In this document: positions 1-64,000 of the stretch, in pieces
How the letters are laid out: every line of letters begins with the position of its first letter
Position numbering within the stretch: the stretch's first letter is position 1
DNA from: a virus
DNA: 64,000 nt
IMG/VR virus record: IMGVR_UViG_3300045988_161245
Location: 64,001 to 128,000 of that record
Strand: one strand, 5' to 3'
Program-made: the position numbers and the translations under genes
The notes under the pieces: model-generated
The model's database searches: none
Told to the model about the DNA's origin: nothing
Seen by the model: only the letters and a program-made list of their open reading frames with translations

Positions 1-56
1 TTCGTGGGCAGTTTCTTTAATATATCATGTTTTTTCTTCTGCGGTTAAATCTCTTT

Positions 57-470
57 TTAATGCAGCTTGCCAGATACCCATGCATTACCAGATATCTCTG
101 TGTCACCAGACATCTCTATATTGCCAGATATCTCTGCGTTGCCACGTACACATGCGTTACCACGTACCTCTACGTTGCCACGTACACATGCATTATCATA
201 TACTTCTGAGTTGCCACGTACACATGCATTATCACGTACACATGCATTATCACGTACACATGCATTATCACGTACACATGCATTATCATATACCTCTGCG
301 TTGCCAAATACCCATGCGTTACCATACTGACTTAGATTTTCTTCTTTTTCTATCCATCCTCCTTTTTCTCCGGCAATTATAAGTCCAAAAGAAATAAGTG
401 CTTTAATTCTAAAAAGTTTTTTACCACAAATATTAATTTTAGTTTCTGTTGTAAGTTCAAATTTCTTCAT
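57..470 (-). CDS. hexapeptide-repeat (left-handed beta-helix-like) protein
   Basis: ORF 57..497. Internal ATG at 470 follows a GGGAGGAAAAC RBS. The C-terminal two thirds is a 6-aa periodic array (VRDNAC, VRGNAE, ISGNIE...). Confidence 0.6.
   Translation of the reverse strand: MKKFELTTETKINICGKKLFRIKALISFGLIIAGEKGGWIEKEENLSQYGNAWVFGNAEVYDNACVRDNACVRDNACVRDNACVRGNSEVYDNACVRGNVEVRGNACVRGNAEISGNIEMSGDTEISGNAWVSGKLH
215..286. repeat. four perfect tandem 18-bp units (cacgtacacatgcattat) within a longer 18-bp-periodic tract (about 70-330)
   Basis: Counted directly in the sequence. The units encode the hexapeptide turns of the minus-strand ORF. Confidence 0.95.
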
Positions 471-626
471 TTTGTTTTCCTCCCTTAAAAGTTTCATTTT
501 ATCTCATAAATAAGTGAATCCAACTATCATAATGAAAATGACTTCCATCTGAAAGCTTCACATCAATGTCTATAATTCCAAGGGTAATACCTATAAAGAG
601 AACAAAGAATATAAAATATACGTATT

Positions 627-905
627 TCAACAATCCCACTCTCCTTTGCAATATAAAATGTCCATAGCATCCTCTAAGTCTAAGTCATAATGACCAAAGT
701 TTAGCGACTGTGTGGTTTCATTCCAACATGTCCACACTGCATACTTCCCAGTTGTCTTGTGCTGTGCCATTACCCTATAAAGATAAGTTTCGGTTAATTT
801 TTGTCGAACTGATACAAGATTATAATTTTCAACTCCATGTCCAGCTGAAAAGTAAGACCGAACATTTTTATAAACTTTTGATGTTGCTTCAATTGTTGAT
901 GCCAT
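627..905 (-). CDS. hypothetical early protein
   Basis: 92-aa ORF with a GGGAGAT RBS upstream of the ATG. Confidence 0.6.
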   Translation of the reverse strand: MASTIEATSKVYKNVRSYFSAGHGVENYNLVSVRQKLTETYLYRVMAQHKTTGKYAVWTCWNETTQSLNFGHYDLDLEDAMDILYCKGEWDC

Positions 906-997
906 AATTTTTATCTCCCTTCTTGCTTATATAATTTGAGGGCAACAAGTTTTAATTTCGCTTGCTACCCTCTACTTCTTAGTTTATGTAAAGTTTG

Positions 998-2062
998 TTA
1001 TGCAAATTTGCGAATAACTTCAAGTTTCTGTTCATCATCTGAAAGTTTTCTAGTCTGCTGTAAATGCAGATTTTCAACAATTGCATCTTCTATGTAAAAA
1101 CTAAATGCTGCATCAGCGTCAAGATATTCATATGCAACCTTTGATCTTGCTTTAATGAGTGCAGGTGTTTTTCCGTGTAAATATTCTGATAAAAACTGCT
1201 CAGTCTTATTTCTATCACTTGCATAATATCTCCACATATCCCTTAACGCTTTAAATACACATCTTGAATATCCATTTGAAAGACGGTTAAAGCCTGACTT
1301 TTTACAAATATCAAGAATATATTCCATACAGCTTCTTCCATATTTCTCGCACAATTCTCTTGTGTAAGGATATGAACCAAGAATTCCACCCTCTCTTTGA
1401 CCTTTCTTTAAAACCCAGTCAAAATCATACTGGTGCTTTAATTCTTCAAGCAACATAGTAGGGCGATCTTCTCTAATTAATCTTGCACCATGCTTCTGAT
1501 AATCTTTTAATGGCTCTGTTCCAGAATTCTGATATTCGTATTTTTTAGCTTCAAATTTCTGTCTTTCATTTGGGTCACTTGGAGCTTTTAAAAGGACAGT
1601 AACATCAAGTTTTTCGTATTTGTCACTATCAATAACATTAGATGCACGAACTCTACCAGTTCCATCAACAACTGCTATGTATCCATCTTCAAAATGTGGT
1701 ACACCAAGTAATGGATCACATGAATCATAGTCCCATTCTTTTAACAGTTTTCCCAAACTTCTTTCTGTTCGTTCTGGAATCTGATATGCTGTATCCATTG
1801 CAAGTAATCTTACAGGAATTTTAAGTATAACTTTTGATAAACCTGATGCAATAGAAGATGCAAGAATTCCCTTAAGCTCTCCAATATCCTCAGCTCTTTG
1901 TTCTAATGTTCTTTCTTTGTTTCCAAGAATCGGAACAACTGTATTTATAACATTTGCACTAACTTTAGTTTCTGCCTTACTAATCTTTCCAATAACTTCC
2001 TGTACTGCCTTATTTTCATTTACGTTTCCATTTACATAATCTTTCATATTAACTGTTGTCAT
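998..2062 (-). CDS. ParB/Srx-like nuclease-domain protein (putative)
   Basis: 354-aa ORF with an AAGGAGAA RBS. The segment GVPHFEDGYIAVVDGTGRVRAS resembles the ParB N-terminal / DGQHR-type motif. Confidence 0.5.
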   Translation of the reverse strand: MTTVNMKDYVNGNVNENKAVQEVIGKISKAETKVSANVINTVVPILGNKERTLEQRAEDIGELKGILASSIASGLSKVILKIPVRLLAMDTAYQIPERTERSLGKLLKEWDYDSCDPLLGVPHFEDGYIAVVDGTGRVRASNVIDSDKYEKLDVTVLLKAPSDPNERQKFEAKKYEYQNSGTEPLKDYQKHGARLIREDRPTMLLEELKHQYDFDWVLKKGQREGGILGSYPYTRELCEKYGRSCMEYILDICKKSGFNRLSNGYSRCVFKALRDMWRYYASDRNKTEQFLSEYLHGKTPALIKARSKVAYEYLDADAAFSFYIEDAIVENLHLQQTRKLSDDEQKLEVIRKFA

Positions 2063-2153
2063 AATCTTATTCTCCTTTATTCATCAATGTATTTTCAATT
2101 TGCCTTATGGCATCCATTATTCAATTTTCAAAATTTTCCCAATAAAAAAAAGA

Positions 2154-2405
2154 CTACCGAACACGCTCATAAGGAACATAATTGTAGCCTTTTGATTTGA
2201 GATCATCTGCGACCTCTTCAATGGTTCGTTTCCAAACCATCTTATTAATATGATTGTTTACCTCTACGTTGTTTCCTGTAATTGTTGACCGGTATTTGTC
2301 ATGGCTGCCTTTTGAGCAGATATACAAATAACCGTTTGCCTTGAGATAAGACCGGAGCCTTCGTTCCTGTTTCTTATCCCATGATTTTGTGGTTCGCTTA
2401 CCCAT
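2154..2405 (-). CDS. HicA-like toxin-domain protein
   Basis: 83 aa. LKANGY...SKGSHDKY...VNNHINKMVWKRTIEEV matches the HicA (YcfA) pattern G(F/W)...GSH...H. Confidence 0.5.
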   Translation of the reverse strand: MGKRTTKSWDKKQERRLRSYLKANGYLYICSKGSHDKYRSTITGNNVEVNNHINKMVWKRTIEEVADDLKSKGYNYVPYERVR

Positions 2406-2407
2406 TA

Positions 2408-2737
2408 TTACACCTCCAATTCTGTAATTATATTATCTATATGCGCAGTATGGATATAGTCTAAATCCGTTCCGATCATCGGATTAATCATCCTATCCCA
2501 TACAGTACAATCTGGATTAACCTGAATAGATGACAGTCTCTTTCTGTTTCTTTGACTGATTCTGCCATCATGTTTTTTGATTTCTGCGATTGTTGCAAAA
2601 GCTTCATTTGCCTTTGCCTTACCGAATTTTTTGTAAATTGCACTTACTGTTACCTTTGGATTGTTTTGCGGAATAGTTTCTTTATAGATTTCAACAATTC
2701 CATCCCAAATTTTTGCAATTTCTTTCAAATCTGTCAT
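2408..2737 (-). CDS. hypothetical protein immediately upstream of the HicA-like gene (possible cognate partner)
   Basis: 109-aa ORF with an AAGGAGGTG RBS. Its stop lies 2 nt before the HicA-like start. Confidence 0.55.
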   Translation of the reverse strand: MTDLKEIAKIWDGIVEIYKETIPQNNPKVTVSAIYKKFGKAKANEAFATIAEIKKHDGRISQRNRKRLSSIQVNPDCTVWDRMINPMIGTDLDYIHTAHIDNIITELEV

Positions 2738-2742
2738 TTGCC

Positions 2743-2910
2743 TTACACCTCCTTAAACACGCCAGATTTCAACATATCGGTAAACCAACAGTCAAAATCT
2801 TGATACTCTTCTTTGTCTACAAGATCTCTGTAAACCTCATGAAGCTGGTTGATTGTAAAACTTTTTCCTTCCAATGGTTCCTCGTAGGTAATATACTTTT
2901 TCAGTTCCAT
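2743..2910 (-). CDS. hypothetical small protein (55 aa, below the ORF-track cutoff)
   Basis: Hand translation gives MELKKYITYEEPLEGKSF...GVFKEV. AAGGAGGC RBS. The ORF exactly fills the gap between neighbouring genes. Confidence 0.55.
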   Translation of the reverse strand: MELKKYITYEEPLEGKSFTINQLHEVYRDLVDKEEYQDFDCWFTDMLKSGVFKEV

Positions 2911-2915
2911 TTGCC

Positions 2916-3098
2916 TTATGCCTCCTTAATTTTCTCTCTCCATTTTTTAATCCGAACTGGATAATTAACGTTTTCTCTATATGTTTTTAATTGCACCTTT
3001 GCATCTTTTAAGTCTTCACAGTTACACTCAATGCTCCAGCCATGCCCTTCATAAAAACTCTCAATTGCGTAACAATCAACTGTTTTACGTTTATACAT
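2916..3098 (-). CDS. hypothetical small protein
   Basis: ORF 2916..3155. The internal ATG at 3098 has an AAGGGAGGT RBS. Confidence 0.55.
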   Translation of the reverse strand: MYKRKTVDCYAIESFYEGHGWSIECNCEDLKDAKVQLKTYRENVNYPVRIKKWREKIKEA

Positions 3099-3112
3099 TT
3101 TTATACCTCCCT

Positions 3113-3355
3113 TTAAAACTGCCATCCCTGTACAATATTTGCACAGTGGCAACAATTGTTTGAATAGCCATTTGTATAATATACAGAATTGTCTGGATGA
3201 ACCAAGTAGGAAAATTCGAATGCTTTAAAAAGAAGATCTCCCTTTACACGTTCCTTGAAAGTAACATTTACTGTCCAAGTATACGGATCACCGTTTTCAT
3301 CATGCCTTGAAAGCATTAAAGAATACTGTTTCCCTTTGTAAAATCTTTTCACCAT
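3113..3355 (-). CDS. hypothetical protein
   Basis: 80-aa ORF with an AGGAGGAT RBS. Confidence 0.6.
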   Translation of the reverse strand: MVKRFYKGKQYSLMLSRHDENGDPYTWTVNVTFKERVKGDLLFKAFEFSYLVHPDNSVYYTNGYSNNCCHCANIVQGWQF

Positions 3356-3367
3356 TTCTGTATCCTC

Positions 3368-3751
3368 CTACATTCTTCTTAACTGGTTTATCAAGTAAGC
3401 TGCAACTGGTCCTGTGATAATGTACAACCATAAATACACAGCTTCTCTTACAATTACGGTCCCTAAAACCGGAATCAGTAATAACATAAAGATCATCATG
3501 GATAATTCAACCATAGAAAGAAGTTTCTGTTTCTTCTTCTCTCTGATGATTAATTCGCGGTTTCTTTTGCGGATTTCAAGACCGTGAGATTCCAGGTTTG
3601 CCTTGCGTACACCAGATAAAGAATCTTTTAACAGATTAGCAAGCTCATCATTAAGCTCGCTATCTGTGAAGCACCGAACAATTTTATCTGTTGTTTCGGT
3701 TGGTGTATCAATAACATCATAATCATAGTTAATTGCCTCTGCTACTCCCAT
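3368..3751 (-). CDS. hypothetical membrane protein
   Basis: 127-aa ORF with two hydrophobic C-terminal segments (LSMMIFMLLLIPVLGTVIV, YLWLYIITGPVAAYLI). Confidence 0.6.
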   Translation of the reverse strand: MGVAEAINYDYDVIDTPTETTDKIVRCFTDSELNDELANLLKDSLSGVRKANLESHGLEIRKRNRELIIREKKKQKLLSMVELSMMIFMLLLIPVLGTVIVREAVYLWLYIITGPVAAYLINQLRRM

Positions 3752-3752
3752 T

Positions 3753-3938
3753 TCAATTCACCTCTTTTTCTAAGAATCTATTTATTGCTGATATTTCGCT
3801 TCGAGTGGTGAGTAGTTTGATCTGCATATTGTCACCAGATGAAACTACTCTGTGTTTCACTCTTCTGTTTGTTAAATAGTTGCATACTCTTCCTACTGAT
3901 TTTTCAGTAGTATTGATTGTTGCTAATACCTCTACCAT
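3753..3938 (-). CDS. hypothetical protein
   Basis: 61-aa ORF with a GGGAGGTG RBS. Confidence 0.55.
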   Translation of the reverse strand: MVEVLATINTTEKSVGRVCNYLTNRRVKHRVVSSGDNMQIKLLTTRSEISAINRFLEKEVN

Positions 3939-3954
3939 TTTCCTTGCACCTCCC

Positions 3955-4137
3955 TTATAATTCCATTAAAAACTTATCAATAGTTTCTACTTCTACGTCA
4001 TTGCACAGAATTTCAAAATGTGTATAATGCCAGCCAACACCAGATGACTCAAATTCAATTCCCTCTTCTTTCAGTTTTGCCTTGAGTTTCTGAGCATCCA
4101 GCTCTTTAAGTTCGCAGTTATAATATTTGCGTTTCAT
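3955..4137 (-). CDS. hypothetical protein
   Basis: 60-aa ORF tightly packed in the leftward operon. Confidence 0.5.
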   Translation of the reverse strand: MKRKYYNCELKELDAQKLKAKLKEEGIEFESSGVGWHYTHFEILCNDVEVETIDKFLMEL

Positions 4138-4366
4138 CTGTAAGTTTCACCCATCCTTTCTCTTTCATTTCCTTCTCATTTCTTGCCGTATCACATGAGA
4201 TATTTTTAATATCCCCAAACGGCGAAGGGTACTTATACGGATAGTTTTCTCTTGCAAACTCAAACATCATTATGCTTAGTGGAAAACCATCCTCGCAGCG
4301 ATCAAAAATTACGACAGCTTTAGTTTTGTCATATTTTCGCTCAACTAATGCACATGTTCTAACCAT
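4118..4366 (-). CDS. hypothetical protein
   Basis: 82-aa ORF with an AAGGAGGTG RBS. Confidence 0.6.
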   Translation of the reverse strand: MVRTCALVERKYDKTKAVVIFDRCEDGFPLSIMMFEFARENYPYKYPSPFGDIKNISCDTARNEKEMKEKGWVKLTDETQIL

Positions 4367-4474
4367 TTGCTTTACACCTCCTTGTGTTTCTCTTCCAAAA
4401 TCGGAAACTTTTTATATTAAAAAATCCATCTACAAGTCGCAGATGGAATGAAAAGCTTCCTTATTATATAGGTG

Positions 4475-4633
4475 TTAATAATACCGTTTTGTATGTCTGC
4501 CTTCGATCATCAGTCGGCAGATCTCGCTTTCCGTTGTGGCATTGTTTAATCTCGCAAGAATATAATCTGAATATTTCAGTTGCCTTGCAGCTTTGATTGC
4601 ATCTCGCTTATAAGATTTAACTGATTCTGACAT
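4475..4633 (-). CDS. hypothetical small protein (52 aa, below the ORF-track cutoff)
   Basis: Hand translation gives MSESVKSYKRDAIKAARQLKYSDYILARLNNATTESEICRLMIEGRHTKRYY, with a GAGGTG RBS. Confidence 0.5.
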   Translation of the reverse strand: MSESVKSYKRDAIKAARQLKYSDYILARLNNATTESEICRLMIEGRHTKRYY

Positions 4634-4643
4634 TGTAAACACC

Positions 4644-5147
4644 TCACTTTCTAATACTCCAGATATTTCCGTTTGGCTCTGTTACCGTCACGGAATCTAT
4701 AGCTTCCCTTATTGAGACGTAATAGGAATTGACCATCTGTTTGATTTCCTGGTAGCTGATACTGTTAGGATCGTCATTTATACAGCCGTAATCTTTCAGC
4801 TGTAGTGTGGTGTAACCCAGGAAATCCGTGTACACCAGAGCAATATCAGAAACCGGAATACTAACTTCTGGCTTCGCCTGTTTTGCCTTTGGTACTTTGG
4901 AAACTTTAAGGATTGTATCATCCTTTTTTCTGCGAGTTCCTTTAGTGTCAAATTTAACTTGTACACTGGCTCCCTTGTGAAGATGGAGTTTCCGCTTTGT
5001 ATGCCAGATATTACCGTCTGAGGTTGTGATAGATTTTGCACCGGTCACAATTCCGGTACTATACCGGACATTTGCCTTTGCGGAAACTGTGGTTGGTGTG
5101 GTAATTGTTAATGCTGCGAATGTTGCAGCTACGAGAAGTTTTTTCAT
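4644..5147 (-). CDS. secreted protein with N-terminal signal peptide
   Basis: ORF 4644..5378. The likely start is the ATG at 5147 (GGGAGAT RBS), giving MKKLLVAATFAALTITTPTTVSAKA..., a typical Sec signal. Confidence 0.6.
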   Translation of the reverse strand: MKKLLVAATFAALTITTPTTVSAKANVRYSTGIVTGAKSITTSDGNIWHTKRKLHLHKGASVQVKFDTKGTRRKKDDTILKVSKVPKAKQAKPEVSIPVSDIALVYTDFLGYTTLQLKDYGCINDDPNSISYQEIKQMVNSYYVSIREAIDSVTVTEPNGNIWSIRK

Positions 5148-5304
5148 TATTGTGATCTCCCTTCTGAGAATGAATTTATTTCGTGGTTGTTTTTGGAGCT
5201 GACATAATAAACACAATCTCCCTTCTGAAAAATGAGAATTATTTTTGAGCACAAAAAAGGACCTACTAATAACGTAGATCCTTTTTTGTTGCTGATTGTA
5301 ATAA

Positions 5305-5523
5305 TTAAAATTTTTTGCCATCTGGGAACTCAAAATAACAAACGTATTCTGCTCCCATGGCGTGAGCAATCTGCTCAAGTTCCTCTTTGGTAAATTTACC
5401 GCGTGATATTCTTGTACAGATTGTCTGCTGTGTCACATCAAAGGCTTTTTTACCCATTTCAGTCTTGGACATATTTGCATGGGCTAAAGCCCCTTCAATT
5501 TTTTCCTGCATATTCATAGTCAA
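5305..5523 (-). CDS. XRE/Cro-CI family helix-turn-helix regulator
   Basis: 72 aa. MSKTEMGKKAFDVTQQTICTRISRGKFTKEELEQIAHAMG is a classic HTH_XRE pattern. Confidence 0.65.
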   Translation of the reverse strand: MTMNMQEKIEGALAHANMSKTEMGKKAFDVTQQTICTRISRGKFTKEELEQIAHAMGAEYVCYFEFPDGKKF

Positions 5524-5680
5524 ACTACCTCCTGCACTTAATTATAAATTATGCAAAGAGTGTATGCAAGAACCTTTTTCACCTCCTCATAAAAGGGTAG
5601 ACTATGCCCTGGATCATAAATGCTGCGGTTTACGAGTTACGAATGGCACACTTAACGTTGATGCCAGTGTGCCTGTTTAA

Positions 5681-5887
5681 TTACAGAATATTAGACACGT
5701 AATCTTTTACCATGTCTACAACTGCCGTGTCTACATATTTCAACGGATCATCAGCAAACGCTTTCCAGTCCTGCTGAATACACATCCATTGATAAGTGGT
5801 TAAAGGAGTACCAAGAAGGTACTCCGTGGCTTTTCTACGAGTTACTACGCCACTTACGCTGTCAGAAATCTTAACTATAGCTACCAT
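5681..5887 (-). CDS. hypothetical protein
   Basis: ORF 5681..5959. The ATG at 5887 has a GGAGGTGG RBS and abuts the upstream stop. Confidence 0.55.
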   Translation of the reverse strand: MVAIVKISDSVSGVVTRRKATEYLLGTPLTTYQWMCIQQDWKAFADDPLKYVDTAVVDMVKDYVSNIL

Positions 5888-5888
5888 A

Positions 5889-6494
5889 TTAAGCCACCTC
5901 CTGTTTAGTCTCAGCCTCAGCTTTGATTGATTTATCAATTTCAGCCAGTGCATAGTCACAGAATGCGCTCATCCACATTTTATTGAACTGACGTTTGGAG
6001 TACAGACTTGTGAACTGGTTTTTCTCCAGAATCATTTTGTTACTGGAGGCTTTAATACCTACAAGGTCACACAGTCTTTCAGCCATTTTATTAATGGCAG
6101 TATCTGTACCTTTTGCGCCGAATCTGCGGACGAACTCCTGGCAAGCCTGGAGATATTCGCCACGTTTACCCTCGTTAATCTTTTTAAGGTAACAGTCGTA
6201 CATACCCTGTGGTACGAGACAAAGAACACGGTTCAGCTCCTCATTGATAGGTGATACCTCAGCCTTATAACCTTTAGTAAGAGCCTCAATTTCAGCGGAC
6301 AGAGACTTAGAAAGCTCCACATCACCTGTTGAGATAGCCACGTCCAGCTTATCCTGGAGCGGTTTTCTGGCAAGTGCAAAGTCATTAGCTTTCTGTGCCA
6401 GTTCTAACCGAACCTGTTTAAAGGTTCTGAGGTCATCAATTACACCACTGTTCATAGAATTGAAGTTGATTTTTTTGTTTGTAGATTTAGACAT
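5889..6494 (-). CDS. hypothetical protein
   Basis: ORF 5889..6557. The ATG at 6494 has an AGAGGAGAA RBS. Confidence 0.6.
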   Translation of the reverse strand: MSKSTNKKINFNSMNSGVIDDLRTFKQVRLELAQKANDFALARKPLQDKLDVAISTGDVELSKSLSAEIEALTKGYKAEVSPINEELNRVLCLVPQGMYDCYLKKINEGKRGEYLQACQEFVRRFGAKGTDTAINKMAERLCDLVGIKASSNKMILEKNQFTSLYSKRQFNKMWMSAFCDYALAEIDKSIKAEAETKQEVA

Positions 6495-6636
6495 AGTATT
6501 CTCCTCTGGTATTTTTACCAGTCGCTTTTTACTGGGAAGGCATAACCCATCATTCACTGGATATAATCCTAGTGCGTGTTATTCAATTGTGAAACAATAA
6601 TCCTGTGATTGAACCATAGACCTATAGCCTGGATCA

Positions 6637-6672
6637 TTAGAAAAGCCTGTACATTACACCCTGTACAGGCTT
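6637..6672 (-). terminator. Rho-independent terminator (11-bp stem aagcctgtaca/tgtacaggctt)
   Basis: Perfect 11-bp hairpin at 6643-6672, followed on the minus strand by TTTTCT. Confidence 0.6.
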
Positions 6673-6704
6673 GACATTTAGTGACTAATGGTGTAAACTA
6701 AAAG

Positions 6705-6848
6705 CTACTTAAAGCTACCACAGAGAACACTTTTTACAGCGTCCTCGTAGCAACTTTTTAGTTCGTTCGTGTCGCAAGAACACAGAAATCGTCCCTGGAA
6801 GAACAATTCGTAGTGTTCTTTGCACCGAACTACATCAATAGTTACCAT
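6705..6848 (-). CDS. hypothetical Cys-rich small protein (47 aa, below the ORF-track cutoff)
   Basis: Hand translation gives MVTIDVVRCKEHYELFFQGRFLCSCDTNELKSCYEDAVKSVLCGSFK, with a GGAGGTGAAAC RBS. Confidence 0.5.
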   Translation of the reverse strand: MVTIDVVRCKEHYELFFQGRFLCSCDTNELKSCYEDAVKSVLCGSFK

Positions 6849-6899
6849 AGTTTCACCTCCTCTCTGAAAATAAGTTGGTGAAACAATTATGTATTATGT

Positions 6900-7276
6900 A
6901 TTTATAAACCGCTTTTCCAGTTTCGAGCGAATCCAGAACGAATTACTGGTAGCGATGGACAGAATCAGCCTCTTACCGCATGACTTAGGTGTAATCCAAC
7001 ACCTGTAGCTTATTGTAACCGCTGGTCTTTTGGCGGTAGGTCTGCTACAACCCTTCACGCACTTTTACTGGTGGCGCTAATACTGGCGAGAAATCCACAA
7101 GCCAGAACCTTTTATGAGGAAAACAGAAAGACTTCACGCTATCGCTAGACAACTTGCAATTTGTAAGAACTGCTATTCAATCAATCATCATTCACTTTTC
7201 AAAGTACGGAATGCTGAATGCCTAAATCATCAGCGTGGGTTGATTGTTACCGCCGGATTAGTCCGGCAACTTTTTT
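6900..7276 (+). ncRNA. candidate structured non-coding RNA ending at a strong terminator
   Basis: Visibly G+C-richer than its surroundings. Several local hairpins (aggtgt..acacct, accgc..gcggt). The only ORF (7114..7380) lacks an RBS. Terminator at 7252-7276. Confidence 0.3.
7252..7276 (+). terminator. Rho-independent terminator (GCCGGA-ttag-TCCGGC + TTTTTT)
   Basis: Perfect 6-bp GC stem with a tetraloop, followed by a T6 run. Confidence 0.65.
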
Positions 7277-7461
7277 GGGACACTCAACAGACATTTGTCT
7301 GTTGTTGGTGTTACTATATCACATACGTTTGTATGTGTCAACACCTTTTTTTTAAACTTTTTAAAACTTTTTTCTGGTAGGTATTCCAGATACATACACT
7401 TGAACATTCACAACTGAAAAGTCGTTGTTGCTGTATCTCAATTGCTTGACGCAAGTATAAC

Positions 7462-7536
7462 ACTTTGTACAAAGTATTTTCAAGTCGGAATATTGTACAA
7501 AGTGTAGCTTGCTTTTCTGTTTACTTTGTACAAAGT
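7462..7536. promoter_or_regulatory. three operator-like copies of the palindrome ACTTTGTACAAAGT
   Basis: Perfect 14-bp palindromes at 7462-7475 and 7523-7536, and a partial copy (TTGTACAAAGT) at 7493-7503. TATAAT at 7538-7543. Sits between the divergent early arms. Confidence 0.6.
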
Positions 7537-7709
7537 GTATAATTACATACTTTTTTTATTCGCCTTTATTAGAAGGAATATTTCAAAAATACAGAAGTAA
7601 AAACCATGGAAAGTATTGATTTTACTAGCGTTGTGGGCTGTCGTATGGTATAATTCTTGTGAAATTATTTCTATATAATGCAAAAAAATGAAAGTAGGTT
7701 GATATATAA

Positions 7710-7919
7710 ATGTCAGATAATAATGAAAATAAATTCAATAAAGTAAAATATGATAATGATTATATAAAAAATAACTATGACCAGGTACGTTTTACAGTCA
7801 AAAAGGGTAAAAAAGAAGAATTGAAAGAACATTGTAGCAAGTTTGGTTATAAAAGTGTGAATGATTTTATAAATAAAGCTGTAAATGAGAAAATAGCTAG
7901 GGATTTAGGTGAAATGTAA
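7710..7919 (+). CDS. ribbon-helix-helix (CopG/Arc-like) DNA-binding protein
   Basis: 69 aa. FTVKKGKKEELKEHCSKFGYKSVNDFINKAVNEKI fits a beta-strand plus two-helix RHH pattern. Confidence 0.55.
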   Translation: MSDNNENKFNKVKYDNDYIKNNYDQVRFTVKKGKKEELKEHCSKFGYKSVNDFINKAVNEKIARDLGEM

Positions 7920-9071
7920 ATACAATTTAGTGTATTATAGCTATTGCGTGTGTAAATGTATAATTGTTTGAAAACGTCCGTGTATGAAAGACATTTTGTA
8001 AGCAGTGAGTTGAGCTGCGGTATAGGCATATTGCACAAAAGTATTGGATTTAGTGGGATTGTTGGCTGTGGTGTGGTGTGGATTGCATGGTGAAAGTGTC
8101 TTTTTGAGGGTAATTTTTAGGGAATCGGGGAAAGACATTGTGCAAAGTGCATAAAATGGTGTATAGGAATACTATGTCATGTAGTTTTGAAAACTATATA
8201 AGGTAGTTTAGTATTCCATATGTGATAGTTTATAGTATACATGATGTACTATAGTGTACTAGTTAAATTGTTTTGAAAATGATATAACATAGTTTTCGAT
8301 ACTGTATTATATGGTATTACTGCAATGTCTGGTAAAAAATTTCATTTTATCCATAGCCATTAAACCCTTGTAAATACTGGATTTCTACGACTTTTTACCC
8401 TATTTTTTTGAAAAATTCCTACTATATACCAGTTTAAAGCCCTTGCCAGACAACGCCAGAATGTCTTGTATAGTAATTTCTATATTTTCTATCATAGAAG
8501 TATAAAAGCATGTCTACTAATATCTATTAGAAGTCATGGAAAATAAGGATGGGGGTACTTTCCATCCTGGAGCAGATCCAGGATCGGCTCAGCAGCATAA
8601 GCAGGTCAATCTCCACACTGACTGGAAAATCCCTCTTCACAATAAATCCCTACTAACTCACGCTCTCCATTACTCTCTCATCGTATCGACCACCGTATCG
8701 TAAAATCCCAGTTTTTTCCTATCATCTTTCACTCCCACTCCACAAAAATCACACCAAAAATCACACAAAAATCACACACCAATCTCGCTCAACTCAAATA
8801 AATTCAAGCCATCAATCGATACCGTTCAACCATCCAAGTTCCTCCACAACCATCGCTCCCCACTCACCACACCAAAATCTCAATGTTTTCCTGGCATAAC
8901 TAGCAATTTTTCACCACTCTCAAAATATTCATTCGATAAAATCCCAATAAATCCCTACTCAAAACCCATTTTACTCATCACACAAATCGTATTCTTTCCT
9001 ATATAAATACTGTTATCTCTCGGTATCAAAAAAACACAACTTAATTCACACAATTTAAACTAAAAAATTTA

Positions 9072-9110
9072 AAAGCAGCCATCCAATCTGGACGTGCTGC
9101 TTTATTTTTT
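9072..9110 (+). terminator. Rho-independent terminator inside the G-poor tract
   Basis: aaagcagc...gctgcttt stem followed by ATTTTTT. Confidence 0.55.
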
Positions 9111-9352
9111 AACTCTCCACTCACTCAAATCCAGTTTTAACACATCTATAGTCCACACCTATTCTAAATCAAAATTCTACCATAAAAATCGTCCAAACAC
9201 CTCTACCCTACCAATTTACCACTAACCACTATTTCATCAAAAATTACCATCAAAAACTCATCTAAAGTACCGTAATGAGGGGTATGTTTTAGTCTCAGCT
9301 GCACTCACTACCCAGATCACCATCCAGGTCTAATATATAGCTATAATTTTTT

Positions 9353-9445
9353 CGAATCTAACTCAAAGTTAACTCAAATCTAACTTGAATTTAATTCAAA
9401 GTTAATTCAAAGTTAACTCGAATCTAACTTAAAATTACATTAAAC
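9353..9445. repeat. about four tandem 22-bp iterons (RAATCTAACTYRAARTTAAYTC)
   Basis: Read directly: gaatctaactcaaagttaactc / aaatctaacttgaatttaattc / aaagttaattcaaagttaactc / gaatctaacttaaaattacatt. Confidence 0.8.
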
Positions 9446-9619
9446 TAATATACTTCTCATTTCGCATTAAATTTAATTCCTAAGAATAAAATAAAATTCC
9501 ATTTAGAAGTCTATATTGATCCATCTATCTCACTTTCACTATCACTATTTTTAGATTAAATACAAATCTAAACAAGAAAAAAATAATATAGTATATATCA
9601 GTTAAGGAGAATTTTAAAT

Positions 9620-9967
9620 ATGAATAATAACGAAATTCAGAGATACGTATCTATCTTACTTGGCAAAGAAAATGTTGAAACAATATCAGATCTACAACTT
9701 TTGTTTAATCGCTATGACGTACATATCTCCAGACGTTTTGACGCAGTAGAAAATGGCGAACCTATGCTTTACCGTAGAGAAGATCTTACACAATGGGCAA
9801 AAGAAGCATTTGAACGTGGTGAAAAATATTTTTACTGTAAACCAGTTGATGAGAAAAATCCTTATGGACCATTAGTTCTTTGTAAACCAGAATACAAATA
9901 TAGGTTACTTCGTGCACTAACTGAAGAAGAATACAATAACGTTTTTTCAGAATATAAAGAAAAATAA
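9620..9967 (+). CDS. hypothetical protein
   Basis: 115-aa ORF with an AAGGAGAA RBS. Confidence 0.65.
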   Translation: MNNNEIQRYVSILLGKENVETISDLQLLFNRYDVHISRRFDAVENGEPMLYRREDLTQWAKEAFERGEKYFYCKPVDEKNPYGPLVLCKPEYKYRLLRALTEEEYNNVFSEYKEK

Positions 9968-9998
9968 TTTAGAAGTAGATATTAAGGAGGAATTATTT

Positions 9999-10298
9999 AT
10001 GGCTCAACGACCATATACAGAGCTACAAAGATATTTGAGAAAACTTTATAATAAAGGAACTATTTTTCTTATGTGGGCAGATAGAAAAGAATTAATAGAA
10101 ACTATAAATGCTAAAAGTAATGGAAAACTTTTAAAGAGAGCATCTTCTATTAATAAAGTTTTAGAAGAACGAAAAATCAATTTTCGTATAAAACCAATAA
10201 CAAAACAAATTACTTTTGTAGATGAAAATGGAAATAAAATTAGAAGAAGATATAAAAGTGCATGGCGCATTATAAAAATTCCAAAGGAGGAAAAATAA
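9999..10298 (+). CDS. hypothetical basic protein
   Basis: 99-aa ORF with an AAGGAGGAA RBS. Confidence 0.65.
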   Translation: MAQRPYTELQRYLRKLYNKGTIFLMWADRKELIETINAKSNGKLLKRASSINKVLEERKINFRIKPITKQITFVDENGNKIRRRYKSAWRIIKIPKEEK

Positions 10299-10301
10299 TT
10301 T

Positions 10302-11552
10302 ATGATAACTGTAATTGATTCTATCATGGGATCTGGTAAAACCAGTTGGGCAATTCAACACGTTAATGAAGCTGATTACTGTAATGATCGTTTTCTTTAT
10401 ATAACTCCATTCTTAGATGAAGTAAAACGTATTATGGATAAAACGGATGTCGATTTCTTCCAACCACAAAACAGAGGAAAGGGCAAATTAAATAATATCA
10501 ATATGTTATTTCAGAAAGGTTCTAATATTGCTTCTACCCACGAACTATTTAAAAATTTTGATGAAAATACTCGATCTAACATAAGAGAAATTTCACAAAC
10601 ACTTAATTACACTCTTATTCTTGATGAGGTATTAAATGTAATTGAACCTTATACAGAATTAAAACAAGGTGATTTACGAATTCTTAAGCAAGGCGGTTGG
10701 ATTACAATTGACGAAGATGGCTTTGTTATATGGAATGAAAAAGAATATAAACTGGATAGCAAATATAACGACATTAAACAATTAGCAATCACAAAATCAC
10801 TGCTATGTATTAATGACACTATTCTTCTTTGGAGATATCCACCAGAAATTTTTTCTTATTTTAAAAATATTTATATTCTTACATATATGTTTGATGCAAG
10901 TATTTTAAAATATTATTTTGATGTATATCATATCGACTATACAGTAAAAAGTATTATACTTGAAAATGGATTTTATAAAATTGTAGATTATTATAAACCA
11001 GATACAACTAAATATCAGGATATCATTAATATTTACGAAGGTAAACTTAATGAAAATATTCCATGTAAACTTACATCATTTTCAAGTAGCTGGTTTGATA
11101 CTGCAAATAAAAATTATACAGATAAATTAAAAAATAACATTTACAATTATTTTACAAATATTATTAATTCTTCATCAAAAGATATTATGTGGACTTGTTT
11201 TAAGAAAGCAAAAAACAAACTAAAAGGTAAGGGATATACAAAACAGTTTGTTCCATGTAATTGTAGATCAACAAATGATTATAATGAAAAATCTACATTA
11301 GTTTATTGTTGCAATATCTTTTTTCATCCAGGAATAACTAACTTCTTTTCAAAACACAATTTAACATTAAATGCAAATAAATATGCTTTATCAGAAATGA
11401 TTCAATGGATTTGGAGAAGTAAAATAAGAAATGATGAAAAAATTAATATTTACATTCCTTCTGTCCGTATGAGAATGCTTCTCAAAGAATGGTTAAAATT
11501 AGATGATGAGAAAATTAATGAAAAAAAGTTTTTAGGAAGTCAAACTTCCTAA
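10302..11552 (+). CDS. P-loop NTPase with SF2-helicase-like motifs
   Basis: 416 aa. Walker A MGSGKTSW at the N-terminus, ITPF (motif Ia-like), and Walker B LILDEVLN. Confidence 0.55.
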   Translation: MITVIDSIMGSGKTSWAIQHVNEADYCNDRFLYITPFLDEVKRIMDKTDVDFFQPQNRGKGKLNNINMLFQKGSNIASTHELFKNFDENTRSNIREISQTLNYTLILDEVLNVIEPYTELKQGDLRILKQGGWITIDEDGFVIWNEKEYKLDSKYNDIKQLAITKSLLCINDTILLWRYPPEIFSYFKNIYILTYMFDASILKYYFDVYHIDYTVKSIILENGFYKIVDYYKPDTTKYQDIINIYEGKLNENIPCKLTSFSSSWFDTANKNYTDKLKNNIYNYFTNIINSSSKDIMWTCFKKAKNKLKGKGYTKQFVPCNCRSTNDYNEKSTLVYCCNIFFHPGITNFFSKHNLTLNANKYALSEMIQWIWRSKIRNDEKINIYIPSVRMRMLLKEWLKLDDEKINEKKFLGSQTS

Positions 11553-11689
11553 AATTGAAAAATTAGGGCTTTCGATGCCAATAAAATAAAGGGATCTCAA
11601 TTTTGATTCCTTAAAAGAAAAAATAAAAAAATTTATAAAAAGAGCTATATAAAAATAAAACCAATTTTATACAATCAAACCAATTTCGA

Positions 11690-11960
11690 ACGAACAATTT
11701 TGAAGCGTTAGCGAAAAATTGTGAAGTGACTCCAAATGAACGAAGCTTTAGCGTAGTGAATGCGGTGAAGCACTGTCGGAACGACAGGATAGTTAATTTA
11801 AAATATTTGATTATAAATATTTATTATAAATTTGGATTATACTTTACTGGTGTTCCACCAGGTACTGCCGCACTCACTTCGCTTACGCTACGTTCATTTG
11901 TCATCACTACGCTATATGTTTCGCTGCGCTTCACATCTAGCTTCGTTCTATTTGATTTTA
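11690..11960. repeat. long imperfect inverted repeat (arms about 100 bp) around an AT-rich spacer
   Basis: The left arm (tgaagcgttagcgaaa...caaatgaacgaagctttagcgtagtgaatgcggtgaagc) is mirrored by the right arm (cacttcgcttacgctacgttcatttg...tttcgctgcgcttcaca). G+C-rich island in AT-rich DNA. Confidence 0.75.
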
Positions 11961-12227
11961 TTATTTATTATCTATTTTTATTGTCAATATCATTATCTAT
12001 TCAGATAAATAAATTCCAACATAACTCACAACTAAATAGAGAAGAAATTAATAGTCAGGTGTGAAATAACACATTTGCACTTTTTGTGAATAAAAGATTT
12101 TTCTATTAAGAAGAATTTTATATAACCTACTACCCTTCAGCCCTTCACATTTAGTAGGTTATGCAACTTATCAACCTCGCACAGAAAGGATTAATACCAA
12201 TTATGTTAAAAGGAGTAAACACTAAAT

Positions 12228-12527
12228 ATGAATACAGAAGTAAACACAGACAACGTTGCACTTACACAGAGATTATCATCTAAGACTACTAAAAATTATT
12301 ATACAGGCGGTACATTTCCTGCTATACCATCTCGTGAAGAATTTCATCGCTATGCATCAAATGTATTAAATTTATATGCTTTTGAGACTGATTATCCCCC
12401 ATTTCCTAGTTGTAATATTAATGCTGCAGCTTCTTCTATTGGATGGACAAAAAGTAATAATAAAAATAAGGGAAATAAATACAAATTTAAATCAACTAAA
12501 AATTCTACTAAGAAAGATCATCAATAA
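12228..12527 (+). CDS. hypothetical protein
   Basis: 99-aa ORF with an AAAGGAG RBS. Confidence 0.6.
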   Translation: MNTEVNTDNVALTQRLSSKTTKNYYTGGTFPAIPSREEFHRYASNVLNLYAFETDYPPFPSCNINAAASSIGWTKSNNKNKGNKYKFKSTKNSTKKDHQ

Positions 12528-12533
12528 TGTAAG

Positions 12534-15317
12534 GTGGTGATTATCATTAGTGAATTTGGAATTAAAATTAAAAATATCAGTGCTGGTACATTATATGATG
12601 TTAATTTAGGCACAAGAGATTATTTCTCATACACTGAAGCAATGCTTAATAATAGTTTATTTTCTGCTTTTCTTATAAAGAATGGTCTTAATGTATATAA
12701 AGGTGAATCTACTAGAGATATTATTTGCTTAGACTTTGACTTTGGTACAAGATCTTATGAGGATGAGCATAAACGAATTGAGCAGTTGTATAAAAATTCT
12801 GATGGCGAATTAAAGGAACGTCTTAAATACACTTTGGAGAAAGTTGAGAATAACAAGGATCTCTATGATGAGAAAAAGCGTGAGCAGATCAGAGATAAAT
12901 TCTACAACGAAGGTGTAGATGTTACTTATAAAACTAAGAATAAAGATGGCACTATTAAAAGTGAAGAAACAATTCACTATGAGATGTTGTTTCGAACCAG
13001 TGCTAAAGCAAAGCTTGGACAGGTTATCTTTATAAACTCTGAACTTTATGAAGTGGCTTACGAATGGTTAACTATCGGACTTGGAAAACTAATGACAGAT
13101 GACAATGCAAAAATTGTTGAGATGTCTGCCTATGCTCCACTTACTACATCTACCATCGTTGGAACTAAGTATATTCCTGTAGAGGATATTCTCATTCTTA
13201 GGGACCAAGATTCATTTTTTAAGACAATGGCTAACATTGTTCGTGCAGAAGATTACGTGGACTCTAAGGGTCGAATTTGTAAGAAATGTGTCGTAGACAA
13301 GAAGGTTACCGAAGTCAAGAATACACTTTGGGATGGCATGGGACTGATTGAAGCTGATTATTTTAAAGACTGCAGAAATGCTTATAATCCGGATTGGACT
13401 GTTAAGATTAATGGCATGGCTTTAATGAGACATCATTTATTTAAGATGTGTGGTTTTAAATCTCATATACAGTTATTTTTTAAGGATTGGTGTGAGAAAA
13501 CCGGTAATGATTATGAAACTTACCAGGTCCAAGACATGTTTGGTCATTGGCATTATTTGAAAGACATTAAGATTATCACTACTGACAACGCCATCAAATG
13601 GAAAAAATTTAAGGATTTAATGGGCGGCTCATTAGAATCTGCATATGAGTATTGGTGCAATAAGGTAAATGAAGATGGCAGCGTGTTCGGTATTGTAAAA
13701 ACCGATCATCCTAGTAAACTTGGTGAATATCAACAGCTCAGTTATCAGATGGTTAATACTCTCCCATGTACCAAAGATGATGTAAGGGATATTGCAAGCA
13801 CCAGTATTGAATATGTGGAGTTACTGAAGCAGGATAATAATGAGTTTGAGAAATTCTTAAGAAAAAATGCTAATGAGGTAAACCACTATGAGATGATGGC
13901 TGATTTATATGATCACAACCATGAATTTGGCAATAGTACATTTTTCAGACATGAGAAGTCAAAAATTATTTCCGCATATGTACATAAGCTTAGAAAAGGC
14001 AAGATTGTTGTGAACGGAGATAATTTAACTGTTTGTGGTAATCCATACGCTCTTCTACTCTATTCTGTTGGTGAGGATTTTACAAAAGATCCTACCCTTC
14101 AACCAGAATCTGGAACTATTCAATGTTATACAACAAGATTTAAACATGATGAATTTCTATGTGCATTTCGCAATCCGCATAATTCCCCAAATAATATTTG
14201 TTATTTTCACAATGTTTACAGTGATGAAATGGAAAAATACTTTGAATTTTCTTCAAATATTGCTGCAGTGAACTGTATTTGTACTGATGTACAACCACGT
14301 TTAAATGGTTGCGATTTTGACAGTGACTTCGTTTTAGCCACAAATCAGCCTACTATGGTAAGATGTGCAGCTTATTGCTATAAACACTACCCTACTATTG
14401 TTAATGATTTAAAAGAAAGTGGCGTGGTTTATAAAAGTAACAAATCAGAATATGCACGTATGGATAATACATTTTCTAAATCAAGAATCGGAATTGGATA
14501 TTCTAGTAATTTGGCACAGCTTGCCATGACTTATTACTGGAGTGAATTACAGGGTGATAGTCCAGATCCAAAAAGACTTGATGAGCTATCAGATAATTTC
14601 GTAATTCTAAGCGTTCTTGCTCAAGTAATAATCGATAGCTGTAAAAGACTCTATGAAATTGATGGAATTAAAGAGATTGATCGTATTAGCAAACTTCCAT
14701 GTATGACAATGAAAAAAGAAGTAATTGACAAAAATGGAAATAAAAGAATGAAAAAGTGTGACTTCCCTGAATTTATGAAATACACAAGAGAAATTGCTGT
14801 TACTAAGGATGGTAAAGAGCTTCCACAAGAAGATATTGAGGAATCCAAGAACAAATTAAAAGGACGAATCAATAAAGATCTTATATGCCCAATGAACTGG
14901 TTGCAGGAATGGTTGGATAAAATCCAGGGAGCAAGCACTAAGGTTACTACTCCTACTGAGAATTTCTTTATTAAGATGACAGGTGAAGGAAATTATAATC
15001 AAATGACCAAAATTATGACTACCATAGAAGAATATGATTCATATATAAAAAATATGCAATTATTATGTAGTGATAACGAAACATACTATGATTTAATTGC
15101 ACAAAAAGCGGCAGACATGGTGAAGGAAATTTCAAAAATGAAAATTAGAAATGTTGTCACTATTAATCGTCTTATTGAAATCAGTTTAGGAATAAGTACA
15201 GAAAAAGGTAGATCGAGTTATAGAAAAAGTAATCCACAAAAATATGCTAGAAAAACACTTAATCTTTTGTATAAATATAGCAAAGAAAAATTTTTAAATA
15301 ACTTTGTTTGCGAATAA
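12534..15317 (+). CDS. YonO / RdRP-like two-barrel (DPBB) single-subunit RNA polymerase candidate
   Basis: 927 aa. FRNPHNSPNN...(about 45 aa)...NGCDFDSDFVLATN mirrors the beta-prime pattern NRAPTLH...NADFDGDQM. WDGMGLIEAD resembles the RdRP (S/T)DG.G.IS motif. The start codon is ambiguous (GTG within the RBS, or ATT/ATC). Confidence 0.5.
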   Translation: MVIIISEFGIKIKNISAGTLYDVNLGTRDYFSYTEAMLNNSLFSAFLIKNGLNVYKGESTRDIICLDFDFGTRSYEDEHKRIEQLYKNSDGELKERLKYTLEKVENNKDLYDEKKREQIRDKFYNEGVDVTYKTKNKDGTIKSEETIHYEMLFRTSAKAKLGQVIFINSELYEVAYEWLTIGLGKLMTDDNAKIVEMSAYAPLTTSTIVGTKYIPVEDILILRDQDSFFKTMANIVRAEDYVDSKGRICKKCVVDKKVTEVKNTLWDGMGLIEADYFKDCRNAYNPDWTVKINGMALMRHHLFKMCGFKSHIQLFFKDWCEKTGNDYETYQVQDMFGHWHYLKDIKIITTDNAIKWKKFKDLMGGSLESAYEYWCNKVNEDGSVFGIVKTDHPSKLGEYQQLSYQMVNTLPCTKDDVRDIASTSIEYVELLKQDNNEFEKFLRKNANEVNHYEMMADLYDHNHEFGNSTFFRHEKSKIISAYVHKLRKGKIVVNGDNLTVCGNPYALLLYSVGEDFTKDPTLQPESGTIQCYTTRFKHDEFLCAFRNPHNSPNNICYFHNVYSDEMEKYFEFSSNIAAVNCICTDVQPRLNGCDFDSDFVLATNQPTMVRCAAYCYKHYPTIVNDLKESGVVYKSNKSEYARMDNTFSKSRIGIGYSSNLAQLAMTYYWSELQGDSPDPKRLDELSDNFVILSVLAQVIIDSCKRLYEIDGIKEIDRISKLPCMTMKKEVIDKNGNKRMKKCDFPEFMKYTREIAVTKDGKELPQEDIEESKNKLKGRINKDLICPMNWLQEWLDKIQGASTKVTTPTENFFIKMTGEGNYNQMTKIMTTIEEYDSYIKNMQLLCSDNETYYDLIAQKAADMVKEISKMKIRNVVTINRLIEISLGISTEKGRSSYRKSNPQKYARKTLNLLYKYSKEKFLNNFVCE

Positions 15318-15596
15318 AATTACGGTTAAACAAAAATTGACCCTTAATAAAGTCAATAAAAATAAGGGTTTTACAAGGATGCAACAATTACCACGTATAG
15401 GGAGAATAACGTGAAAGCACAGAGTTGTGTTAGTAGGCCCTCGCGCTATTGCCGAGTGCGCGTTATAAATATGGGTTCGCGAATTAAAATGTACAAACAG
15501 CTCACAGGGGTGAGGTGAGTGTATGGGTGACCATTCACAAATTGTGACTGCAGCTGGGCTAGGTTACGTAACTGGTCCAGTTGTGGTTTAAATTGA

Positions 15597-15670
15597 CGCA
15601 GGATAGAGAAGTTTGGTATCTCGTCAGATTCATGCTCTGAAGATCGACAGTTCAAATCTGTCTCCTGCAA
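15597..15670 (+). tRNA. tRNA-Met (CAT) with initiator-type identity features
   Basis: Hand-folded cloverleaf. C1xA72 mismatch, A11:U24 pair, discriminator A73 and T-loop UUCAAAU. Close architectural match to E. coli tRNA-fMet, but it lacks the three G:C pairs of the anticodon stem. Confidence 0.85.
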
Positions 15671-15707
15671 TTATTATCCTCTATTACGAGGAAATTTAGA
15701 ACGAAAG

Positions 15708-15893
15708 GTGTGTATTGTTATTAAAACAATTACAAAAGAGGGTATTCAGTCCCTTATTGATAAGAAAATCTTAAAGCCATACTCAGGTGGGTACATGAAT
15801 TCCAGAGGGTACCATGTGGGGTATTATAAAACCTGTGGAAACAAGAGGTATATTGAGGATTACTATGCAGATAGAGTGGAGAAATTAAAATAA
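15708..15893 (+). CDS. hypothetical small protein
   Basis: 61-aa ORF. GAAAGGTG RBS overlaps the GTG start. Confidence 0.45.
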   Translation: MCIVIKTITKEGIQSLIDKKILKPYSGGYMNSRGYHVGYYKTCGNKRYIEDYYADRVEKLK

Positions 15894-16128
15894 GAAAAAT
15901 ACAACTGAATATATCGCATAAGGCGAAATACTTAAAGAAAGGTGGTTATTTACCATCGAAACAAAAGTAAAATTTTATGATACAAATGCTGTTTTAGCAT
16001 TACAAAAAAATGTATTAGACAGTTATTTTTACATTAGCTCTACTACCCTTCAAGAATTAGAGCATATTAAAGTATCAAGAAATAAAGACGAAGAAACAAA
16101 ATATAAATCACGTAAAATATTACATATT

Positions 16129-17172
16129 TTGGATGAAAATACTGACAAGTATAAAGTTGTTATAACAGACAATTCTATCCTATCTATTATTGAATCAAAA
16201 GGTCTTGAAAATTCCCCAGATAATCAGATTTGTGCATGTGCTTCTACAATTGAAAATGTTATTTTTGTTACAAACGATCTTGCATGTAAAACAATTGCTA
16301 AATGGATTTTTGGTTTAGATGTTGAAAGTGCGATTGAAAATAATTTTGATTATTATAAAGGATACCAGGAAATAAGTCTGTCAGAAGAAAAGATGGCTTA
16401 TTTTTATGAACATCTTAATGAAAATACATTAAATCTTTTGATAAATGAATATGTACTGCTTAAGGATGAGAACGGAAATGAAGTAGATACATTAAAATGG
16501 GATGGTGAAGCTTACCAGTCAATTAGATGTAAACCATTTAAATCTAATATGTTTGGGACATTAAAACCATTAGATAATATTCAGGCATTTGCAATGGATT
16601 CAATTAACACTAATGATATTACAGTATTATACGGTAAGGCTGGTTCAGGTAAAACTACTCTTCCGCTTAATTATATTATGCAAGAAATTGAAAAGGGTAG
16701 ATTTAAAAAATGTTACATTATCTATTCTTATGAGCCATTAAAAAATGCAAAGACGCTTGGATTTGAAAAAGGTGATCATCTTACAAAACTTCTTTATTAT
16801 GGTTCTATTGGAAATATTCTTGCATCAAAATTTGGTGATATGCAGCAAGTAGAATATATGGTTGAACGTGGAATGTTAGATATTATTCCAACTGCAAATA
16901 TACGAGGTATAGAGCTTGAGTCGGATAGTATTTGCCTCGTAACAGAATCTCAGAACTTGGATGTTTATACTTTAAAAACAATAATTCAACGTTGTAAATC
17001 TGGATGTAAACAGATTTATGAGGGAGATATTATTGAACAGAAAGATACTAATATTCAAAATATCGGAATGAATAGACTTATTGACGTGTTTAAAGGTAAC
17101 GAAAGTTTTGGATGTGTCAAATTGAAAAATAACTATAGATCAAAGCTTAGTGAGCTTGCGGATCTTATGTGA
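16129..17172 (+). CDS. phoH: PIN-domain / PhoH-like ATPase (YlaK-type); the true N-terminus probably lies upstream, near 15955
   Basis: Walker A GKAGSGKTT with a PhoH-like C-terminal half. The in-frame upstream extension (open from 15937) encodes the first PIN motif (KFYDTNAVL...LQELEHIK) but has no ATG/GTG/TTG. Confidence 0.7.
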   Translation: MDENTDKYKVVITDNSILSIIESKGLENSPDNQICACASTIENVIFVTNDLACKTIAKWIFGLDVESAIENNFDYYKGYQEISLSEEKMAYFYEHLNENTLNLLINEYVLLKDENGNEVDTLKWDGEAYQSIRCKPFKSNMFGTLKPLDNIQAFAMDSINTNDITVLYGKAGSGKTTLPLNYIMQEIEKGRFKKCYIIYSYEPLKNAKTLGFEKGDHLTKLLYYGSIGNILASKFGDMQQVEYMVERGMLDIIPTANIRGIELESDSICLVTESQNLDVYTLKTIIQRCKSGCKQIYEGDIIEQKDTNIQNIGMNRLIDVFKGNESFGCVKLKNNYRSKLSELADLM

Positions 17173-17212
17173 CTATAAAAATAAAAGATTAAAAGGAAAG
17201 CAGGTAAAACGT

Positions 17213-17833
17213 ATGGATATTTTACCATTATCCCTTGTTGGGACAACAAAAGAAAGTGACGTTCCTACTCCAGAAGAATATACCTACTGGGAGGATCGAA
17301 AAAATAGAACATTCTATATTGATTTTGAAATTGAAGAAGATTATGCATTAATTGAACTTGCAAAAATCATTATTCAGTTAAATATTGCCGAAAAAGATAT
17401 ACCAACTTCCGAACTGCAGCCGATCCGCTTATTAATACACTCTTTCGGTGGAGATCTTGAACAGGCAAACTTCTTTGCAGATTTATGTATTGCTTCGCGC
17501 ATTCCAATTATTACAGTTGCTATGGGAGTAGCTATGTCAGCAGGATTTATTATTTTCCTATCCGGACATAAGAGATATGCATTTAAACATACTCAAATGA
17601 TGGTTCATTCTGGAAATGCATCATTTTCCGGTACTGCGGAACAAATTGATTCTGCACAGAAAAATTATAAGAAACAGATTGAGGATATGAAGTCTTATGT
17701 TCTTGAGCGTACATCTATTGATGAGAAAACTTTCAATAAAAATAGATCTAAAGACTGGTATCTCACTGAGGAAGAGTTAAAAAAATATAATGTTGTTGAT
17801 GAGATTATTTCTGATATTTCAGTTATATTTTAA
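17213..17833 (+). CDS. clpP: ClpP-family serine protease
   Basis: LLIHSFGGDLEQANFFADL...VAMGVAMSAGFIIFLSG...MMVHSG matches the S14 ClpP core, including the Ser (MSAG) and His (VHSG) motifs. Confidence 0.7.
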   Translation: MDILPLSLVGTTKESDVPTPEEYTYWEDRKNRTFYIDFEIEEDYALIELAKIIIQLNIAEKDIPTSELQPIRLLIHSFGGDLEQANFFADLCIASRIPIITVAMGVAMSAGFIIFLSGHKRYAFKHTQMMVHSGNASFSGTAEQIDSAQKNYKKQIEDMKSYVLERTSIDEKTFNKNRSKDWYLTEEELKKYNVVDEIISDISVIF

Positions 17834-17864
17834 AAAAATTTTATGATTAAAAGGAGAAAATAAA

Positions 17865-18101
17865 ATGAGGTCTTGTTTAAGCTTCAAACGTAATACAACT
17901 GATAAATTATCTATTAAAGGAACACTTTCTGATGATTGTTCCACAATTACATATGCAGATGAAAATGGTGATGAAAAAGAAATATTTGTTGTAGATCTTC
18001 TTAATGCAATGAAAAATCAGCATATTGAGATGACTGCTCAGATTAAAACTGAGGAAGAGTTAGATGTAATTCCTGCAGAGGATGCAGATAACGCAGAGTA
18101 G
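17865..18101 (+). CDS. hypothetical acidic protein
   Basis: 78-aa ORF with an AAGGAGAA RBS. Confidence 0.55.
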   Translation: MRSCLSFKRNTTDKLSIKGTLSDDCSTITYADENGDEKEIFVVDLLNAMKNQHIEMTAQIKTEEELDVIPAEDADNAE

Positions 18102-18111
18102 GTGATCGCAT

Positions 18112-19485
18112 ATGGATTTTGAAAAAAGAATAAGTGATTATGGAATGACACCTGAACAGTATGAGGCTTCGTTTGCCGAAATAACTGCAAAAGTACAGGG
18201 AAACTCAGATAAAGATTGGACTGAAATTATTGATCAATATTCTATTCCACTATCTCGCAATACTCTTCGGAATGCTTGTAGCAATGTATATGGCAGCGTA
18301 TTCGTAAAAGAATATTTTGATGAAAAAAGAAGAAAAGAAATGGAAGTAAATAGTGAACCAACTACAGACGAACCGGCTCCTCTCTCGCTTCCAAGATATA
18401 AAGAACAGACAGATGTAAATAAGGATGGCTCTTTTACAAGTGATCGACTTATTGAGATTAATGAGGAAAACTTGAAAAATCCTGAATTTTTACTTAACGC
18501 GCATGGTTATGATCCACTCGAATGGGAACTTGTCTCTGCAAGAAACTCTATTTGGAATCAGGGTGGAAAATCTGGTGTTAAAAATCTGTATGCAAGCAAA
18601 ATCAATGTAAAACCTAGAACTGAAATTTCTCAGATTGAAATTGAAAAGTTTTACGAAGACTTAGTTAGAAACTATAAACCGACAAATAGAGATTATTTTA
18701 CAAAGCCAAAAGTTGATGATGGAGTTTTATATGAGATTCCAATCATGGATTTACATTATGGTAAGTTCGCATCAGGAAATCTTACAAACGGAGCATATGA
18801 TTATATTATAGCTGAAAAATGCTTTAATACGATTATAACCGAGGCTATTGAGGATATTAAATCAAGAAAAGTCGCAAAAATTCTTATGCCAATCGGCAAC
18901 GACCTTCTCCATTTTGATAATGTACAAGGAACAACAACTCGTGGTACAGCACAGGACACAAATATGAGACATCAGGAGATGTTTAAAGGATGCGTTGAAA
19001 TGCTTATTGATGGCATTACTGCATTATCTAAATTTGCTCCTGTTGAACTTATGTATGTCCCAGGAAACCATGATTTTTTAAGCTCTTGGCACGTAGTTAT
19101 GACATTATGGGCTTATTTTCATGAAGATCCAAATGTACTTGTTGATGTAGACATGCATCCAAGAAAATATTTTGAATGGGGCAATTCTCTTATTATGTAT
19201 GCTCATGGAGATAAAGAAGGTAAACGTGTAGACAAAGTAATGCAGGTTGAAGCCAGAGAAGCATTTGGAAGAACAAAATACCATGAAGCACATCTCGCAC
19301 ACCTTCATTCGGAACAGGCAATTAAAGAACTTGGTGGTTTAATCATTCGTAATCTCCCATCTGTTACAGGCGAGGATAACTGGAGTCACGAATCCGGATT
19401 TGTTGGTGCTGTAAGAAAATGCATTTGTTTCATTTGGGACAAAGAAAAAGGTCTTAAAGGAACTAATAACATTGTTATTGACTGA
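18112..19485 (+). CDS. calcineurin-like metallophosphoesterase
   Basis: Ordered motifs MDLHYG (DxH), PIGNDLLH (GD), VPGNHDF (GNHD/E), YAHGDKEG and HLAHLHSE (GHxH-like). Confidence 0.6.
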   Translation: MDFEKRISDYGMTPEQYEASFAEITAKVQGNSDKDWTEIIDQYSIPLSRNTLRNACSNVYGSVFVKEYFDEKRRKEMEVNSEPTTDEPAPLSLPRYKEQTDVNKDGSFTSDRLIEINEENLKNPEFLLNAHGYDPLEWELVSARNSIWNQGGKSGVKNLYASKINVKPRTEISQIEIEKFYEDLVRNYKPTNRDYFTKPKVDDGVLYEIPIMDLHYGKFASGNLTNGAYDYIIAEKCFNTIITEAIEDIKSRKVAKILMPIGNDLLHFDNVQGTTTRGTAQDTNMRHQEMFKGCVEMLIDGITALSKFAPVELMYVPGNHDFLSSWHVVMTLWAYFHEDPNVLVDVDMHPRKYFEWGNSLIMYAHGDKEGKRVDKVMQVEAREAFGRTKYHEAHLAHLHSEQAIKELGGLIIRNLPSVTGEDNWSHESGFVGAVRKCICFIWDKEKGLKGTNNIVID

Positions 19486-19600
19486 TGAAAATCAGTTTGA
19501 GTATAGACAATTAAATAATATGCCGAGCGTGGCGGACCCACGTATAAACAAAAAATAAAATTATAAAAATTTTTAGAAGAAAAAAAGGAGTAACAAAATT

Positions 19601-19873
19601 ATGACAAAGACTGAACTCATTAAAGCAACAGCAACTAAAGCAGAGAAGACAATTAAGGAGACTGGTGATATCGTAGCAGCTCTTCAGGAAGTTATCATGG
19701 AGACACTGAAAGCTGGCGAGGATGTTAGAGTACCAGGATTCGGAAGCCTTGAGGTAAAGGATGTAGCTGGAAGAAAAGGCCGCAATCCGCTCACTGGGGA
19801 AGACCTGATGATTAAACCTCATAAAACTGTTAGGGCAAAACTGGCAAAAGCTGTAAAGGATGCTGCTAGATAA
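19601..19873 (+). CDS. hup: HU/IHF-family histone-like DNA-binding protein
   Basis: 90 aa. MTKTELI...VPGFGSLEVKDVAGRKGRNPLTGEDLMIKPHKTVRAKLAKAVKDA is a near-canonical HU arm. Confidence 0.85.
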   Translation: MTKTELIKATATKAEKTIKETGDIVAALQEVIMETLKAGEDVRVPGFGSLEVKDVAGRKGRNPLTGEDLMIKPHKTVRAKLAKAVKDAAR

Positions 19874-20076
19874 ATAGAATTTTTCATTTTTTGATAAACC
19901 ACAGGGCTGTAATAGTCCTGTGGTAAATATAAAATCGTTATTTTATGTGATGTGATTTGCCGTGAGGCAATTACTTTTTTCGCTCATTATTATAAAATTT
20001 TCTGAAGAGGTGATGGTTAGTGCTGTCATCTCACATAAGATAACGAAATATTTTGATAAAAGGAAGTGATGAAGAA

Positions 20077-21033
20077 ATGGCAGTTGAACGAAGTAAACCT
20101 ATATTATTATATGACGCAGAAAAAGCTAAACAGGTTAATCCGGAAACATTAAGATTGTTTCAAAAATATCAAATTGATATGTCAATTAGAGACCTATCAG
20201 AAAAGACAATTAGGGGTTATAATTCTGATTTAATGCAGTGGTTCATTTATATGTATAATAACCAATTTAATCTATCTGTTCTTGAAGCAAAAGAAGAAGA
20301 TCTTGAAGAATATTATTTCTGGAGAAAACAGCAAGGTAATAATGTTAATCGTCAGAAACGTGTCATGTCTTCTATTTCCGCTTTCTATAAATTTCTTCGT
20401 AAGAAAAAACTCATTACAGAATCCCCAATGGAATTTATTGATAGACCAAAACAAGGACAACCTGTTGTTGTACAAACTTATTTAAAAAAGGAAGAAGTGC
20501 AATTTATGAGAGAAAAACTTTCTGAATATGGTGATGTTCAGTTACAGGTTTATGCTTTTTTATCTCTCACTACAATGGCCAGAGTTAATGCAATTGCTCA
20601 TTTGAAATGGGATCAAATCAATATGGAAGAACGTATTTGCTCTGATGTGCTTGAAAAAGAAGGTAAAATTGTAGAGCTTTCATTTAGTGAAGAAACTCGC
20701 GATTATATGAATGAATTACGTAAATATAGAGAAGACAATAATATAGATGATTATGGTTGGGTGTTCAAAACGGCTTATACAAATGAGAAACAATGTGTAA
20801 GTAATGATACTCTAAATGAATGGTGTAAAAAAATTGGTAATATGATTGGGCATCCTACATTACATTGTCATGATTGGAGACATAGCTATGCTAGTCTGCT
20901 TAAGGAAAATGGGGCAAGTTTAGAAGATGTTTCAGAAATGCTTAATCATGCAGGAACTGATGTTACTAAGAAATATTACATAAAGGTAGATCATTCTAAG
21001 GTTAGAAAAATTAAGGATTCAATCAAAATTTAA
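20077..21033 (+). CDS. int: tyrosine recombinase / integrase
   Basis: Core-binding N-terminal domain. C-terminal catalytic motifs ARVNAI (R), HDWRHSYAS (HxxR) and LNHAGTDVTKKYY (H...Y). The ATG at 20077 has an AGGAAGTGA RBS. Confidence 0.75.
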   Translation: MAVERSKPILLYDAEKAKQVNPETLRLFQKYQIDMSIRDLSEKTIRGYNSDLMQWFIYMYNNQFNLSVLEAKEEDLEEYYFWRKQQGNNVNRQKRVMSSISAFYKFLRKKKLITESPMEFIDRPKQGQPVVVQTYLKKEEVQFMREKLSEYGDVQLQVYAFLSLTTMARVNAIAHLKWDQINMEERICSDVLEKEGKIVELSFSEETRDYMNELRKYREDNNIDDYGWVFKTAYTNEKQCVSNDTLNEWCKKIGNMIGHPTLHCHDWRHSYASLLKENGASLEDVSEMLNHAGTDVTKKYYIKVDHSKVRKIKDSIKI

Positions 21034-21342
21034 TTTAGAAGTACATAATAGAGAAGGTAACACTTTTGATATTGACCATCTTAGTTTATGGTCCAACATA
21101 ACATTTTTGAATTTCTGTGGAATAACAGAGTATTACGACTGTTATCTTCTCTTCTATTATATTTGTTCTGTGGTGGAACATTTTATTCCCAAGACGCTTG
21201 CGACATCAGGTAGGTAAGAAGAGGCTGAAAAGCGGGGATTTGTTCTGGAAGTCTGCACCAGTACCTGATAAACAATAAATGTAGTCTAAAAAACAAAGAG
21301 GCAGCTACAAAAGTAACTGCCCATTGCCGATGAGATAGTCTT

Positions 21343-21540
21343 TTATTGACAATCATCATCTAATACGCTTGCAAAGTTCACAGCAAATTCTGCGTTAACC
21401 TTATCGGCATTAACAGAGATTGTGAGGCTTTGCGGATTATTATTAAAAATCATCCACAGTGCAGCGATTATAATTATAGTAAAACAAAGAAGTCGGATCG
21501 CTAACTTTGCAAGCTTAAGCTTGTTGTGTTCCCTTCTCAT
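21343..21540 (-). CDS. small membrane protein, antisense to the main transcription direction
   Basis: 65 aa with a GGAAGGAGGTG RBS and one TM segment (LLCFTIIIIAALWMIF). Confidence 0.6.
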   Translation of the reverse strand: MRREHNKLKLAKLAIRLLCFTIIIIAALWMIFNNNPQSLTISVNADKVNAEFAVNFASVLDDDCQ

Positions 21541-21544
21541 ATTT

Positions 21545-22200
21545 CACCTCCTTCCTAGCTATAAAGTAGCTAACTGGTTCAGAGGGGAATATGTGAGCAG
21601 AACGCCCAGAATCATATAGACTTCTGATGTGAATGCACCGATCCTTTCCGGTCTTATCTTAAATGCCAGGTGCTATGTCAATAAGTTACAGTGTATCGGA
21701 GTAGTTGAAGTACTCTTCTACACTTTCTATTATGATTCATGGGCGTTAAATAAACAAGCCGGAACTTATGTTTGTTGCCCAGAATAGAAATATTCTGTTA
21801 TGCAGATAAGGAGCGTCTGCCATCGGAGAATGACATAGTTGACAAGTGCCTCAAAGTTATTCGCGCGTAGCCGATGTAAAAGAATCCGTGATTCATCATA
21901 CAGTGTTAGGACTGGAACCTTCCGACTGAGCGGAAGCAAATAATACTCTTCCTGATTTAGTCAGGATAGCTGGCGGACAGCGAAGTAACTACGCAAACAG
22001 AGAGATCCTGCTTTAGTGGACGATTCAAAATTGATGATGAGGTGTGATTGCTAACTATATCACCTCGGTAAAATAAAGAAAAATTAGTGAAATGCGTCCT
22101 GTGACGGTTCTGACAGGAAGTTAAAATAAAAATTGACCGAGTGATGAAGGGTCGGAATGGAGACCTAAAACCCATTTGATTGCAGGAGTGTTATCCTGCT
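21545..22200 (+). ncRNA. ORF-free, G+C-richer structured segment upstream of the tRNA cluster (candidate large ncRNA, strand uncertain)
   Basis: No RBS-supported ORF. Many local hairpins (for example ttccgactgagcggaa, caggagtgttatcctg). Adjacent to tRNAs. Confidence 0.3.
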
Positions 22201-22203
22201 ATG

Positions 22204-22292
22204 GCAGGTATAGCTTAATTGGTAAAGCGTCATATTCAAATTCTGGAAAACATACAAATGAAGACTCCAGGTTCGAGTCCTGGTGCACTGCC
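22204..22292 (+). tRNA. aberrant tRNA-like element (canonical D and T arms, oversized anticodon region, bulged acceptor stem)
   Basis: Hand fold. U8-A9, D stem GCUU/AAGC with a GG loop, T arm CCAGG-UUCGAGU-CCUGG. Acceptor GCAGGUA / UGC[A]CUGC. The anticodon stem UCAU/AUGA closes a loop of about 22 nt containing UUCAAA. Confidence 0.45.
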
Positions 22293-22329
22293 CTACAACT
22301 CAATTTTTATTGAGTATAAAATTTTATTT

Positions 22330-22411
22330 GGATGGATAGCGAAGTGGTTAAACGCTCCTGACTGTAAATCAGGCGGCTCTGCCTTCGAAGGTTCGAATCC
22401 TTCTCCATCCA
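22330..22411 (+). tRNA. tRNA-Tyr (GTA), class II with long variable arm
   Basis: Hand-folded. GGAUGGA acceptor, UAGCGAAGUGGUUAAACGC D arm typical of bacterial tRNA-Tyr, and anticodon loop CUGUAAA. Confidence 0.9.
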
Positions 22412-22509
22412 CTAAATAGGACTACTGTCCTATTCTATTATTCTTCTCTTTTCTTTGTATTTTTCATTTTCATGATTATTTCTCCAAGCTGGGCTTCGGT
22501 CCAGCGTCT

Positions 22510-22583
22510 TGGGATGTAGCTCAGTTTGGTAGAGCGCCTGATTTGGGGTCAGGAGGTCCAGGGTTCAAGTCCCTGTATTCCAA
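22510..22583 (+). tRNA. tRNA-Pro (TGG)
   Basis: Hand-folded. D arm GCUC-AGUUUGGUA-GAGC, anticodon loop UUUGGGG, T arm CAGGG-UUCAAGU-CCCUG. Confidence 0.9.
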
Positions 22584-22589
22584 CTTTCC

Positions 22590-23190
22590 TATATACGACA
22601 TAATATTCCACAGGAGGCATGGTGTAGATTTTGCATACCTGTGACAGAAAAAAATAATGAACAAAAACATTCGAGGTTTTTACTGGGGCGTTGCGTGCAG
22701 TAAACCAGATTTGAGCTTGTGTGGCAAGTGCATTGAAGCTATCTGGACTGGTTCAGGTCTGAAAATAATTATGAACCATGGATAACATGATTGTGAGTAG
22801 GTAATAAGAGAAATAGATGGTCGTACTATCCGCTTGCATTTAATAGGAATAATTTTAGAAGAAACACCGTCAGGTACCTAGAATTGAGTAAGAAAAGAAA
22901 ATCTTTATCAGAGAGATTCGATCCAGACTCAGGTGACAAATTTATTTCTTCCTATCGGTTAGGAAGACTGCGCCAGTGTTCATGAACAAACTCCCACCTA
23001 AAAAGACGGAAGCGCCAATATGCTCTGACGTGTACAGGCTTTAAAATTGTCGGTACAAATGCCATGTAGTTCACCTGCCTCTCGTGTTTATATTTCAAAA
23101 CTGGAGAAACTGACGGTGCTTTGATGTGTATACCTACTAATGTAGATATAAGTATTAGTTTATCACAGATTTATTGTTATTGTAAATGAG
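22590..23190 (+). ncRNA. second ORF-free structured segment downstream of the tRNAs (candidate continuation of a large ncRNA)
   Basis: No credible ORF. Hairpins such as ccacaggaggcatggtgtagattttgcatacctgtg. G+C content is higher than in the coding flanks. Confidence 0.3.
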
Positions 23191-23195
23191 TTTTT

Positions 23196-23271
23196 ATCTA
23201 CTTGGTCTAACTGGTTATGACAGACGGACATTTTGTGCCTTCAGATACAGGTTCAAAGCCTGTAGTAGATA
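23196..23271 (+). tRNA. aberrant tRNA-like element with a 10-nt anticodon loop
   Basis: Perfect 7-bp acceptor stem (AUCUACU/AGUAGAU), T arm ACAGG-UUCAAAG-CCUGU and a GG-containing D loop. The anticodon stem GACGG/CCUUC closes a loop ACAUUUUGUG. Confidence 0.45.
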
Positions 23272-23389
23272 TTAAAGATAGGGATCTTATAACTGATCAT
23301 TATAAGAGAAAGGTGGATACTCGCACCACTGCCCTATCTATTTTTATTAATATTAATTGTATATGCGAGTGGAAAGCGAGTAATGTTTT

Positions 23390-25105
23390 ATGAAAAAGGA
23401 AACACAAGGATGTAAATATTGTGGTTACGAAAAAACATCAAAAAGAACAAAGAAACCGTTTGATGAATTTATAAAAGAATTGAAAGAAAGTCGTGGAGAT
23501 GAATTTACATACGTATCTGGCTATAATGGTGCAAGTTCAAAAGCTATTTTTAGACATCATATGAAAGATGGAAGTCATCATGATTTTAAAATGGTTCCAA
23601 AAAATTTAATTAATGGCACATATTATTGCCCTTGCTGCTCTGGATATCAAATTTATATAGGATATAATGATTTTAATACTAGAAGACCTGAGTTGGTAAA
23701 ATATTTATTAAATCCAGAGGAAGGTACAAAATATAGTGAATATAGCAATCATATATTAGAATGGAAATGTCCGGATTGTGGAAATATATTGAAAAAGAGA
23801 ATATCTGAAGTTAGTACAAGAGGTATTTGTTGTCCTAGATGCTCTGATGGGATAAGTTATCCAAACAAATTTATGTACAATTCATTACTCCAAATAAAAG
23901 ATTATTTAAATTATATTGAAAGAGAATTTCGTCCTGATTGGTGCAAATATACATATAATGAAAAAGAATGCTTTGGCGTATATGATATTTATTTCGAAAA
24001 AGATAATAAAAAATATATAGTTGAAATGGATGGTGGACTTGGACATGGGAATCGAACTTATACAAAATCGGATAAATCAAAAGATGAATTACTGGATATA
24101 GATAAAATAAAAGATCTACTTGCAAAAGAACATGATATTGAAGTTATACGAATAAACTGTGATTATGGATCAAATGATAGATATTCTTTTATATTAAATG
24201 AAGTTTTAAATTCTAAATTATCTTCAATTCTTAATTTATCTTTAATAGATTTTAAAAAATCAAATATTTTATCACAACAATCATTATTATTAAAAACTGT
24301 TGAATTATGGAATGATGGATATTCTGTAGGAAAAATAAGTTCTGAAATTGGTGTTTTTTCAGATACAGTAACACACTATCTTAAATCGGCACAAAAATAT
24401 GGTATATGCAATACATATTCAATAAAGGAAAGTAGAAATAGGTCTATATCAAATAAAATTGTGTGTATTACAACAAATAAAGAGTTTGATTCTATTGTTG
24501 ATGGTGCAAAATTTTATAATACATTAGCTACTTCTGTAAGTAAATGTTGTAGACATAAAGCTGGATATGCTGGTTATTATAATGGACAAAAACTTATTTG
24601 GATGTATAAAACGGAATATGATAATTTTCCAAAAGAAAAATTAAAAGATTATGTCCCAAAGGAAGATAATAATTATACAAAAGTTGTATGTTTAAATACA
24701 GGCGAGATATTTGATGGTATTATTTATGCTGCTGAAAAATATGGAGTGCTAGATAGTGGAATAACGGCATGTTGTTCAAAAACAACACATTATTCAGGTA
24801 AAGATTCTGATGGAAATATTTTGGTTTGGAGATATTTAGATGAATATAAACAAATGACAAAAGAAGAAATTAATACACTTCTATCATATAAAAGTATGGG
24901 TAAAAAGAAAGTTATATGTCTTAATACCTTACAAATATTTGATAATGCATACGAAGCAAGTGTGTGGTGTGGGTTAAATAATAAATTAATACTACAAAGT
25001 TGCTGTAGAAACGAAGTTAGATTTGCAGGAGTTCATCCTGATACCGGTGAAAAATTAAATTGGTTGTATTATAAGGATTATTTGAAAGAAAAAGAGGCTG
25101 CTTAA
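23390..25105 (+). CDS. free-standing homing-endonuclease-like protein: zinc ribbons, Vsr/DUF559-like PD-(D/E)xK core and three C-terminal DNA-binding repeats
   Basis: 571 aa. Multiple CxxC pairs. The core is YDIYFE...YIVEMDGGLGHGN...IEVIRINCDY. There are three repeats of the form KVVCLNTGEIFD...AAEKYG...CC...G...W.Y. Confidence 0.6.
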   Translation: MKKETQGCKYCGYEKTSKRTKKPFDEFIKELKESRGDEFTYVSGYNGASSKAIFRHHMKDGSHHDFKMVPKNLINGTYYCPCCSGYQIYIGYNDFNTRRPELVKYLLNPEEGTKYSEYSNHILEWKCPDCGNILKKRISEVSTRGICCPRCSDGISYPNKFMYNSLLQIKDYLNYIEREFRPDWCKYTYNEKECFGVYDIYFEKDNKKYIVEMDGGLGHGNRTYTKSDKSKDELLDIDKIKDLLAKEHDIEVIRINCDYGSNDRYSFILNEVLNSKLSSILNLSLIDFKKSNILSQQSLLLKTVELWNDGYSVGKISSEIGVFSDTVTHYLKSAQKYGICNTYSIKESRNRSISNKIVCITTNKEFDSIVDGAKFYNTLATSVSKCCRHKAGYAGYYNGQKLIWMYKTEYDNFPKEKLKDYVPKEDNNYTKVVCLNTGEIFDGIIYAAEKYGVLDSGITACCSKTTHYSGKDSDGNILVWRYLDEYKQMTKEEINTLLSYKSMGKKKVICLNTLQIFDNAYEASVWCGLNNKLILQSCCRNEVRFAGVHPDTGEKLNWLYYKDYLKEKEAA

Positions 25106-25142
25106 TGTAGTCTCTTTTTCTGATTAAAAGGATGGTGATTAT

Positions 25143-26195
25143 ATGGCAAACTTGCGTCAAGCAAAAACAGATGCAGAGTTACGAACCATGACTATAACAA
25201 ATGTTAAAAAGGCGTATTCAAATTTGGCAGAAGATTATAATCGCCTTCTTGATTTAGAGTTTATATATTGTCCTCATTGTGGAAAGTGGAAATCTATAAA
25301 AGCAAGTAACTTTTATTCATCAAATGATACAGTTGATGGAATTGAGCATTTTGCATGTAAGGAATGTATACTTAACATGTGTACAGATAAAAATAAAGAT
25401 GGTTCGAGATCTGATAATAAAGAAAAAACAATAAATACTTTTAGAAAATTGGATTGGTGTTTTATCGAAGATGATTATGATAAGCAGTTAGTAAAAACTA
25501 CTGAAGCGGTAAATGAAAAAGTAAGAAGCACAGCCGCACAACAGCTTATTGTAATGGTTCAGTCACTTCCACAGTATAATGGAAAAAATTTTTCAAATAG
25601 TGAATTTAACGATTCTACAGATGGATCTTTATCTTATAAAAGAAAGCCACGAAAAGAAATTGTAAAACTATTTGGTTCAGGACTTTCAAATGAAGATTAT
25701 TTGTATCTTCAAGACCAATATGATGATTGGTGTGAAAGAACACAGGTGGATTCTAAATCTCAACAAACATATATTGTTAGAATTTGTTTTAAATTGTTGG
25801 ATATTTGGAAAGCACAGAAATCAAGTAAAGACACAACAAAACTTGATGAATCTTTAAATAAATTAATGGATGCAGCAAATTTACAACCAAGACAAAATGT
25901 TGGAAATGCTGCTACAGACGCTTTAACTTTTAGTCAGTTGATTGAAAAATGGGAACAGGAAAAACCAATACCTGAACCAGATCCAGAATTTAAGGATTGT
26001 GATGGTATAGGAAAATATATTCGCGTATGGTTTAAAGGTGCACTATCTCATGCTCTTGGCTTAGAAGGCGGTTATTCTAAAGAGTATGAAGATTATGTTA
26101 GTCAATATGCCGTAACTAAACCAGAAGAACAAGATCTTGATGAAAAATCTGAAAGTATTTATAGCCAAATTTTTGGTGATGAAAGTCAAAAGTAA
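25143..26195 (+). CDS. putative terminase small subunit / DNA-recognition protein
   Basis: 350-aa ORF overlapping the terL start. Contains a CPHCG...CKEC zinc motif. Assigned by position only. Confidence 0.3.
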   Translation: MANLRQAKTDAELRTMTITNVKKAYSNLAEDYNRLLDLEFIYCPHCGKWKSIKASNFYSSNDTVDGIEHFACKECILNMCTDKNKDGSRSDNKEKTINTFRKLDWCFIEDDYDKQLVKTTEAVNEKVRSTAAQQLIVMVQSLPQYNGKNFSNSEFNDSTDGSLSYKRKPRKEIVKLFGSGLSNEDYLYLQDQYDDWCERTQVDSKSQQTYIVRICFKLLDIWKAQKSSKDTTKLDESLNKLMDAANLQPRQNVGNAATDALTFSQLIEKWEQEKPIPEPDPEFKDCDGIGKYIRVWFKGALSHALGLEGGYSKEYEDYVSQYAVTKPEEQDLDEKSESIYSQIFGDESQK

Positions 26196-27967
26196 TGGCA
26201 AAACGATTAAAACAAAATCTATCTGATTCCCAAATAAAAAAAAATAAAACTGACAAAATAATGAATATTGTTGCAGAAAGAGCTTCGTATTATAGAGCTA
26301 ATCCACATAGGTTTGTGAAGGATTATCTTGGAATAGAATTAAAATTATTTCAAAAAATACTACTCTTCTGCATGATGCATAATGATGCCTTTTATTATAT
26401 TGCTTCGAGGGGCCAGGGCAAAACTTACTTGGTATCATTATTTTGCGTTGTAAGGTGTCTTTTGTACCCTGGTACAACTATTGTGGTAAGTAGTTATACT
26501 TTTAAACAGGGAAAAGAAACAATAATGAAGATAACGGATGATTTTATGAGAAAATCTCCGTTATTACGAAGTGAAATAGCTAAATACAGTATAGGACAAA
26601 ATGATTGTTCGGTATATTTTAAATCTGGTGGTTGGATACAGGTAAAAGTTGCTGCTGAGTCATCAAGAGGTGCCCATTGTCAGATATTAATCATTGATGA
26701 AAGTCGTATGGTTCAGCAAAAAATAATAGATACCGTATTAAAGCCAATGCTTTCAGCTCCACGTACTCCTCCGTATATAAACAAGCCGGAATATAAGGGC
26801 AAAGGTTATGAGGAAATGAATAAAATCCTTATGATGTCTTCTGCCTGGTATAAACAATCTGAGATGTATGAAATTGTAAAAGCTTATGTGGCAAATATGC
26901 TTGATCCAAAGATGAAATATTTCATTTGTGATTTACCATATACACTTTCAATTGCAGAGCATCTTCTTATGCGTCAATCGATAGAAAATGAAATGTCTGA
27001 AGCTACTTTTTCTGATATTTCATTTAAAATGGAACGAGAAGGTATTTTTTATGGAAGTGGTGACGAATCGCTTTTCAATTTTAATGTATTAAATACACGT
27101 AGAATTTTACAAGATAGTTTCCATGATTTAGATTTTTATAGAAATAGTAATGTAAGGATTCCACAAAAACAAGCTGGAGAAAAACGTATATTAAGTCTTG
27201 ATATTGCACTTCTTGCATCAAAAAAACACGATAATGATGCTTCTGCTTTTATTATTAACAGTGCCCTTCCTACATCCTCAAACGATTACATTAGTAATAT
27301 AAAGTATATAGAAACACAAGAAGGATTAATGACTGAAGAGCTTGGTCTTATGACTATGCGCTATTTTTATCAATATGATTGTGATTATATTGCGATTGAC
27401 GCAAATGGTGTTGGACAAGGTGTATTGGATTATTTAATGCAGGATAGATATGATCCTGTTTATAATATGACATATGGTGCCTTAAATTGTTGTAATAATG
27501 ATGATTTAGCAGACAGGTGCAAAGTTCGTAATGCTCCAAAGGTTATTTATGCAATAAAAGCAAGTGCAAAATCAAATAATGATATGTGTCTTGCTCTTCG
27601 TAGTGGTTTTCAGAATGGAAATATTAATCTTTTAAATTCTGAAACTGAGATTGATGAAAAATTACAAAAGCTTATAAAAGGTTTTAATAAGTTGTCTGAT
27701 ACACAAAAAATAAAGCTTCGTCTTCCATATTATCAAACAACATTCCTTATTGAAGAACTTATTAATCTTGATCATGAAGTAAATAATGGACTTATTAAAG
27801 TTAAAGAAAAATCAGGAATGCGGAAGGACCGTTATTCTTCACTTGAGTATAATTATTATGTTGTTCAGGAACTCGCACTTAAACTTAAGCCAAAGAATAC
27901 AAATATGAAAAACCTCGCTGACATCCTACCAATACGTACAGCGAAGCGTCATTCTTATTTCGATTAA
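26195..27967 (+). CDS. terL: terminase large subunit
   Basis: 590 aa. Walker A ASRGQGKTY, Walker B QILIIDESR, and a C-terminal RNaseH-like nuclease motif YIAIDANGVG. Confidence 0.85.
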   Translation: MAKRLKQNLSDSQIKKNKTDKIMNIVAERASYYRANPHRFVKDYLGIELKLFQKILLFCMMHNDAFYYIASRGQGKTYLVSLFCVVRCLLYPGTTIVVSSYTFKQGKETIMKITDDFMRKSPLLRSEIAKYSIGQNDCSVYFKSGGWIQVKVAAESSRGAHCQILIIDESRMVQQKIIDTVLKPMLSAPRTPPYINKPEYKGKGYEEMNKILMMSSAWYKQSEMYEIVKAYVANMLDPKMKYFICDLPYTLSIAEHLLMRQSIENEMSEATFSDISFKMEREGIFYGSGDESLFNFNVLNTRRILQDSFHDLDFYRNSNVRIPQKQAGEKRILSLDIALLASKKHDNDASAFIINSALPTSSNDYISNIKYIETQEGLMTEELGLMTMRYFYQYDCDYIAIDANGVGQGVLDYLMQDRYDPVYNMTYGALNCCNNDDLADRCKVRNAPKVIYAIKASAKSNNDMCLALRSGFQNGNINLLNSETEIDEKLQKLIKGFNKLSDTQKIKLRLPYYQTTFLIEELINLDHEVNNGLIKVKEKSGMRKDRYSSLEYNYYVVQELALKLKPKNTNMKNLADILPIRTAKRHSYFD

Positions 27968-28072
27968 TAAATCTAACACTATCCATCAACCAACACCAAC
28001 TACTCTCCCACTTCTTACTTCTTAAAATAAATTCCAACCAATCCAAATCCAAATCAAAAATAGAAAGGCAGG
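27963..28072 (+). other. 110-nt completely G-free intergenic tract between terL and portal
   Basis: No G was found on inspection between 27963 and 28072. The composition resembles the 8.6-9.6 kb tract (atctaac, ccaac, cactc words). Confidence 0.9.
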
Positions 28073-28079
28073 TGTACCA

Positions 28080-29843
28080 ATGGGTAGACCCAAAGGTAGT
28101 AAAAATAAGCCAAAGGTGCAGGACGGTACACCTATTTCAAATAAAACCGTTAATACAGCTGCCTCAACTTCCACTTCGAAGTCAAAGGTAGCTCCTAAAA
28201 CAACTAAAACAGTCAATACAAAATCAACCACAACTAGAAATCAAACAAAGAAACTAGATAAAGTTGATAAATTACTGTTAAACAAATCAGCCACTGTTCC
28301 AACTATTGATACACCAAAAGGGAAGAAAACTGTAGCTGAAATGTCAACAACACTTACAAAGCATGAGCGTGTGCTTGAAATGGCAAAAACCACAAAAGCA
28401 ATGATAGATGCCTTGCAGCTTACCGATTTGTCTAAAACTGAATCGCGTACTTTCCAGACCTATTCCAGGGAAACACTTCGTACTTATATGAAATCACCAA
28501 AATCATACGAGTCTCAGTTAAGAAATTTAAGCCGGTATCTGTACAGACTTTGCTATGAGTACAGACGTATCTGTTTACACTATGCGACGATGATTTGTGG
28601 AGATGCATTTAATATTATCCCATTGGATGATCCTACGCAGGAAATGACTCCGGAGGAACGTACCAATACTTGGTATGAAACTATGATTCGTTGGCAACGT
28701 ATGGATTTTGCCAGCGAACTTGTAAAACTACTTCTTGTAGCTTGGCGTGAAGACTCTGTATACGCATATGTTTATGATGACTCTGATCAGGAAGGTGGAA
28801 CTTGTTTCTATCAGATTCTTGATGGAGATTATTGTAGAGTATCTTCTGTTGAAGCAGGTGTATTCAGATTTGCATTTGACTTTTCTTATTTCAGATCACA
28901 TGAAGCATATCTTGAATATTGGGATTCTGAATTTAAGTCTAAATATGAAGCATATCAGAAAGATTCTACATTAAGATGGCAGGAACTTGAACCTGAAAGA
29001 CAAGTTTGTTTTAAAGTAAATAGTGATGATCCGACTATGGATTACAGTCCACTAGCTAGTTTATTTCAGACGATCATAAATAATATTGATCTGTTAGAGA
29101 TTCAGGCAGTTAAGGATGAACTTAGCGCTTATAAACTTCTTGTAGCAAGATTAAAGCCATTAAGTGGAACTTCTGATCCTGACGATTTTGAAATTGATCC
29201 AGATACCGCATTAAAATATTATAACAAACTTGCAGCTAATGTTCCGCCATGTGTTAATGTTGTACTTTCTCCTATGGAAATTGATACAATTGAATTTAAA
29301 GATTTGAATAATACAGATGATACAGATATGGTTTCCAATTCAATATCTAATATTTTCAAGCATATTGGTGGTGTAATTCTTGACTCAGATAAATCTGGAA
29401 CAACAATTTATGAAGCACAGATTATTGCAGATATGAAATATGGTCAAAGTACATTATTACCTCAAGTGCAGAGATATCTAAATTTATATTTTAACTATGT
29501 TGTTGGAACTGGACATGGATACTTTAAGTATATAGATGGTGTTTGTCCTTACACAAAAAAAGCAAAACGTAAAGAACTTATTGAATCTGCCCAGAATGGA
29601 TTACCAAGAATGTCAGTTGGTGTCCTTGATGGAAATACACTTCTTGAGCAAATGTCTATGCTTAAGCTTGAGCGTGATTTAGGGCTTGTTGATTTGATGA
29701 GCAATCCACTTAGTACAAGTTATACGCAATCTGGTGATACTTCTACTACAGATACCGATCCTATTAATGGCGGTGCCCCAAGTAAAGATTCTGATGATCT
29801 AACCGACTCTGGTAGTAAATCCAAAGAACGTGGAAATGAGTGA
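28080..29843 (+). CDS. portal protein
   Basis: 587-aa ORF directly after terL. Typical size. Has a K/T-rich low-complexity N-terminus. Assigned by position and size. Confidence 0.65.
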   Translation: MGRPKGSKNKPKVQDGTPISNKTVNTAASTSTSKSKVAPKTTKTVNTKSTTTRNQTKKLDKVDKLLLNKSATVPTIDTPKGKKTVAEMSTTLTKHERVLEMAKTTKAMIDALQLTDLSKTESRTFQTYSRETLRTYMKSPKSYESQLRNLSRYLYRLCYEYRRICLHYATMICGDAFNIIPLDDPTQEMTPEERTNTWYETMIRWQRMDFASELVKLLLVAWREDSVYAYVYDDSDQEGGTCFYQILDGDYCRVSSVEAGVFRFAFDFSYFRSHEAYLEYWDSEFKSKYEAYQKDSTLRWQELEPERQVCFKVNSDDPTMDYSPLASLFQTIINNIDLLEIQAVKDELSAYKLLVARLKPLSGTSDPDDFEIDPDTALKYYNKLAANVPPCVNVVLSPMEIDTIEFKDLNNTDDTDMVSNSISNIFKHIGGVILDSDKSGTTIYEAQIIADMKYGQSTLLPQVQRYLNLYFNYVVGTGHGYFKYIDGVCPYTKKAKRKELIESAQNGLPRMSVGVLDGNTLLEQMSMLKLERDLGLVDLMSNPLSTSYTQSGDTSTTDTDPINGGAPSKDSDDLTDSGSKSKERGNE

Positions 29844-29849
29844 TAAATA

Positions 29850-30035
29850 ATGAAAGATAAAAAATTTATTTTTACATATGATAAAGAAGTTCGTGAGCAG
29901 TTGATCACTCTAGGTTATATAGAGGTTCAGACACCTGCTCATTTTTATATGTTTGTAAATAACAATAAGATGAATTTTGCTGAAAATGACATTGATATGT
30001 CTAAAGTAAAATTCACAAATATTATGTGTGTTTAG
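29850..30035 (+). CDS. small DUF5659-like protein (paralog family 1 of 4)
   Basis: 61 aa. Shares the pattern (F/Y)xxS..(L/V)R..L...G with ORFs 32005, 41617 and 46854. Confidence 0.5.
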   Translation: MKDKKFIFTYDKEVREQLITLGYIEVQTPAHFYMFVNNNKMNFAENDIDMSKVKFTNIMCV

Positions 30036-30092
30036 TCCTCTTTTCTAAGGGCTATTATATAGAAATTTTCAGAAAGGAGGTAAATACCAAAG

Positions 30093-31940
30093 ATGCGCAA
30101 TAAAACGCTACTTACTATTGATGATTTGGTCAAATTTTGCGAGGAACAGAAATTTGCAAAATTCAGTTCAAATGAAACAGGATATAAACTTGCAGTTAAA
30201 GTCCCTACTACTTTTGAATCGGAAGATTCTGTTGATGAAAATCATCGTGGTATGAAAAAAGTTAAAATTAAGATTTTCCATACTGGAGTAAATCGAAATA
30301 AATCTCGTGTTTCTAAAGAATCAGCAGAACGTGCAATGAAAACAATTCCAGACAGACCGGTACTCGCCGCTATTCATCAGCTTGACGATGGTTCGTGGGA
30401 TTTTGAAGGTCACGAAATGAAAACTGTTAGAAACGAAGAAACCGGTGAAGACGAAACAGTATATATCGAATCCCAAGTTGGATCATTTTCTTCTGAACCA
30501 GCATTTTGGGAACATGATGATAAATTAGATAAAGACTTTGTATGTGCTTATGCTTATATTGCTGAAGACTACACTCGCACCACTTCTATATTAGAAGAAA
30601 AAAACGGTACTAAAAATAGTTGTGAGCTTGTTATTGAGGAATTATCCTACGATGCAAAGGAAAAAGTTCTTGATTTAGATGATTTTTATTTAAATGCAAG
30701 CACCTTCTTGGGGTCTCGTGATGATGGTACTGAAATAGGAGAAGGAATGGAAGGTTCCAGAGCAGATATTGTTGATTTTAGTGAAGCACATAATTCAGTT
30801 TTGATTGATTTACAGACTAGACTTTCTAACGTTGAGTCTAAGTTAGAAAAGGTTTGTTTCAATAATAATACACAAATTAATCAGAAAGGAGGAAATGATC
30901 TGGTGAAATTTGAAGAATTACTTAAGAAATATAATGTAACAGCTGATGATATTACCTTTGATTATGAGGGGTTATCTGATGAAGAGCTGGAACAGAAATT
31001 TGCAGAAACATTTGATGATGACGGTGGCGCAGCTTCTGATGATGGAGCCGGTGATGCAGGTACAACTGATGGTAACTCTGATCCAGAACCTACTTCTGAT
31101 GAAAATGCAGACGAAGGCAATGGTGAATCTGATCATGTAGAAGAACCAGTAAATGAAGAGGGAGCTGGCGAAACTCAGGAAGAAAATCCGGTATCTGAAG
31201 AATCCGAAGATGAGCCTGTTGCAACATCCGATGATTCTAAAGAAAATCCAGTTGAGGAAGAGGCTTGTGGAGCAGATAATAAAAAGAAAAGGAAATACTC
31301 TATCACTACTGGTGAGAAATCTGCCAACTTCGAAGTTTCTCTCGATGAGAAAATTTGGGCACTATCTGATCTAGTAAATGCTCAGTATGGAGAGTCAGAT
31401 AACTGCTGGTACTCTGTAAAGGTTTATGAAAACTATCTTATTATGTATGATTATTGGACATGCATTGCTTATAAGCAGACATATTCTCAGGATGGAGATA
31501 ACTTCTCTCTCACCGGTGATCGTGTAGAAGTATATGCTACATATCTTACCAAAGAGGAATTAGATGAAGTTGAAGCGATGAGAAGCAATTATGCATCTCT
31601 TGTTGAATACAAAGAAAATGCAGAGTTTGCAAAACTTCATACACAGAGAGAAGAAATTCTTAATGCTGAGAAATACAACGATCTAAGAGATACAGATGAG
31701 TTCAAAGCTCTTGTTGAGAACATGGACCAGTACAGTCTTGTTGATCTTGAAAAAGAGGCAAAAGTTATTTTTGCTGACTTTATCACATCTAATGCAGGAA
31801 CTTTTTCTGCACACACTTCTGAAACAAAATCCAAAAAGAAATTTAATGGTGGAATGACATTTGGTGTTGGTTCTGAAAAACCAGAAGCTGATAATGAGAA
31901 TTCACCTTATGGAGATTATTTTAAATCTCTTAAAAAGTAA
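30093..31940 (+). CDS. putative prohead protease/scaffolding protein with a central poly-acidic linker
   Basis: 615 aa located between portal and capsid genes. D/E-rich region around 31000-31260. Coiled-coil C-terminus. Confidence 0.45.
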   Translation: MRNKTLLTIDDLVKFCEEQKFAKFSSNETGYKLAVKVPTTFESEDSVDENHRGMKKVKIKIFHTGVNRNKSRVSKESAERAMKTIPDRPVLAAIHQLDDGSWDFEGHEMKTVRNEETGEDETVYIESQVGSFSSEPAFWEHDDKLDKDFVCAYAYIAEDYTRTTSILEEKNGTKNSCELVIEELSYDAKEKVLDLDDFYLNASTFLGSRDDGTEIGEGMEGSRADIVDFSEAHNSVLIDLQTRLSNVESKLEKVCFNNNTQINQKGGNDLVKFEELLKKYNVTADDITFDYEGLSDEELEQKFAETFDDDGGAASDDGAGDAGTTDGNSDPEPTSDENADEGNGESDHVEEPVNEEGAGETQEENPVSEESEDEPVATSDDSKENPVEEEACGADNKKKRKYSITTGEKSANFEVSLDEKIWALSDLVNAQYGESDNCWYSVKVYENYLIMYDYWTCIAYKQTYSQDGDNFSLTGDRVEVYATYLTKEELDEVEAMRSNYASLVEYKENAEFAKLHTQREEILNAEKYNDLRDTDEFKALVENMDQYSLVDLEKEAKVIFADFITSNAGTFSAHTSETKSKKKFNGGMTFGVGSEKPEADNENSPYGDYFKSLKK

Positions 31941-32004
31941 TTTAGAAGTAAATTATAACAACTGAATATAGAAAAAATTTTATAGTTGAACGAGGTATTT
32001 ATTT

Positions 32005-32259
32005 ATGAGTGATGTATTTTATTGCTACTCTCCTACTCTTAGAAAGGAGCTTATGGAGAATGCACATCAAAGATATATTGCACGATCAGTCAATCCATCT
32101 ACCAATAGAGAATTTTGGATGTTCTTATATACAGATGAGTTGATTGATTATCTTAACAAGCGTCCTAAAACGAAACATAAGTATGTTAAGAATAGGAAGA
32201 ATCCTAAGTTCGAAAATATTGAGAATACTTCTTGTAAAAATACAGAAGTAAAAAAATAA
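32005..32259 (+). CDS. small DUF5659-like protein (paralog 2), upstream partner of an endonuclease gene
   Basis: 84 aa. YCYSPTLRKELMENAHQRYIARSVNPSTNREFWMFLYTDELIDYL parallels ORF 46854. Confidence 0.55.
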   Translation: MSDVFYCYSPTLRKELMENAHQRYIARSVNPSTNREFWMFLYTDELIDYLNKRPKTKHKYVKNRKNPKFENIENTSCKNTEVKK

Positions 32260-32285
32260 AAAGAACTTTTAGGGTTCTTTTTTAA
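32259..32285 (+). terminator. Rho-independent terminator
   Basis: aaagaac-ttttagg-gttcttt followed by TTTTAATT. Confidence 0.6.
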
Positions 32286-32304
32286 TTGAAAGTGAGGTTT
32301 ATTT

Positions 32305-33497
32305 ATGGGTATTACATTAACTAATGAAGAATTTCAAGAAAAGTTTTATAATAAATTTGATAAAAACGAGTATACACTAATTTCTCAATATACTGGTGGA
32401 TCTAATTTTATAAGAATTAGACACAAATGCGGATATGAATTTGAGAAAAGCCTAAAAATATAATTACACCAAGAGAACATCTTAATTGTCCAAAATGTTT
32501 TGGAAAATTATATACTAAGGTAATTCCTGGAATAAATGATATGGCAACAACAAATCCAGAACTAATACCATTACTAAAAAATCCAGATGATGCTTATAAG
32601 TATAAAACTAATACAAATAAGAAAATATATTTTATATGCCCTGTTTGCGGTAATGAACTATATAAAACAGGGAATGAAGTATATATGCATGGATTACAAT
32701 GTAAATATTGTAGTGATGGATTTAGTTACGCCGAAAAATTCATGAAATCTATATTAAGCCAACTTGGAATTAACTATATACATCAATATAATCCTGGTTG
32801 GGCACGACCATATAGATATGATTTTTATTTTGAATTAGATGATAAAAAATATATTATCGAAATGGATGGTGGAATTGGACATGGGAATTTTACTCGTGAT
32901 GGTAAACAAGATGTTGTTGGAAAACAAATTGATGACAAGAAAGATGCACTTGCAAAATCACATAATATAAATGTAGTTCGAGTTGATTGTAATTATATTG
33001 ATATAGAAAATAGGTATGATTATATAAAAGAACATATTTTAATTTCTGAATTATCTCAAGTCTTAGATTTATCAAAAATAAACTTTTCTTTATGCCGTAT
33101 CGTTGCAGAAAAATCAATATTTATTTCAGTTTGTGATTTAGTTAATCAAGGAATGCAAAGTTTTGTAGAAATAGCTGAGAAGCTTGAAATATCAAATACT
33201 ACTGTAAGTAGATATTTAAAAACTGCTTGTGAATCTGAATATCTTGATATAGATTATAACGATCTCAAACAACAATCCCTTGATATTGGATACCAAAAGA
33301 ACAAACAACGAAACGAGAACCGTCCAAACGGATTTAATCGAACACCTGTTAAATGTATTGAAACAGGTGAAATATTTAATTCTATGAATGCAGCGGATAA
33401 AAAATATGGCGGATGTGTAAGTAGTTATTTATCTGGACGAATTAAATATACTGGTCATTTAGATGACGGAACAGTTCTTCATTGGGAACGAATTTAA
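32305..33497 (+). pseudogene. Vsr/DUF559-like homing endonuclease gene disrupted by a frameshift in an A-run (32446-32449)
   Basis: The 52-codon ORF 32305-32463 and ORF 32541-33497 (open from 32445) together are collinear with the intact paralog at 23390. The core is YDFYFE...YIIEMDGGIGHGN... Confidence 0.6.
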
Positions 33498-33505
33498 AAT
33501 CATTC

Positions 33506-33536
33506 AGAACCTTCTATAACGAGGGTTCTTTTTTAT
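33506..33536 (+). terminator. Rho-independent terminator
   Basis: agaaccttc...gagggttct stem followed by TTTTTTATT. Confidence 0.6.
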
Positions 33537-33566
33537 TGCCTAAAAATATTAAAGGAGGAAACCGAA

Positions 33567-34112
33567 ATGGCATCTAATTTCGAAAAATATTTATACGACA
33601 AACATGGCGTATTTCATGCCACATTAATGCACGCAACTGATATTCCAAGTGCATTTTACACAATGGTTAATGAAGATGCAGAGATGGAAAATGGTTCTGT
33701 ATCTGTTCTGAAGCCAGAGAATTACGTAGAGGACGATGTATTTAAAGTAGAGGCACCAAAGATTACAGATAAAATCGTAATCCTTGCTAACGATGTAAAA
33801 ATCTACGAAGAGTACACAAAGAGAATGCAGGAAGAGTCCCAGTATTTTATTGGTCAGGGAGAAAGAATTCGTGCATTTGAAACATTCGAAACAGACAGAT
33901 TTAGCCTTTCTAAAGAAGCTTTCAAGGATGAAACAGAGGTTGAAGTTGGCAAATATGTTGTTGTTGATGGAACTGGTTTCAAATTAACAACTGTTGCTGA
34001 AGACCCAAACAAAACAGCTGTAACACATGGTTTTGTTGGCTATATCTACAAGCAGTGGCCAAACGGTGAATATGCAGTATTCGTTAAGAGAAATGCTGCA
34101 GTTGAAGCCTAA
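33567..34112 (+). CDS. putative head decoration or scaffold-associated protein
   Basis: 181 aa with an AAAGGAGGAAA RBS, immediately upstream of the capsid gene. Confidence 0.35.
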   Translation: MASNFEKYLYDKHGVFHATLMHATDIPSAFYTMVNEDAEMENGSVSVLKPENYVEDDVFKVEAPKITDKIVILANDVKIYEEYTKRMQEESQYFIGQGERIRAFETFETDRFSLSKEAFKDETEVEVGKYVVVDGTGFKLTTVAEDPNKTAVTHGFVGYIYKQWPNGEYAVFVKRNAAVEA

Positions 34113-34133
34113 TAGAAAGGAGGAAATATCATA

Positions 34134-35237
34134 ATGAGAAAATTATTATTTGCTGAATATACTGATTTAAATCAGGCAAAATTTAAAGATGCAAAAGATA
34201 TTAGAACTTTTACAAAAATTTGTATTGATACATATAATGGTACACTTCAGAACCAGTCTGTAGCAGATGCCAATACTGTAATTAGAACAAAATTTAGAGA
34301 AATTGCAGGACTTTCCGAGGACGCAACTGATAATCAGATTAAACGTGCATTAGGAAGAACTGCAGTAAGAGAAGCATTATTCGAGATTATTGAGGACACA
34401 ATTGATGATACATTGGTAACAGGTTGGTCAGCAGATCCATTCTTCAGAAAATATGTTGATTTTAAGAATACAACAATCGGAGAGAAAAACAGTTTCTATA
34501 TTAAAGATGATTGCATCCTTACTGTAGCAAAACTTTCTGGTGGACATCATGCAATTGAACGTCAGAGACTTGGTGCTGGACAGACTCGTACAGTTAGTAC
34601 AAGCTACTTTGGATTAGGCGTATACATGAGTCTTCTTAGATTTATGCAAGGCGTTGAAGATTGGAATGAACTGATTAACAAAATTACAGAGGCATTTGAT
34701 CGTTATGTAAATACAATGCTTCATGATGCCGTTATGTCTGCATCTCAGCAGCTCCCAGTTCCTACAAAATGGAATATCAAAGGTGAAGCTAAAGCTGAAA
34801 ATAGAGCAAAACTGAAAAGACTTATCTCTGACGTGCAGCTTGCTACCGGTTCTAAGGCAGTAATTATGGGTACTGAAGTAGCTCTTGGAGAACTTCAGAA
34901 CTTTGGTAATGTACAGTGGATTTCTAATGAAGCAAAATCTGATATTTATAGAATGGGTCGTCTTGGATCATTCGAGGGAACAGAGATTGTAGAGATTCCA
35001 CAGGCATTTGCTTACAATGATGTTGAGCACTATCTGGAAGATGATAAGAAACTTCTGGTTATGCCTAATAATATTGATAAGTTCGTTAAGTTCGTTTATG
35101 AAGGTTCTGATGCAACATTTGAAAGAAACGAAATGGGCGAGACTGGCGATGAGACAAAAGATTACCGTATTAGAACTTGTATGGGTCTTGAGACAATGAC
35201 TAATGTACGTTTTGGTACATGGACTCTTGAGGCGTAA
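34134..35237 (+). CDS. major capsid protein
   Basis: 367 aa with an AAAGGAGGAAA RBS. Followed by a strong terminator. Position is canonical. Confidence 0.65.
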   Translation: MRKLLFAEYTDLNQAKFKDAKDIRTFTKICIDTYNGTLQNQSVADANTVIRTKFREIAGLSEDATDNQIKRALGRTAVREALFEIIEDTIDDTLVTGWSADPFFRKYVDFKNTTIGEKNSFYIKDDCILTVAKLSGGHHAIERQRLGAGQTRTVSTSYFGLGVYMSLLRFMQGVEDWNELINKITEAFDRYVNTMLHDAVMSASQQLPVPTKWNIKGEAKAENRAKLKRLISDVQLATGSKAVIMGTEVALGELQNFGNVQWISNEAKSDIYRMGRLGSFEGTEIVEIPQAFAYNDVEHYLEDDKKLLVMPNNIDKFVKFVYEGSDATFERNEMGETGDETKDYRIRTCMGLETMTNVRFGTWTLEA

Positions 35238-35260
35238 TTTCGTCTAATATAAAAATATTT

Positions 35261-35293
35261 AGGAGTGTGGTTGATTACTACACTCCTATTTTT
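35261..35293 (+). terminator. Rho-independent terminator after the capsid gene
   Basis: aggagtgt...acactcct stem followed by ATTTTT. Confidence 0.7.
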
Positions 35294-35315
35294 ATGAATG
35301 AAAGGAAAAATAACT

Positions 35316-35978
35316 ATGAAAGTTTTTGAGCTTGCAAAAGAAATTGGTGTACCAAGTTCAGATGTTGTAGCGCTATTAAAGGAAAACGAAGTTCCTGTGA
35401 AAAATCATATGACTCCACTTTCTGATGAAGCAATTGAAATGGTAAGAGCCAATTATATTACGGTTCCGGACGAACCTGAAAAAGTAGAGGTAAAAGAACC
35501 TAAAAAAGTAGTAAAAACAGACGCAGATTACAGACCAGAGGAAATGATTCCATGTAGGTCACTTTTTGCCGGCGTACTCTTGTTTACAGGTGATCATACA
35601 CACATGACATATGCGTTTAATGGTGCTGGTGACAGACGAAATATTGAATATCAGGATTTAAAAGCTGCAATGCTTCAACATAAAGGCTCTATATTTGATC
35701 CAGATATTATTATCGAGGATGAAAATCTTATCAATGACGAGCACTGGTTTGAAGTAAAGGAAGTTTATGAAAATATGTTTAACGAAAAAGATATTGAGAA
35801 AGTAATGAACCTTCCATATCGTGATTTTGAAAAAGCATTTATTCAGCTTCCAATTACAGCAAAAAACAGAATTATTACTACTTACGCTACACAGATGGAA
35901 AACGGTACATTTGAACAGTGGAACAAAGCGAAAATCATTGACAAGGTTTGTGGTACTCGTTTTGATCTGAAAATGTAA
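35316..35978 (+). CDS. protein with an IF2_N-like N-terminal domain
   Basis: KVFELAKEIGVPSSDVVALLKENEVPVKNHMTPLSDEA closely follows the IF-2 N-terminal motif (rVyELAKElgv.sk.ll..L...G..vk.h.s.l.e.). Confidence 0.5.
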   Translation: MKVFELAKEIGVPSSDVVALLKENEVPVKNHMTPLSDEAIEMVRANYITVPDEPEKVEVKEPKKVVKTDADYRPEEMIPCRSLFAGVLLFTGDHTHMTYAFNGAGDRRNIEYQDLKAAMLQHKGSIFDPDIIIEDENLINDEHWFEVKEVYENMFNEKDIEKVMNLPYRDFEKAFIQLPITAKNRIITTYATQMENGTFEQWNKAKIIDKVCGTRFDLKM

Positions 35979-36000
35979 TTAATAAGATCGGAGGTACTAT

Positions 36001-36456
36001 ATGACCTACGATGAAATATTTAACAGATTTTATAATCTAATGGATGATCCAAACTTTTATAAATTACCACAGGATTTTGCGTATGATCGTATGCGTTCAT
36101 GGTTACATGACGCTGCATCAAAGCCATATATTAGGAAGAAATTTTCTCAGCTAAAATTAGATGATAGATTGTTGGAGTTAACTTACTCTCTTAATAATCC
36201 ATCAGATCAGGAGTCAGATGATGATTTTGTTATAAATATCTTCGCTCAATATATGGTGATTGGTTGGTTAAAACCACAGGTTGATAATGCGATTAATACA
36301 GCAAGGATTATTGGTAGTAAGGAAGAAAAGAACATCCAATCTAACTATAAGACGAATATAGAACGACTCGAATCTTTAGAGCGTAATCTTCGAAAATTTA
36401 TCCGTGATGATGGATATATAAATAACAGTTATATCTCCGGAGGTGAAACGTCATGA
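36001..36456 (+). CDS. putative head-tail connector protein
   Basis: 151-aa ORF assigned by position, with a GGAGGT RBS. Confidence 0.4.
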   Translation: MTYDEIFNRFYNLMDDPNFYKLPQDFAYDRMRSWLHDAASKPYIRKKFSQLKLDDRLLELTYSLNNPSDQESDDDFVINIFAQYMVIGWLKPQVDNAINTARIIGSKEEKNIQSNYKTNIERLESLERNLRKFIRDDGYINNSYISGGETS

Positions 36457-36785
36457 CGAAACACCGTTACGGAAAATTCAGTGATATGCAAATGTCGGAA
36501 ATTAAGAAGACATTACGAGGTTCTATTTTTTTCTTATTACAATGTGCAGATCCTAATACTTCAAGTAAATACCCAGGTAAAGACGTAAATGAAATATTTC
36601 AGAATATTCAGTATGATTTAGATGGATTGAACAGCTTACTCTTCTACCCTGTCGAGTTAGTTCCTGTGATTGAATTATTGGAAGCTGCCAGAGTTACATA
36701 CAATAAGCCGGATTCTAAATTTGAGGATTATAGAAAACTCATTTTGGATGCCGGTGTTGCAGTGCTTAAAATAAAGGAGGATTGA
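36453..36785 (+). CDS. putative head-tail adaptor/closure protein
   Basis: 110-aa ORF overlapping its neighbours by 4 nt. Confidence 0.4.
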   Translation: MTKHRYGKFSDMQMSEIKKTLRGSIFFLLQCADPNTSSKYPGKDVNEIFQNIQYDLDGLNSLLFYPVELVPVIELLEAARVTYNKPDSKFEDYRKLILDAGVAVLKIKED

Positions 36786-38750
36786 TTATGCCTACCTTTA
36801 GAGAAATGCAACAATTATACGCGAATATTGGAACAGTTGGTCAGCAGATTAAAAAACAATCTGATGATGCTATGGAAGCAACATGGGATAATTCTATCGC
36901 ATCAAGGGTTTGTTATATCTATGATTATTATCATGATGACTCTCCTACTTTGAATAGAAATATTACCTATGGACCACATACAACCAAAACTCGCATTGAT
37001 GCAAAATTTATTGTCAAATCTTATAGCTCACTGGATAAAGACCAGGTTGAGTATTATCTACAATTTAAACCAAGTCAGAAGACACAATTCGAACCAACTG
37101 ATGAACTCTATTATTTTGAAACAGATTACAGACGAAAATACGGATCAGACGATTTTGTAGGATTATATATTGATATAGCCGATGATCAAGGTATTTATCA
37201 TAGATGGCTTATCTGTACAAAAGAAATAGGCAATCAGTTTGTTAAATATAATATTCTTCCATGTGATTATTGGTTTCATTTTATTGTAAAGAAAAACGGT
37301 AAACGGTATAAACGGAAAATTTGGGGAGTAACGAGGACACAATCCTCGTACAACAGCGGATCTGTTACATGGTCCTTCCCATTAGAAATAAGGGGAAATC
37401 ATCCTTTGAATTGCTGGAAATTCCTAAAGACAATTAAACTACAACGCAAGTATGAAATATAACTAACCGTGAATGTGGCGAAAGCAGAAAAAATTAATTG
37501 TATGAGAACGAGGTTAAAACCCCTGTTCTCTTTTTTAATGGAAAATCAGCAGCGAAGCCTCGAATAGAGGAACGTTCAACGACTAAGCTACCTAAGTAGG
37601 TACTGTGGAGGACATCCGAAAGGATGAAGATATAGTCTGAACTTCTTTCGAAAGAAAGAGAAAACCGAAAGGTCTTATTTGAATTAACGAATCAAATAAG
37701 TAACGCATTTGTATGGACTGATAAGTAATTGTCCACTGCATTTGGAAACTATGCAGTGAATTTCTTCTAATTGCTGGAAACTCTTTAGAAATTTGTAAAC
37801 TACAACGCAAGCATGAAAAATGGCTAATCGTGAATGTTAAAAATTACAAATATTAGATAATCAGCAGCCAAGACTCGAATAGAGTAAGGTTCATCGACTA
37901 TTATGTAGGACAAGTGTCCGAAATGGAGAACACCTAAACCACAAGGCATGGTGAAGATATAGTCAGCACTTCATATGAGAATATGAGAAAAGCATTCGTG
38001 CTCTTTTGCAGCTTAACGAACTGTAAAAGTAACATAAGGTATTACTCTACTTCCACTGAGAACCAGTTTAAGGCAATCGTTCCGTTGAATCCAATTACTG
38101 AAGACATTTACTATGTAGAAGAAGACAATAAAAATATGCGTATAATTATTTCTGCACCTGTAGAAAAACCAAATGTATTCCAGGTAAGTAAAGTTGAAAC
38201 AGCTCCACTATTTGGACTGAAGAGACTTACTTTTGCACAGGATAAATTTGATCCTTATACAGATGGTAGAGATGATGTTGAAATTGCCAAAGGCGACATT
38301 TTTGCTATGTATGCAGATTTGTTTGATAATGAAGTACCTACTGATACTCCATTCCATACAGATACTGAGATAAAAATGGATACTATTCATTGTGATTTAT
38401 CATGCAATGCTAATAAGATTAAGATTGGCGGTAGTTATAAGTTAATTACTGCAAAATTCTTTAATATACAGGGAAGTGAAATTACAGATGAATTTATTCC
38501 ATATTTAGCAAAAAGCAGCTGGTCATGTTATGTAAAAAATAACAGACATGAAGATCCAGATGAAATCGAAGTCACGGATAATACTGATTTAATCACCTGG
38601 TTAGAGCAAAAAGAAAGCAACAAAATTAAAATTAAAATAGCAGACAATAAAGAGTATTTAACGAAAATTCTTGTAATTAAATGCTCTATAAATAAAGATG
38701 GAAGAAATATTGTTGGAGAGATTCAACTTCAAATTTCATCCGTATTATAA
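36782..38750 (+). CDS. structural (neck or tail-completion region) gene apparently split by two tandem group I-like introns
   Basis: ORFs 36782..37462 and 37983..38750 flank two roughly 300-340-nt repeats that carry group I core words. The ORF ends lying inside the repeats are conserved at the nucleotide level but not in frame. Exon limits are approximate (about 36782-37370, a possible micro-exon about 37712-37732, and about 38040-38750). Confidence 0.45.
37367..37711 (+). mobile_element. ORF-less group I-like intron A (boundaries approximate)
   Basis: Candidate P7 pairing GACTA (37581-85) / TAGTC (37633-37) within AAGATATAGTCTGAAC, the J8/7-P7 consensus known from Tetrahymena and T4 introns. 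Several hairpins. Confidence 0.5.
37733..38039 (+). mobile_element. ORF-less group I-like intron B, a diverged tandem copy of A (boundaries approximate)
   Basis: Shares aattgctggaaa, aaactacaacgcaag, aatcagcagc, cgacta and gaagatatagtc blocks with copy A. GACTA 37896-900 / TAGTC 37960-64. Confidence 0.5.
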
Positions 38751-38763
38751 AGGAGGCTCATAA

Positions 38764-39384
38764 ATGGATAAACTTCAAACAAAGCAGGAACTTCTTGCAA
38801 AGCTTACAGCATTAACGAGCGTTCCTGATGATAATAATATTTATCTAAAAGAAAAGGTTAAAAAAGCCTTACTAAAATCTCCAGAACTCTTGTATGCATT
38901 TCATAATTTAGACTTAGAAGATACTGAACTTTTTAATCCAGACGGAACTATTAACTACACAGGTGATTGGTCTATGTATTATGGAGAAGAGGGGAATATC
39001 CACCCTCACTTTTATTTACCTAATACACAAGATAAAGTTCGGCACCATCTTTGTTTTAAAACTGAATTCACAGACATTCCAAAGTACAACCAAATCATGT
39101 GTTATATGAATGTTACTTTTTTAGTAATGGTAGATGTACGTGATGCAATTGATCCACTTACAGGAATTACACGGCATGATCTTATTGGCTCAATTCTTCG
39201 TGAAAGATTTAATTGGTCTAATATTTTTGGTGCACATTGCTATATTGTAAGTGATAAGGAATCTTTTACAGATTCAAATTATATTATTCGCACTATTGTT
39301 CTTGAGCAGGAAACCACAAATAATATCACCGGTATTCGAAATGGAAAGCGACAGGTTATTAATAAACAGCCATGGACAAGTTAG
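38764..39384 (+). CDS. putative tail-completion/terminator protein
   Basis: 206-aa ORF with an AAGGAGG RBS, assigned by position. Confidence 0.35.
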   Translation: MDKLQTKQELLAKLTALTSVPDDNNIYLKEKVKKALLKSPELLYAFHNLDLEDTELFNPDGTINYTGDWSMYYGEEGNIHPHFYLPNTQDKVRHHLCFKTEFTDIPKYNQIMCYMNVTFLVMVDVRDAIDPLTGITRHDLIGSILRERFNWSNIFGAHCYIVSDKESFTDSNYIIRTIVLEQETTNNITGIRNGKRQVINKQPWTS

Positions 39385-40139
39385 AGTTTGATGAATCAAT
39401 CTTTAAATATGATGAGTGCAAACTTCTATTTAGAGAACCATATAGACTGAACAGTTATATAACGATTTCGCAACCGACTATGCAGGATATTATTAATTTT
39501 GGTGAACAGGAATATTATCAGATGATTGGACTGCTATGTGGTACACCATCTGATTTTAAAGTAATGCTTTGGGATAATGGGCAAGATTGGAATAAGATTA
39601 GTGAATTTGATTTTTTCTGTGTTTTTGCTACAAGCTTAACGCCAGACAAAACAGGAATTTTATTTGGAGATTTAGATTTTAGTAAATTCCGCTTGGCTAC
39701 GAAAAATGAGACAGGCGAAACAGTTCTTTATAATGAAGAACTTGATTTTGCAATTGATTCCTTTATTTATCATCACATAGTTTCTTATATAAGGCGTATT
39801 AATGGCATGACTTATACAGGAACTAAGATTATAAAAGGAGCAACTGCAAAGAAATTGGTCATTGAAAGAGACCGAAATAGAATGAAAGCTCAGGCAAATA
39901 AGCCGTATGAATCACAATTAGTTAATTTGATTTCTGCTATGCTTGTTTATCCTGGTTTCAAATATAGTAAAGATCAGTTAAAAGAATGCGGAATATATGA
40001 ATTCATGGATGCTGTTAAGCGTTCACAGATATACACTTCTACTATTGCTCTTACACAAGGAGCTTACAGTGGATTTATGGATACAAAAAATATTAAGCAG
40101 GAATCATTTAACTGGTTACGTAGTACAGACCAAACTTAG
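39372..40139 (+). CDS. hypothetical structural protein
   Basis: 255-aa ORF overlapping the upstream gene. Confidence 0.5.
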   Translation: MDKLEFDESIFKYDECKLLFREPYRLNSYITISQPTMQDIINFGEQEYYQMIGLLCGTPSDFKVMLWDNGQDWNKISEFDFFCVFATSLTPDKTGILFGDLDFSKFRLATKNETGETVLYNEELDFAIDSFIYHHIVSYIRRINGMTYTGTKIIKGATAKKLVIERDRNRMKAQANKPYESQLVNLISAMLVYPGFKYSKDQLKECGIYEFMDAVKRSQIYTSTIALTQGAYSGFMDTKNIKQESFNWLRSTDQT

Positions 40140-40151
40140 GTCTGTTTTTTT
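40125..40151 (+). terminator. Rho-independent terminator overlapping the stop codon
   Basis: acagacc-aaactta-ggtctgt followed by TTTTTTT. Confidence 0.65.
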
Positions 40152-40180
40152 ATGCAAAAATTTAAAAGGAGGATACACAC

Positions 40181-40993
40181 ATGTTTAATCTTGATGGTGT
40201 AATTTGGGACTCAGCCCTTCATGCTGTCGCTGATAATAAAGACACTGGAGAAGTTTATTACAGACTTCCGGATATCAGTGATGTTTCTATCGACATTTCT
40301 GCAGACACCAAAGATTCTGTTGATAAGGATGGTGCTCTTATTAAGAGATCTTATACTGCTAAAGCTGCAACCGTTACTCTGACAAATACTCACCTTGTAC
40401 TTGGTGCTTATGCAGGTACAACTGGATCTAAAAAGATCATGGTTGATACTGTAGGTGAAATGGAAGCTCCAAAAATGCTTCTTGTGGACCCAAGTAAGGC
40501 AGATTTTGATCTTCCAGATGAGCCTGTTACTGGTACTGTTAGTGTAACACCAATTTATAAAGATGGTGGTACCGGTAAATCCTTTACTCTGTCTGATGGT
40601 GAGGCTGACGAGAATACAAAATTCCAGTTGGCAGCAAAGAAGATTACTTTCCCAACTAAAGTAAAGGACAATGCAGAAATCGTACAGCTGCTTATTAAAT
40701 ATGAGTACAAGTGTAAAGACACTGTTATTATTGAGAATCATGCAAATAAATTTCCTAAAACAGTTCGCCTTACAATCGTTGGATTATATTGTTACCCATG
40801 TGAAAAAGACGTTCTGCTTCTTGGTTACATTGTATTCCCAAGCTTCCAGCCAAGTCCAGAGACCACAATTGCTATGAAGAATGATTCTACATTCGATTAC
40901 AAGGGTGATGCTCAGTCTGACTACTGTGCAAGAAAGAAACGTCTGTTCTATATGGTATTCCCAAAAGATGATGTACAGGCAGACGAAGACTGA
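40181..40993 (+). CDS. major tail (tube) protein
   Basis: 270 aa with an AAAGGAGGA RBS, bracketed by terminators. Position upstream of the chaperone/TMP region. Confidence 0.5.
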   Translation: MFNLDGVIWDSALHAVADNKDTGEVYYRLPDISDVSIDISADTKDSVDKDGALIKRSYTAKAATVTLTNTHLVLGAYAGTTGSKKIMVDTVGEMEAPKMLLVDPSKADFDLPDEPVTGTVSVTPIYKDGGTGKSFTLSDGEADENTKFQLAAKKITFPTKVKDNAEIVQLLIKYEYKCKDTVIIENHANKFPKTVRLTIVGLYCYPCEKDVLLLGYIVFPSFQPSPETTIAMKNDSTFDYKGDAQSDYCARKKRLFYMVFPKDDVQADED

Positions 40994-41003
40994 TATTTTC
41001 TTA

Positions 41004-41036
41004 ATCCCATGGGCTAATATGTCCATGGGATTTATT
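41004..41036 (+). terminator. Rho-independent terminator after the tail tube gene
   Basis: atcccatgg...ccatgggat 9-bp stem followed by TTTATT. Confidence 0.6.
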
Positions 41037-41053
41037 GAAGGAAAGGAGATACC

Positions 41054-41506
41054 ATGTCTAAGAAAAGAAAATGTTTAATGTGTGAGACTGAGTATGAATA
41101 CTGTCCGTACTGTTGGGAATATGAACGTCAACCAAGATGGAGAACTCTCTTTGATAGAGCTGAGTGCCAGGATGTTTACTACATTATTAGTGATTGGCTT
41201 GGTAAACGACTTACTCAAAAAGAAGCTAGAGAAAAACTTCTTGCAGTGAATATTAAAAATATTCCGTTCAATTCATCTGTACAGGGAAATATTGATAAAA
41301 TCATGCAGATCTCTGATGAAGAATTAAAAGCAGTTCATGACGAAATTGATGATTCTGATGAGGTAATGGATGGAATCAAAAATATCGAACCAGTTCTTAA
41401 AAATGATAAAGTTTTTGAGAAAGCTGATGAGAAAAAGAAACAGACAGTAAAGATTAAACCGGTTTCTACAGTAAAACCAGTAGTTAATAAAACTACTAAT
41501 AAATAA
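41054..41506 (+). CDS. zinc-ribbon protein
   Basis: 150 aa. CLMCETEYEYCPYC at the N-terminus. Confidence 0.55.
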   Translation: MSKKRKCLMCETEYEYCPYCWEYERQPRWRTLFDRAECQDVYYIISDWLGKRLTQKEAREKLLAVNIKNIPFNSSVQGNIDKIMQISDEELKAVHDEIDDSDEVMDGIKNIEPVLKNDKVFEKADEKKKQTVKIKPVSTVKPVVNKTTNK

Positions 41507-41616
41507 TTTTGAAGAGTGATTAAGGAGGTAAGAAAAATATGACCTATTCGCATTGTTCGCGTTTTAAAATCATTCTTACCTCATTTTTTCGCCTTTCTAT
41601 ATGATCAAAAGGATAA

Positions 41617-41838
41617 ATGCTTATGCGTGAATATAACGAAGTAATGAATAAATACTATGATCCTGAAAAATGTGTATTCTTTGAAAATGCTCTTCAGAGT
41701 AATGCTTATATTTTTCGCGGTAATGCAGAACTACAGGCAGTCTTAGATTCAAAAAGAAATCCAGGACGCTTTGTATTCGCATTCCTTATCAGTGATCATA
41801 AGAGACTTAGAGAAAAATGGAAAAATCACGAATTATAG
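41617..41838 (+). CDS. small DUF5659-like protein (paralog 3)
   Basis: 73 aa. CVFFENALQSNAYIFRGNAE...FVFAFLISDHKRLREKW. Confidence 0.45.
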   Translation: MLMREYNEVMNKYYDPEKCVFFENALQSNAYIFRGNAELQAVLDSKRNPGRFVFAFLISDHKRLREKWKNHEL

Positions 41839-41848
41839 GTGATACATT

Positions 41849-42238
41849 ATGAAATATTTAACAGAAAAAGAATTTGAAAAAGAAATGACTCAGATCAAAC
41901 AGCAAAAGCGTCAATATGAAATGAGAAAAGAACTTAGAGAAGCAAAACGCAGATTTCCTAAGTTTAAGAAACCAAGAACAAGTAAGATGGTGTTATGGAC
42001 TGTGATTGCTATTTGTATACAGATTTTATGGTTTACAGAACATATGGCAACTATTACAGGTGACACAAGTTTTATGTATGCACTTGTCGCTATTCCTGCC
42101 TCATTAATTCCAACTGTTTTAAGTTATATGAAAAATAGTCGTGTGGAACATCAAATGGGACAGTTTGAAAATCCGATAGAGACTCCATATGTAACTTTAG
42201 ACTTAAATAATGAAGAAGAAAATAAAGCAGCCGGTTAA
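41849..42238 (+). CDS. membrane protein (2 TM)
   Basis: 129 aa with a basic coiled N-terminus followed by VLWTVIAICIQILWF and ALVAIPASLIPTVL. Confidence 0.55.
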   Translation: MKYLTEKEFEKEMTQIKQQKRQYEMRKELREAKRRFPKFKKPRTSKMVLWTVIAICIQILWFTEHMATITGDTSFMYALVAIPASLIPTVLSYMKNSRVEHQMGQFENPIETPYVTLDLNNEEENKAAG

Positions 42239-42251
42239 AGAGGTGAAATGA

Positions 42252-42548
42252 ATGAATACAAATACTTTTATTATGTTATTTGCAATTTATAGTATTGCAA
42301 CAGGACTTGTAGTTGAGACAATTAAAAAATTACTTGATGAAGCAAATAGAAAATATGCTTCCAATTTACTTGCTTTTATTGTTGCAATTGTTATCGGAAC
42401 TGTAGGAACACTTGTATATTACCAGTTATATGGTATTGCTTTTGATGTAAACAATATTATTTGTGCAGTGCTACTTGGAATTTTAAGTGGTATTGGTGCA
42501 ATGGTTGGTTTTGATAAAGTAAAACAGTTTATTGGACAGATTAAATAA
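42252..42548 (+). CDS. holin-like 3-TM protein
   Basis: 98 aa with three hydrophobic segments and a charged C-terminus (GFDKVKQFIGQIK). Typical holin size. Confidence 0.45.
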   Translation: MNTNTFIMLFAIYSIATGLVVETIKKLLDEANRKYASNLLAFIVAIVIGTVGTLVYYQLYGIAFDVNNIICAVLLGILSGIGAMVGFDKVKQFIGQIK

Positions 42549-42569
42549 AGAGTAAAAGGATGATTTTAT

Positions 42570-42803
42570 ATGGAATTTGAGAAAAGAACAGAATCAGAAC
42601 ATGAAAAATGGATTGCAGGAAATAATTATAAATATGAATTAAATACATTCTATGATTTCTGGGGAATTAATAAAAACGATTTTTTTGAAATAACTTCTGA
42701 AATTATTTCTTTATTAAAAACAAAAGGACTCACTATGAGGCAAGCCCAAATTGTTTTAATGAGATGTAAAGAGCTTATATTAGATGCAGTCAATGTAGAT
42801 TAG
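42570..42803 (+). CDS. hypothetical protein
   Basis: 77-aa ORF. Confidence 0.5.
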   Translation: MEFEKRTESEHEKWIAGNNYKYELNTFYDFWGINKNDFFEITSEIISLLKTKGLTMRQAQIVLMRCKELILDAVNVD

Positions 42804-42961
42804 TGCTGCAGAAATTCATTGATGATTAAATCGTAAGCATCAATAAAAGTATTAGCAACATTACTTGTATCGTGGTTGTGATTTCGTTCTGTGATTTGCA
42901 ATGCAATTTGTTTAGCAATTTCTTCTTTCTCATTATCTTTAAGCTCCTTAAAATTTCTCAT
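42800..42961 (-). CDS. hypothetical small protein (antisense orientation)
   Basis: ORF 42800..43030. The ATG at 42961 has a TAAGGAGGAT RBS. Confidence 0.5.
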   Translation of the reverse strand: MRNFKELKDNEKEEIAKQIALQITERNHNHDTSNVANTFIDAYDLIINEFLQH

Positions 42962-43047
42962 ATCAAAATCCTCCTTAGTAAAATTTGTTTTGTTTCTATT
43001 AATTATACGAGTAAAAATAATTAAAATCACATGATTAAAGGAAATTT

Positions 43048-43617
43048 ATGACAGAAAAATTATACCTGACCTCTCCTATACCACCATCAGTTAACCATTA
43101 TACTTCTGTACGTACCATAATGAAAAATGGTAGACCACTTTCAATGGTATATGAGACTAAAGAAGCGAAGGATTATAAAAAAGCATTCAAGAAAATAATC
43201 GAGGATGAAGTTAAAAAACAGAATTGGACCAGAGAGGTAAATGATACACAGCATTTTTTTATAGATGCTGTTTTTTATTTCGATAGAATTGATAAAGATT
43301 GTGCAAACTATGAAAAATGCTTAGATGATACAATCACAGAAACACAGCTAATATGGAAGGATGATAATGTAGCACTCTTCCGCCCTCAGAGAATTTACTA
43401 CGACAAGGATAATCCAAGAATTGAACTGACTATTTATCCTGTTGAATATATTGGAATCTTTGATAATGACGATGATAAGGTGAAATTCGAAGATAAGTGT
43501 AAGACATGTAAACGCTATGCAAGAAATTGCAGTTTACTAAGAAAAGCTATTGAAGGAAGGGTTCAACCGGAAATCAAGGATTATGTATGTGAAAAATACT
43601 TTGAAATGAAAAATTAA
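43048..43617 (+). CDS. rusA: RusA-like Holliday junction resolvase
   Basis: PPSVNHYT...ETKEAKDYK...DAVFYFDRIDKDCANYEKCLDDTI...WKDDN follows the RusA pattern (P.S.N ... D.DN..K...D ... DD). Confidence 0.6.
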   Translation: MTEKLYLTSPIPPSVNHYTSVRTIMKNGRPLSMVYETKEAKDYKKAFKKIIEDEVKKQNWTREVNDTQHFFIDAVFYFDRIDKDCANYEKCLDDTITETQLIWKDDNVALFRPQRIYYDKDNPRIELTIYPVEYIGIFDNDDDKVKFEDKCKTCKRYARNCSLLRKAIEGRVQPEIKDYVCEKYFEMKN

Positions 43618-43634
43618 ATATTGGAAAAATTATT

Positions 43635-43814
43635 ATGTACTCTTATGAGATTAGTGAACTATTAACAAGAAGTAACTATAGAATTCCATCGGATGTTTAT
43701 TGGAAAATATGTGAATCACCACAGGTATGCAGAGTTAAATATAATCCATATGGTGATTGTATAGAAATTTGGACATCCGATGGAAACTATTGGAAAGTTA
43801 CTGTTTATGAGTAA
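43635..43814 (+). CDS. hypothetical small protein (59 aa, below the ORF-track cutoff)
   Basis: Hand translation gives MYSYEISELLTRSNYRIPSDVYWKICESPQVCRVKYNPYGDCIEIWTSDGNYWKVTVYE. The RBS is weak. Confidence 0.4.
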   Translation: MYSYEISELLTRSNYRIPSDVYWKICESPQVCRVKYNPYGDCIEIWTSDGNYWKVTVYE

Positions 43815-43847
43815 AAGGAAAAATTGTTTGAAAAGGAGTAATTAACT

Positions 43848-44402
43848 ATGAAAGATATTACCGTACAGGAATTTATTAATACATATAATAAGAAGGAATC
43901 CGATCAGGAAAAGCAGGATTACATTGAATCTATGGTAAAAATTGAATATATGCCGATTAATACAAAAATGACTCTTGCTGAAAAAATTGTTGAAAACGCA
44001 TATTGGAAAGATGTTGAGAAAAAGGATATTGTAAGCGTCAGCTCTCCAGTTAGACATGTGCTTCATGTGTACACGATTATTAACAACTATACATATATTC
44101 ATATGGACAATAAGACTATGGCCGAAGATTATGACTATCTTAACAGAGACGGACTTGTTGTAGAACTTATTAAAGCAATTGGTAATGATGTCAAAGAATT
44201 TACAGCTATTGAGGAAATGACTGCACAGGATTTTATGACTAATCATTATGGAACACAGGCATTTATTCAGAACCAGGTTACCAGACTGAATGATGTGTTG
44301 AAACAGGTTGGTACTTCTCTCGCACCAGTATTTGCTGAAGCGATGAAAGATATTAGTAAGGAAGATATTATAAAGCTTGTTAAAGCGATTTCTTCAAAAT
44401 AA
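43848..44402 (+). CDS. hypothetical protein (possible tail assembly chaperone by position)
   Basis: 184-aa ORF with an AAAGGAG RBS. Confidence 0.45.
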   Translation: MKDITVQEFINTYNKKESDQEKQDYIESMVKIEYMPINTKMTLAEKIVENAYWKDVEKKDIVSVSSPVRHVLHVYTIINNYTYIHMDNKTMAEDYDYLNRDGLVVELIKAIGNDVKEFTAIEEMTAQDFMTNHYGTQAFIQNQVTRLNDVLKQVGTSLAPVFAEAMKDISKEDIIKLVKAISSK

Positions 44403-44477
44403 AATATGAACATTTAGTTAAGATCCATGGCTGTCAAAGGTCATGGAGCTTTTTACAGTTTGAATAGGAGTTAAAAT

Positions 44478-45011
44478 ATGATTTCATTAAAAATTAACGC
44501 TTCTAATCTCAATAAGGCGGCTAGAAAATTTAGAAAATTAGCTGATAGTATTGAGACTGCAGAAAAGAAAACAAATGAAGAAATACCTAAAAAGGCTGCT
44601 CCTGAGATTGAAAATGCAAGCAGGTTCGCAGTTGAAGATTGGTATATGTCATTCAATCCTGAATACTATGAAAGAACTGAATCCCTATTAAATGTATATG
44701 ATGTAAAGCCATTATCAGGGGAAATTAATGTTAATTTAAGCTCTGATGAATTAGGTGGACATAGAGTAGGTAATGACTACATTTATGAGTATATATTTAA
44801 ACAAGGTTATCACGGTGGAGCCATTGATGGTCCTGAACATCCAGCTCCTGGAACTCCATATTGGAGAACAGGATTTAATTTTTCAGAATGGGGAAGACCT
44901 GCTCCAAAAACAACTTCTGCTTATATGCTTATGCAGAAATACATTAGTGAAAAGAAAGATCCAATTAAGGAACTTACGTGGAGTACGTTTATTGGATATC
45001 TAAAATGGTAA
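44478..45011 (+). CDS. hypothetical protein (possible tail assembly chaperone by position)
   Basis: 177-aa ORF with an AGGAG RBS. Confidence 0.45.
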   Translation: MISLKINASNLNKAARKFRKLADSIETAEKKTNEEIPKKAAPEIENASRFAVEDWYMSFNPEYYERTESLLNVYDVKPLSGEINVNLSSDELGGHRVGNDYIYEYIFKQGYHGGAIDGPEHPAPGTPYWRTGFNFSEWGRPAPKTTSAYMLMQKYISEKKDPIKELTWSTFIGYLKW

Positions 45012-45029
45012 GAAAGGAAGTGAATTTAT

Positions 45030-46721
45030 ATGCCTAATGAAGATTTTAGTATAAAAACTGGTATAGAGGTTGATGATAGTAAAGTCAGCCAATTAAAAAG
45101 TATTGCTGATGAGCTTGAAAAAACAGCGAAAGCTTTACAGAAAATTAATAACGTAAAATTTAATGGTGATATTTTCTCTGGGTTGACAAATGCAGGAAAA
45201 AATATTCAAAACGTCACTAAAGAGATTGATAAATTACAGAAGTCTGCCAATGGTGCTGGAAAACCATTAAACAACATTGGAAAAGGCGCAGAAAGTATTG
45301 TTTCAGGAAACTCAACGCAGTTTACATTATTAGATTTAACTTCTATTGATGTAATTAAATCAAGTATGAGTGAAATTGCAGACTCTGCTCAGAATCTTAA
45401 AGAAGCATTAGGATCAGAAGTTACTTCCGGATTAATGACTCAGATTGATGCTATGTTGGCGAAAAAAGATGAGTTACAAAATCTTGCGAACATTTTGAAA
45501 AGCAATAAGGAAGATTTAAATAAGGCTGCGAAAGCAACTGGAAGTAGTAATAAGAAGTCTACAAATAACACATCGTCTTCCACTTCTACTAAAACCCCAA
45601 AATATGTAACTGACCAGTCTTATGTTGGTGATTATAAGACACTTGCAGATAATGAAGCTTTTGTTCATACTCTTAGTACGTTTAGACATAATACAACAGA
45701 AGCTCAAGCCGCCATAGAAGAACGAAATAAAGTTATGGCAAGAGTAAACGCAAAAACACCACAGAACACTTCTGAAATAAATGCAAAGCAGAGATTTGAT
45801 GATATTGATAAGACTATCACAGACAATCTTAGTAAATACGGAAATCGAATTCAGAGCGCCTATGATGCTTTCGACAAGATAAAAGTAGACAAAAGTGGCA
45901 TCGCTGGAATTGAAGATGTATTTAAATCCAGTGAAGAACAGATTAATAAATGGGCTACTGCTGTCGCAAAAGGCAAAATGGGCATTAGTGAATTTGAGAA
46001 GAAAGTCGGTGGATTAAGTGGATCTGTTGGTAGTATTGGTAAAATCATTGATCCTGCAAGTATCACAGATGCAAAAATGGAATTGGAAAGTTATCTGAAA
46101 GAACTTACTAATGTACAGGATATTACTTTTAGTGGATTTACAGAAAAGAATGGAATTGTTTCGCTAAAAGGTACATTTAAGGATAGTGCCGGTGAAGCGC
46201 AGACTTTAAGTGTCCAATTAAATACACTGAATGGACAGATTAAAAATCTTGGAACTTCTGTAAAACCTGTTGAAAGTGGACTAAGTAAATTCTTCTCAGG
46301 TTGGAAAGAAAAAATGGTAAACCTTGCCCAATATTTGACTTCATTCCAGGCAATGAATCAAGTTTGGAATACGTTCAAGCAAGGTTTAGAAATAGTTAAA
46401 GAATTTGATACTGCTCTTACAGAAATGCGAAAAGTATCAGATGAGCCAATCAGTAAGCTGAAAGAATTTCAGAAGGAAAGCTTTGATATGGCTAAGAGCG
46501 TTGGTACTACTGCTCTACAGATTCAGAACAGTACCGCCGATTTCCAGAGGCTCGGAGAATCATTCTCGGATGCCAAGCAGTCAGCTGTAAATGCTAATAA
46601 ATTATTAAATGTATCAGAGTTTGATAATATTGATGATGCAACTTCTGCGCTGATTTCTATGAAAGCTGCGTATAGCGAAGTTGCAGAGTCAGATTTGGTG
46701 GATAAGGTCAACCAAGTAGGT
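45030..46721 (+). CDS. tape measure protein, exon 1 (564 codons)
   Basis: Coiled-coil N-terminal part, then the start of the TP901-type TMP core (...FQKESFDMAKSVGTTALQIQNSTADFQRLG...DKVNQVG). ORF 45030..46772 runs on into the intron. Confidence 0.7.
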
Positions 46722-46853
46722 GTCAGTATTATGCCTAAACACATGGTAACATGTGGGGTTTTACCCTGTTGATAACTATATCGGTAAACGTCTAGCGATA
46801 GATAATACCGAGGTAAGATATTTTAGAATTATATTATGATTAAAGGAGAAGTT

Positions 46854-47027
46854 ATGAAAGATAGTAAATTATATTGTTGTTTTTCAGTTCCACTCAGAGA
46901 TTATTTGATTTCAAATGGTCTTAGGTATGAGGTGTGTGCAAAAAATCCAAATACAGATAATTTGATGTGGATTTTTATTCGAACAGAAAAGCTTAATTCT
47001 CTTTTAAAGCAATGGAGTAATAAATAA
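46854..47027 (+). CDS. small DUF5659-like protein (paralog 4), intron-encoded
   Basis: AAAGGAGAAG RBS. MKDSKLYCCFSVPLRDYLISNGLRYEVCAKNPNTDNLMWIFIRTEKLNSLL. Confidence 0.55.
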   Translation: MKDSKLYCCFSVPLRDYLISNGLRYEVCAKNPNTDNLMWIFIRTEKLNSLLKQWSNK

Positions 47028-47063
47028 TATTATTAATTTTTTAATGAAAGGTATGGATTTATT

Positions 47064-48377
47064 ATGGCAAGACCATCTAATAAAAGTTTTGGAACATGGT
47101 GTGAAGAAAATAATTTAACATATATGATTGATTTATGGGATAATAAATTAAATAAATGCTCACCATATGATATTGCTATGTCAACTGCACATAAGTACTA
47201 CTTTAAATGCAATAGAGGTATTCACGAAAGTGAATTAACATCAATATGCAATATTACTGGCGAAAAGCATTATAGAGTACATTGTAGAAAGTGCAATTCA
47301 TTTGGGCAATGGTGCATTGATAATTCTAAACAAGAATTATTGAATAGGTGGGATAAAAAATTAAATAATTTGGATCCGTTTGACGTTCCATATGGTTCTG
47401 GTAAAAAATATTGGTTTACATGTCCTGTAAATAATCCTAACCACCCAAGTGAACAAAAAATGTTATCTAATGTTGTTCGTCAATCAGGTTCACAAAGATG
47501 TTTAGGATGTGAATCATTTGGACAATGGTGTATTGATAATGTGGATAAAGATTTTATGACAAAATATTGGTCCGATAAAAATACTATTAATCCATTTACA
47601 TTTACATTTCGTTCAGATAGAAAAGTATATATTAAATGCCAGAAAACATCATATCATGACGATTATCTAATTTCTTGTGCTAATTTTGTAAAAGGAAAAA
47701 GATGTTCTTATTGCACTCCTAAAGGACCTACTAAAGTACATAAGTTTGACTCTGTTGGATATAAATTCCCAGATATTTTTAAAATATGGTCAAGTAAAAA
47801 TAAGTATACTCCTTATAATTATACTTTTAGATCGAATAAAAAAGTATTATTTGATTGTCCAAAACATGGTGAATATGAACGAAAAATATGTGATATGTAT
47901 TCATCCTATTTTAAGTGTCCAATGTGCGTACAAGAAGAATCAGCTTCTAAATTACAATATAAAGTAAATTTATATTTAGAATCTCTTGGGTATAAACCTC
48001 TTCACGAACATAATTGCAATCTTCTTCCAAGAAACCCACTAACAAATGCAATTCTTCCATATGATAATGAAATACCAGAATTAAAATTAATTATTGAAGT
48101 AAATGGTATGCAACATTATGAAATAAGTCAGTTTACAGTTTTGTCATCTATGTCGTCAGGAAAAACTCCAGAAGAATGTCTTCAGTATCAAGGAGAGAAA
48201 GATGATTATAAAAGACAATATGCTATAGAGCATGGATATTATTTCTTAGAAATACCATATTTTCTTGATATTGCTTCAGAACCATATAAATATGCAATTG
48301 ATATAGCAATTGATCAATGTAAAGAAAAAATAAGAAATTCTAAAATATCAACCGTAACGACTGCAGGATGTATGTAG
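47064..48377 (+). CDS. intron-encoded homing endonuclease, zinc-ribbon repeats plus Vsr/DUF559-like PD-(D/E)xK domain
   Basis: 437 aa. Repeated W(C/D)...N...P.D......K.YWF.C zinc-ribbon modules. C-terminal core LKLIIEVNGMQHYE...DDYKRQYAIEHGYYFLEIPY. Confidence 0.6.
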   Translation: MARPSNKSFGTWCEENNLTYMIDLWDNKLNKCSPYDIAMSTAHKYYFKCNRGIHESELTSICNITGEKHYRVHCRKCNSFGQWCIDNSKQELLNRWDKKLNNLDPFDVPYGSGKKYWFTCPVNNPNHPSEQKMLSNVVRQSGSQRCLGCESFGQWCIDNVDKDFMTKYWSDKNTINPFTFTFRSDRKVYIKCQKTSYHDDYLISCANFVKGKRCSYCTPKGPTKVHKFDSVGYKFPDIFKIWSSKNKYTPYNYTFRSNKKVLFDCPKHGEYERKICDMYSSYFKCPMCVQEESASKLQYKVNLYLESLGYKPLHEHNCNLLPRNPLTNAILPYDNEIPELKLIIEVNGMQHYEISQFTVLSSMSSGKTPEECLQYQGEKDDYKRQYAIEHGYYFLEIPYFLDIASEPYKYAIDIAIDQCKEKIRNSKISTVTTAGCM

Positions 48378-48544
48378 TAATATATGTGTTGAAGTTATCC
48401 GTCCTTATATTATAAGGATGTAATATACAGTCTGAACTCACGCAATAATCTAAATTTTATGAAACGTGAGACATAGGTAGAAATGCCTATGCGCCATACT
48501 AATTTTGTGTGGTTAGTAGAGCTTGTCTCGAAAGTAACAGCTTG

Positions 48545-49321
48545 AATAATTTTTCCATCTCCACCGATGGGTTAGCATCAGCATTACAAAGATCAGCATC
48601 TGCTCTTAAAACAGCAGGTAATAATATAGACGAAAGTATAGGATTAATTACGGCAGGCAACCAGGTTGTGCAGGACCCAGAATCCGTTGGTGCCGCAATG
48701 AGAACGATTGCTCTCCGTCTAACAGGAACAAGCGTTGCCGTTCAGCAATTGCAAGAACTTGGCGAAGAGACAGATGGTGTTGTAACAACTGTTTCTAAGC
48801 TTAGAGACGTAATTATGAGCGCAACAAAAGTCGCTTCTAATGGTTTTAAAGGTATAGATATTCTTGATAATAACGGAAACTACCGTTCAACGGCAAGTGT
48901 ATTACAGGATATAGCAGATATCTATAATGAGATCGAAGAAACCGATAAAAAGACCAAAAGTAACAATGTAAATCTTTTGCTTGAAACAATTGCCGGCAAA
49001 AACCGCGCAAATACAGCTGCTAGTATATTGCAGTCACCTGATATTTTAAGGGAAGCAATCGAGTCATCAAAAAATGCGAAAGGCTCGGCAGATCGTGAAA
49101 ATGAGACGTATTTATCTTCGTTAGAAGCTCATATCACCCAACTTCAAACACAGCTCCAAGAGCTTGCAACAGTAACTATCAACTCAGATATGTTTAAAGG
49201 CGTAATAGATACAGCAACCGCCTTTCTTAACATCGTAACTCAGATCCTGGATAAACTTCCACTGCTCTCAACAGCAATTGGTGGTCTTGCAGGATTTAAA
49301 CTTTCAAAAGCAGGTCTGGGT
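48545..49321 (+). CDS. tape measure protein, exon 2 (259 codons)
   Basis: Continuation of the TMP core (NNFSISTDGLASALQRSASALKTAGNNIDESIGLITAGNQVVQDPESVGAAMRTIALRLTG...). The ORF-track entry 48509..49354 includes intron sequence at both ends. Confidence 0.65.
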
Positions 49322-49733
49322 AAACAGCTTAACATAAAGTTAGTTTCAATTTAAAATTTTATCGTAGTTAAGATGCCCATTTGATATGCTGCTGTCATAA
49401 TCGCGACAGTTAGTATAGAACTTGTTCAAGATGGTGATTCGACACCTATTGACAGACCTTTAGCCTTAGAGCTATAAAGCCGAATATCGGAGGAAGCCGT
49501 AATCCACATCACTGTGGTACCTTAGTTCTGAAAATGAATGAAAGGGATATATTGAAGATGGTAGTTCCGACACGTTAGCAAGCACATATGTTTAAATTTA
49601 CAAAAGTGGATGATAAATTCACGAATAAAACGCAATTATAAAAGGAAGAAAGAAATAGAGAGTAGAAAGTTGCAGGTAACAACTCTCCACTCTCTTAAAA
49701 GACTAAAAGGAGATTACAAAAATATGAACTAAA

Positions 49734-49907
49734 CTATTTATTATTTTGGGTGTCATCCTTATAGAATTCTCCAGACATGTCAAATCCTTTCAGGAATCCA
49801 AAATGGATGTGAAAGTTTTTCATGTTCTTAGATGGTATTCTGCGGATTAGCGACCATAGGATTAATAATCCTACAAGAGTTAAAACGAATAGAAATACAT
49901 CTTCCAT
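49734..49907 (-). CDS. small single-pass membrane protein (57 aa, below the ORF-track cutoff)
   Basis: Hand translation gives MEDVFLFVLTLVGLLILWSLIRRIPSKNMKNFHIHFGFLKGFDMSGEFYKDDTQNNK, with a GGAAGGAGGTGAG RBS. Confidence 0.55.
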   Translation of the reverse strand: MEDVFLFVLTLVGLLILWSLIRRIPSKNMKNFHIHFGFLKGFDMSGEFYKDDTQNNK

Positions 49908-50364
49908 ATCTCACCTCCTTCCTGTACGAAAGTATCAAGAAAGAGATTTGATGTTGGGAGAATCCCATAGAAATGAATATAATATTTAGAGTACTTCATT
50001 TTAGACAATCTCATTTCTGGTACAAATTGCGTACCAATAATTCAATACTACATGACGACTGTCAGATATACTGTCGTGCAACGGATCATAATGTAGAACT
50101 GTGATCACAAGTATATCTGACTTTGATTGTAGTATAATTGTCTATTTTTGTAAATCCAGAACATATGTGTTTTCATGTAAAAGTGTAGTTTTACAGTTAA
50201 CGTGCGAGAGGCTGACAAAGCATATTATATGTGGCGTTACAACATATAGTATAATATACAGTCCAACCAGGGAAAGCCTGGGTAGCATGATGGATCGAAT
50301 AGTATGGATAGAACCGTGAGGTTACTACTCGCTTACTACCTGAAATGCACTAACTGCACATATT

Positions 50365-50395
50365 CACCACGGCTTGCAAACGTGGTGTTTTTATT
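50365..50395 (+). terminator. terminator-like hairpin (caccacg...cgtggtg + TTTTTATT)
   Basis: 7-bp GC-rich stem plus a T-run. If the intron model holds, this could instead be an intron peripheral helix. Confidence 0.45.
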
Positions 50396-50424
50396 ATTTT
50401 ATTGAAAAAGAAGGTGAATATTTT

Positions 50425-50616
50425 ATGTGTGTTAAAATTTTTGATCATATTTTTTTAATAAGTAATTATGAGGTTATAGATTATTATAATAATGAAGAGG
50501 TAAATAAATTACATAGCCAAATATTACTTTCACCTCAAGATATAAAGGAGTATTTTGAATGGCTCTTTATAAAAGGTAAACATTATTTTTGCGGTCATCC
50601 AGGAGGATTATTGTGA
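50425..50616 (+). CDS. small partner protein S1 (MxVKxFD family), convergent with and overlapping the peptidase gene
   Basis: 63 aa with an AAGGTGA RBS. Paralog of 61819..62037 (MCVKIFDHIFLISNYEV vs MYVKFFDCELFIDSHEI). Confidence 0.55.
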   Translation: MCVKIFDHIFLISNYEVIDYYNNEEVNKLHSQILLSPQDIKEYFEWLFIKGKHYFCGHPGGLL

Positions 50617-51150
50617 TCTTAAAACAACTGTATTAATATTTGTATTTACATTATTATTTACTTTTGCTCTATCATTTATTATTATTTTCATATCATTAAT
50701 AATGTTAGAAAAATCTTTTTGAGTATCTACAAATAAATCAAAGTCATAATCACCTATAGCCATATAATTTATCGGTAGTAATTTACTAATACGACATTGA
50801 TGTTTTTCAGTACCTATAAGATATATTTGTGGTATTTTACACTTATTAAATCCTACAATAAGTAAATGAATTCCATCATTTGATGCATGATTTTCTTCAT
50901 AATCTTTCACTTCTTTATATACGCATTCTACATCATTTGTGTCTAATAATATTGATTTAATTTCTAAATATATTTTTAGGCAATCAAAATCATTTTTACT
51001 ACCAGCATAAGCAATAACAACTTTATCACTAATTTGATAAATCTTATTCTCGTTTTCAGTAACTATATTACTGTTTTTATCAACGATTCTGGAATCACCG
51101 CACACAATGATATCATTATCTTTAGATATTGCAGCAATAACTAGACTCAT
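50608..51150 (-). CDS. HslV/proteasome-beta-like Ntn hydrolase with N-terminal Ser (copy 1)
   Basis: 180 aa with a GGAGGT RBS. MSLVIAAISKDNDIIVCGDSRIV...NKIYQISDKVVIAYAGSKNDFD aligns by eye to HslV TTIVSVRRNGHVVIAGDGQ...[23 protein letters not shown] (nucleophile, Asp and Lys positions conserved). Confidence 0.6.
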   Translation of the reverse strand: MSLVIAAISKDNDIIVCGDSRIVDKNSNIVTENENKIYQISDKVVIAYAGSKNDFDCLKIYLEIKSILLDTNDVECVYKEVKDYEENHASNDGIHLLIVGFNKCKIPQIYLIGTEKHQCRISKLLPINYMAIGDYDFDLFVDTQKDFSNIINDMKIIINDRAKVNNNVNTNINTVVLRSQ

Positions 51151-51189
51151 GTTATACCTCCAATTTTATATTTTAAATATGTTAAAAAA

Positions 51190-51621
51190 TCATTTAAATA
51201 TTCCATTGGCAATATCGGTAATAAATTTAGGATCAGTAACAGCTACTTTAGCAACTTCTACACATACTGCTGAGATCATATTTATAGAAGAAATACCTAC
51301 AGATTTTAATTTAGCTTTACTCTTCCTCCATATAGAGTCAGGTCTAATTGATTCTGCTAATTTATGTCCTTCGAATGTAACATCATAAATTTTACAGTTT
51401 TCATATTTATAGTTATCATCTATAGAATACGATCCTTCTAAGAATCTTCCGTCAAATAAGTTTTTCACACAATATTGTACATCCTCTTCAGTGTATTTGC
51501 CTGAAAAGTGATCCTTTATATCTTTTAACATAATCCGCTTGAAATCTCCATTAAGTTTCATATTATCTTGTTCTTCAATATATAAGAGTACATCTCTAAA
51601 ACAATCATAGTTTAATATCAT
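51190..51621 (-). CDS. DUF2513-like winged-helix protein
   Basis: The ATG at 51621 has a GGAGGATTGAAT RBS. MILNYDCFRDVLLYIEEQ... and DVTFEGHKLAESIRPDSIWRKSK match the DUF2513 pattern (..iL..iEe.., LTweGHeFLd.ir...vW.k.k), recalled from memory. Confidence 0.5.
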   Translation of the reverse strand: MILNYDCFRDVLLYIEEQDNMKLNGDFKRIMLKDIKDHFSGKYTEEDVQYCVKNLFDGRFLEGSYSIDDNYKYENCKIYDVTFEGHKLAESIRPDSIWRKSKAKLKSVGISSINMISAVCVEVAKVAVTDPKFITDIANGIFK

Positions 51622-51652
51622 ATTCAATCCTCCATAGAAAGGTCGTGAAAAT

Positions 51653-51922
51653 ATGTTGTGGTCAATTTCTGAGACAGAAAATATTGCAACAAAAATTATT
51701 AAATTGTTATACGAAAATAATTGTACTGATGAAGGTGATATTGAAACCACATTTACATTAGTACGAAATCATTTTAAGAATATGTCCATTGATGACATTA
51801 TTAAATTCGAAACAACTGGTAAGATGCCGGAAATTGACGTTCATGGTAATCTTACTCAAATTATAAAACAAGTTTCTAGTCAAATAGCTGATGAGTTTTT
51901 GGAAGAACATGGTATTAAATAG
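51653..51922 (+). CDS. hypothetical acidic protein
   Basis: 89-aa ORF that fills the gap between minus-strand genes, with an AAAGG RBS. Confidence 0.45.
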   Translation: MLWSISETENIATKIIKLLYENNCTDEGDIETTFTLVRNHFKNMSIDDIIKFETTGKMPEIDVHGNLTQIIKQVSSQIADEFLEEHGIK

Positions 51923-52077
51923 GTTGTTTTCCAGGTTTCCAAGAATACCAACAAGCTGCACACCTGTTCACGGTTTTATTACTTCCTAAGAAACCAGTTA
52001 TCAACGAGTAACCACGCTGTCCGGTAGTGATCTGAGTGCTTCCACAGCGAGGACAGTGAACAGTATTGGTTTTTGTA
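51915..52077 (-). pseudogene. start-less zinc-ribbon coding remnant
   Basis: Hand translation gives ...NTVHCPRCGSTQITTGQRGYSLITGFLGSNKTVNRCAACWYSWKPGKQPI*. Resembles the C-terminus of ORF 53006..53545 (RHCPKCNGTNFTPVRKKYGLFMGFATNKVELVCNNCGY). No ATG/GTG/TTG lies between the upstream in-frame stop and the motif. Confidence 0.4.
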
Positions 52078-52764
52078 TTAATTTGTATTAGGTTTATTAT
52101 ATTTTTCTATATGTTCCTTTATTGTAGTCTTGACTAAATTATGTAATTTAATTTGATAATTAAGCAATACATTATAATTATATTTTGTTGTTGACAAAAA
52201 ATATTCCGTTATCTCTATAAATAATGAACGAAACATATCTGGTACATACTTATAACTATAAACATATTCGATATTATGCTTTTTAAGTGATGTCAAATAT
52301 CCAACACAATAATATAAAAGTCTTTCGTCACAATATACCTCACCTTTTAAAATAGGATCATTTGGTAATATAAAACTCTCAGTTAAATTTACTATTCCTT
52401 TATCTACATATTTTTTATATGAGAAATTTTCTATTTTTAAATGTATATCCATTTCAACTTCTGAAGCGTGAACTTCAGAATATATGTACATTAATTTAAT
52501 AAAATCTTCAAGCGGATAATTTAATAACTGAGTAGAATCATATACATGTGTGAACTCGTGAAAGAAAATTCCTTTGTATATTTTTGATTCATCTAATTGT
52601 TTGTTAACTTTTAGTATATATTTTTGATTATACAATTCCAATGTATTGAATTGTGCGGCTGCACAATCTCTTTTGTCAACTTCAATATATTCTTGTATTT
52701 CTGGAATTTCATAATATAACTCGTTGTATTCCTTAAATATTTTATCAAGATACTCTTTGTTCAT
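52078..52764 (-). CDS. HExxH zinc metallopeptidase (ImmA/IrrE-like?)
   Basis: The ATG at 52764 has a GGAGAT RBS. GIFFHEFTHVYD contains HExxH, with a downstream Glu-rich YSEVHASEVE. Confidence 0.5.
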   Translation of the reverse strand: MNKEYLDKIFKEYNELYYEIPEIQEYIEVDKRDCAAAQFNTLELYNQKYILKVNKQLDESKIYKGIFFHEFTHVYDSTQLLNYPLEDFIKLMYIYSEVHASEVEMDIHLKIENFSYKKYVDKGIVNLTESFILPNDPILKGEVYCDERLLYYCVGYLTSLKKHNIEYVYSYKYVPDMFRSLFIEITEYFLSTTKYNYNVLLNYQIKLHNLVKTTIKEHIEKYNKPNTN

Positions 52765-52793
52765 TTTTATCTCCTGCATAGAAAGGAATTATT

Positions 52794-53000
52794 ATGATAA
52801 AAAACAAAATGCTAATTATTAGATTAAAACGTGATATATTATATCTAAAGTTTAAGAGTTTAAAAGTAGATATTAAGTTTGCAATTAAAAAAGTATATTA
52901 TAGAATTTTCGACAGCAAAAAGTACCAAAATCTCCTACAAACTCAAAAAGATATGCAAGAGATTTTGGATGCAATTGACGACAGAATGAACTGGGTGTAG
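52794..53000 (+). CDS. hypothetical basic small protein
   Basis: 68-aa ORF that exactly fills the gap between two minus-strand genes, with an AAAGGAA RBS. Confidence 0.4.
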   Translation: MIKNKMLIIRLKRDILYLKFKSLKVDIKFAIKKVYYRIFDSKKYQNLLQTQKDMQEILDAIDDRMNWV

Positions 53001-53005
53001 TAGCT

Positions 53006-53545
53006 TTAATTTTCAGCCTTCATTCTATAACCACAGTTGTTGCACACTAACTCCACTTTATTAGTAGCAAATCCCATGAATAGTCCATATTTCTTCCTAA
53101 CCGGTGTAAAGTTGGTGCCGTTACATTTTGGACAATGACGAGTGTTAACTTCCTGCTGTTTTGCATTTTGTTGTGCTAAATATTCATTGTATCTTTTATC
53201 TAATTCTTCTTCAGCCTTGGCATTTATAATGTTCATTTGATTAGTATATTTGATGATGTCATTTGTATATAAATCGAACATTGTTGCAACAAAACCAGGA
53301 TCATTATTACCATATTCACAGAAATTAAACATATCGTTAAAACTCATATTAGGAACTGGTGTTAATTTATTTCCACATCCAGGACATAAATCTAAACTTT
53401 CACCACTAAGAATACCTGCATAATCTTTAGGTTTATTTGAACTTATTGAAAACATAGATTTTGTGCGTCCTTGTGGTTGTTTAAGTTTATTTCCACTTTT
53501 TAAAATGCATTCTCTACAATAATATATAATCTTATTAGAACTCAT
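53006..53545 (-). CDS. triple zinc-ribbon protein
   Basis: 179 aa with a GGAGGTTGG RBS. CxxC pairs at YYCRECI, CPGCGNKL and CPKCNG...CNNCGY. Confidence 0.6.
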   Translation of the reverse strand: MSSNKIIYYCRECILKSGNKLKQPQGRTKSMFSISSNKPKDYAGILSGESLDLCPGCGNKLTPVPNMSFNDMFNFCEYGNNDPGFVATMFDLYTNDIIKYTNQMNIINAKAEEELDKRYNEYLAQQNAKQQEVNTRHCPKCNGTNFTPVRKKYGLFMGFATNKVELVCNNCGYRMKAEN

Positions 53546-53610
53546 ACGCCAACCTCCAAAATATAATATTATAATGCAAGTATAACATTATATTCTCCAA
53601 TATTCAATTG

Positions 53611-56600
53611 GTCTTTAACTACGATAAAGCAACAGGAAAAGTTGGAAGTAATAAAAATAATTTAGAAAATGCATTAACAGAAGTAAAAGATTTCTTTCTA
53701 AAAAAACAGGATATAGAAAAGCCATATACACTTAGCAAAGATGAATATTCATTTTTTGAGAGAATGAAAAAAGAGCTTTCTGATTCTCAGTTAAATGGAT
53801 CTGCGGAAGATTCTAAAGATGCAATGCTACAACTGGCAGAAGAAATTACAGGTGCAGATAGCTCATTGGTCAAATATATCCAAGACACAGATGTAGCGTC
53901 TGTTTCTCAAGTCGGTTTTGCTCAATCACAAAAAACAGTAATTCAAGGAACAACTAAATTTAGTGCTGTAATGAAAACGGCCGGTGGAGTAGCAAAATCA
54001 TTTGTAGCTACCCTTGGAAGTATGGCTGTAGCCGCCGCAGCAGCTTGGGCTATCGGTAAAGTAATTGAGGGTATTGATTATCTTTATCATTACGATGAAA
54101 ATATCATCAAAGCTGGACAGGAAGCAAAGGATTCCATTGACAGTACATTTAAAAGTTTCGAAGAAGGTAAGCAGTCTATCATGGACCTTGGCTCTTCATT
54201 TGGCAATCAGACAGAGCAGATAAAAAATACCGGTGATGCAATCGATCAAGTTGCCGAAAAATATGTAGAGCTTCGTAAGGGAGTAAATCAGAATACAAAC
54301 GAGAATGTATCATTATCTACAGACGAGTATCAGCAATATATTGATCTCAGTAGTAAGCTTGCCTCTCAGTTTCCTGGTCTGGTAGCAGGTTATGATAGTC
54401 AGGGAAATGCTGTATTAAATCTTGCTTCCAATGCAGATAAGGCTGCTGATAGTATTCGTAATTTATATGAAGCACAAGTTTCTTCTGCAAATGTTGATAT
54501 GGGGAAAAATCTACAAGCAACATATGATGGTGTTGTTACACAGACAAGTCAATATGCTGAGGATATCCAGAAAAAACGTGATGAGTTAGAACAATTAGAT
54601 ACTGATATTTCTGAGAACAAACGTAGTATTTTAACATATGGAAGTAACAATTTTGAAGTACAAGGGCTGTATGGTGATAAAGAAAATGTTATTACTGATG
54701 TTCTAAAAGAGAATGGACTGTATAAAGAAAATACAGGAGATGACGGAAGTATTTGGAACTTCTATGCCGAAGGTCTCGCTGATAAGTCAAAAAAAGAAAT
54801 AGATAGGATGAATGAACAGATTACAGCTGGTTTGGAATCCTATAACTTGTCACTAGAGACTCAAAGAAGCCAACTTCAGAGTGAAATTAACTCCTACGAT
54901 TTAATGATTGAAGATCAATGGCGTAGTATGGCACAATCTCTTGGAAACTATCTTCAGACATCAAAATCATTTAATGAACTTGATGATAGTCTTCAAAGTG
55001 CATTTCTTGCCAACATTTCAAACCTTGACTTAACTGCCTTAAATGATCCAGATGGTAAATACCAAGGACAGGTGCTTGATTTCTTGTATGGAGAATTCAT
55101 TGGACCAATGTCTCGGTTTAGTGCGGATGTACAAGAAAGTCTTGCAGATGCATTACAGATTGATCCTTCTAAATTGACTATTGATGAGTATAAGTCACAA
55201 GTTGATGAAGCATTTAATAAAGCATTTCCAAAGGAAGAAGATGCAGATAAACGAGATAGATTCAAAAACGCTTATGGAATTGATTCTTCTATTGAGGATA
55301 TGGAGGATAATGCATCTCGTCTCAAAGAAGCATATGCAGATTTTCCAAATGCCAGTGATTTTATTGACCATATGCAGACAGGTGATCTGTCAATTGCTGC
55401 ACAGTTAATTGATAATGGTTCAGTTGATATTGAGAAAGGCACAGATGGATTAGTTTCTGCCATTGAAAGATATAAGAAAACGGTAGCTGAAGCAAAATCT
55501 GATACAACTCTTGCTTCTGTTCTTGGCGATTCCGATAATGAAATCTCATCTTCTATTGATTCTTTACAGTCAGATATTTCTTCTTTATCAGATACTCTTA
55601 CCAAGCTTAAAACAGGTGAGTTCAAAGATTCAGATCTCACCGACCTTATTCAACAGTTTCCACAGTTAGCCGATCAAACAGATAATCTTCAAGAAGCTAT
55701 CTCCAATCTTCAGGCAGATAAATTAAAGTCTACTTTGAAAAAAATTGACGATTCTATGGATGGAGCTTCTGATGAAGAGTTAGCTAATGCACAAAAATTA
55801 AAAGATTCTTTAATTAAGTCAGTTGACCTATCTGATATTAATTCAGACAAGATTACAGAATCAATCAAAAGTGCTTTTGAAGGTGATGGCGGAAGTAGGT
55901 ATATTGCTGCAGAACATGGAGCAAAAGCTGCTGAAGAATACAACCAAGCATTTTCAAAAGAACTTAAAAATAGTGCTGGACGAGAAGCTTTCTATAAGGC
56001 AACATTAAATCAAGATGCTGTAAAACAGGGACCTGATGCAATACGTGAATTATATAATCAGTATTTAAAGACAGCCAAAGACATCATCCAAGATACAGAT
56101 ATCCAATCACAGCTTACAAATTATCAGGATAAATACCAGTCACTCTATCAAGCTCAGAAAGATCTAAAGAACGGTCTAATGACTGGTTCTACCAAAAAGA
56201 CATTTCTGGACAAGTTTCCAGATCTTGCAAAGTATGCAGGAAACACTGAAACACTCTCTTCTGCTATTGATGATCTGATGGATTCTATGGACAGTGATGT
56301 AACTAACCAGTTTACAGATGCTATTAAAGCTCTTCAGGATGCCGGACAGTATGCAGATGCAAGTGCATTACAATCTTATGTTGAAGCTGTTTTAGATGGT
56401 GCCCATGATATCGAGGGTGCTTATCAGAAGATCGCAGGTCTTAAAATTCCTACACCTAAGTACGCAGAACTTAAAGAAGCTCTTGAATCTTCAAACGAGG
56501 GTGATCTTTACAATGAACTTCTCTCTCAGTATAAAACCGCAAAAGAGGCATGGGAAAAAGGTGAAGTTGGTACAGATGACTTTAAGTCTTTTGCTTCTAT

Positions 56601-59600
56601 TATTTCTCCTACAGGTGTATCTGATGCAGTAAACTTTGGTGAGAATCAAGCAATGTTTGAAAGATACTTCCAGGATACATCTACTGGTGTTGAGAACTTC
56701 TTAGAAGATCTACAGAAGCTTGACCTTGCTTCTAATGAAAGTGGTCATTGGACCAGTACATTAGGAAATAACCTTGATGAAATGCGAGACGCTGCACAGA
56801 GACTTAATATGGGCTTTGAACCATTTATGATGATGTTTGGTCGTCTCGAAGATTATGGTGCTACTACTGACTTCTTCACTACGGAAGAGGATGGGCAACA
56901 GCATTTATCTGATCTCTATCAGCAGATTGCAGAAAAGAAACAAAAACTTGCAGAAATTAAAGCAGATCCGGATTTAGCTGGCGATCAGTCTGCTATTGAT
57001 TCTCTCAATAAAGATTTAGATGAACTTTATGCGAGAGTAGAAAATACAAAAACTGGAATTGAAGAGCTTCCGGACAAAGCAACTTATTATGAAGCAAAGA
57101 ATCTCGAACAGGCTAAATCAGTTATCACTCAGATGCAGGACGAAATTAATCAGGCAGCTGCAGAAGGAAATGATGAATTAGTCAAAATTCTTGAAAAGAC
57201 TCGTGATCAATATTTAAAAGAAAACGGATATATTCTTAAAGAACAGCCACAAGGTCCAACTCAGCAAGGGACTATTGAAAATCCGTTAGCAAGAGAATTC
57301 ACAAATCCAACTAAATTTGGCGATTATGAGACAGTCATCAAGAAGATTCAGAATGCGACAGATGAACAGACATCTTCTCTTGAGAAAAATCTTAAAGTAT
57401 TAAGCCAATATTCTGAATCTCAGCTCAGTGGAATCAATTTATCCGATGGACAGTATGATACCGGTTTTGAGGATGCCGAACAAGCACTTGACAACCTTTC
57501 TAGCACATTTGGTCTTACAAAAGATCAAGCGGTACAGTTAGCAGCTGTTCTTTCTGATATGGGGCTGATTAAAGCAACTCCTAAAGTTGACTTAACTACA
57601 GTTCAGGATCAGATTGATAATGCAAAAGATGAGTTACAGGATAGTAATATTACTGTTGATTTAGATTTTGATATTTCTACTTCTAGTAAAGAAGAACTTC
57701 AAAAAAAGAGTCAAGAAATTCAGAATGAGCTGAATAATAACGCATCTCTTTCTGATTCTCAAAGAACATCTTTACAGGGAGTAAAAGATTCTGTTGATAA
57801 CCAGGTTGTTACGCTTACAGTACAGGAAAAAGTTGAAAAAGATGGTGATGTAGACGAGCTTCTTGCAATGGATGATCAAACACTTGCCACAACACTTGAC
57901 CTTGATGTTAATAATGCTGACCAATTATCAACAGCTAGGGATGAGCTACAATATATTAAAGACAATCAAGATGCTCAAATTGATATGACTGTTAAACTGG
58001 ATGAGACACAGTTTAATCAGCTATTAGGTGACGGTGAGAACGCTTCTATTGATGTTACAGCAAACAATGAAGAAGCAAAAGAAAAGATAGATGAAGCTAA
58101 GAACTATGCAGAAAGTCAGAAACCTCAAATGAAAATTGATGGCAACAATGATCCTGCTATCAATAAAGGTACTTCTGCTACTCAGATGATCAACAACATG
58201 ACTGGAATTATTAAGGTTAATGCTGACACATCGGGTATGGCAAGTGCTATTAATTCTGAATTGTCAAAGCCTCATACTATCAATATTTCCGCAAATGTGT
58301 CTACGCATGTTAGTGGTGGAACAGGTAAATCTACAGGAACTATGATTAGTGTCGCTCATGCCGATGGAACTGCTTATAATGTTATCAATTATACTCCTGC
58401 TCACGCAAGCGGAAATGTAACACTTTCACATGATGAAACTGCTTTAGTTAACGAAGAAGGCATTGGCGCTGAATCAATTGTGCGTGATGGTAAATGGATG
58501 ATTATTCCTGGTGGTGCCCATTTTGAAAATCTAAAAAAAGGTGACTTAATCTTCAATAAAAAGCAGACATCCGAGCTTATCAATTCAGGACATGTTACAT
58601 CTGGAGGTGGACATGCTAGAGCTTATGCAAATGGTACTGTTGGTGCTTATGCAGGAGGTAATTCTGGTGTTTATTTAAACTGGGATAAAAATCGTACTCA
58701 AGTTGGCAATCAGTCAACATCATCTCCCTCTAATTCCACAATTACCGATAAAAATACAACTTCTGTTAAGAAAAATACAGACACCGTAAATGACAATACC
58801 GAAAAGATAAAAAAATCTACTAAGGTATATGACTGGGTAGAAACTCGTATTAAGCATTGGTCTGATCAGGTTCAAAAAATCGCTGATAAAATCACCGACT
58901 ATATTAAGAAATCACTTAAAACATCTTTGCTCAAACAGCAAATTCGTAAGATGAACTATGAGATTGGTTCAAATGAAAAGGGTGCAAAAGCCTATATGAA
59001 AAAGGCTAACTCTATAGCAAACGAGTACACTTATTACAATAGTGATGGCGAAGAAATTAAAACCAATGTACCAAAGAAATATCAGAAGCTTGTCCAAACA
59101 GGTGCTTATCGTATTGAAGATATGGACACTTCAACAGATCAGGGTAAGGCTCTGGCAGAGGCTATCGATCAGTATAAGACATATTATGACAAAGCACAGG
59201 ATTGTAAACAGGCTGTTGTTGATCTGAAAAAAGAGCAGCTGGAATTGTTTGAACAGTGGGCAAATATGCCAACTGAAAAAGCAGAGCAGAAATTGGAACG
59301 TTTACAAAACGGATTTAATGGATTGAATGCAACTCAGTCAAGGTTATCTGCTGTTCAGACAGGTGGATCAACACAAAAAGCTATAGCAGACGCTGCTACT
59401 GCAAGTTACGAATCAGCACAGGTAGTTACAGAAAAAGCACAATCAAATCTTGACACAGCAACTGCGAAAGCAGATAAGGCAACTACAGCTGTAAATAGAA
59501 AGAAAAAAGCACTTCTTAAATCAAAAGGTCTTACGAATGAGCAGAAAAAAGCTATTAAATCCGGAAAGACTATTGATACCAGTAAGATTACTAACAAGAC

Positions 59601-61755
59601 TACGAAGAAACGTGCCGAAGAGTATAATTCTGCAGTTAAAAATAAAAAGAAAGCAGATTCTAAAAAGAAAACGGCTCAGACTAAATTTAACACTGCAAAT
59701 AAGAATTCTTCATCTCTTAAGACAGATGCAGAAACAGCAATCGCCGGATATCAGGAAGGAAACGAACTTTCCTATATGGATTCCTTAACTGATCAGAATG
59801 TGACACAGACAAAGCAAGCTGCAGATATTAACAACAAGGCTTGGGAGGAAACTAAGAAAAATCTTAACGCACAGGAGAAAGCCAAGAAACAAGCAGACGA
59901 TAAGGTTAGTAAAAAAGCTAAAGCTATTAAGAAAAAGTTTGGTAGTAAACTGAGTGATAATCAGAAAAAGAAATTAGCAGCAGGTAAAGAAATAAATGTC
60001 GATAAGATAAAAGACAAGTCTCTTAAAAAGGCTCTTACAGCATATAATAAATATGTTACTACTGCAGCCGAAACAGAACAGAAATTAAATATTGTCACAG
60101 ATGCAGAATCAACAGCGGCAGCTAATGCAGCGGAATCACAGACAGAAGCAGCTAAAGCCACAGTCGAAGCTATTCAAAGTAAATTTGATAATGCGAAGAC
60201 GTATTATGAAGGATTGTTAGGATATCAGGAAAAGTATAATGAAATGGAAGAAGCAAACATTGATTTATACAATGCTCATGGAAATTATGAGCGTTCTTCT
60301 GATTATGAGATTAAGATCTCAAATACTGAAAGTCTGAGAAATATTGCACAGGATAAAGTTGATGAGCTTGAGAAAAGATTTCAAGAAGGTGTTGATAATG
60401 GCACAATTGTAGAAGGATCTCAGGAATGGATTAATATGAAATCCGAGATTGTAGAAGCAAAAAAAGCTGTAACCGATTACGACACAAGTATTGAAAATCT
60501 GAAACAGCAACAAATTGGTGTTTATTATGAAGAACAGTTTGATCGTGCAATAGAGAAAATTGATCAGTTCAAGGACCGTATTGATATACTAAATGAAATC
60601 ATCTCTGATGATATGAAAGTTGATAAGAATACTGGACTACTTACAGAATTGGGAGCTACTTCTGTAATGTTGAATAGAAATCAGTTTTCTGCAAATCAGA
60701 AAGAAATACAAAAGCTTCTTGAAAAAGAAAATGATGTGAAAAAACGATACGCTAATGGCGAAGATATGTCTTCTGAATTTGGCGAAAAGACTTATGATGA
60801 ATATATAAAAGACATTCAGTCTAAATATAATTCTTTAATTTCATCAAATAGTTCTCTTCAAAATGATATGCTCTCTCTTGTCAAAAATCAGGCTCAAGCA
60901 GAACTTGATGCTCTTAATAAAGTAATATCTAAGCGTAAGGAAGCCCTTTCCGCAAAGAAAGACTATTACGATTACGATAAAACTTTAAAGGATAAGACTA
61001 AAGACATTCAGATCCTTGAACGTCAAGCGGCAGCTCTCCAGGGTTCAACAAACGCTGAAGATAAAGCACGTTTGGCAAAGATCCAGGAACAATTATCAGA
61101 TGCAAGAGAAGATCTTTCTGATACTATGACAGACCATGCTTTCAGTATGCAAAGTGATGCGCTTGATAAATTATCCTCAGATATGAGTGATGATTTTGAC
61201 AAATGGTCTAACGACATAAGCTCTAACGTAGAGAAAATGAGTAAAGCTATTAATGAAGCAGTTTCAAATTCTGCTCTTAGTAATGCGCAGGTTCTCAATA
61301 ATCTTTCTACTATTCTGAAAAATGTTGGATTAACAGATGAGCAGGTTAACTCTACATTATCAGGACTTACCGGTTATGCTTCCGGAACTGACTATGTTCC
61401 AAAATCTGGTATGTACAGAGTTAACGAAAATGGAATGGAATCTGTACTGTCAAGAAAATACGGTACTCTCACATTCTTAAATCAGGGCGATAAAGTATTT
61501 ACAGCAGACTTCACCAAGAGACTTATTGATAATGCAGGTATTGCCACACAGAGTAGTCAACCACAATTTGGCGAGATGTATAAGGAACTTATGAATGCGA
61601 TTACCAACACAAACAATCAGTCTTATGAACATAGTACAGTTTACAATATTGTTGTAAATGAAGCTACTGATGCAAACGCAGTAGGTGATATTGTCGTTAA
61701 GAAGATCGATGCATACGAAAAGAAGCGTGTAAGAGATTTTAAGAGTCTCAGATAA
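53611..61755 (+). CDS. tape measure protein, exon 3 (2714 codons)
   Basis: The giant ORF (track 53608..61755) has no RBS. It starts with a hydrophobic segment (LGSMAVAAAAAWAIG) that complements the one ending exon 2. It is dominated by coiled coil and carries a TMP C-terminal-type motif twice. Confidence 0.7.
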   Translation, partial: VFNYDKATGKVGSNKNNLENALTEVKDFFLKKQDIEKPYTLSKDEYSFFERMKKELSDSQLNGSAEDSKDAMLQLAEEITGADSSLVKYIQDTDVASVSQVGFAQSQKTVIQGTTKFSAVMKTAGGVAKSFVATLGSMAVAAAAAWAIGKVIEGIDYLYHYDENIIKAGQEAKDSIDSTFKSFEEGKQSIMDLGSSFGNQTEQIKNTGDAIDQVAEKYVELRKGVNQNTNENVSLSTDEYQQYIDLSSKLASQFPGLVAGYDSQGNAVLNLASNADKAADSIRNLYEAQVSSANVDMGKNLQATYDGVVTQTSQYAEDIQKKRDELEQLDTDISENKRSILTYGSNNFEVQGLYGDKENVITDVLKENGLYKENTGDDGSIWNFYAEGLADKSKKEIDRMNEQITAGLESYNLSLETQRSQLQSEINSYDLMIEDQWRSMAQSLGNYLQTSKSFNELDDSLQSAFLANISNLDLTALNDPDGKYQGQVLDFLYGEFIGPMSRFSADVQESLADALQIDPSKLTIDEYKSQVDEAFNKAFPKEEDADKRDRFKNAYGIDSSIEDMEDNASRLKEAYADFPNASDFIDHMQTGDLSIAAQLIDNGSVDIEKGTDGLVSAIERYKKTVAEAKSDTTLASVLGDSDNEISSSIDSLQSDISSLSDTLTKLKTGEFKDSDLTDLIQQFPQLADQTDNLQEAISNLQADKLKSTLKKIDDSMDGASDEELANAQKLKDSLIKSVDLSDINSDKITESIKSAFEGDGGSRYIAAEHGAKAAEEYNQAFSKELKNSAGREAFYKATLNQDAVKQGPDAIRELYNQYLKTAKDIIQDTDIQSQLTNYQDKYQSLYQAQKDLKNGLMTGSTKKTFLDKFPDLAKYAGNTETLSSAIDDLMDSMDSDVTNQFTDAIKALQDAGQYADASALQSYVEAVLDGAHDIEGAYQKIAGLKIPTPKYAELKEALESSNEGDLYNELLSQYKTAKEAWEKGEVGTDDFKSFASIISPTGVSDAVNFGENQAMFERYFQDTSTGVENFLEDLQKLDLASNESGHWTSTLGNNLDEMRDAAQRLNMGFEPFMMMFGRLEDYGATTDFFTTEEDGQQHLSDLYQQIAEKKQKLAEIKADPDLAGDQSAIDSLNKDLDELYARVENTKTGIEELPDKATYYEAKNLEQAKSVITQMQDEINQAAAEGNDELVKILEKTRDQYLKENGYILKEQPQGPTQQGTIENPLAREFTNPTKFGDYETVIKKIQNATDEQTSSLEKNLKVLSQYSESQLSGINLSDGQYDTGFEDAEQALDNLSSTFGLTKDQAVQLAAVLSDMGLIKATPKVDLTTVQDQIDNAKDELQDSNITVDLDFDISTSSKEELQKKSQEIQNELNNNASLSDSQRTSLQGVKDSVDNQVVTLTVQEKVEKDGDVDELLAMDDQTLATTLDLDVNNADQLSTARDELQYIKDNQDAQIDMTVKLDETQFNQLLGDGENASIDVTANNEEAKEKIDEAKNYAESQKPQMKIDGNNDPAINKGTSATQMINNMTGIIKVNADTSGMASAINSELSKPHTINISANVSTHVSGGTGKSTGTMISVAHADGTAYNVINYTPAHASGNVTLSHDETALVNEEGIGAESIVRDGKWMIIPGGAHFENLKKGDLIFNKKQTSELINSGHVTSGGGHARAYANGTVGAYAGGNSGVYLNWDKNRTQVGNQSTSSPSNSTITDKNTTSVKKNTDTVNDNTEKIKKSTKVYDWVETRIKHWSDQVQKIADKITDYIKKSLKTSLLKQQIRKMNYEIGSNEKGAKAYMKKANSIANEYTYYNSDGEEIKTNVPKKYQKLVQTGAYRIEDMDTSTDQGKALAEAIDQYKTYYDKAQDCKQAVVDLKKEQLELFEQWANMPTEKAEQKLERLQNGFNGLNATQSRLSAVQTGGSTQKAIADAATASYESAQVVTEKAQSNLDTATAKADKATTAVNRKKKALLKSKGLTNEQKKAIKSGKTIDTSKITNKTTKKRAEEYNSAVKNKKKADSKKKTAQTKFNTANKNSSSLKTDAETAIAGYQEGNELSYMDSLTDQNVTQTKQAADINNKAWEETKKNLNAQEKAKKQADDKVSKKAKAIKKKFGSKLSDNQKKKLAAGKEINVDKIKDKSLKKALTAYNKYVTTAAETEQKLNIVTDAESTAAANAAESQTEAAKATVEAIQSKFDNAKTYYEGLLGYQEKYNEMEEANIDLYNAHGNYERSSDYEIKISNTESLRNIAQDKVDELEKRFQEGVDNGTIVEGSQEWINMKSEIVEAKKAVTDYDTSIENLKQQQIGVYYEEQFDRAIEKIDQFKDRIDILNEIISDDMKVDKNTGLLTELGATSVMLNRNQFSANQKEIQKLLEKENDVKKRYANGEDMSSEFGEKTYDEYIKDIQSKYNSLISSNSSLQNDMLSLVKNQAQAELDALNKVISKRKEALSAKKDYYDYDKTLKDKTKDIQILERQAAALQGSTNAEDKARLAKIQEQLSDAREDLSDTMTDHAFSMQSDALDKLSSDMSDDFDKWSNDISSNVEKMSKAINEAVSNSALSNAQVLNNLSTILKNVGLTDEQVNSTLSGLTGYASGTDYVPKSGMYRVNENGMESVLSRKYGTLTFLNQGDKVFTADFTKRLIDNAGIATQSSQPQFGEMYKELMNAITNTNNQSYEHSTVYNIVVNEATDANAVGDIVVKKIDAYEKKRVRDFKSLR

Positions 61756-61765
61756 ACACAGGATG

Positions 61766-61796
61766 GCGTAGTGTCACAGCTACGCTCTCTTTTATT
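61766..61796 (+). terminator. Rho-independent terminator after the TMP gene
   Basis: gcgtag-tgtcacag-ctacgc followed by TCTCTTTTATT. Confidence 0.55.
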
Positions 61797-61818
61797 AATT
61801 TTGAACAGAGGTGCAATT

Positions 61819-62037
61819 ATGTATGTAAAATTTTTTGATTGTGAATTATTTATTGATTCACATGAAATAAAAATAAAAAATAAAAGAGGAAGTTCCGGAC
61901 AATCTTATGGCGAACATTTTATTCCACCAAATAATGTAAAGGATCTCGTTGAGGAATTTCTAGTTCCAACTGTGTATCAACATAAGTGTATTGAAGAACT
62001 TATGAAAAGAAAACCAGATCCTAACATTAAGTGGTAG
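61819..62037 (+). CDS. small partner protein S2 (MxVKxFD family), convergent with and overlapping peptidase copy 2
   Basis: 72 aa. The ATG at 61819 has an AGAGGTG RBS. Paralog of 50425..50616. Confidence 0.55.
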   Translation: MYVKFFDCELFIDSHEIKIKNKRGSSGQSYGEHFIPPNNVKDLVEEFLVPTVYQHKCIEELMKRKPDPNIKW

Positions 62038-62587
62038 GCGATATATTTTCATTAGCAGTAACCGTACCATTAATTGATGAATCTGTTCTAGCTCTTTCTT
62101 CAATCATTTTTGCAATTTTAAATTTGATTGCTTTAATATCATCATTTTCTTTATCAAAATTTAATACACAATCCAAATCTCCTATAGAGACAGTTCTTTC
62201 TTTAAAATAGTCATAGTTGCCAATAGCTGTTTCACTAGCTCCAATAACATACAAATGTGGATTATTATTACTATCATAACCGGCAGCTAAAAAATGTAAA
62301 TCACCTTTTTCATTTTTATAATTTTCTTTTTCGTATTTTAAAGCTTCTTTATAGATGCTATCAACATCCCATTTACTGTAGTCAAGATGAACTAAATTTA
62401 TATGTATTCTTAAAGGTGTTATTTTTGTATCGTGACCAGCAAAAGCAACAATTAAAGAATTGTTAAATTTAAAGACTTTTCTTGTATCTTCTGTAAGAAC
62501 TTCATTAGTTATTGGATTTACAGATCTTCCTTCTCCGTACACAATAATATCATTATCTTTTGAGATTGCAGCAATTACTAGACTCAT
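62027..62587 (-). CDS. HslV/proteasome-beta-like Ntn hydrolase with N-terminal Ser (copy 2)
   Basis: The ATG at 62587 has a GGGAGAGAAG RBS. The first 16 residues (MSLVIAAISKDNDIIV) are identical to copy 1 and the rest is diverged. KVFKFNNSLIVAFAGHD. Confidence 0.6.
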   Translation of the reverse strand: MSLVIAAISKDNDIIVYGEGRSVNPITNEVLTEDTRKVFKFNNSLIVAFAGHDTKITPLRIHINLVHLDYSKWDVDSIYKEALKYEKENYKNEKGDLHFLAAGYDSNNNPHLYVIGASETAIGNYDYFKERTVSIGDLDCVLNFDKENDDIKAIKFKIAKMIEERARTDSSINGTVTANENISPTT

Positions 62588-62687
62588 CTTCTCTCCCATC
62601 CTTCAAACAAATCTATATATAAAATCCATTATGATTCAAGTAATAATTTTTGTCAATAATAGTCTGAATAGAAAGTAGGTGATTAAT

Positions 62688-63635
62688 ATGGCTATATTTG
62701 GCTCTTCTTTTACATATAACGGAAAATCTTCCGATGATTTTGGAGTTATTATTTGTGCCTCTGAACAGCCAGAATCAATTCCAATGGGATTAACAAGAGA
62801 AATTTTAAAAGGTGAAATTACAAGCAGACGACCTGTATCAAATTGGTATAATACAAAATATTCAGATGTACTTACATTTGAAGTAACAATTACCAAACCT
62901 GAAAATCGTGCTTTTTCAAGAGAAGAAGTTAGAGATATAAACGCCTGGTTAACAGGACCACGTACACCTACTCTTCTATTTTTTGAAGATGAAGCTTTTG
63001 ACCCTATTAATTATTATGGAGTTTTTACAGATGTAACTAACGTATATGGCAGTGGTGTTTTAATGCTTACATATACATTTACTGCAGATTCCCCATATGG
63101 ATGGAGTAACGAACGTGAGTTTGCTTACAACAACTTAGAGAATTGTTTACTTACAGTAAATGATAAAAATGTATCTGTAAACAATAAAAATGTTGAGGTG
63201 ACAATTCAAAACGCAGAATTATTTGAAGTGAACAATGATACAGATGAGATTGGTGATTTTACATATCCGTTAATAGCAATTTATTCTTATGCAGGTACGC
63301 AAATTACAATTGATAATTATTCCGAAATTTCTACTGATGATTTATTAAGTCATAGTCTTACTCTTACAATTCCAAATGCAATTGATTACACAAATCCACT
63401 TTATATAGATTCAAAAAATCATAAAATTTATTATTACAGTAATACAAAGAAAAAGAATATTCCGGTTCAATTATCCGATCTTGGGGTTACATCTGACAAC
63501 CTTACAAATTTAGATAATGGTAGTTTGGGATTATATTGGGTTAGGTTAGTTCCTGGTGTAAACAAATTTAAAATAACAGGTGGATGCAGTATTAAAATGA
63601 CATTCAGATGCCCAAGAAAGGTAGGTGCCTATTAA
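62688..63635 (+). CDS. distal tail protein (Dit)
   Basis: MAIFGSSFTYNGKSSDDFGVII...LKGEITSRRP...YSDVLTFEVTI fits the siphovirus tail-component N-terminal pattern. Lies downstream of the TMP gene, after the inserted 61819-62587 module. Confidence 0.65.
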   Translation: MAIFGSSFTYNGKSSDDFGVIICASEQPESIPMGLTREILKGEITSRRPVSNWYNTKYSDVLTFEVTITKPENRAFSREEVRDINAWLTGPRTPTLLFFEDEAFDPINYYGVFTDVTNVYGSGVLMLTYTFTADSPYGWSNEREFAYNNLENCLLTVNDKNVSVNNKNVEVTIQNAELFEVNNDTDEIGDFTYPLIAIYSYAGTQITIDNYSEISTDDLLSHSLTLTIPNAIDYTNPLYIDSKNHKIYYYSNTKKKNIPVQLSDLGVTSDNLTNLDNGSLGLYWVRLVPGVNKFKITGGCSIKMTFRCPRKVGAY

Positions 63636-64000
63636 TGAATTTTAATTACGACTATTTTGGGCTTGCTGAACCGGCTCGTTTTTATTTATGCAAAACAGAT
63701 AATACAATAATCTGTGAATTAAATGGAATTGATCTTCAATCTGTCAGTTATACGAAACAGCTTAATAATTTTGATACTATCCAGTTTGATGTACATAGAT
63801 ATGTGAACTGCGAAGAATCTAATGGATATGACATGCTTGACGAGGCAATGTACATATTTGTTGATGGAATTGGATATTTTCGTATGTCCTATCCGGAAGT
63901 TTCAAATGATGGATTTGATGAATATAAATCAATATTTGCACAATCATGCGAATGCGAACTTGCATTAAAAACCCTAAAAAACTTTAAGATTAATACAGGT
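63635..64000 (+). CDS. tail-associated (Tal-like) protein, 5' part (truncated by the window end)
   Basis: The ATG overlaps the Dit stop. MNFNYDYFGLAEPARFYLCKTDNTIICELNG... Assigned by position after Dit. Confidence 0.5.
   Translation, partial: MNFNYDYFGLAEPARFYLCKTDNTIICELNGIDLQSVSYTKQLNNFDTIQFDVHRYVNCEESNGYDMLDEAMYIFVDGIGYFRMSYPEVSNDGFDEYKSIFAQSCECELALKTLKNFKINTG

Follow-up and report, generated by a model that had tools for sequence, protein, structure and literature searches.

A distant YonO relative in an SPbeta-like phage of gut Clostridia, probably a single-chain two-barrel RNA polymerase serving late genes

Among the known relatives of cellular RNA polymerases (RNAPs), the simplest are the YonO-type enzymes, which have been discussed as ancestral single-chain models (PMC5467207). 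In the literature that we searched, a biochemical study was found for one of them only, YonO of phage SPbeta. Experiments showed YonO to be a DNA-dependent RNAP that is processive, requires the aspartate triad, and is responsible for transcription of the SPbeta late operon (PMC5467207). Two-barrel RNAPs are defined by eight residues, and the published definition of their triad is DxDxD, without a fixed Gly (PMC2919709). According to published accounts, YonO-like proteins and RNA-dependent RNA polymerases (RdRPs) show no homology to the trigger loop (PMC5467207) and lack both the fifth carboxylate (Rpb2 E836; PMC2919709) and the flap/SBHM insert found in the β barrel (PMC7824862). A further phage enzyme of this kind, gp66 of the crAss-like phage phi14:2, is a single-chain two-barrel RNAP with an RdRP-like fold that is large, packaged in the virion, and injected for early transcription (bioRxiv 10.1101/2020.03.07.982082).

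In the present work, we analyzed 64,000 nucleotides of viral DNA (the window; positions 64,001 to 128,000 of IMG/VR record IMGVR_UViG_3300045988_161245), in which one gene encodes a 927-aa protein (Table 1). This protein is, with good probability, a distant relative of YonO: a single-chain two-barrel DNA-dependent RNAP that serves the downstream late genes. A single-subunit two-barrel polymerase of the YonO/RdRP type had been proposed in an earlier note on this DNA, and the proposal is supported by a profile match to YonO and by the RDR2/QDE-1 fold. The open reading frame (ORF) and the motif strings cited there are all present, in the order given, and the "about 45 aa" placed between R-N-P and DFDSD is right, since P548 to D594 is 46 residues.

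Table 1. Coordinates in the window of the polymerase gene, its motifs, and its neighbors
Feature	Position	Strand	Basis or remark
YonO-like single-subunit two-barrel RNA polymerase gene (putative)	12534..15317	+	ORF, GTG start; PHROG 8308, hhalign, AF2, Foldseek
Possible alternative polymerase start	ATT 12546	+	
First (β-like) barrel region, aa ~226-310	13209..13463	+	Model strands; approximate boundaries; D267, R299-x4-K304
WDGMG motif (aa 266-270); D267 = fourth, metal-B-side aspartate	13329..13343	+	Invariant columns; within WDGMGLIEAD, aa 266-275 (nt 13329-13358)
RHHLFK (aa 299-304); R299 and K304 = two basic residues from β-like barrel	13428..13445	+	Invariant columns
Second (β′-like) barrel region, aa ~492-603	14007..14342	+	Model strands/helices, invariant columns, hhalign; approximate boundaries
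R546-N-P548	14169..14177	+	Equivalent to Rpb1 R446/P448 and QDE-1 R962/P964 (PMC2919709); within FRNPHNS, aa 545-551 (nt 14166-14186)
D594-F-D596-S-D598, catalytic aspartate triad; Ser597 = clade consensus	14313..14327	+	Invariant Asp columns; within NGCDFDSDF, aa 591-599 (nt 14304-14330)
99-aa ORF	12228..12527	+	Ends 7 nt before polymerase gene
YonV-like ATPase, SF2 helicase fold	10302..11552	+	~1 kb upstream of polymerase gene; YonV 42% identity
Downstream packaging, head, and tail block	23390..61755	+	Same strand as polymerase; SPbeta analogy (PMC5467207)
Terminase	26195-27967	+	
Portal	28080-29843	+	

Homology to YonO is evident at the profile level. When the family profile was compared with SPbeta YonO, hhalign returned a probability of 99.0% (E 8.8e-18) over 499 columns (query 153-720, YonO 138-659) and paired RNPH with YonO's RSPH and DFDSD with its DNDGD. 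The negative control, an unrelated 1317-aa phage protein (phage 1706 orf55) that had been tried as a YonO-like relative and rejected, reached a probability of 0.2%. We count against this assignment (i) the borderline BLASTP result (E 0.037) and the negligible pairwise similarity; (ii) the alignment of only ~500 of the 927 residues; and (iii) the N-terminal ~150 and C-terminal ~200 residues, which have no counterpart in YonO. Both proteins are single chains of ~840 to 930 aa that carry both barrels, and their eight active-site residues agree in identity and order. They differ in that YonO has DNDGD rather than DFDSD, spaces the aspartate and the arginine of the first barrel by 17 instead of 32 residues, and ends in a Cys-rich CxxC...CxxC segment that the 927-aa protein does not have. 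Pfam gave no match for any of the 46 aligned family members, the 927-aa protein among them, with the RdRP model PF05183 unmatched at E <= 0.1 for the 46 and at E <= 10 for the 927-aa protein itself, so that the relation to cellular RdRPs is one of fold and active site only. NCBIfam gave no match for the 927-aa protein and none for YonO itself, phmmer and profile hmmsearch against the PDB found no match for the protein or its family, and PHROG 8308, matched at E 2e-84, is marked "unknown function."

The fold points the same way. A confident AlphaFold (AF2) model of the protein (pLDDT 87.9, pTM 0.84) has RDR2 or QDE-1 as all of its best 17 Foldseek matches in the PDB (E 3.3e-13 to 6.3e-8; TM ~0.4 to 0.47; best E of 3e-13 for maize RDR2 and 1e-11 for QDE-1), and these matches span ~900 to 1,000 columns. 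The proposal passes the fold check named in the earlier note, as it passes the profile check. Judged by this overall match to RDR2 and QDE-1, the model is predicted to contain two facing double-psi barrels. The structures concerned (QDE-1, 2J7N, 7Y7P-T, and 5FSW; RDR2, 7W82, 7RQS, and 7EU1) have the same eight invariant residues at nearly equal spacing (PMC2919709) and have a first-barrel (S/T/W)DGxG motif in common with the 927-aa protein, yet their sequence identity to it is ~10%, and they are eukaryotic silencing enzymes acting on RNA (QDE-1 also on DNA), whereas no silencing context is seen here. Sequence, profile, and Foldseek searches of the PDB returned no YonO-type entry. Weak matches to β′/Rpb1 come after RDR2 and QDE-1 (E 0.02 to 0.1). 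With β/β′ (Rpb2/Rpb1), the protein has in common the NADFDGD-type triad and the R-x-P of the β′ barrel as well as the aspartate and two basic residues of the β barrel (PMC2919709), but it carries both barrels in one chain, and a multisubunit β′ assignment does not fit its Ser in place of Gly at the fourth triad position or its weak, partial fold matches. In the BFVD list, segments of crAss-like virion RNAPs are weak matches that stand lower than the top one; phi14:2 shows only distant structural similarity (E 7.5e-3), and in contrast to gp66 the 927-aa protein is encoded outside the structural block.

Our alignment of the 927-aa protein with 45 homologues (28 to 58% identity) shows that the catalytic residues are conserved. 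D267, R299, K304, R546, P548, D594, D596, and D598 follow the order and spacing of the eight two-barrel RNAP residues, and all of them, together with G268, are invariant in the 46 sequences, each Asp of the triad being present in 46 of 46. R546-N-P548 sits 46 residues before D594, in the superfamily range of ~40 to 46. The first three residues correspond to D709/R738/K743 of QDE-1 (PMC2919709) and to D249/R266/K271 of YonO, with an R-x4-K spacing that is identical in the three proteins (YonO, RLPWVK). The full arrangement thus reads D267-R299-K304...R546-x-P548-46-DxDxD here, D709-R738-K743...R962-x-P964-43-DxDxD in QDE-1 (PMC2919709), and D249-R266-K271...R492-x-P494-41-DxDxD in YonO. In some homologues, group I introns lie exactly within the DxDxD codons; this and the size of the clade speak for purifying selection. 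In our reading, the active site would lie between the two barrels of one polypeptide: the β′-like barrel would give R546/P548 and the triad D594/D596/D598, which would hold the catalytic Mg2+, and the β-like barrel would give D267 for the second metal and R299/K304, which may contact the NTP and the 3′ end of the RNA.

The Ser of DxDSD had been described in the earlier note as replacing a usually invariant Gly. This description does not hold, since published definitions use DxDxD and Ser is the clade consensus, occupying the fourth triad position in 106 of 127 cluster representatives (Gly in 8, Thr in 8). Gly is not a fixed residue of the two-barrel superfamily either; crAss-like phages carry DFDxD, and the fourth position of phi14:2 gp66 is likewise not Gly (bioRxiv 10.1101/2020.03.07.982082). 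Clustering at 50% identity divides the clade into at least 1,220 clusters, and its members are common in Lachnospiraceae and Clostridia of the human and animal gut, where they lie in prophage-like regions of the genome; Eisenbergiella tayi DSM 26961 and Lachnospiraceae bacterium CE91-St56 are examples of bacteria with a homologue. The phage is SPbeta-like, with a host in a gut Clostridia lineage rather than Bacillus, and its enzyme belongs to a divergent clade of YonO-like phage enzymes related to eukaryotic cellular RdRPs. The kind of enzyme was already recognizable, and the individual finding will not surprise a specialist; the large clade is unmatched by any Pfam-A or NCBIfam model. Its recognition should improve the annotation of gut phages, and structural and promoter studies can draw on its many naturally occurring sequence variants.

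The genomic neighborhood resembles that of SPbeta. A 416-aa protein is similar to YonV, an HU protein to YonN (52% identity), a 350-aa protein to YonG (31%), and the terminase to YonF (40.5% over 550 aa), and the tape measure, found in pieces within the late block, matches YomI. The SPbeta order yonO, yonN, yonJ (exonuclease), yonG, yonF, yonE is the order of the window, whose polymerase gene stands where yonO does with respect to the HU, YonG-like, terminase, and portal genes, and a giant tape measure and a YonV-type protein are present in both phages; synteny extends to Enterocloster phage PMBT24. The polymerase gene, a phage gene, precedes the late packaging and structural genes and has neighbors of the early or middle kind (helicase-like YonV, exonuclease, HU, PhoH, ClpP). 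By analogy with SPbeta YonO, the enzyme most likely makes RNA from double-stranded phage DNA. It would itself be produced early or midway and would then transcribe the downstream same-strand packaging, head, and tail genes, the block that we infer to be its template, and late expression would thereby be independent of the host polymerase. The 99-aa ORF is probably cotranscribed with the polymerase gene; a relative that is 89% identical has it at 71% identity, and comparison with SPbeta YonP revealed no similarity. The YonV-like ATPase, whose homologues carry PF27199 (YonV_C) and whose AF2 model matches XPD in Foldseek (E 2.8e-8), is possibly linked to transcription; as an obligatory partner of the polymerase it was rejected, since just 6 of 80 genome loci have it close to the polymerase gene.

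The template and the targets of the enzyme are inferred from YonO, and two other roles have to be weighed. The protein could be an RNA-dependent RNA polymerase that copies or amplifies phage or host RNA (e.g., dsRNA or antisense RNA) instead of transcribing DNA. Its best solved-structure matches are RDR2 and QDE-1, RNA amplification has been raised as a possible role of YonO-like proteins (PMC2919709), and close homologues are labeled "RNA dependent RNA polymerase" in nr, GenBank, and BFVD, where the top match bears this name ([Podoviridae sp.], E 5e-49, TM 0.78). Such public labels, however, come from fold or profile similarity and not from assays, and template preference is unreadable from the fold because the enzymes with the closest solved structures are RNA-dependent or accept two kinds of template; QDE-1 uses DNA templates too (PMC9508822). 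Given that YonO, the only characterized phage member, is DNA-dependent and transcribes late genes (PMC5467207), that the gene takes the place of yonO in a gene order like that of SPbeta, and that no RNA-silencing partners are seen nearby, we regard this role as unlikely.

The same judgment applies to a competent two-barrel polymerase with a non-late role, such as replication priming, early or middle transcription, or synthesis of a specific noncoding RNA, which also appears improbable to us. It would fit the early or middle genes around the polymerase gene and the unannotated noncoding RNA with which the YonO transcript of SPbeta begins (PMC5467207), but the SPbeta precedent indicates late genes, and the two-barrel DNA polymerase PolD is not among the top 50 Foldseek matches. 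It would also fit the distribution of a recurrent motif, TTTAGAAGT, the most repeated intergenic 9-mer, with four of four copies intergenic and on the + strand: this motif also occurs upstream of early-region genes, and the polymerase gene or operon itself is preceded by a variant of it. A last alternative, a fortuitous motif match or an inactive structural relic, is effectively refuted and hardly credible, since DxDxD alone arises in 26% of shuffles of the protein, but the ordered composite DG..R-x4-K..RxP..DxDxD in 0.065% (20,000 composition-preserving shuffles), and the eight residues are invariant over deep divergence, with strong profile (YonO) and fold (RDR2/QDE-1) evidence.

For the DNA-dependent late polymerase that we favor, we could assign no promoter. 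The motif had been noted earlier at 9965 as a recurrent, non-sigma-like sequence that would fit a YonO-type polymerase. The motif is real; the strand-specific intergenic element TTTAGAAGTA-N-AT(A/T)TT lies at 9502, 9968, 21034, and 31941, and variants of it are located at ~12120 and 52859. The link of the motif to the polymerase is not established, given the early-gene copies and poor conservation. The exact 9-mer is not enriched in 80 related loci, the motif is absent from the yonN-yonK region of SPbeta, and upstream of the polymerase gene it was found only in the two closest relatives carrying it. A scan for sigma-70-type promoters gave 66 sites against 69 expected, and Rfam reported no intron at the motif sites. 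That TTTAGAAGT is the promoter of the 927-aa polymerase is thus unproven. We consider it doubtful that the DxDSD clade forms a functionally distinct, sigma-free YonO-like branch with TTTAGAAGTA-N-AT(A/T)TT as its own short promoter; if true, it would supply the first defined promoter for any YonO-type enzyme, a point that PMC5467207 did not settle, and gut phages would yield a compact orthogonal transcription system.

The N terminus of the protein may be 4 residues shorter than the GTG call implies, because the Met at which most homologues begin (MSEYGIK...) aligns with Ile5, and because an SD-like AAGGTGG at 12531-12537 overlaps the GTG.

The ORF at 12534-15317 on the plus strand is real, and its 927-residue product had been proposed in the earlier note to be a two-barrel RNA polymerase, a reading supported by the family profile and, as far as a predicted model can carry it, by the fold. 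Compared singly with YonO, the single-chain RNA polymerase of Bacillus phage SPbeta (SPBc2 NC_001884, yonO), the protein gives a BLASTP E value of 0.037. A profile of 46 sequences (the window protein and 45 representatives at 28-58% identity) aligns with the single YonO sequence at a probability of 99.0% (hhalign; E 8.8e-18; 499 aligned columns; query 153-720, YonO 138-659), pairing FRNPH with LRSPH and DFDSD with DNDGD, and the same profile reaches 0.2% against an unrelated control of 1317 aa, phage 1706 orf55. We regard this comparison, made at the level of profiles, as decisive for homology with YonO. The AlphaFold2 model (input alignment of 41 sequences; mean pLDDT 87.9, pTM 0.84) has 17 significant Foldseek matches in PDB, exclusively cellular RdRPs, among them maize RDR2 (7W82; E 3.3e-13, TM 0.46), several QDE-1 entries (E about 1e-11 to 6e-10) and Arabidopsis RDR2, followed by a long tail of weak beta-prime/Rpb1 chains (E 0.02-0.1). 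Among predicted viral structures, the best match is 'RNA dependent RNA polymerase [Podoviridae sp. ctxqo3]' (E 5e-49, TM 0.78), with crAss-like phage virion polymerase segments, phi14:2 included, at lower ranks. The profile and fold matches thus provide both a profile hit to the superfamily and, in the model, a fold consistent with double-psi barrels.

Eight residues are common to all two-barrel RNA polymerases and define them, as Ruprich-Robert and Thuriaux showed (PMC2919709); these are D709, R738, K743, R962, P964 and D1007/1009/1011 in QDE-1, and Rpb2 D837/K979/K987 with Rpb1 R446/P448/D479/481/483 in RNAP II (PMC2919709). Judged by the 46-sequence alignment, all eight appear among the invariant columns of the family, which include D267, G268, R299, K304, R546, P548, D594, D596 and D598. 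Residue spacings agree across the window protein, QDE-1 and YonO, from the first-barrel Asp (D267, D709 and D249, respectively) through the basic pair (R299/K304, R738/K743, R266/K271) and the R-x-P residues (R546/P548, R962/P964, R492/P494) to the first triad Asp, which follows the proline by 46, 43 and 41 residues. Each string quoted in the earlier note is found in the protein (WDGMGLIEAD, residues 266-275; FRNPHNS, 545-551; NGCDFDSDF, 591-599; RHHLFK lies at 299-304), and its gap of about 45 residues corresponds to the 46 between P548 and D594. DxDxD by itself turns up often, in 26% of shuffles that preserve the protein's composition; the ordered composite DG...R-x4-K...RxP...DxDxD occurs in 0.065% of 20,000 such shuffles. 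The view that Gly is usually invariant in the triad motif and Ser non-canonical was not borne out: at position 4, 38 of the 46 aligned sequences have Ser, as do 106 of 127 cluster representatives with a locatable motif (the rest being G 8, T 8, A 2, L 2, V 1), so Ser, the clade consensus, is a trait of the clade and not an oddity of the window gene. The published definition is DxDxD, with Gly at position 4 not included (PMC2919709; PMC7824862), and crAss-like phage polymerases have DFDxD (bioRxiv 10.1101/2020.03.07.982082).

The protein belongs to an already known kind. The surveys cited in PMC2919709 and PMC7824862 had already made YonO-like proteins known in phages and genomes of Firmicutes, and a 68%-identical homologue is labelled 'MAG TPA: RNA dependent RNA polymerase [Caudoviricetes sp.]', a label that the record of Enterocloster phage PMBT24 also gives its homologue. 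What deserves recording is the large size of the DxDSD clade, for which an exhaustive HMMER search across 1.84 billion cluster representatives yielded at least 1,220 clusters with E <= 1e-3, of which 605 had E <= 1e-30 (~2,400 clusters at 90% identity in a word-indexed search), and that it is matched by no Pfam-A or NCBIfam model, its link to YonO being at profile level only. Pfam gave nothing significant for the protein and no match common to the 46 members, NCBIfam matched neither it nor YonO, and PDB gave no match by phmmer or by profile; PHROG 8308, which it does match, is annotated 'unknown function'.

The window, phage DNA with a G+C content of about 33%, also carries tRNA genes and a very long tape measure. 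By sequence comparison, several of its proteins are directly homologous to SPbeta proteins from the neighbourhood of yonO (table), the tape measure matching YomI at 31% identity over 154 aa. SPbeta has the same gene order (yonO, yonN, the exonuclease gene yonJ, yonG, yonF, the portal gene yonE), and in PMBT24 the polymerase gene is followed by those for histone-like protein, terminase and portal; the 927-residue protein therefore occupies the YonO position of an SPbeta-like module. Its homologues in genome assemblies come mostly from Lachnospiraceae and other Clostridia, including the isolates Eisenbergiella tayi DSM 26961, E. porci, Lachnospiraceae bacterium CE91-St56, Clostridium tepidum and Hathewaya proteolytica; this distribution points to temperate phages of gut anaerobes as the carriers. 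The YonV-like protein has a Walker A motif and a model (AF2, pLDDT 83) with an SF2 helicase fold (XPD 3CRV, E 2.8e-8); its gene adjoins the polymerase gene in the closest relatives only (6 of 80 loci). The genes for tRNA-Tyr and tRNA-Pro and the weaker fourth tRNA-like match lie in the ORF-poor 2.3 kb that separate the recombinase gene from the late block.

Features of the window and polymerase-gene inserts in two related loci of other assemblies (L065, L073)
Feature	Position	Strand	Remark
TTTAGAAGT, exact	9502, 9968, 21034, 31941	+	all intergenic
TTTAGAAGT, one mismatch	52859
416-aa YonV-like protein	10302-11552	+	YonV, 42% identity, E 7e-77
Terminator-like hairpin	12056-12077		just upstream of next hairpin
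TTAAGAAGAATTTTAT, degenerate copy	~12120		upstream of 99-aa-ORF and polymerase operon
Hairpin CCTACTA...TAGTAGG	~12135-12175	+	just downstream of motif variant
SD-like AAGGTGG	12531-12537	+	overlaps annotated GTG start at 12534
tRNA-Met	15597-15670	+	directly 3' of polymerase gene
PhoH-like ATPase	16129-17172
ClpP	17150-17833
Exonuclease	18112-19485
HU	19601-19873		YonN, 52% identity
Tyrosine recombinase	20053-21033
tRNA-Tyr	22204-22287	+
tRNA-Pro	22330-22412	+
tRNA-like match	22510-22584	+	weaker
350-aa protein	25143-26195		YonG, 31% identity
Large terminase	26195-27967		YonF, 40.5% identity over 550 aa, E 4e-126
Portal	28080-29843
Homing-endonuclease-type genes	23390-25105, 32541-33497, 47064-48377	+	phrog_4538 or HNH, DUF4379 zinc fingers
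Tandem group I introns	37354-37660, 37700-37987	+	RF00028, 82 and 72 bits, above gathering score
Tape measure pieces	45030-46772, 48509-49354, 53608-61755	+	phrog_4211 497-720, 722-942, 945-1701
L065 insert, ~1.0 kb	3492-4504		after DQD; RF00028 E 5.6e-8, below gathering score
L073 insert, ~0.85 kb	~3090-3950		after NNG; RF00028 E 1.9e-4, below gathering score

YonO is a processive DNA-dependent RNA polymerase, inactivated by changing three Asp to Asn, that transcribes the 37 SPbeta late genes as one operon, beginning upstream of yonK; PMC5467207, the source of these findings, leaves open which promoter and cofactors, if any, it uses. By analogy, the window protein, for which homology, fold, residue conservation and synteny are observed, most likely does the same job, although we infer both its template type and its target genes. 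Two-metal catalysis would rely on D594/D596/D598 and D267, with R299, K304 and R546 holding the NTP and the 3' end of the RNA in place, and transcription would cover the plus-strand packaging, head and tail block that starts after the HU and recombinase genes. The main rival is the RNA-templated role that the public labels imply, with which the fold is compatible, as RdRPs are its closest counterparts among solved structures and QDE-1 accepts DNA as well as RNA templates (PMC9508822); against it speak the one characterised phage member, YonO, and the SPbeta-like synteny.

A recurrent motif at 9965 had been thought to fit a YonO-type polymerase. The motif does recur: of all intergenic 9-mers in the window, TTTAGAAGT is the most frequent, and three of its four exact copies lie directly 3' of a TAA stop. 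The fit is not established: reading it as the polymerase's promoter is weakened because the exact 9-mer is not enriched in 80 related loci, is not found in the SPbeta region holding the YonO start site, and stands before early-region as well as late genes, and because the motif upstream of the polymerase gene was found in two relatives (L084 at 9584, L004 at 9655) and not in the others. The 3' half of the motif resembles a -10 hexamer, with no -35 element. The exact copies, with variants at 52859 and ~12120, represent a strand-specific intergenic element, TTTAGAAGTA-N-AT(A/T)TT. The degenerate copy TTAAGAAGAATTTTAT aligns with TGTAGAAGTA in one 89%-identical and one 66%-identical relative. The hairpin 3' of it recurs in the 89%-identical relative (L084) with arms TCCACT...AGTGGA, that is, with compensatory changes, possibly serving as a leader structure for the polymerase operon. 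At the gene itself, the Met with which most homologues begin (MSEYGIK) corresponds in the alignment to Ile5 (ATT at 12546), and several close relatives also have Ile there, with short upstream extensions of variable length; translation may start at AUU, or the protein may carry a short extension at its N-terminus.

In some homologues elsewhere, group I introns interrupt the gene precisely at the DxD|xD codons. Such a split fits the many truncated 50%-cluster representatives, whose matches stop at query residues 592-601 or begin only at 601-608. In L065 and L073 the insert falls within or immediately ahead of the DxDxD codons; no insert interrupts the gene of the window. In the structural block, the two tandem introns lie between ORFs 36782-37462 and 37983-38750, which suggests a split structural gene. 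The tape measure gene is broken into three colinear pieces; between them lie an HNH homing-endonuclease gene (47064-48377) and a 4.2-kb insert that holds four genes on the minus strand (50608-53545), and Rfam matched no intron there. The three scattered homing-endonuclease genes of the late region fit the phage's many introns and split genes.

Follow-up and report, generated by a model that had tools for sequence, protein, structure and literature searches.

Gene callers split a conserved virion gene of human-gut phages into an ORF of 224 or 226 aa and another of 255 aa, and do so in every public copy. The question raised by the copy considered here, which lies in a 64,000-nucleotide stretch (the window) of one uncultured gut phage with a genome of about 210 kb and an SPbeta-like structural module, is whether these are two genes or the two ends of one gene whose middle is removed from the RNA. 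An earlier note, made from the sequence alone, had favoured the latter, proposing two tandem, diverged, ORF-less group I-like introns at 37367-38039 inside one structural gene, perhaps separated by a micro-exon of about 21 nt. We put at roughly 0.88 the probability that the gene at 36788-38750 codes for a virion protein of 431 aa, of the head-completion or neck type, and is split by two self-splicing group I introns (IA-type) that are ORF-less, independent of each other and 11 nt apart. This is a known kind of element and is well supported, and it is notable mainly for its tiny exon and for relatives that have none, one or both of the introns. The corrected gene model extends to a whole clade of human-gut phages with genomes of about 210-220 kb.

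Two group I units between the reading frames

A search with the Rfam group I model (RF00028), the check that the note had proposed, returned two tandem matches above the curated gathering threshold of 50 bits, both aligned to the full length of the model: 37354-37660 (82.2 bits, E 2e-19) and 37700-37987 (72.5 bits, E 2e-16). No group I match other than these two was found in the 64-kb window, even at E <= 0.01. The ordered blocks that had drawn attention to the locus are real, given that the four long ones (AATTGCTGGAAA, AAACTACAACGCAAG, AATCAGCAGC and GAAGATATAGTC) each occur exactly twice in the window, with one copy per unit, both on the + strand and in identical order. CGACTA and AAGTAAC are likewise present in both units but, occurring 7 and 12 times on the + strand of the window, are too short to be diagnostic alone. 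Global alignment of the two units gives 217 identities over 344 positions. The agreement of GACUA...AAGAUAUAGUC with the P7 and J8/7 consensus, also part of the original proposal, is seen in the Rfam alignments, and both J8/7 (AAGAUAUAGUC) and J4/5 (AAA) fit the consensus.

As had been claimed, the introns are ORF-less: + strand ORFs within them do not exceed 33 aa, and both lack a homing-endonuclease ORF of their own. For a 72-aa minus-strand ORF, the best Pfam match (DUF4390, E 0.053) was not significant, reaching 13.4 bits where the cut-off is 27. Nor do the units form a twintron, in which an intron is nested within another that can fold only once the inner one is gone. Both introns here possess a full set of helices from P1 to P9.2 and splice sites of their own, and the 11 coding nucleotides between them are also present in intron-less homologs.

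Exon junctions fixed by intron-less alleles

The junctions were placed from alleles of the same gene that carry neither intron (L005 and L020). Exon 1 (36788..37361, + strand, 574 nt) starts at ATG 36788 (MPTFREMQQL...), where the homolog alignment begins (MPTF); its end is set by the L005 and L020 DNA and by the protein, and its last base is a U, the first of a Leu codon (...AGC GGA U|). Intron 1 follows at 37362..37711 (+ strand, 350 nt), and the micro-exon UAUGGACUGAU at 37712..37722 (+ strand, 11 nt) completes the Leu codon (U+UA) and adds Trp-Thr-Asp. The edges of intron 2 (37723..38039, + strand, 317 nt) are unambiguous, given the intron-less alleles (...GAT|TAT TAC...) and an allele, L028, that has intron 2 without intron 1 and the same boundaries as in the window. 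Exon 3 (38040..38750, + strand, 711 nt with the stop codon) opens in phase 0 with UAU UAC UCU.

Ligation of these segments in silico exactly restores the conserved reading frame. The predicted RNA junction is AGCGGAU-UAUGGACUGAU-UAUUACUC, corresponding at the DNA level to AACAGCGGAT|TATGGACTGAT|TATTACTCTAC, and the product reads ...SSYNSG-LWTD-YYSTSTE..., the same as in uninterrupted relatives; the spliced ...YNSGLWTDYYSTSTE... is identical to that of the uninterrupted P0001/L005. Intron-less L005 is collinear with the spliced model codon for codon, and L020 is collinear as well. Of roughly 980 proteins homologous to the flanking ORFs, almost all are one unbroken chain of about 410-430 aa that covers both halves, and not the products of the two independent genes that the note had named as evidence against its proposal. 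A full-length protein requires that both introns be removed and the micro-exon kept, whereas all other outcomes (including exon skipping, with the junction AGCGGAT|TATTACTC) stop at 198-226 aa. The micro-exon, which escapes ORF-based tools, is identical in all eight distinct twin-intron copies collected.

These junctions bear out most of the original placement and correct the remainder. The element ends at exactly 38039, as had been stated, but begins at 37362 and not at 37367. The suspected micro-exon exists and starts at 37712, but it is 11 nt long and not about 21, as 37723-37732 is the intron-2 half of P1. The inward ends of both ORFs (37362-37462 and 37983-38039) are indeed intron sequence. 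Placing the terminal G at G37705, which leaves a micro-exon of 14 nt (37706-37719), was considered and rejected: it would give ...SGSFVWT-YY..., with a two-residue insertion and one residue missing relative to the homologs, and G37705 is an A in several copies, whereas G37711 is invariant in all.

Structure and covariation of the introns

All helices of the conserved core (the P3-P8 and P4-P6 domains and the P7/P3 pseudoknot) pair in both introns. In intron 1, P1 (37358-62/37371-75) places U37361·G37372 at the splice site and is followed by P2 (37376-97), P3 (37402-07/37607-12), P4 (37412-17/37546-51), an extended P5/P5a (37421-37543), P6/P6a (37552-75), P7 (37579-85/37633-38), P8 (37613-26), P9 (37643-60), P9.1 (37664-73), P9.2 (37674-37700) and the terminal G at 37711. 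Standard pairs make up 77 of the 78 listed from P1 to P10, and the minimum free energy (MFE) has a z-score of -3.7.

In intron 2, P1 (37720-24/37729-33) is closed by a GUAA loop and places U37722·G37731 at the splice site. The remaining elements are P2 (37734-58), P3 (37762-67/37925-30), P4 (37772-77/37861-66), P6/P6a (37867-90), P7 (37894-37900/37960-65), a P7.1-like hairpin (37908-19), P8 (37931-53), P9 (37970-87), P9.1 (37992-38001), P9.2 (38003-29), the terminal G at 38039 and P10 (37725-29/38041-45). All 65 listed pairs are standard, and the thermodynamic fold is no better than that of shuffled sequences (MFE z = -1.2, equalled by 9 of 100 shuffles). P10 has 4 bp in intron 1 and 5 bp in intron 2. 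Judged at the sequence level, the P7 guanosine-binding pair would be G37581-C37637 in intron 1 (C37580 bulged) and G37896-C37964 in intron 2 (C37895 bulged); both sites align to the consensus aAGACUA...UAGUC.

Support from comparative analysis is well over that of the controls. Standard pairs fill 93.4% of cells versus 40-48% in slid controls, and the observed covariation score was reached by none of 500 shuffles. Pairs with both sides changed number 24 versus 0-4 in slid controls, and this covariation comes mostly from comparing the intron 1 class with the intron 2 class, i.e. two lineages. Within-class covariation is weaker than first apparent, given that at least one of its changes, in P6a of L017, was brought in from intron 2 by gene conversion and is not an independent event. 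The terminal G is kept in every copy except intron 2 of the L002 contig, where it has been lost (AGG to GAU), such that canonical splicing could give no in-frame product.

The placement of the junctions is independent of the U·G pairs that fall upon them. Alleles with intron 1 all read GGA U|UA, whereas alleles without it read GGC CUN, with C at that position. Because intron-1-less alleles differ at these bases, the U·G wobble and the P1 and P10 pairings are found only where the intron exists. P1 of intron 2 has just three base pairs with the exon, and a rival 4-bp helix, GGAC (37715-18) with GUCC (37731-34), can be drawn. That helix was rejected: it places a C-G pair at the cleavage site and loses the conserved Asp, and intron-less alleles put the insertion between GAT and TAT. 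The intron 2 P1 drawn by Rfam contains many non-canonical pairs, and GAUAA/UUGUC was used instead.

Group I introns of subgroup IA2 (the T4 td and Twort type) carry two hairpins, P7.1 and P7.2, in the segment that leads from P7 (5′ strand) to P3 (3′ strand). In both window introns this interval holds a 21-24-nt insertion with room for one clear hairpin (37908-19 in intron 2).

The interrupted gene and its protein

The note's description of a structural gene is supported, and predicted folds suggest a head-completion-like function. The gene lies between capsid and tail-tube genes, the neighbours in relatives having precomputed Pfam matches to YonB and YomU_Tube; a local Pfam run on the window's own neighbours did not reproduce these matches. 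An AlphaFold model of the protein (pLDDT 81) finds fold matches in BFVD annotated as ‘head closure knob’ (E 1e-16 to 6.5e-7). Searches of the protein against Pfam found nothing, those against PHROGs gave one family of unknown function that matches only the exon 1 part, and a PDB fold search gave only generic Ig-domain matches.

Alternative readings of the locus

One alternative concerns whether the 11 nt between the two introns are an exon at all. Both ribozymes and the 11 nt could be removed together as one composite intron, either by exon skipping or as a ‘zombie’ tandem twintron, leaving the 11 nt as a pseudo-exon. There is precedent for this in the skipping documented between similar tandem group I introns of Twort orf142 (23-nt exon) and Coxiella 23S rRNA (34 nt) (PMC10136302) and in a fungal cox3 pair spliced as one unit (PMC12308204), and intron 1 P10 could still make three of its four pairs with exon 3, which has UAUU where the micro-exon has UAUG. 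However, a direct junction of exon 1 with exon 3 puts the latter out of frame and brings a stop after 199 aa (...SGLLLYFH*), purifying selection on exon 3 is strong in the twin-intron phages, and the micro-exon, invariant in all twin-intron copies, codes for the LWTD that is conserved in all uninterrupted homologs. We consider this reading very unlikely, although skipping may occur as a minor by-product. Even less credible, in our estimation, is that the introns are defunct remnants, with two polypeptides now made from the ORFs at 36782-37462 and 37983-38750. Gene callers do list the halves separately, the 255-aa C-terminal ORF belongs to a cluster of 428 sequences, and an ATG is on hand at 37983. 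Against this, the introns keep an intact catalytic core, U·G pairs, terminal Gs, P1 and P10, all co-adapted to the exons, and they change several-fold slower than synonymous sites (divergence of 0-7.6% versus 11-58%). In twin-intron lineages, pN is 0.014-0.076 and pS 0.11-0.52 for exon 1, and 0.011-0.075 and 0.14-0.58 for exon 3, a ratio of about 0.1 in both. Furthermore, the intronic ORF tails are unlike the homologs, every distant homolog is one chain, and in the protein model the insertion point falls in a loop that connects two long beta-strands within a single domain.

A different doubt concerns where the second intron came from. Local tandem duplication of one resident intron, with later divergence, would account for the common block order, for GUCC in both guide sequences and for the unusual 3′ end that the units have in common (the P9.2 loop UUAACGAA, which in both contains a comparable in-frame TAA, and the AAGUAAC tail). 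We nevertheless regard it as unlikely. Intron 1 matches the portal-gene intron of Bacillus phage vB_BceH_LY2, its nearest database relative, at 152 bits (74% identity over 253 nt), versus 63+55+33 bits for its matches to intron 2, and the best database matches of intron 2 are other phage introns, a different set from those of intron 1. Alleles occupied at a single site also exist, with only the intron 2 site filled in L028 and L022 and only the intron 1 site in L195, from a distant clade. The common 3′ motifs could be explained by ectopic gene conversion, which is seen directly for P6 in L017 and L027. The note's ‘tandem, diverged’ is best not understood as a local duplication: by sequence comparison the window introns are not recent tandem duplicates of each other, because intron 1 is nearer to the Bacillus phage intron than to intron 2.

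Alleles, mobility and origin

Among close relatives of the phage, some lack introns altogether, some have only intron 2, with or without a LAGLIDADG endonuclease gene in it, and some have both. The endonuclease-bearing intron 2 (L022-24, L029, L102 and L108) is 1363 nt long, and its LAGLIDADG_3 ORF (E 5.7e-16) ends with its last codons and stop overlapping P9.2 and the conserved loop of that hairpin. No allele with intron 1 alone was found among close relatives, the sole case being L195, whose single intron lies exactly at the intron 1 site; another clade has a single intron 12 nt upstream of that site. A search for precise loss of the introns with the codons of the twin allele, using a 21-nt junction pattern, matched 9 contigs, all from an unrelated gene (...PPNGLWTDYYNI...). 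The twin-intron pattern had no matches in bacterial genome representatives, searched for a host or prophage, and a near-identity DNA search of phage genomes detected no relative of the host phage, its only match being 183 nt of the intron core in two Bacillus phages.

The exon sequence at the insertion point is linked to the presence of the introns. In the tract at 37340..37361 (+ strand), defined by allele comparison, intron-bearing alleles read CAA TCC TCG TAC AAC AGC GGA T and intron-less alleles CAG AGT TCT TAT AAY TCY GGY C, and all differences are synonymous. Exon 1 is 95.8% identical to that of intron-less L020 by blastn, with the alignment ending 20 nt short of the junction, and the history of the introns is decoupled from that of the exons.

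From these alleles we infer that two related mobile introns were probably inserted separately into the conserved coding segment SSYNSGLWTDY, a putative insertion hotspot, and that intron 2 would be a deletion derivative of the LAGLIDADG-bearing form still circulating in sister phages. Because neither window intron encodes an endonuclease, mobility would have to rely on an enzyme supplied in trans, and both can probably still spread by recombination after cleavage by such a LAGLIDADG endonuclease. The allele series, together with the two further occupied sites in distant clades, the synonymous tract and the gene conversion between neighbouring introns, provides an unusually complete snapshot, in wild phages, of invasion, endonuclease loss and spread.

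Proposed splicing pathway

Both introns are predicted to be catalytically active and self-splicing by the standard group I pathway. Each ribozyme would fold on the pre-mRNA and pick its 5′ splice site by the P1 U·G wobble, pairing GGAU|C with GGUCC (intron 1) or GAU|AA with UUGUC (intron 2), whereupon exogenous guanosine would attack. P10 would then align the 3′ exon (UAUG with CAUG for intron 1, AUUAC with GUAAU for intron 2), and cleavage after the terminal G (G37711 or G38039) would be followed by ligation. The micro-exon would thereby give 4 nt (UAUG) to P10 of intron 1, at 37368-71, and 3 nt (GAU) to P1 of intron 2. The two ribozyme cores are probably unable to engage it together, and so the introns are probably removed sequentially.

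A bolder proposal, which we advance tentatively and consider doubtful, is that the 23-nt (S)YNSGLWTD(Y) stretch is a three-site hotspot (37349|50, 37361|62 and 37722|23), that the twin cassette now spreads as a unit among diverged gut phages via a trans-acting LAGLIDADG enzyme from sister phages, and that splicing is ordered, with measurable skipping to a 199-aa N-terminal-domain protein. If true, the order of splicing would be obligatory, 11 nt being too few for the active sites of both ribozymes at the same time, and the locus would offer the tightest natural setting in which to test whether tandem ribozymes cooperate or interfere.

Relation to known intron pairs and relatives

The closest known system is orf142 of Staphylococcus phage Twort, in which introns I2 and I3 flank a 23-nt exon (Landthaler & Shub 1999, as summarized in PMC10136302). 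As described in that summary, it too has two similar ORF-less phage group I introns in one protein gene with a very short exon between them, and exon skipping is likewise a possible side reaction here. Unlike the Twort case, the exon here has 11 nt, the gene is different and belongs to an uncultured gut phage whose structural module is SPbeta-like, splicing is predicted, and a natural allele series exists (no intron, one, one with an endonuclease gene, and two). At about half the length of the Twort exon, which motivated engineered tandem-intron systems, an 11-nt exon that serves one P10 and the next P1 would lie at the extreme of tandem group I introns in nature, and at 317-350 nt these introns are amenable to in vitro testing.

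Other closely spaced group I introns occur in Coxiella 23S rRNA (34-nt exon) and fungal mitochondrial cob-201 (18 nt), for which independent versus joint splicing has been discussed (PMC10136302, PMC12308204). Those pairs reside in rRNA or organellar genes, whereas the window pair interrupts a phage protein gene. In the fungal pair both modules code for LAGLIDADG proteins and the 18 nt are ambiguous as an exon, whereas the 11 nt here are unambiguously coding.

With LAGLIDADG mobile group I introns the locus shares the double-motif LAGLIDADG ORF found in the P9 region of intron 2 in sister phages, and the ORF-less form of intron 2 retains the last codons and stop of that ORF. Unlike such introns, those in the window encode no endonuclease, which leaves mobility in trans as a candidate only; ORF-less or defunct introns can home in trans, as for T4 mobE/I-TevIII (PMC2790892).

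The window introns have detectable sequence relatives among those of the Twort family and Kayvirus. Introns surveyed in Bastillevirinae lie mostly in DNA polymerase and terminase genes and average 802 nt (PMC11878797). The LY2 intron, which itself scores 85.1 bits in Rfam, differs from the window introns in having transposase-annotated ORFs and a RAGATH-18 RNA, and in residing in a portal gene.

Gene model and splice junctions

Two full-length matches to the Rfam group I intron model RF00028 (gathering score 50 bits) lie within a single gene, at 37354-37660 (82.2 bits, E 2e-19) and 37700-37987 (72.5 bits, E 2e-16). This search had been suggested in the earlier note, which proposed from the sequence alone that two tandem, ORF-less group I introns interrupt one structural gene. 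That reading is upheld, but its coordinates require amendment: the element spans 37362-38039, and the micro-exon between the introns is 11 nt (37712-37722) rather than about 21 nt. The repeated blocks described in the note were also recovered, in that the 64-kb window contains exactly two copies of each of four long ones (12, 15, 10 and 12 nt), all on the plus strand and in the same order, with one copy per unit. The element GACUA...GAUAUAGUC, representing the P7 and J8/7 consensus, is present in both RF00028 alignments as claimed. Global alignment of the two units yields 217 identities in 344 positions, and a permissive Rfam rescan of the whole 64-kb window detected no further group I introns. 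The longest plus-strand ORFs located fully within the introns encode only 32-33 aa, in agreement with the ORF-less description, and Pfam returned nothing significant for a minus-strand ORF of 72 aa (best, DUF4390, E 0.053, well short of the cut-off).

When the two flanking ORFs were joined and used as a query, approximately 980 homologs were retrieved, nearly all of which span the two halves in one chain of 410-430 aa, as expected if one gene is interrupted. Three hits of 255 aa come from intron-bearing relatives, in which the C-terminal ORF had been called on its own. The homologs align through the junction as SSYNSG-[LIV]W[TR]D-Y..T..ENQ with constant length. On the plus strand, the resulting model consists of exon 1 (36788-37361, ending ...AGC GGA U), intron 1 (37362-37711), the micro-exon (37712-37722, UA UGG ACU GAU), intron 2 (37723-38039) and exon 3 (38040-38750, beginning UAU UAC). 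Spliced in silico, it translates as ...TRTQSSYNSGLWTDYYSTSTENQ... and aligns collinearly, with no gaps at either the DNA or the protein level, to L005, an intron-less relative, and its uninterrupted protein P0001 (75% identical).

The boundaries of intron 2 are unambiguous: intron-less alleles read ...GAT/TAT TAC..., and the insert begins with A and finishes with G. For intron 1, nearby substitutions permit three partitions, and we chose the one from U37361 to G37711 because no other has both a U preceding the 5' splice site and a terminal G. G37711 is invariant among the copies, whereas the alternative G37705 is an A in several. A terminal G at 37705 was rejected, since it yields SGSFVWT-YY and is contradicted by the homolog alignment, which points to TA TGG ACT GAT between the Rfam hits. 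A 21-nt ‘spliced junction’ (GGATTATGGACNGATTATTAC) found in nine IMG/VR contigs (L180-L188, 7.7-123 kb) belongs to one family of an unrelated gene (...LFPPNGLWTDYYNI...) and was taken as a coincidence.

Ribozyme architecture and covariation

Explicit pair lists were drawn for P1, P2, P3, P4, P5/P5a, P6/P6a, P7, P8, P9, P9.1, P9.2 and P10, and the listed pairs form in 77 of 78 cases for intron 1 and 65 of 65 for intron 2. In intron 1, P1 pairs GGAU/C (slash, splice site) with GGUCC, placing the wobble U37361·G37372 at the splice site, and P10 pairs the micro-exon UAUG with CAUG. In intron 2, P1 pairs GAU/AA with UUGUC, is closed by a GUAA loop and stacks on an 8-bp P2 (splice-site wobble U37722·G37731), while P10 pairs AUUAC of exon 3 with GUAAU. 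Both introns carry a G-C pair beside a bulged C in P7, GNRA loops capping several helices, and an additional hairpin between P7 and P3'. Such a hairpin is typical of subgroup IA; placement in IA2, with the introns of Twort and T4, is possible. The P5 extension is approximately 45 nt longer in intron 1.

Covariation was assessed on an alignment of 13 distinct intron copies drawn from both classes, in which P7 was entered as a pseudoknot, the structure was derived from one aligned sequence and the P2 of one class is out of register with that of the other. Standard pairs occupy 93.4% of cells, compared with 40-48% when partners are slid by 1-3 columns, and 24 pairs are changed on both sides, a number that falls to 0-4 with slid partners. 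The observed covariation score was not reached in any of 500 shuffles. Most of the signal in these three measures reflects how the two classes differ from each other. Compared with shuffled sequence, unconstrained folding is significantly more stable in the case of intron 1 (z = -3.7), whereas intron 2 shows no significant difference (z = -1.2).

Natural alleles and insertion sites

A DNA search of phage genomes found no close relative among isolated phages. Assemblies from the human gut commonly contain this phage, as contigs of 210-220 kb. Four intron states exist among alleles whose proteins are 87-97% identical: no intron (L020); intron 2 alone at 316 nt (L028, L103); intron 2 alone at 1363 nt with a double-motif LAGLIDADG ORF (L022-24, L029 and L102, with L108 sharing the same 5' part on a contig that ends inside the intron); and both introns, in the window plus approximately 25 other loci that represent 8 distinct intron 2 sequences. 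No interruption is present in approximately 150 homolog loci of greater divergence (42-50% identity).

The ORF of the long form (intron at 638-2000 in L022; Pfam LAGLIDADG_3, E 5.7e-16; intron core 50.3 bits in Rfam) encodes a protein of approximately 318 aa that has two LAGLIDADG motifs and, in its N-terminal part, helix-turn-helix motifs. Its homologs in Staphylococcus, Bacillus and Alicyclobacillus phages (25-35% identity) are annotated ‘endonuclease’. The stop codon falls in the P9.2 loop, and the final codons, TCT TTT GCA GCT TAA, form the 5' strand and loop of that helix. Because the ORF-less intron 2 retains these same codons, and intron 1 has the analogous TCT TAT TTG AAT TAA, we infer that both ORF-less introns look like deletion derivatives of ORF-bearing ancestors.

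Within the 50-55% identity clade of the host gene, which derives from Clostridia and Lachnospiraceae MAGs, L195 carries a single 362-nt group I intron (2066-2427) exactly at the intron 1 site and lacks intron 2. This intron scores 44 bits in Rfam, which is under threshold (E 4e-10, from a search of small size). GUCC is present in its guide sequence, and splicing in silico yields a full-length ORF. In L196 (~2062-2193) and L197 (2015-2285; 86.3 bits; ORF beginning at the contig end), a group I intron resides 12 nt further upstream, after TCG T. Thus, three insertion sites are used within 23 nt of coding sequence.

Origin and movement of the introns

The likeness between the two units might suggest that one arose by duplication of the other, but independent insertion is favoured by sequence comparison. 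Intron 1 matches an intron in the portal gene of Bacillus phage vB_BceH_LY2 at 152 bits, whereas its similarity to intron 2 is confined to three short segments (63, 55 and 33 bits). Furthermore, the best phage-database hits of the two introns are different sets, and single-site alleles exist. That the two introns have 3'-end motifs in common may stem from a shared origin of the ORFs they lost, or from homogenisation. In L017, L027 and L109, intron 1 bears the P6/P6a sequence of intron 2 (GCCAAGACTCGAACAGAGTAAGG) in the region equivalent to window 37552-37577, a clear case of ectopic gene conversion of approximately 30 nt between neighbouring introns.

The LY2 intron (L001, record 112.5-114.3 kb) is itself an unannotated group I intron (Rfam 85.1 bits) that holds two ORFs annotated ‘transposase’ and a RAGATH-18 RNA (70.9 bits), and it resembles an IStron-like composite element.

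All alleles bearing intron 1 read GGA U/UA UGG, whereas all close alleles without it read GGC CUN UGG; the wobble U, the P1 A and the P10 A therefore occur only together with intron 1. Just upstream, a tract of approximately 20 nt (window 37340-37361 versus L020:2560-2591 and L005) differs at about 50% of positions between all intron-bearing and intron-less alleles (CAATCCTCGTACAACAGCGG versus CAGAGTTCTTATAAYTCYGG), with purely synonymous changes, whereas identity is 96% over the adjoining 142 nt upstream. Co-conversion with an incoming intron would be expected to leave a pattern of this kind.

The ORF-bearing intron 2 differs by 15% from that of the window, compared with only about 4% in the flanking exons. 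Introns and exons thus have separate histories, which indicates horizontal movement. Across twin-intron lineages, pN is 0.01-0.08 versus pS of 0.11-0.58 in both exons, which shows that exon 3 is translated and under constraint. Divergence of the introns across the same lineages is only 0-7.6%, and they are either strongly constrained or younger than the surrounding gene.

Predicted mis-splicing and a divergent allele

Without splicing, the predicted product is 226 aa; it is 198 aa if intron 1 alone is removed and 226 aa if intron 2 alone is removed. Joining exon 1 to exon 3 shifts the frame and introduces a stop at 199 aa. Some skipping of the micro-exon is conceivable, since exon 3 starts with UAUU and the micro-exon with UAUG, such that the P10 of intron 1 could partly form with exon 3. 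Exon skipping is reported for Twort (PMC10136302).

In L002 (a 4.3-kb contig; 1091-1814), intron 2 ends in GAU rather than AGG (window 38037-38039) and lacks the terminal G, and canonical splicing in silico gives no in-frame product. All other copies end ...AAGG or ...AAAGG. The GAT of L002 duplicates the micro-exon end, suggesting that this allele may be a defective variant or the result of conversion from an intron-less allele.

Relation to known introns

Phages are well known to carry group I introns in their genes, structural ones among them, and sometimes two or three in a single gene; examples come from Twort, the Bastillevirinae (PMC11878797) and gut jumbo phages, which have approximately 18 introns per genome (PMC12880540). 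Other very short exons between two group I introns, with which the micro-exon of 11 nt compares, measure 23 nt in Twort orf142 and 34 nt in 23S rRNA of Coxiella (both PMC10136302), and a fungal cob gene possibly has one of 18 nt (PMC12308204). The twin introns therefore belong to a known kind of element, and we make no claim that their exon is the shortest. They stand out for the exon of 11 nt, for a hotspot with three insertion sites and for a complete series of natural alleles.

Host protein and gene neighbourhood

In the AlphaFold model of P0001 (mean pLDDT 81), the best non-trivial matches among predicted viral structures are proteins annotated ‘head closure knob’ (E 1e-16 to 6.5e-7, TM 0.4-0.66), and PDB matches are limited to an Ig-like C-terminal part. 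On related contigs, the gene resides between a capsid-type gene (precomputed Pfam YonB) and a tail-tube gene (YomU_Tube). A Pfam scan of the window's own neighbours did not reproduce these hits, and so the designation ‘structural gene’ is supported by synteny and predicted fold rather than by a curated family. The introns interrupt codons of the most conserved peptide of the protein (residues 188-196), which the model shows as a loop of low confidence connecting two long strands.

BFVD A0A8S5MLN6 (190 aa), the highest-ranked of the viral structures matched, is 54% identical to the N-terminal half only; it probably represents a further copy of this gene that is interrupted by an intron and of which just exon 1 was annotated. 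Elsewhere in the window, both ARAGORN and Rfam identify tRNA genes for Met (CAT), Tyr (GTA) and Pro (TGG) at 15597-15670, 22330-22412 and 22510-22584, and a weak fourth Rfam match (36.5 bits, 22204-22287) has no ARAGORN call. Between the capsid gene and connector-like genes, positions 35298-35978 encode a 226-aa protein with an N-terminal IF2_N domain (Pfam E 1.3e-9), which is unusual for a virion module.

Follow-up and report, generated by a model that had tools for sequence, protein, structure and literature searches.

The window analysed here is a 64,000-nt stretch of viral DNA (positions 64,001 to 128,000 of IMG/VR record IMGVR_UViG_3300045988_161245), to which all coordinates refer. Three open reading frames (ORFs) on its plus strand can be read as the exons of one tape measure protein (TMP) gene, separated by gaps of 1,823 nt and 4,289 nt that both have G as their last base:

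45030-46721, plus strand: TMP exon 1, 564 codons, with an ATG and an AGGAAG Shine-Dalgarno sequence 9 nt upstream; PHROG 4211 positions 498-720
46722-48544, plus strand: putative intron 1, group I (IA-like, with P7.1), 1,823 nt, last base G (48544)
48545-49321, plus strand: TMP exon 2, 259 codons, 5′ end without start codon or Shine-Dalgarno sequence; PF10145/TIGR01760; PHROG 4211 positions 722-941
49322-53610, plus strand: putative intron 2, group I-type, 4,289 nt, comprising a 1.07-kb block, ~3.2 kb of cargo, a 65-nt 3′ element and a terminal G
53611-61755, plus strand: TMP exon 3, 2,714 codons (53611-61752) and a stop (61753-61755); PHROG 4211 positions 945-1659; collinear with L010 and L029

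The sequence-only reading had proposed three exons of 564, 259 and 2,714 codons, amounting to about 3,537 amino acids, and our coordinates and counts agree with it exactly (564 + 259 + 2,714 = 3,537 codons for the joined TMP). Exon 1 ends with the residues ..VNQVG, exon 2 opens with NNFSIS.. and closes with ..KAGLG, and the final base of both exons is T; exon 3 begins VFNYDK, with a TTG at 53608 just upstream that lacks a Shine-Dalgarno sequence. At the nucleotide level the predicted joins are ..GTCAACCAAGTAGGT to AATAATTTTTCC.. for exons 1 and 2 and ..GCAGGTCTGGGT to GTCTTTAACTACG.. for exons 2 and 3. The Shine-Dalgarno score is 2/6 at exons 2 and 3, compared with 5-6/6 for clearly initiated genes nearby.

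Joining the pieces reconstitutes two known domains over junction 1. Exons 1 and 2 together match TIGR01760 in one stretch, positions 16-340 of 349, with 90 bits (curated cut-off 28.8 bits), where exon 2 alone scores 47.6 bits and exon 1 alone has no match; they match PF10145 with 56.7 bits over positions 5-194 of 201 (cut-off 33.2 bits). PHROG 4211, a TMP profile, is matched consecutively by the three exons. A single BLASTP HSP covering joined residues 379-1092 crosses both junctions in alignment with an uninterrupted 4,068-aa ORF in L010, and this ORF, the uninterrupted 4,654-aa homologue in L029 and the fragment P0008 are all collinear across the junctions. The exon frames are intact in 11 close relatives, where present in the fetched DNA, despite variation in the cargo of intron 2. 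The genomic position is that of a tail module, upstream of the distal tail protein, with an ORF at 62679-63635 matching DUF6558 ‘phage tail protein N-terminal domain’ (8e-19); the small ORFs upstream of the TMP (43848-45011) were not identified as chaperones in a PHROG profile search, and neither Pfam nor PHROGs revealed an enzymatic domain in the TMP. With profile scores above the curated cut-offs, collinearity with uninterrupted members and a place in the tail module, the joined product belongs with the TP901-family TMPs and, judged from these alignments, the three ORFs are consecutive pieces of one TMP and not a chance arrangement. The three-exon interpretation is thus backed by domain reconstitution, by uninterrupted homologues, by the lack of start signals at exons 2 and 3, and by the P1 and P10 pairings at the junctions described below.

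Megablast of the region against cultured phages gave no match, and the exact 30-mer of the spliced exon 2-exon 3 junction has no matches in the JGI metagenomes or IMG/VR, which are DNA collections. A gap in exon 1 of L002, L005 and L009 was considered as a further intron and rejected, being an in-frame protein insertion of 216 aa. The paired transmembrane-like helices that had been suggested at the end of exon 2 and the start of exon 3 are borne out in part: the segment in exon 2 is present but only moderately hydrophobic, while that in exon 3 (FVATLGSMAVAAAAAWAIG, joined residues 954-972) is strongly hydrophobic but lies ~130 residues into the exon rather than at its start.

Gap 1 contains the following elements:

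46728-37, plus strand: IGS AUUAU-GCCUA
46771-76/48394-99, plus strand: P3
46781-85/46807-11, plus strand: P4
46816-27/48339-49, plus strand: P6, closing the ORF loop
48359-63/48428-32, plus strand: P7
46836-47027, plus strand: small ORF of 63 aa, PHROG 21297 (a family of unknown function)
47064-48377, plus strand: homing endonuclease ORF of 437 aa, three DUF4379 treble-clef zinc fingers and a C-terminal nuclease region

The exon end uAGGU can pair with GCCUA at 46733-37 to form P1, placing a U.G at the splice site; a terminal G and P3-P8 with a P3/P7 pseudoknot complete the group I features. The endonuclease, situated in a peripheral loop, matches PF14311 (4.4e-22), PHROG 559 ‘HNH endonuclease’ and PHROG 9084 ‘homing endonuclease’, and a PDB sequence search with it returned no matches. 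Related introns at other sites carry guides that track their exons (GCCUA/uAGGU here, GCCUG/CAGGU in L011, GUCC/GGAU in L005), and between the variants of relatives we observed, by eye, compensatory changes in P3 (GAUAAC/GUUAUC, AGUAGC/GCUACU, CCUAGC/GCUAGG), P4 (UCGGU/ACCGA or ACGGU/ACCGU) and P7 (GACUG/CAGUC or GAUCA/UGAUC). The intron 1 site is empty, with the flanks contiguous, in L011 and L010. Rfam RF00028 did not match intron 1, even at E<=10 on an ORF-less copy of 343 nt. The sequence fits an ordinary mobile phage group I intron whose P6 loop houses a homing endonuclease.

Gap 2 has a different layout, with structured elements at its two ends:

49322-50400, plus strand: conserved structured-RNA block, common to relatives
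49370-79, plus strand: IGS AAGAU-GCCCA (P10 and P1), pairing with the exons
49388-49414, plus strand: P2
49421-26/50214-19, plus strand: candidate P3, tentative
49566-79/50196-209 and about 49581-49616/50131-70, plus strand: long-range helices
50210-14/50259-63, plus strand: P7 GGCUG/CAGUC, R/S elements
50221-32/50242-53, plus strand: P8, compensatory changes
50267-81, plus strand: P9 with GAAA loop, compensatory changes
49734-49907, minus strand: gene for a 57-aa TM-like protein inside the ribozyme block, antisense, AGGAGG Shine-Dalgarno sequence
49657-49695, minus strand: terminator-like hairpin of the 57-aa gene
50365-50400, plus strand: hairpin CACCACG-GCUUGCAAA-CGUGGUG followed by a U-run, terminator-like on this strand
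53560-53594, plus strand: 3′ terminal hairpin with loop AUGCAAG, covariation
-35 at 53607-02 and -10 at 53584-79, minus strand: sigma-70-like promoter of the Zn-ribbon gene, overlapping the 3′ hairpin

Both ends of intron 2 are structured RNA. The 5′ block was found in all 11 IMG/VR relatives (80-97% identity) and at 12 gut-metagenome loci, and 26 predicted pairs change on both sides, in a fold that draws on only two sequence types within a close clade and in which the P3-P6 assignment is tentative. The 3′ hairpin is 97.9% paired, 5 of its 12 pairs change on both sides and none of 500 shuffles reaches its score; its G.U pairs fit an RNA read from the plus strand. The loop CUUGCA (50373-78) of the hairpin at the end of the block can base-pair with that of the 3′ hairpin (UGCAAG, 53575-80), and the analogous loop pair in L030, CUUGGAAA/UUUCCAAG, differs in a compensatory manner. 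R- and S-like elements form P7 (GRCUG/CAGUC) in four clades, P8 and the GAAA-capped P9 show compensatory changes, and in L027 P, Q, R and S elements near the Rfam group I consensus directly follow the TMP-N ORF. We infer that the core of intron 2 is catalytic.

The guides place the splice sites. In the W clade, P1 pairs UGGGU with GCCCA, leaving a U.G at the 5′ splice site, and P10 pairs AAGAU with (G,A)U(C,U)UU; in the window, exon 3 opens with GUCUU. L024 has P1 GUAGGU/GCCUAC and P10 GAAUAU/AUAUUC, predicting ..QDVG-IFKSQ, and L030 has P1 AGGAU/GUCCU and P10 GUUUACGA/UCGUAAAC, with a phase-1 junction giving ..GLG-FVNFDSK; neither has a start codon at the junction. Three diverged clades therefore have each their own guide, with P1, an in-register P10 and a terminal G, and every join is in frame, while the P1 and P10 of L027 are ambiguous and its splice sites cannot be assigned. 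The junction peptides VNQVG-NNFSIS and KAGLG-VFNYDK that had been predicted for the window hold up, in that group I P1/P10 pairings fall exactly at both junctions.

Standard models do not detect this family. RF00028, in gathering and E-value scans of the window, 12 relatives and L024/L027, recognised neither intron, although it does report two further group I introns, at 37354-37987 of the window, for which no clean exon joins could be derived. A covariance model of our own, built from three intron-1-family segments and underpowered, gave no match to intron 2 and E = 0.064 for intron 1 of the window. An exact 12-mer, TAAUAUACAGUC, is common to introns 1 and 2 but is not significant on its own with one mismatch allowed (13/100 shuffles); an exact 21-mer of intron 2 occurs in IMG/VR only in the same 11 contigs. 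An ‘S-like’ segment at 49554-68 (GAAGAUGGUAGUUCC), considered as J8/7-P7, was dropped, as the true R/S pair lies at 50203-63 and the segment pairs with 50343-56 in the consensus fold.

Between the two structured ends lies the cargo:

50425-53545, both strands: variable cargo as a whole, content differing between relatives
50425-50616, plus strand: ORF of 63 aa
50608-51150, minus strand: proteasome/Ntn-like protein
51190-51750, minus strand: DUF2513
51653-51922, plus strand: ORF
52078-52779, minus strand: HExxH protein
52794-53000, plus strand: ORF
53006-53545, minus strand: Zn-ribbon protein, conserved in all clades

The length of intron 2 in the W clade ranges from 2.45 to 7.9 kb, with up to about ten genes on both strands. 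Pfam and PHROG searches of the cargo proteins found no transposase, TnpA or TnpB, nor any recombinase in the W cargo, and intron 2 has no recognisable endonuclease; PADLOC on the cargo and a PDB sequence search with the HExxH protein gave no matches.

We propose that this is a single 3,537-codon TMP gene with two group I introns, both of which would be removed from the late transcript to yield a protein of ~390 kDa. In intron 2, a ribozyme block of ~1.07 kb at the 5′ end, holding the small antisense gene, would be followed by a long 3′ tail that serves as a landing pad for mostly antisense accessory genes, with the short 3′ element returning the distant 3′ splice site to the core. The guide AAGAU-GCCCA would pair with the exon 2 end UGGGU, through a U.G, and with the exon 3 start GUCUU. 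For the precursor to be made, the phage’s own polymerase would presumably read through the cargo. Among the proteins encoded in the window is one of 927 aa related to the ‘RNA-dependent RNA polymerase’ of PMBT24; in SPbeta, the late genes form a single operon that is transcribed in full by the two-barrel polymerase YonO, which has no flap domain, the part on which hairpin termination depends (PMC5467207). Given this polymerase-like protein and the precedents of YonO and of IStrons (see below), read-through is plausible. On the other side, the terminator-like hairpin on the plus strand (50365-50400) and the promoters of the antisense genes could disturb synthesis or folding of the precursor. 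Overall we consider it likely that both gaps are spliced out and that a single TMP of ~3,537 aa is made, with splicing of intron 2 appearing less certain than that of intron 1.

If gap 2 were not spliced, intron 1 might still be removed while the island stood as an intergenic insertion with the ribozyme block a relic, leaving exons 1 and 2 (~833 aa with a short read-through tail) and exon 3 (2,715 aa from the TTG at 53608) to act together or separately. In 12 of 12 W-clade sequences the intron closes with the triplet ATG or TTG, and therefore independent initiation of exon 3 is compatible with the sequence; gene callers do begin proteins at M-VFNYDK (P0001-P0007), the island has its own promoter-like and terminator-like signals, many annotated ‘TP901 family TMPs’ of 745-1,100 aa terminate exactly here, and no empty intron 2 site or spliced junction is found among close relatives. 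Against this, exon 3 has the low Shine-Dalgarno score noted above, the conserved exon of L024 starts 9 codons before the first ATG, and the junction in L030 splits a codon. P1 and P10 covary with the exons in three clades, and the 1.07-kb block and 3′ hairpin retain covarying structure while the adjoining start of exon 3 drops to 45% identity among relatives. The tail read through after exon 2 is also frame-shifted by an indel between relatives. We regard such a gene in pieces as unlikely.

The hairpin and U-run right at the end of the conserved block raise another scenario, in which late transcription stops at ~50400, a second transcript carries the 65-nt 3′ element and exon 3, and the CUUGCA/UGCAAG loops bring the two RNAs together for splicing in trans. 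The complementary loops with their compensatory difference in L030 are consistent with this, as is the antisense orientation of the cargo, with which continuous transcription would collide. However, there is no convincing plus-strand promoter ahead of exon 3, the hairpin after the block in L003 lacks a U-run, about one complementary core-tail 8-mer is expected by chance, and the -10 box of the antisense Zn-ribbon promoter falls on the conserved 3′ loop, so that the promoter could account for the conservation of the loop. To our knowledge, trans-spliced group I introns have been reported only from organelles, and we think this arrangement very improbable here. Slimmer still is the chance of a defective prophage with the TMP as a pseudogene, or of the insert being excised as DNA before late expression. 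A rearranged neighbourhood in L033, where exon 3 (encoding P0001) is only 972 aa, and an island in L009 that accommodates what ORF sizes and N-terminal sequence alone suggest is an IS21-like insertion point in that direction, but independent contigs of 180-220 kb retain intact ORFs of 2,500-2,700 codons, the W cargo has no recombinase, boundary alignments show no flanking direct repeats, and excision of DNA would make no use of the RNA-level signals (P1/P10, covarying hairpins).

Returning to the spliced gene, a wider reading of intron 2, for which we see an even chance, takes it as a giant group I intron, functional and passed on vertically, that has turned into an accessory-gene hotspot in an essential late gene, held at the same site in distant Clostridia phages and with its splice site tethered by the CUUGCA/UGCAAG loop pairing (CUUGGAAA/UUUCCAAG in L030). 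The promoter of the Zn-ribbon gene, the one cargo gene kept in every clade, would overlap this 3′ splice site. If so, early or lysogeny genes would be parked in a structural gene at no protein cost, and transcription of the cargo may be coupled to TMP production.

Tail length follows approximately 1.5 Å per TMP residue as a rule of thumb, giving 531 nm for 3,537 aa. Thermus phage P23-45, with a TMP of 5,002 aa and a tail of 800 nm (bioRxiv 10.1101/2022.12.01.518664), yields a ratio of ~1.6 Å per residue and hence ~566 nm. By extrapolation the tail would measure ~0.5 micrometre. The TMP had been described as among the longest, which is fair, but it is not a record, given the 4,068 aa of L010, the 4,654 aa of L029 and the 5,002 aa of P23-45. 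We did not use the 972-aa exon 3 variant P0001 as evidence of tail-length polymorphism, because it comes from the rearranged contig L033.

These proposals matter for annotation. In databases, hundreds of Clostridia ‘tape measure proteins’ with lengths of 745-1,100 aa, called as separate proteins, terminate exactly at the intron 2 site. If the pieces are joined, tail-length predictions and annotation for this gut-phage clade are systematically wrong, because gene callers report the pieces separately. As the standard Rfam model detects neither intron, the family will also be overlooked when phage genomes are surveyed for introns. If intron 2 is spliced, a group I intron can hold a changing, multi-gene and largely antisense cargo, extending the IStron principle past transposases to a new kind of phage accessory-gene hotspot.

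Among known tape measure proteins, that of P23-45 likewise has several thousand residues and predicts a tail of several hundred nanometres. The P23-45 protein carries an N-terminal RNA polymerase and is, as far as we know, encoded without interruption, whereas the present TMP has three exons and no enzymatic domain found by Pfam or PHROGs. The TIGR01760/PF10145 core is shared with TP901-1-family TMPs of Firmicutes siphoviruses (Brevibacillus phage Sundance, Enterocloster phage PMBT24, large Bacillus siphoviruses), with 24-30% identity across junction 1. The cultured relative PMBT24 also has a polymerase gene related to the one here, but its TMP is uninterrupted and 1,508 aa long, and none of the cultured phages in the collection has DNA in common with this region.

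Phage group I introns with homing endonucleases are familiar from T4 td, nrdB and nrdD/sunY, Twort, SPO1 and SPbeta bnrdE/F. Intron 1 resembles them: its core is IA-like and has P7.1, the endonuclease ORF occupies a peripheral loop, a U.G marks the 5′ splice site, the last base is G, and some relatives have the intron while others lack it. In T4 nrdD/sunY the ORF lies 3′ of the core, as does the cargo of intron 2. Unlike these introns, neither of the present pair is recognised by RF00028, and intron 2 reaches 2.45-7.9 kb in the W clade, with up to about ten genes on both strands, one gene inside the core and no recognisable endonuclease.

The closest parallel to intron 2 is provided by IStrons, in which a group I intron is fused to an IS200/605 or IS607 element, for example in Clostridioides difficile and Clostridium botulinum; RNA-seq shows splicing that restores the interrupted ORF, and kilobases of cargo on the 3′ side can be removed by the group I core (PMC10690162). 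Intron 2 shares with them a 5′ group I ribozyme (core 49322-50400) with kilobases of coding cargo in the 3′ tail (50425-53545), a 3′ splice site that lies far from the core and relies on a short 3′ element, and Clostridia hosts. It differs in having no tnpA, tnpB or transposon ends, in a cargo of variable, mostly antisense accessory genes, and in staying at a single position within a phage structural gene throughout a wide clade rather than being scattered by transposition. Because the cargo proteins include no transposase or TnpB, we describe intron 2 as IStron-like in layout and do not file it as an IStron. This cargo-laden intron, nearest to IStrons in layout, is the most unusual feature of the locus and a more novel one than the length of the TMP.

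The three reading frames of the tape measure protein (TMP) almost certainly stem from a single gene. As ORFs, and as exons trimmed at the junctions, they are:

45030–46772, + strand, TMP ORF 1, 580 aa
48509–49354, + strand, TMP ORF 2, 281 aa, formal start GTG 48509
53608–61755, + strand, TMP ORF 3, 2,715 aa, formal start TTG 53608
45030–46721, + strand, trimmed exon 1, 564 codons
48545–49321, + strand, trimmed exon 2, 259 codons
53611–61752, + strand, trimmed exon 3, 2,714 codons

Exons 1 and 2 both end in GGT and both gaps in TTG. The junctions, exon lengths and joined total of 3,537 codons reproduce those of the sequence-only reading, and its interpretation of one joined TMP agrees with profile reconstitution, collinear uninterrupted relatives and guide–exon pairings alike. 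Alone, exon 1 gave no match and exon 2 matched only the distal part of two TMP profiles (PF10145 positions 87–194, TIGR01760 positions 127–340); joined, they matched TIGR01760 over positions 16–340 of 349 in a single stretch (90 bits) and PF10145 over positions 5–194. Along PHROG 4211, a TMP profile of 2,625 positions, the three exons matched consecutively (498–720, 722–941 and 945–1659), with intervening gaps of just one to three profile positions. Junction 1 is bridged by one-piece alignments to TMPs of cultured phages (Brevibacillus phage Sundance, Enterocloster phages). In exon 3, neither Pfam nor PHROGs gave an enzymatic domain; two ..VNExG.. modules lie at joined residues 2436 and 3427.

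Exon 2, scanned against IMG/VR, yielded 12 loci on contigs of up to 222 kb (related loci carry L numbers here). The window's closest relatives come from human gut samples, and the named MAGs among the wider relatives are Clostridia (Clostridium sp., Kineothrix, Eubacteriaceae). In L010, a more distant relative, the TMP is a single open frame of 4,068 codons, and a single BLASTP HSP (joined residues 379–1092 against L010 1300–1974) crosses both junctions, where L010 reads ..LNEVGNNFAVS.. and ..KSNSLGDFITFQ... A scan of species-representative genomes added L029, from a rumen MAG, whose single open frame of 4,654 codons is collinear with exons 1 and 2 and distal exon 3, and a protein search added two more uninterrupted TMP fragments (P0008, P0009). 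TMP length differs among close relatives because some (L005, L002, L009) carry an in-frame 216-aa insertion in exon 1 (e.g. L005 5701–6342), at a Ser/Thr-rich stretch around window residues 172–190. Protein P0001 (L033, ENA ERZ27261153 contig) is a near-identical exon 3 with a ~1,740-codon deletion (..DSLQSDI–QSKYNSL..) that leaves 972 aa; its gene lies in a rearranged neighbourhood, and L033 may stem from a defective prophage or from misassembly.

Intron 1 (46722–48544) carries, as read from its sequence, group I hallmarks despite the silence of Rfam, which recognised group I introns at two other places in the window (37354–37660 and 37700–37987) and gave no match here, even at E≤10 with a 343-nt ORF-less copy from L011. 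The end of exon 1, uAGGU, forms P1 with the guide GCCUA eleven bases 3′ of the junction; R-like CCGUAACGACUG and S-like GUAAUAUACAGUC make P7 (GACUG/CAGUC); P3 is GAUAAC/GUUAUC and P4 UCGGU/ACCGA. As in subgroup IA, there is an extra hairpin P7.1, here between P7 and P3′. P6 (AGAUAUUUUAGA/UCUAAAAUAUC) closes a 1.5-kb loop holding a 437-aa ORF, which has three DUF4379 zinc fingers and matches PHROG HNH and homing-endonuclease families. Variants of this family occupy the same and other TMP sites in relatives, with helices altered on both strands: P3 becomes AGUAGC/GCUACU (L003, L004, L005) or CCUAGC/GCUAGG (a small L005 intron), P7 GAUCA/UGAUC and P4 ACGGU/ACCGU. The guide tracks the exon (GCCUG with CAGGU in L011, GUCC with GGAU in L005), and the intron 1 site is empty in L011 and L010. 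These pairings and their changes are by-eye readings of tool outputs, without a formal statistic. Splicing of intron 1 is, on this pattern, highly probable.

The two Rfam introns (82 and 72 bits, + strand, 39 nt apart) fall between ORFs 36782–37462 and 37983–38750, an arrangement suggesting that a structural gene is split around a very small middle exon; clean in-frame joins were not derivable for them. A 571-aa ORF (23390–25105, +), just upstream of the terminase-like ORF 26195–27967, has a weak DUF4379 match like that of the intron 1 endonuclease and may be a further free-standing or intron-borne endonuclease. The segments 15597–15670 and 22204–22584 (+) hold tRNA genes for Met (CAT), Tyr (GTA) and Pro (TGG); a fourth, a weak Rfam match at 22204–22287, was not called by ARAGORN. 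Extra group I introns lie elsewhere in exon 2 of relatives (L005–L009 9381–10000; L011 7576–7925 and 8211–10000). L005–L009 have a 17-codon mini-exon (VNSVAAGLKTVSLRIVG) in this region, and the L011 insert at 8211–10000, with GUUCACAGACUA, seems to belong to another group I type.

An insert of 2,453–7,925 nt sits at exactly the intron 2 site (49322–53610 in the window) in all 11 close relatives. All of them share its first 1.07 kb (from 49322 to about 50395), at 93–97% identity for most of them and roughly 80% for L003, and this block is also present in 12 further human-gut loci. The guide AAGAU–GCCCA (49370–79) forms P1 with the five terminal bases of exon 2 (UGGGU), with a U.G at the splice site, and, in register, P10 with the opening five bases of exon 3; the latter are GUCUU in the window and AUCUU or AUUUU in relatives, with pairing kept in all variants. 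In the diverged L024 (Clostridium sp. MAG), whose neighbouring genes match the Pfam families YonB, YonD and YomU, P1 is GUAGGU/GCCUAC and P10 a 6-bp GAAUAU/AUAUUC; in L030 (Kineothrix MAG), P1 is AGGAU/GUCCU and P10 an 8-bp GUUUACGA/UCGUAAAC. The predicted joins are ..GLG–(V/I)FNYDK in the window and its close relatives, ..QDVG–IFKSQNDRF in L024, where the first ATG comes nine codons further on, and ..KGLG–FVNFDSK, in phase 1, in L030.

The putative catalytic half sits behind a small antisense gene, with an R-like element GCGAGAGGCUG (GAGAGACUG in L003) and these pairings:

50210–14 / 50259–63, P7, GGCUG/CAGUC
50221–32 / 50242–53, P8, with J8/7 UAAUAUA
50267–81, P9, CCAGG-GAAA-GCCUGG
49566–79 / 50196–209, long helix
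about 49581–49616 / 50131–70, long helix

In L003, P8 and P9 are altered on both strands relative to the window. The compact L030 core (about 450 nt) has CCAGAGACUGACAACG, then P8, AACAGUCCGAUC and GUAUAG-GAAA-CUAUUC; L024 has UCGACUG and GAACAGUC; and in the diverged L027, P, Q, R and S elements near the Rfam group I consensus lie directly 3′ of the TMP-N ORF. In the consensus fold, where 26 of 327 predicted pairs show both-sided changes, the long helices around the antisense gene link the 5′ part of the conserved block to its 3′ half. P3 (CUUGU/ACAAG, becoming GUUGU/ACAAC in L030) and P4–P6 are assigned tentatively. Neither Rfam nor a small purpose-built covariance model matched intron 2.

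The last 65 nt fold as a hairpin (53560–53594, 97.9% paired) with both-sided changes in 5 of 12 pairs, a covariation score matched by none of 500 shuffles, and G.U pairs compatible with the + strand only. The loop of this hairpin, UGCAAG, and that of the hairpin at 50365–87 which ends the conserved block, CUUGCA, are complementary, and L030 has an analogous pair (CUUGGAAA/UUUCCAAG). The complementarity suggests a tether for the distant 3′ splice site, with the reservations that about one complementary core–tail 8-mer is expected by chance and that the 3′ loop coincides with the −10 box of the predicted promoter, on the minus strand, of the Zn-ribbon cargo gene described below.

The main rival to splicing of intron 2 is that the TMP gene yields two separate polypeptides. 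In the window and its close relatives (12 sequences) the intron always ends in ATG or TTG, which could be a start codon, and the exact spliced exon 2–exon 3 junction had zero matches in the JGI metagenome and IMG/VR DNA collections. The ATG or TTG is weak evidence, however, since the terminal G is fixed, a T always precedes it and the context is AT-rich, and it is not found in L024 or L030. Matches to AGGAGG at the proper distance number 5–6 of 6 in clearly initiated window genes and 2 of 6 at the formal starts of exons 2 and 3. Exon–guide pairings in three independent sets, each of which recovers the open frame and a similar peptide, are difficult to account for without RNA splicing at this position, and we consider intron 2 probably spliced.

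A + strand hairpin with a U-run (50365–50400) ends the conserved block and the cargo genes are equipped with their own expression signals, so precursor synthesis must pass a terminator-like site, against antisense transcription. In SPbeta, the phage polymerase YonO, which is without the flap domain required for hairpin-dependent termination, transcribes all late genes as one operon (PMC5467207). A 927-aa ORF here (12534–15317, +), with no Pfam match, has relatives in human-faecal phage contigs and in the Enterocloster phage PMBT24, where the protein bears the annotation 'RNA-dependent RNA polymerase'. By analogy it may transcribe the late genes as a two-barrel RNA polymerase of the YonO kind, and such a polymerase of the phage's own could plausibly read through hairpin and cargo.

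The remainder of intron 2 is a mosaic in which proteasome-like, DUF2513 and HExxH genes are variably present and some relatives add + strand genes; PADLOC recognised none of the cargo proteins. Two + strand ORFs in the L009 island (12736–15013; 507 and 253 aa) look like IS21 istA/istB, judged by size and N-terminal sequence only, and several relatives have a 156-aa ORF with a retropepsin-like DTGAS motif. The sole constant cargo gene, homologous even in the diverged loci, encodes a Zn-ribbon protein:

53006–53545, − strand, window
17823–18353, L024
16887–17396, L027
13578–14054, L030

In every clade examined it is antisense and directly precedes exon 3, and its predicted minus-strand promoter overlaps the 3′ splice site. 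The protein (about 170–190 aa; N-terminal CxxC, C-terminal CPxCG..GF..C..CG) could be a splicing or expression factor. Within the conserved, putative ribozyme block, a 57-aa hydrophobic protein is encoded antisense (49734–49907, −), with a perfect AGGAGG Shine-Dalgarno motif and its own terminator-like hairpin (49657–49695); the gene is kept in all close relatives and missing from the L030 core.

The giant TMP itself is of a known type. Described as among the longest, it is indeed very long, but longer ones are known: Thermus phage P23-45 has a TMP of 5,002 aa and an 800-nm tail (bioRxiv 10.1101/2022.12.01.518664), and the TMPs of L010 and L029 are also longer than the one in the window. At 1.5 Å per residue the 3,537 residues of the window's TMP predict a 531-nm tail, and at the P23-45 ratio of 1.6 Å about 566 nm. 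What matters more widely is a cargo-bearing intron at a fixed TMP site, which is conserved throughout a broad clade of phages of Clostridia and missed by standard annotation. IStrons show in vivo that a group I core is able to remove 3′ cargo of several kilobases (PMC10690162).
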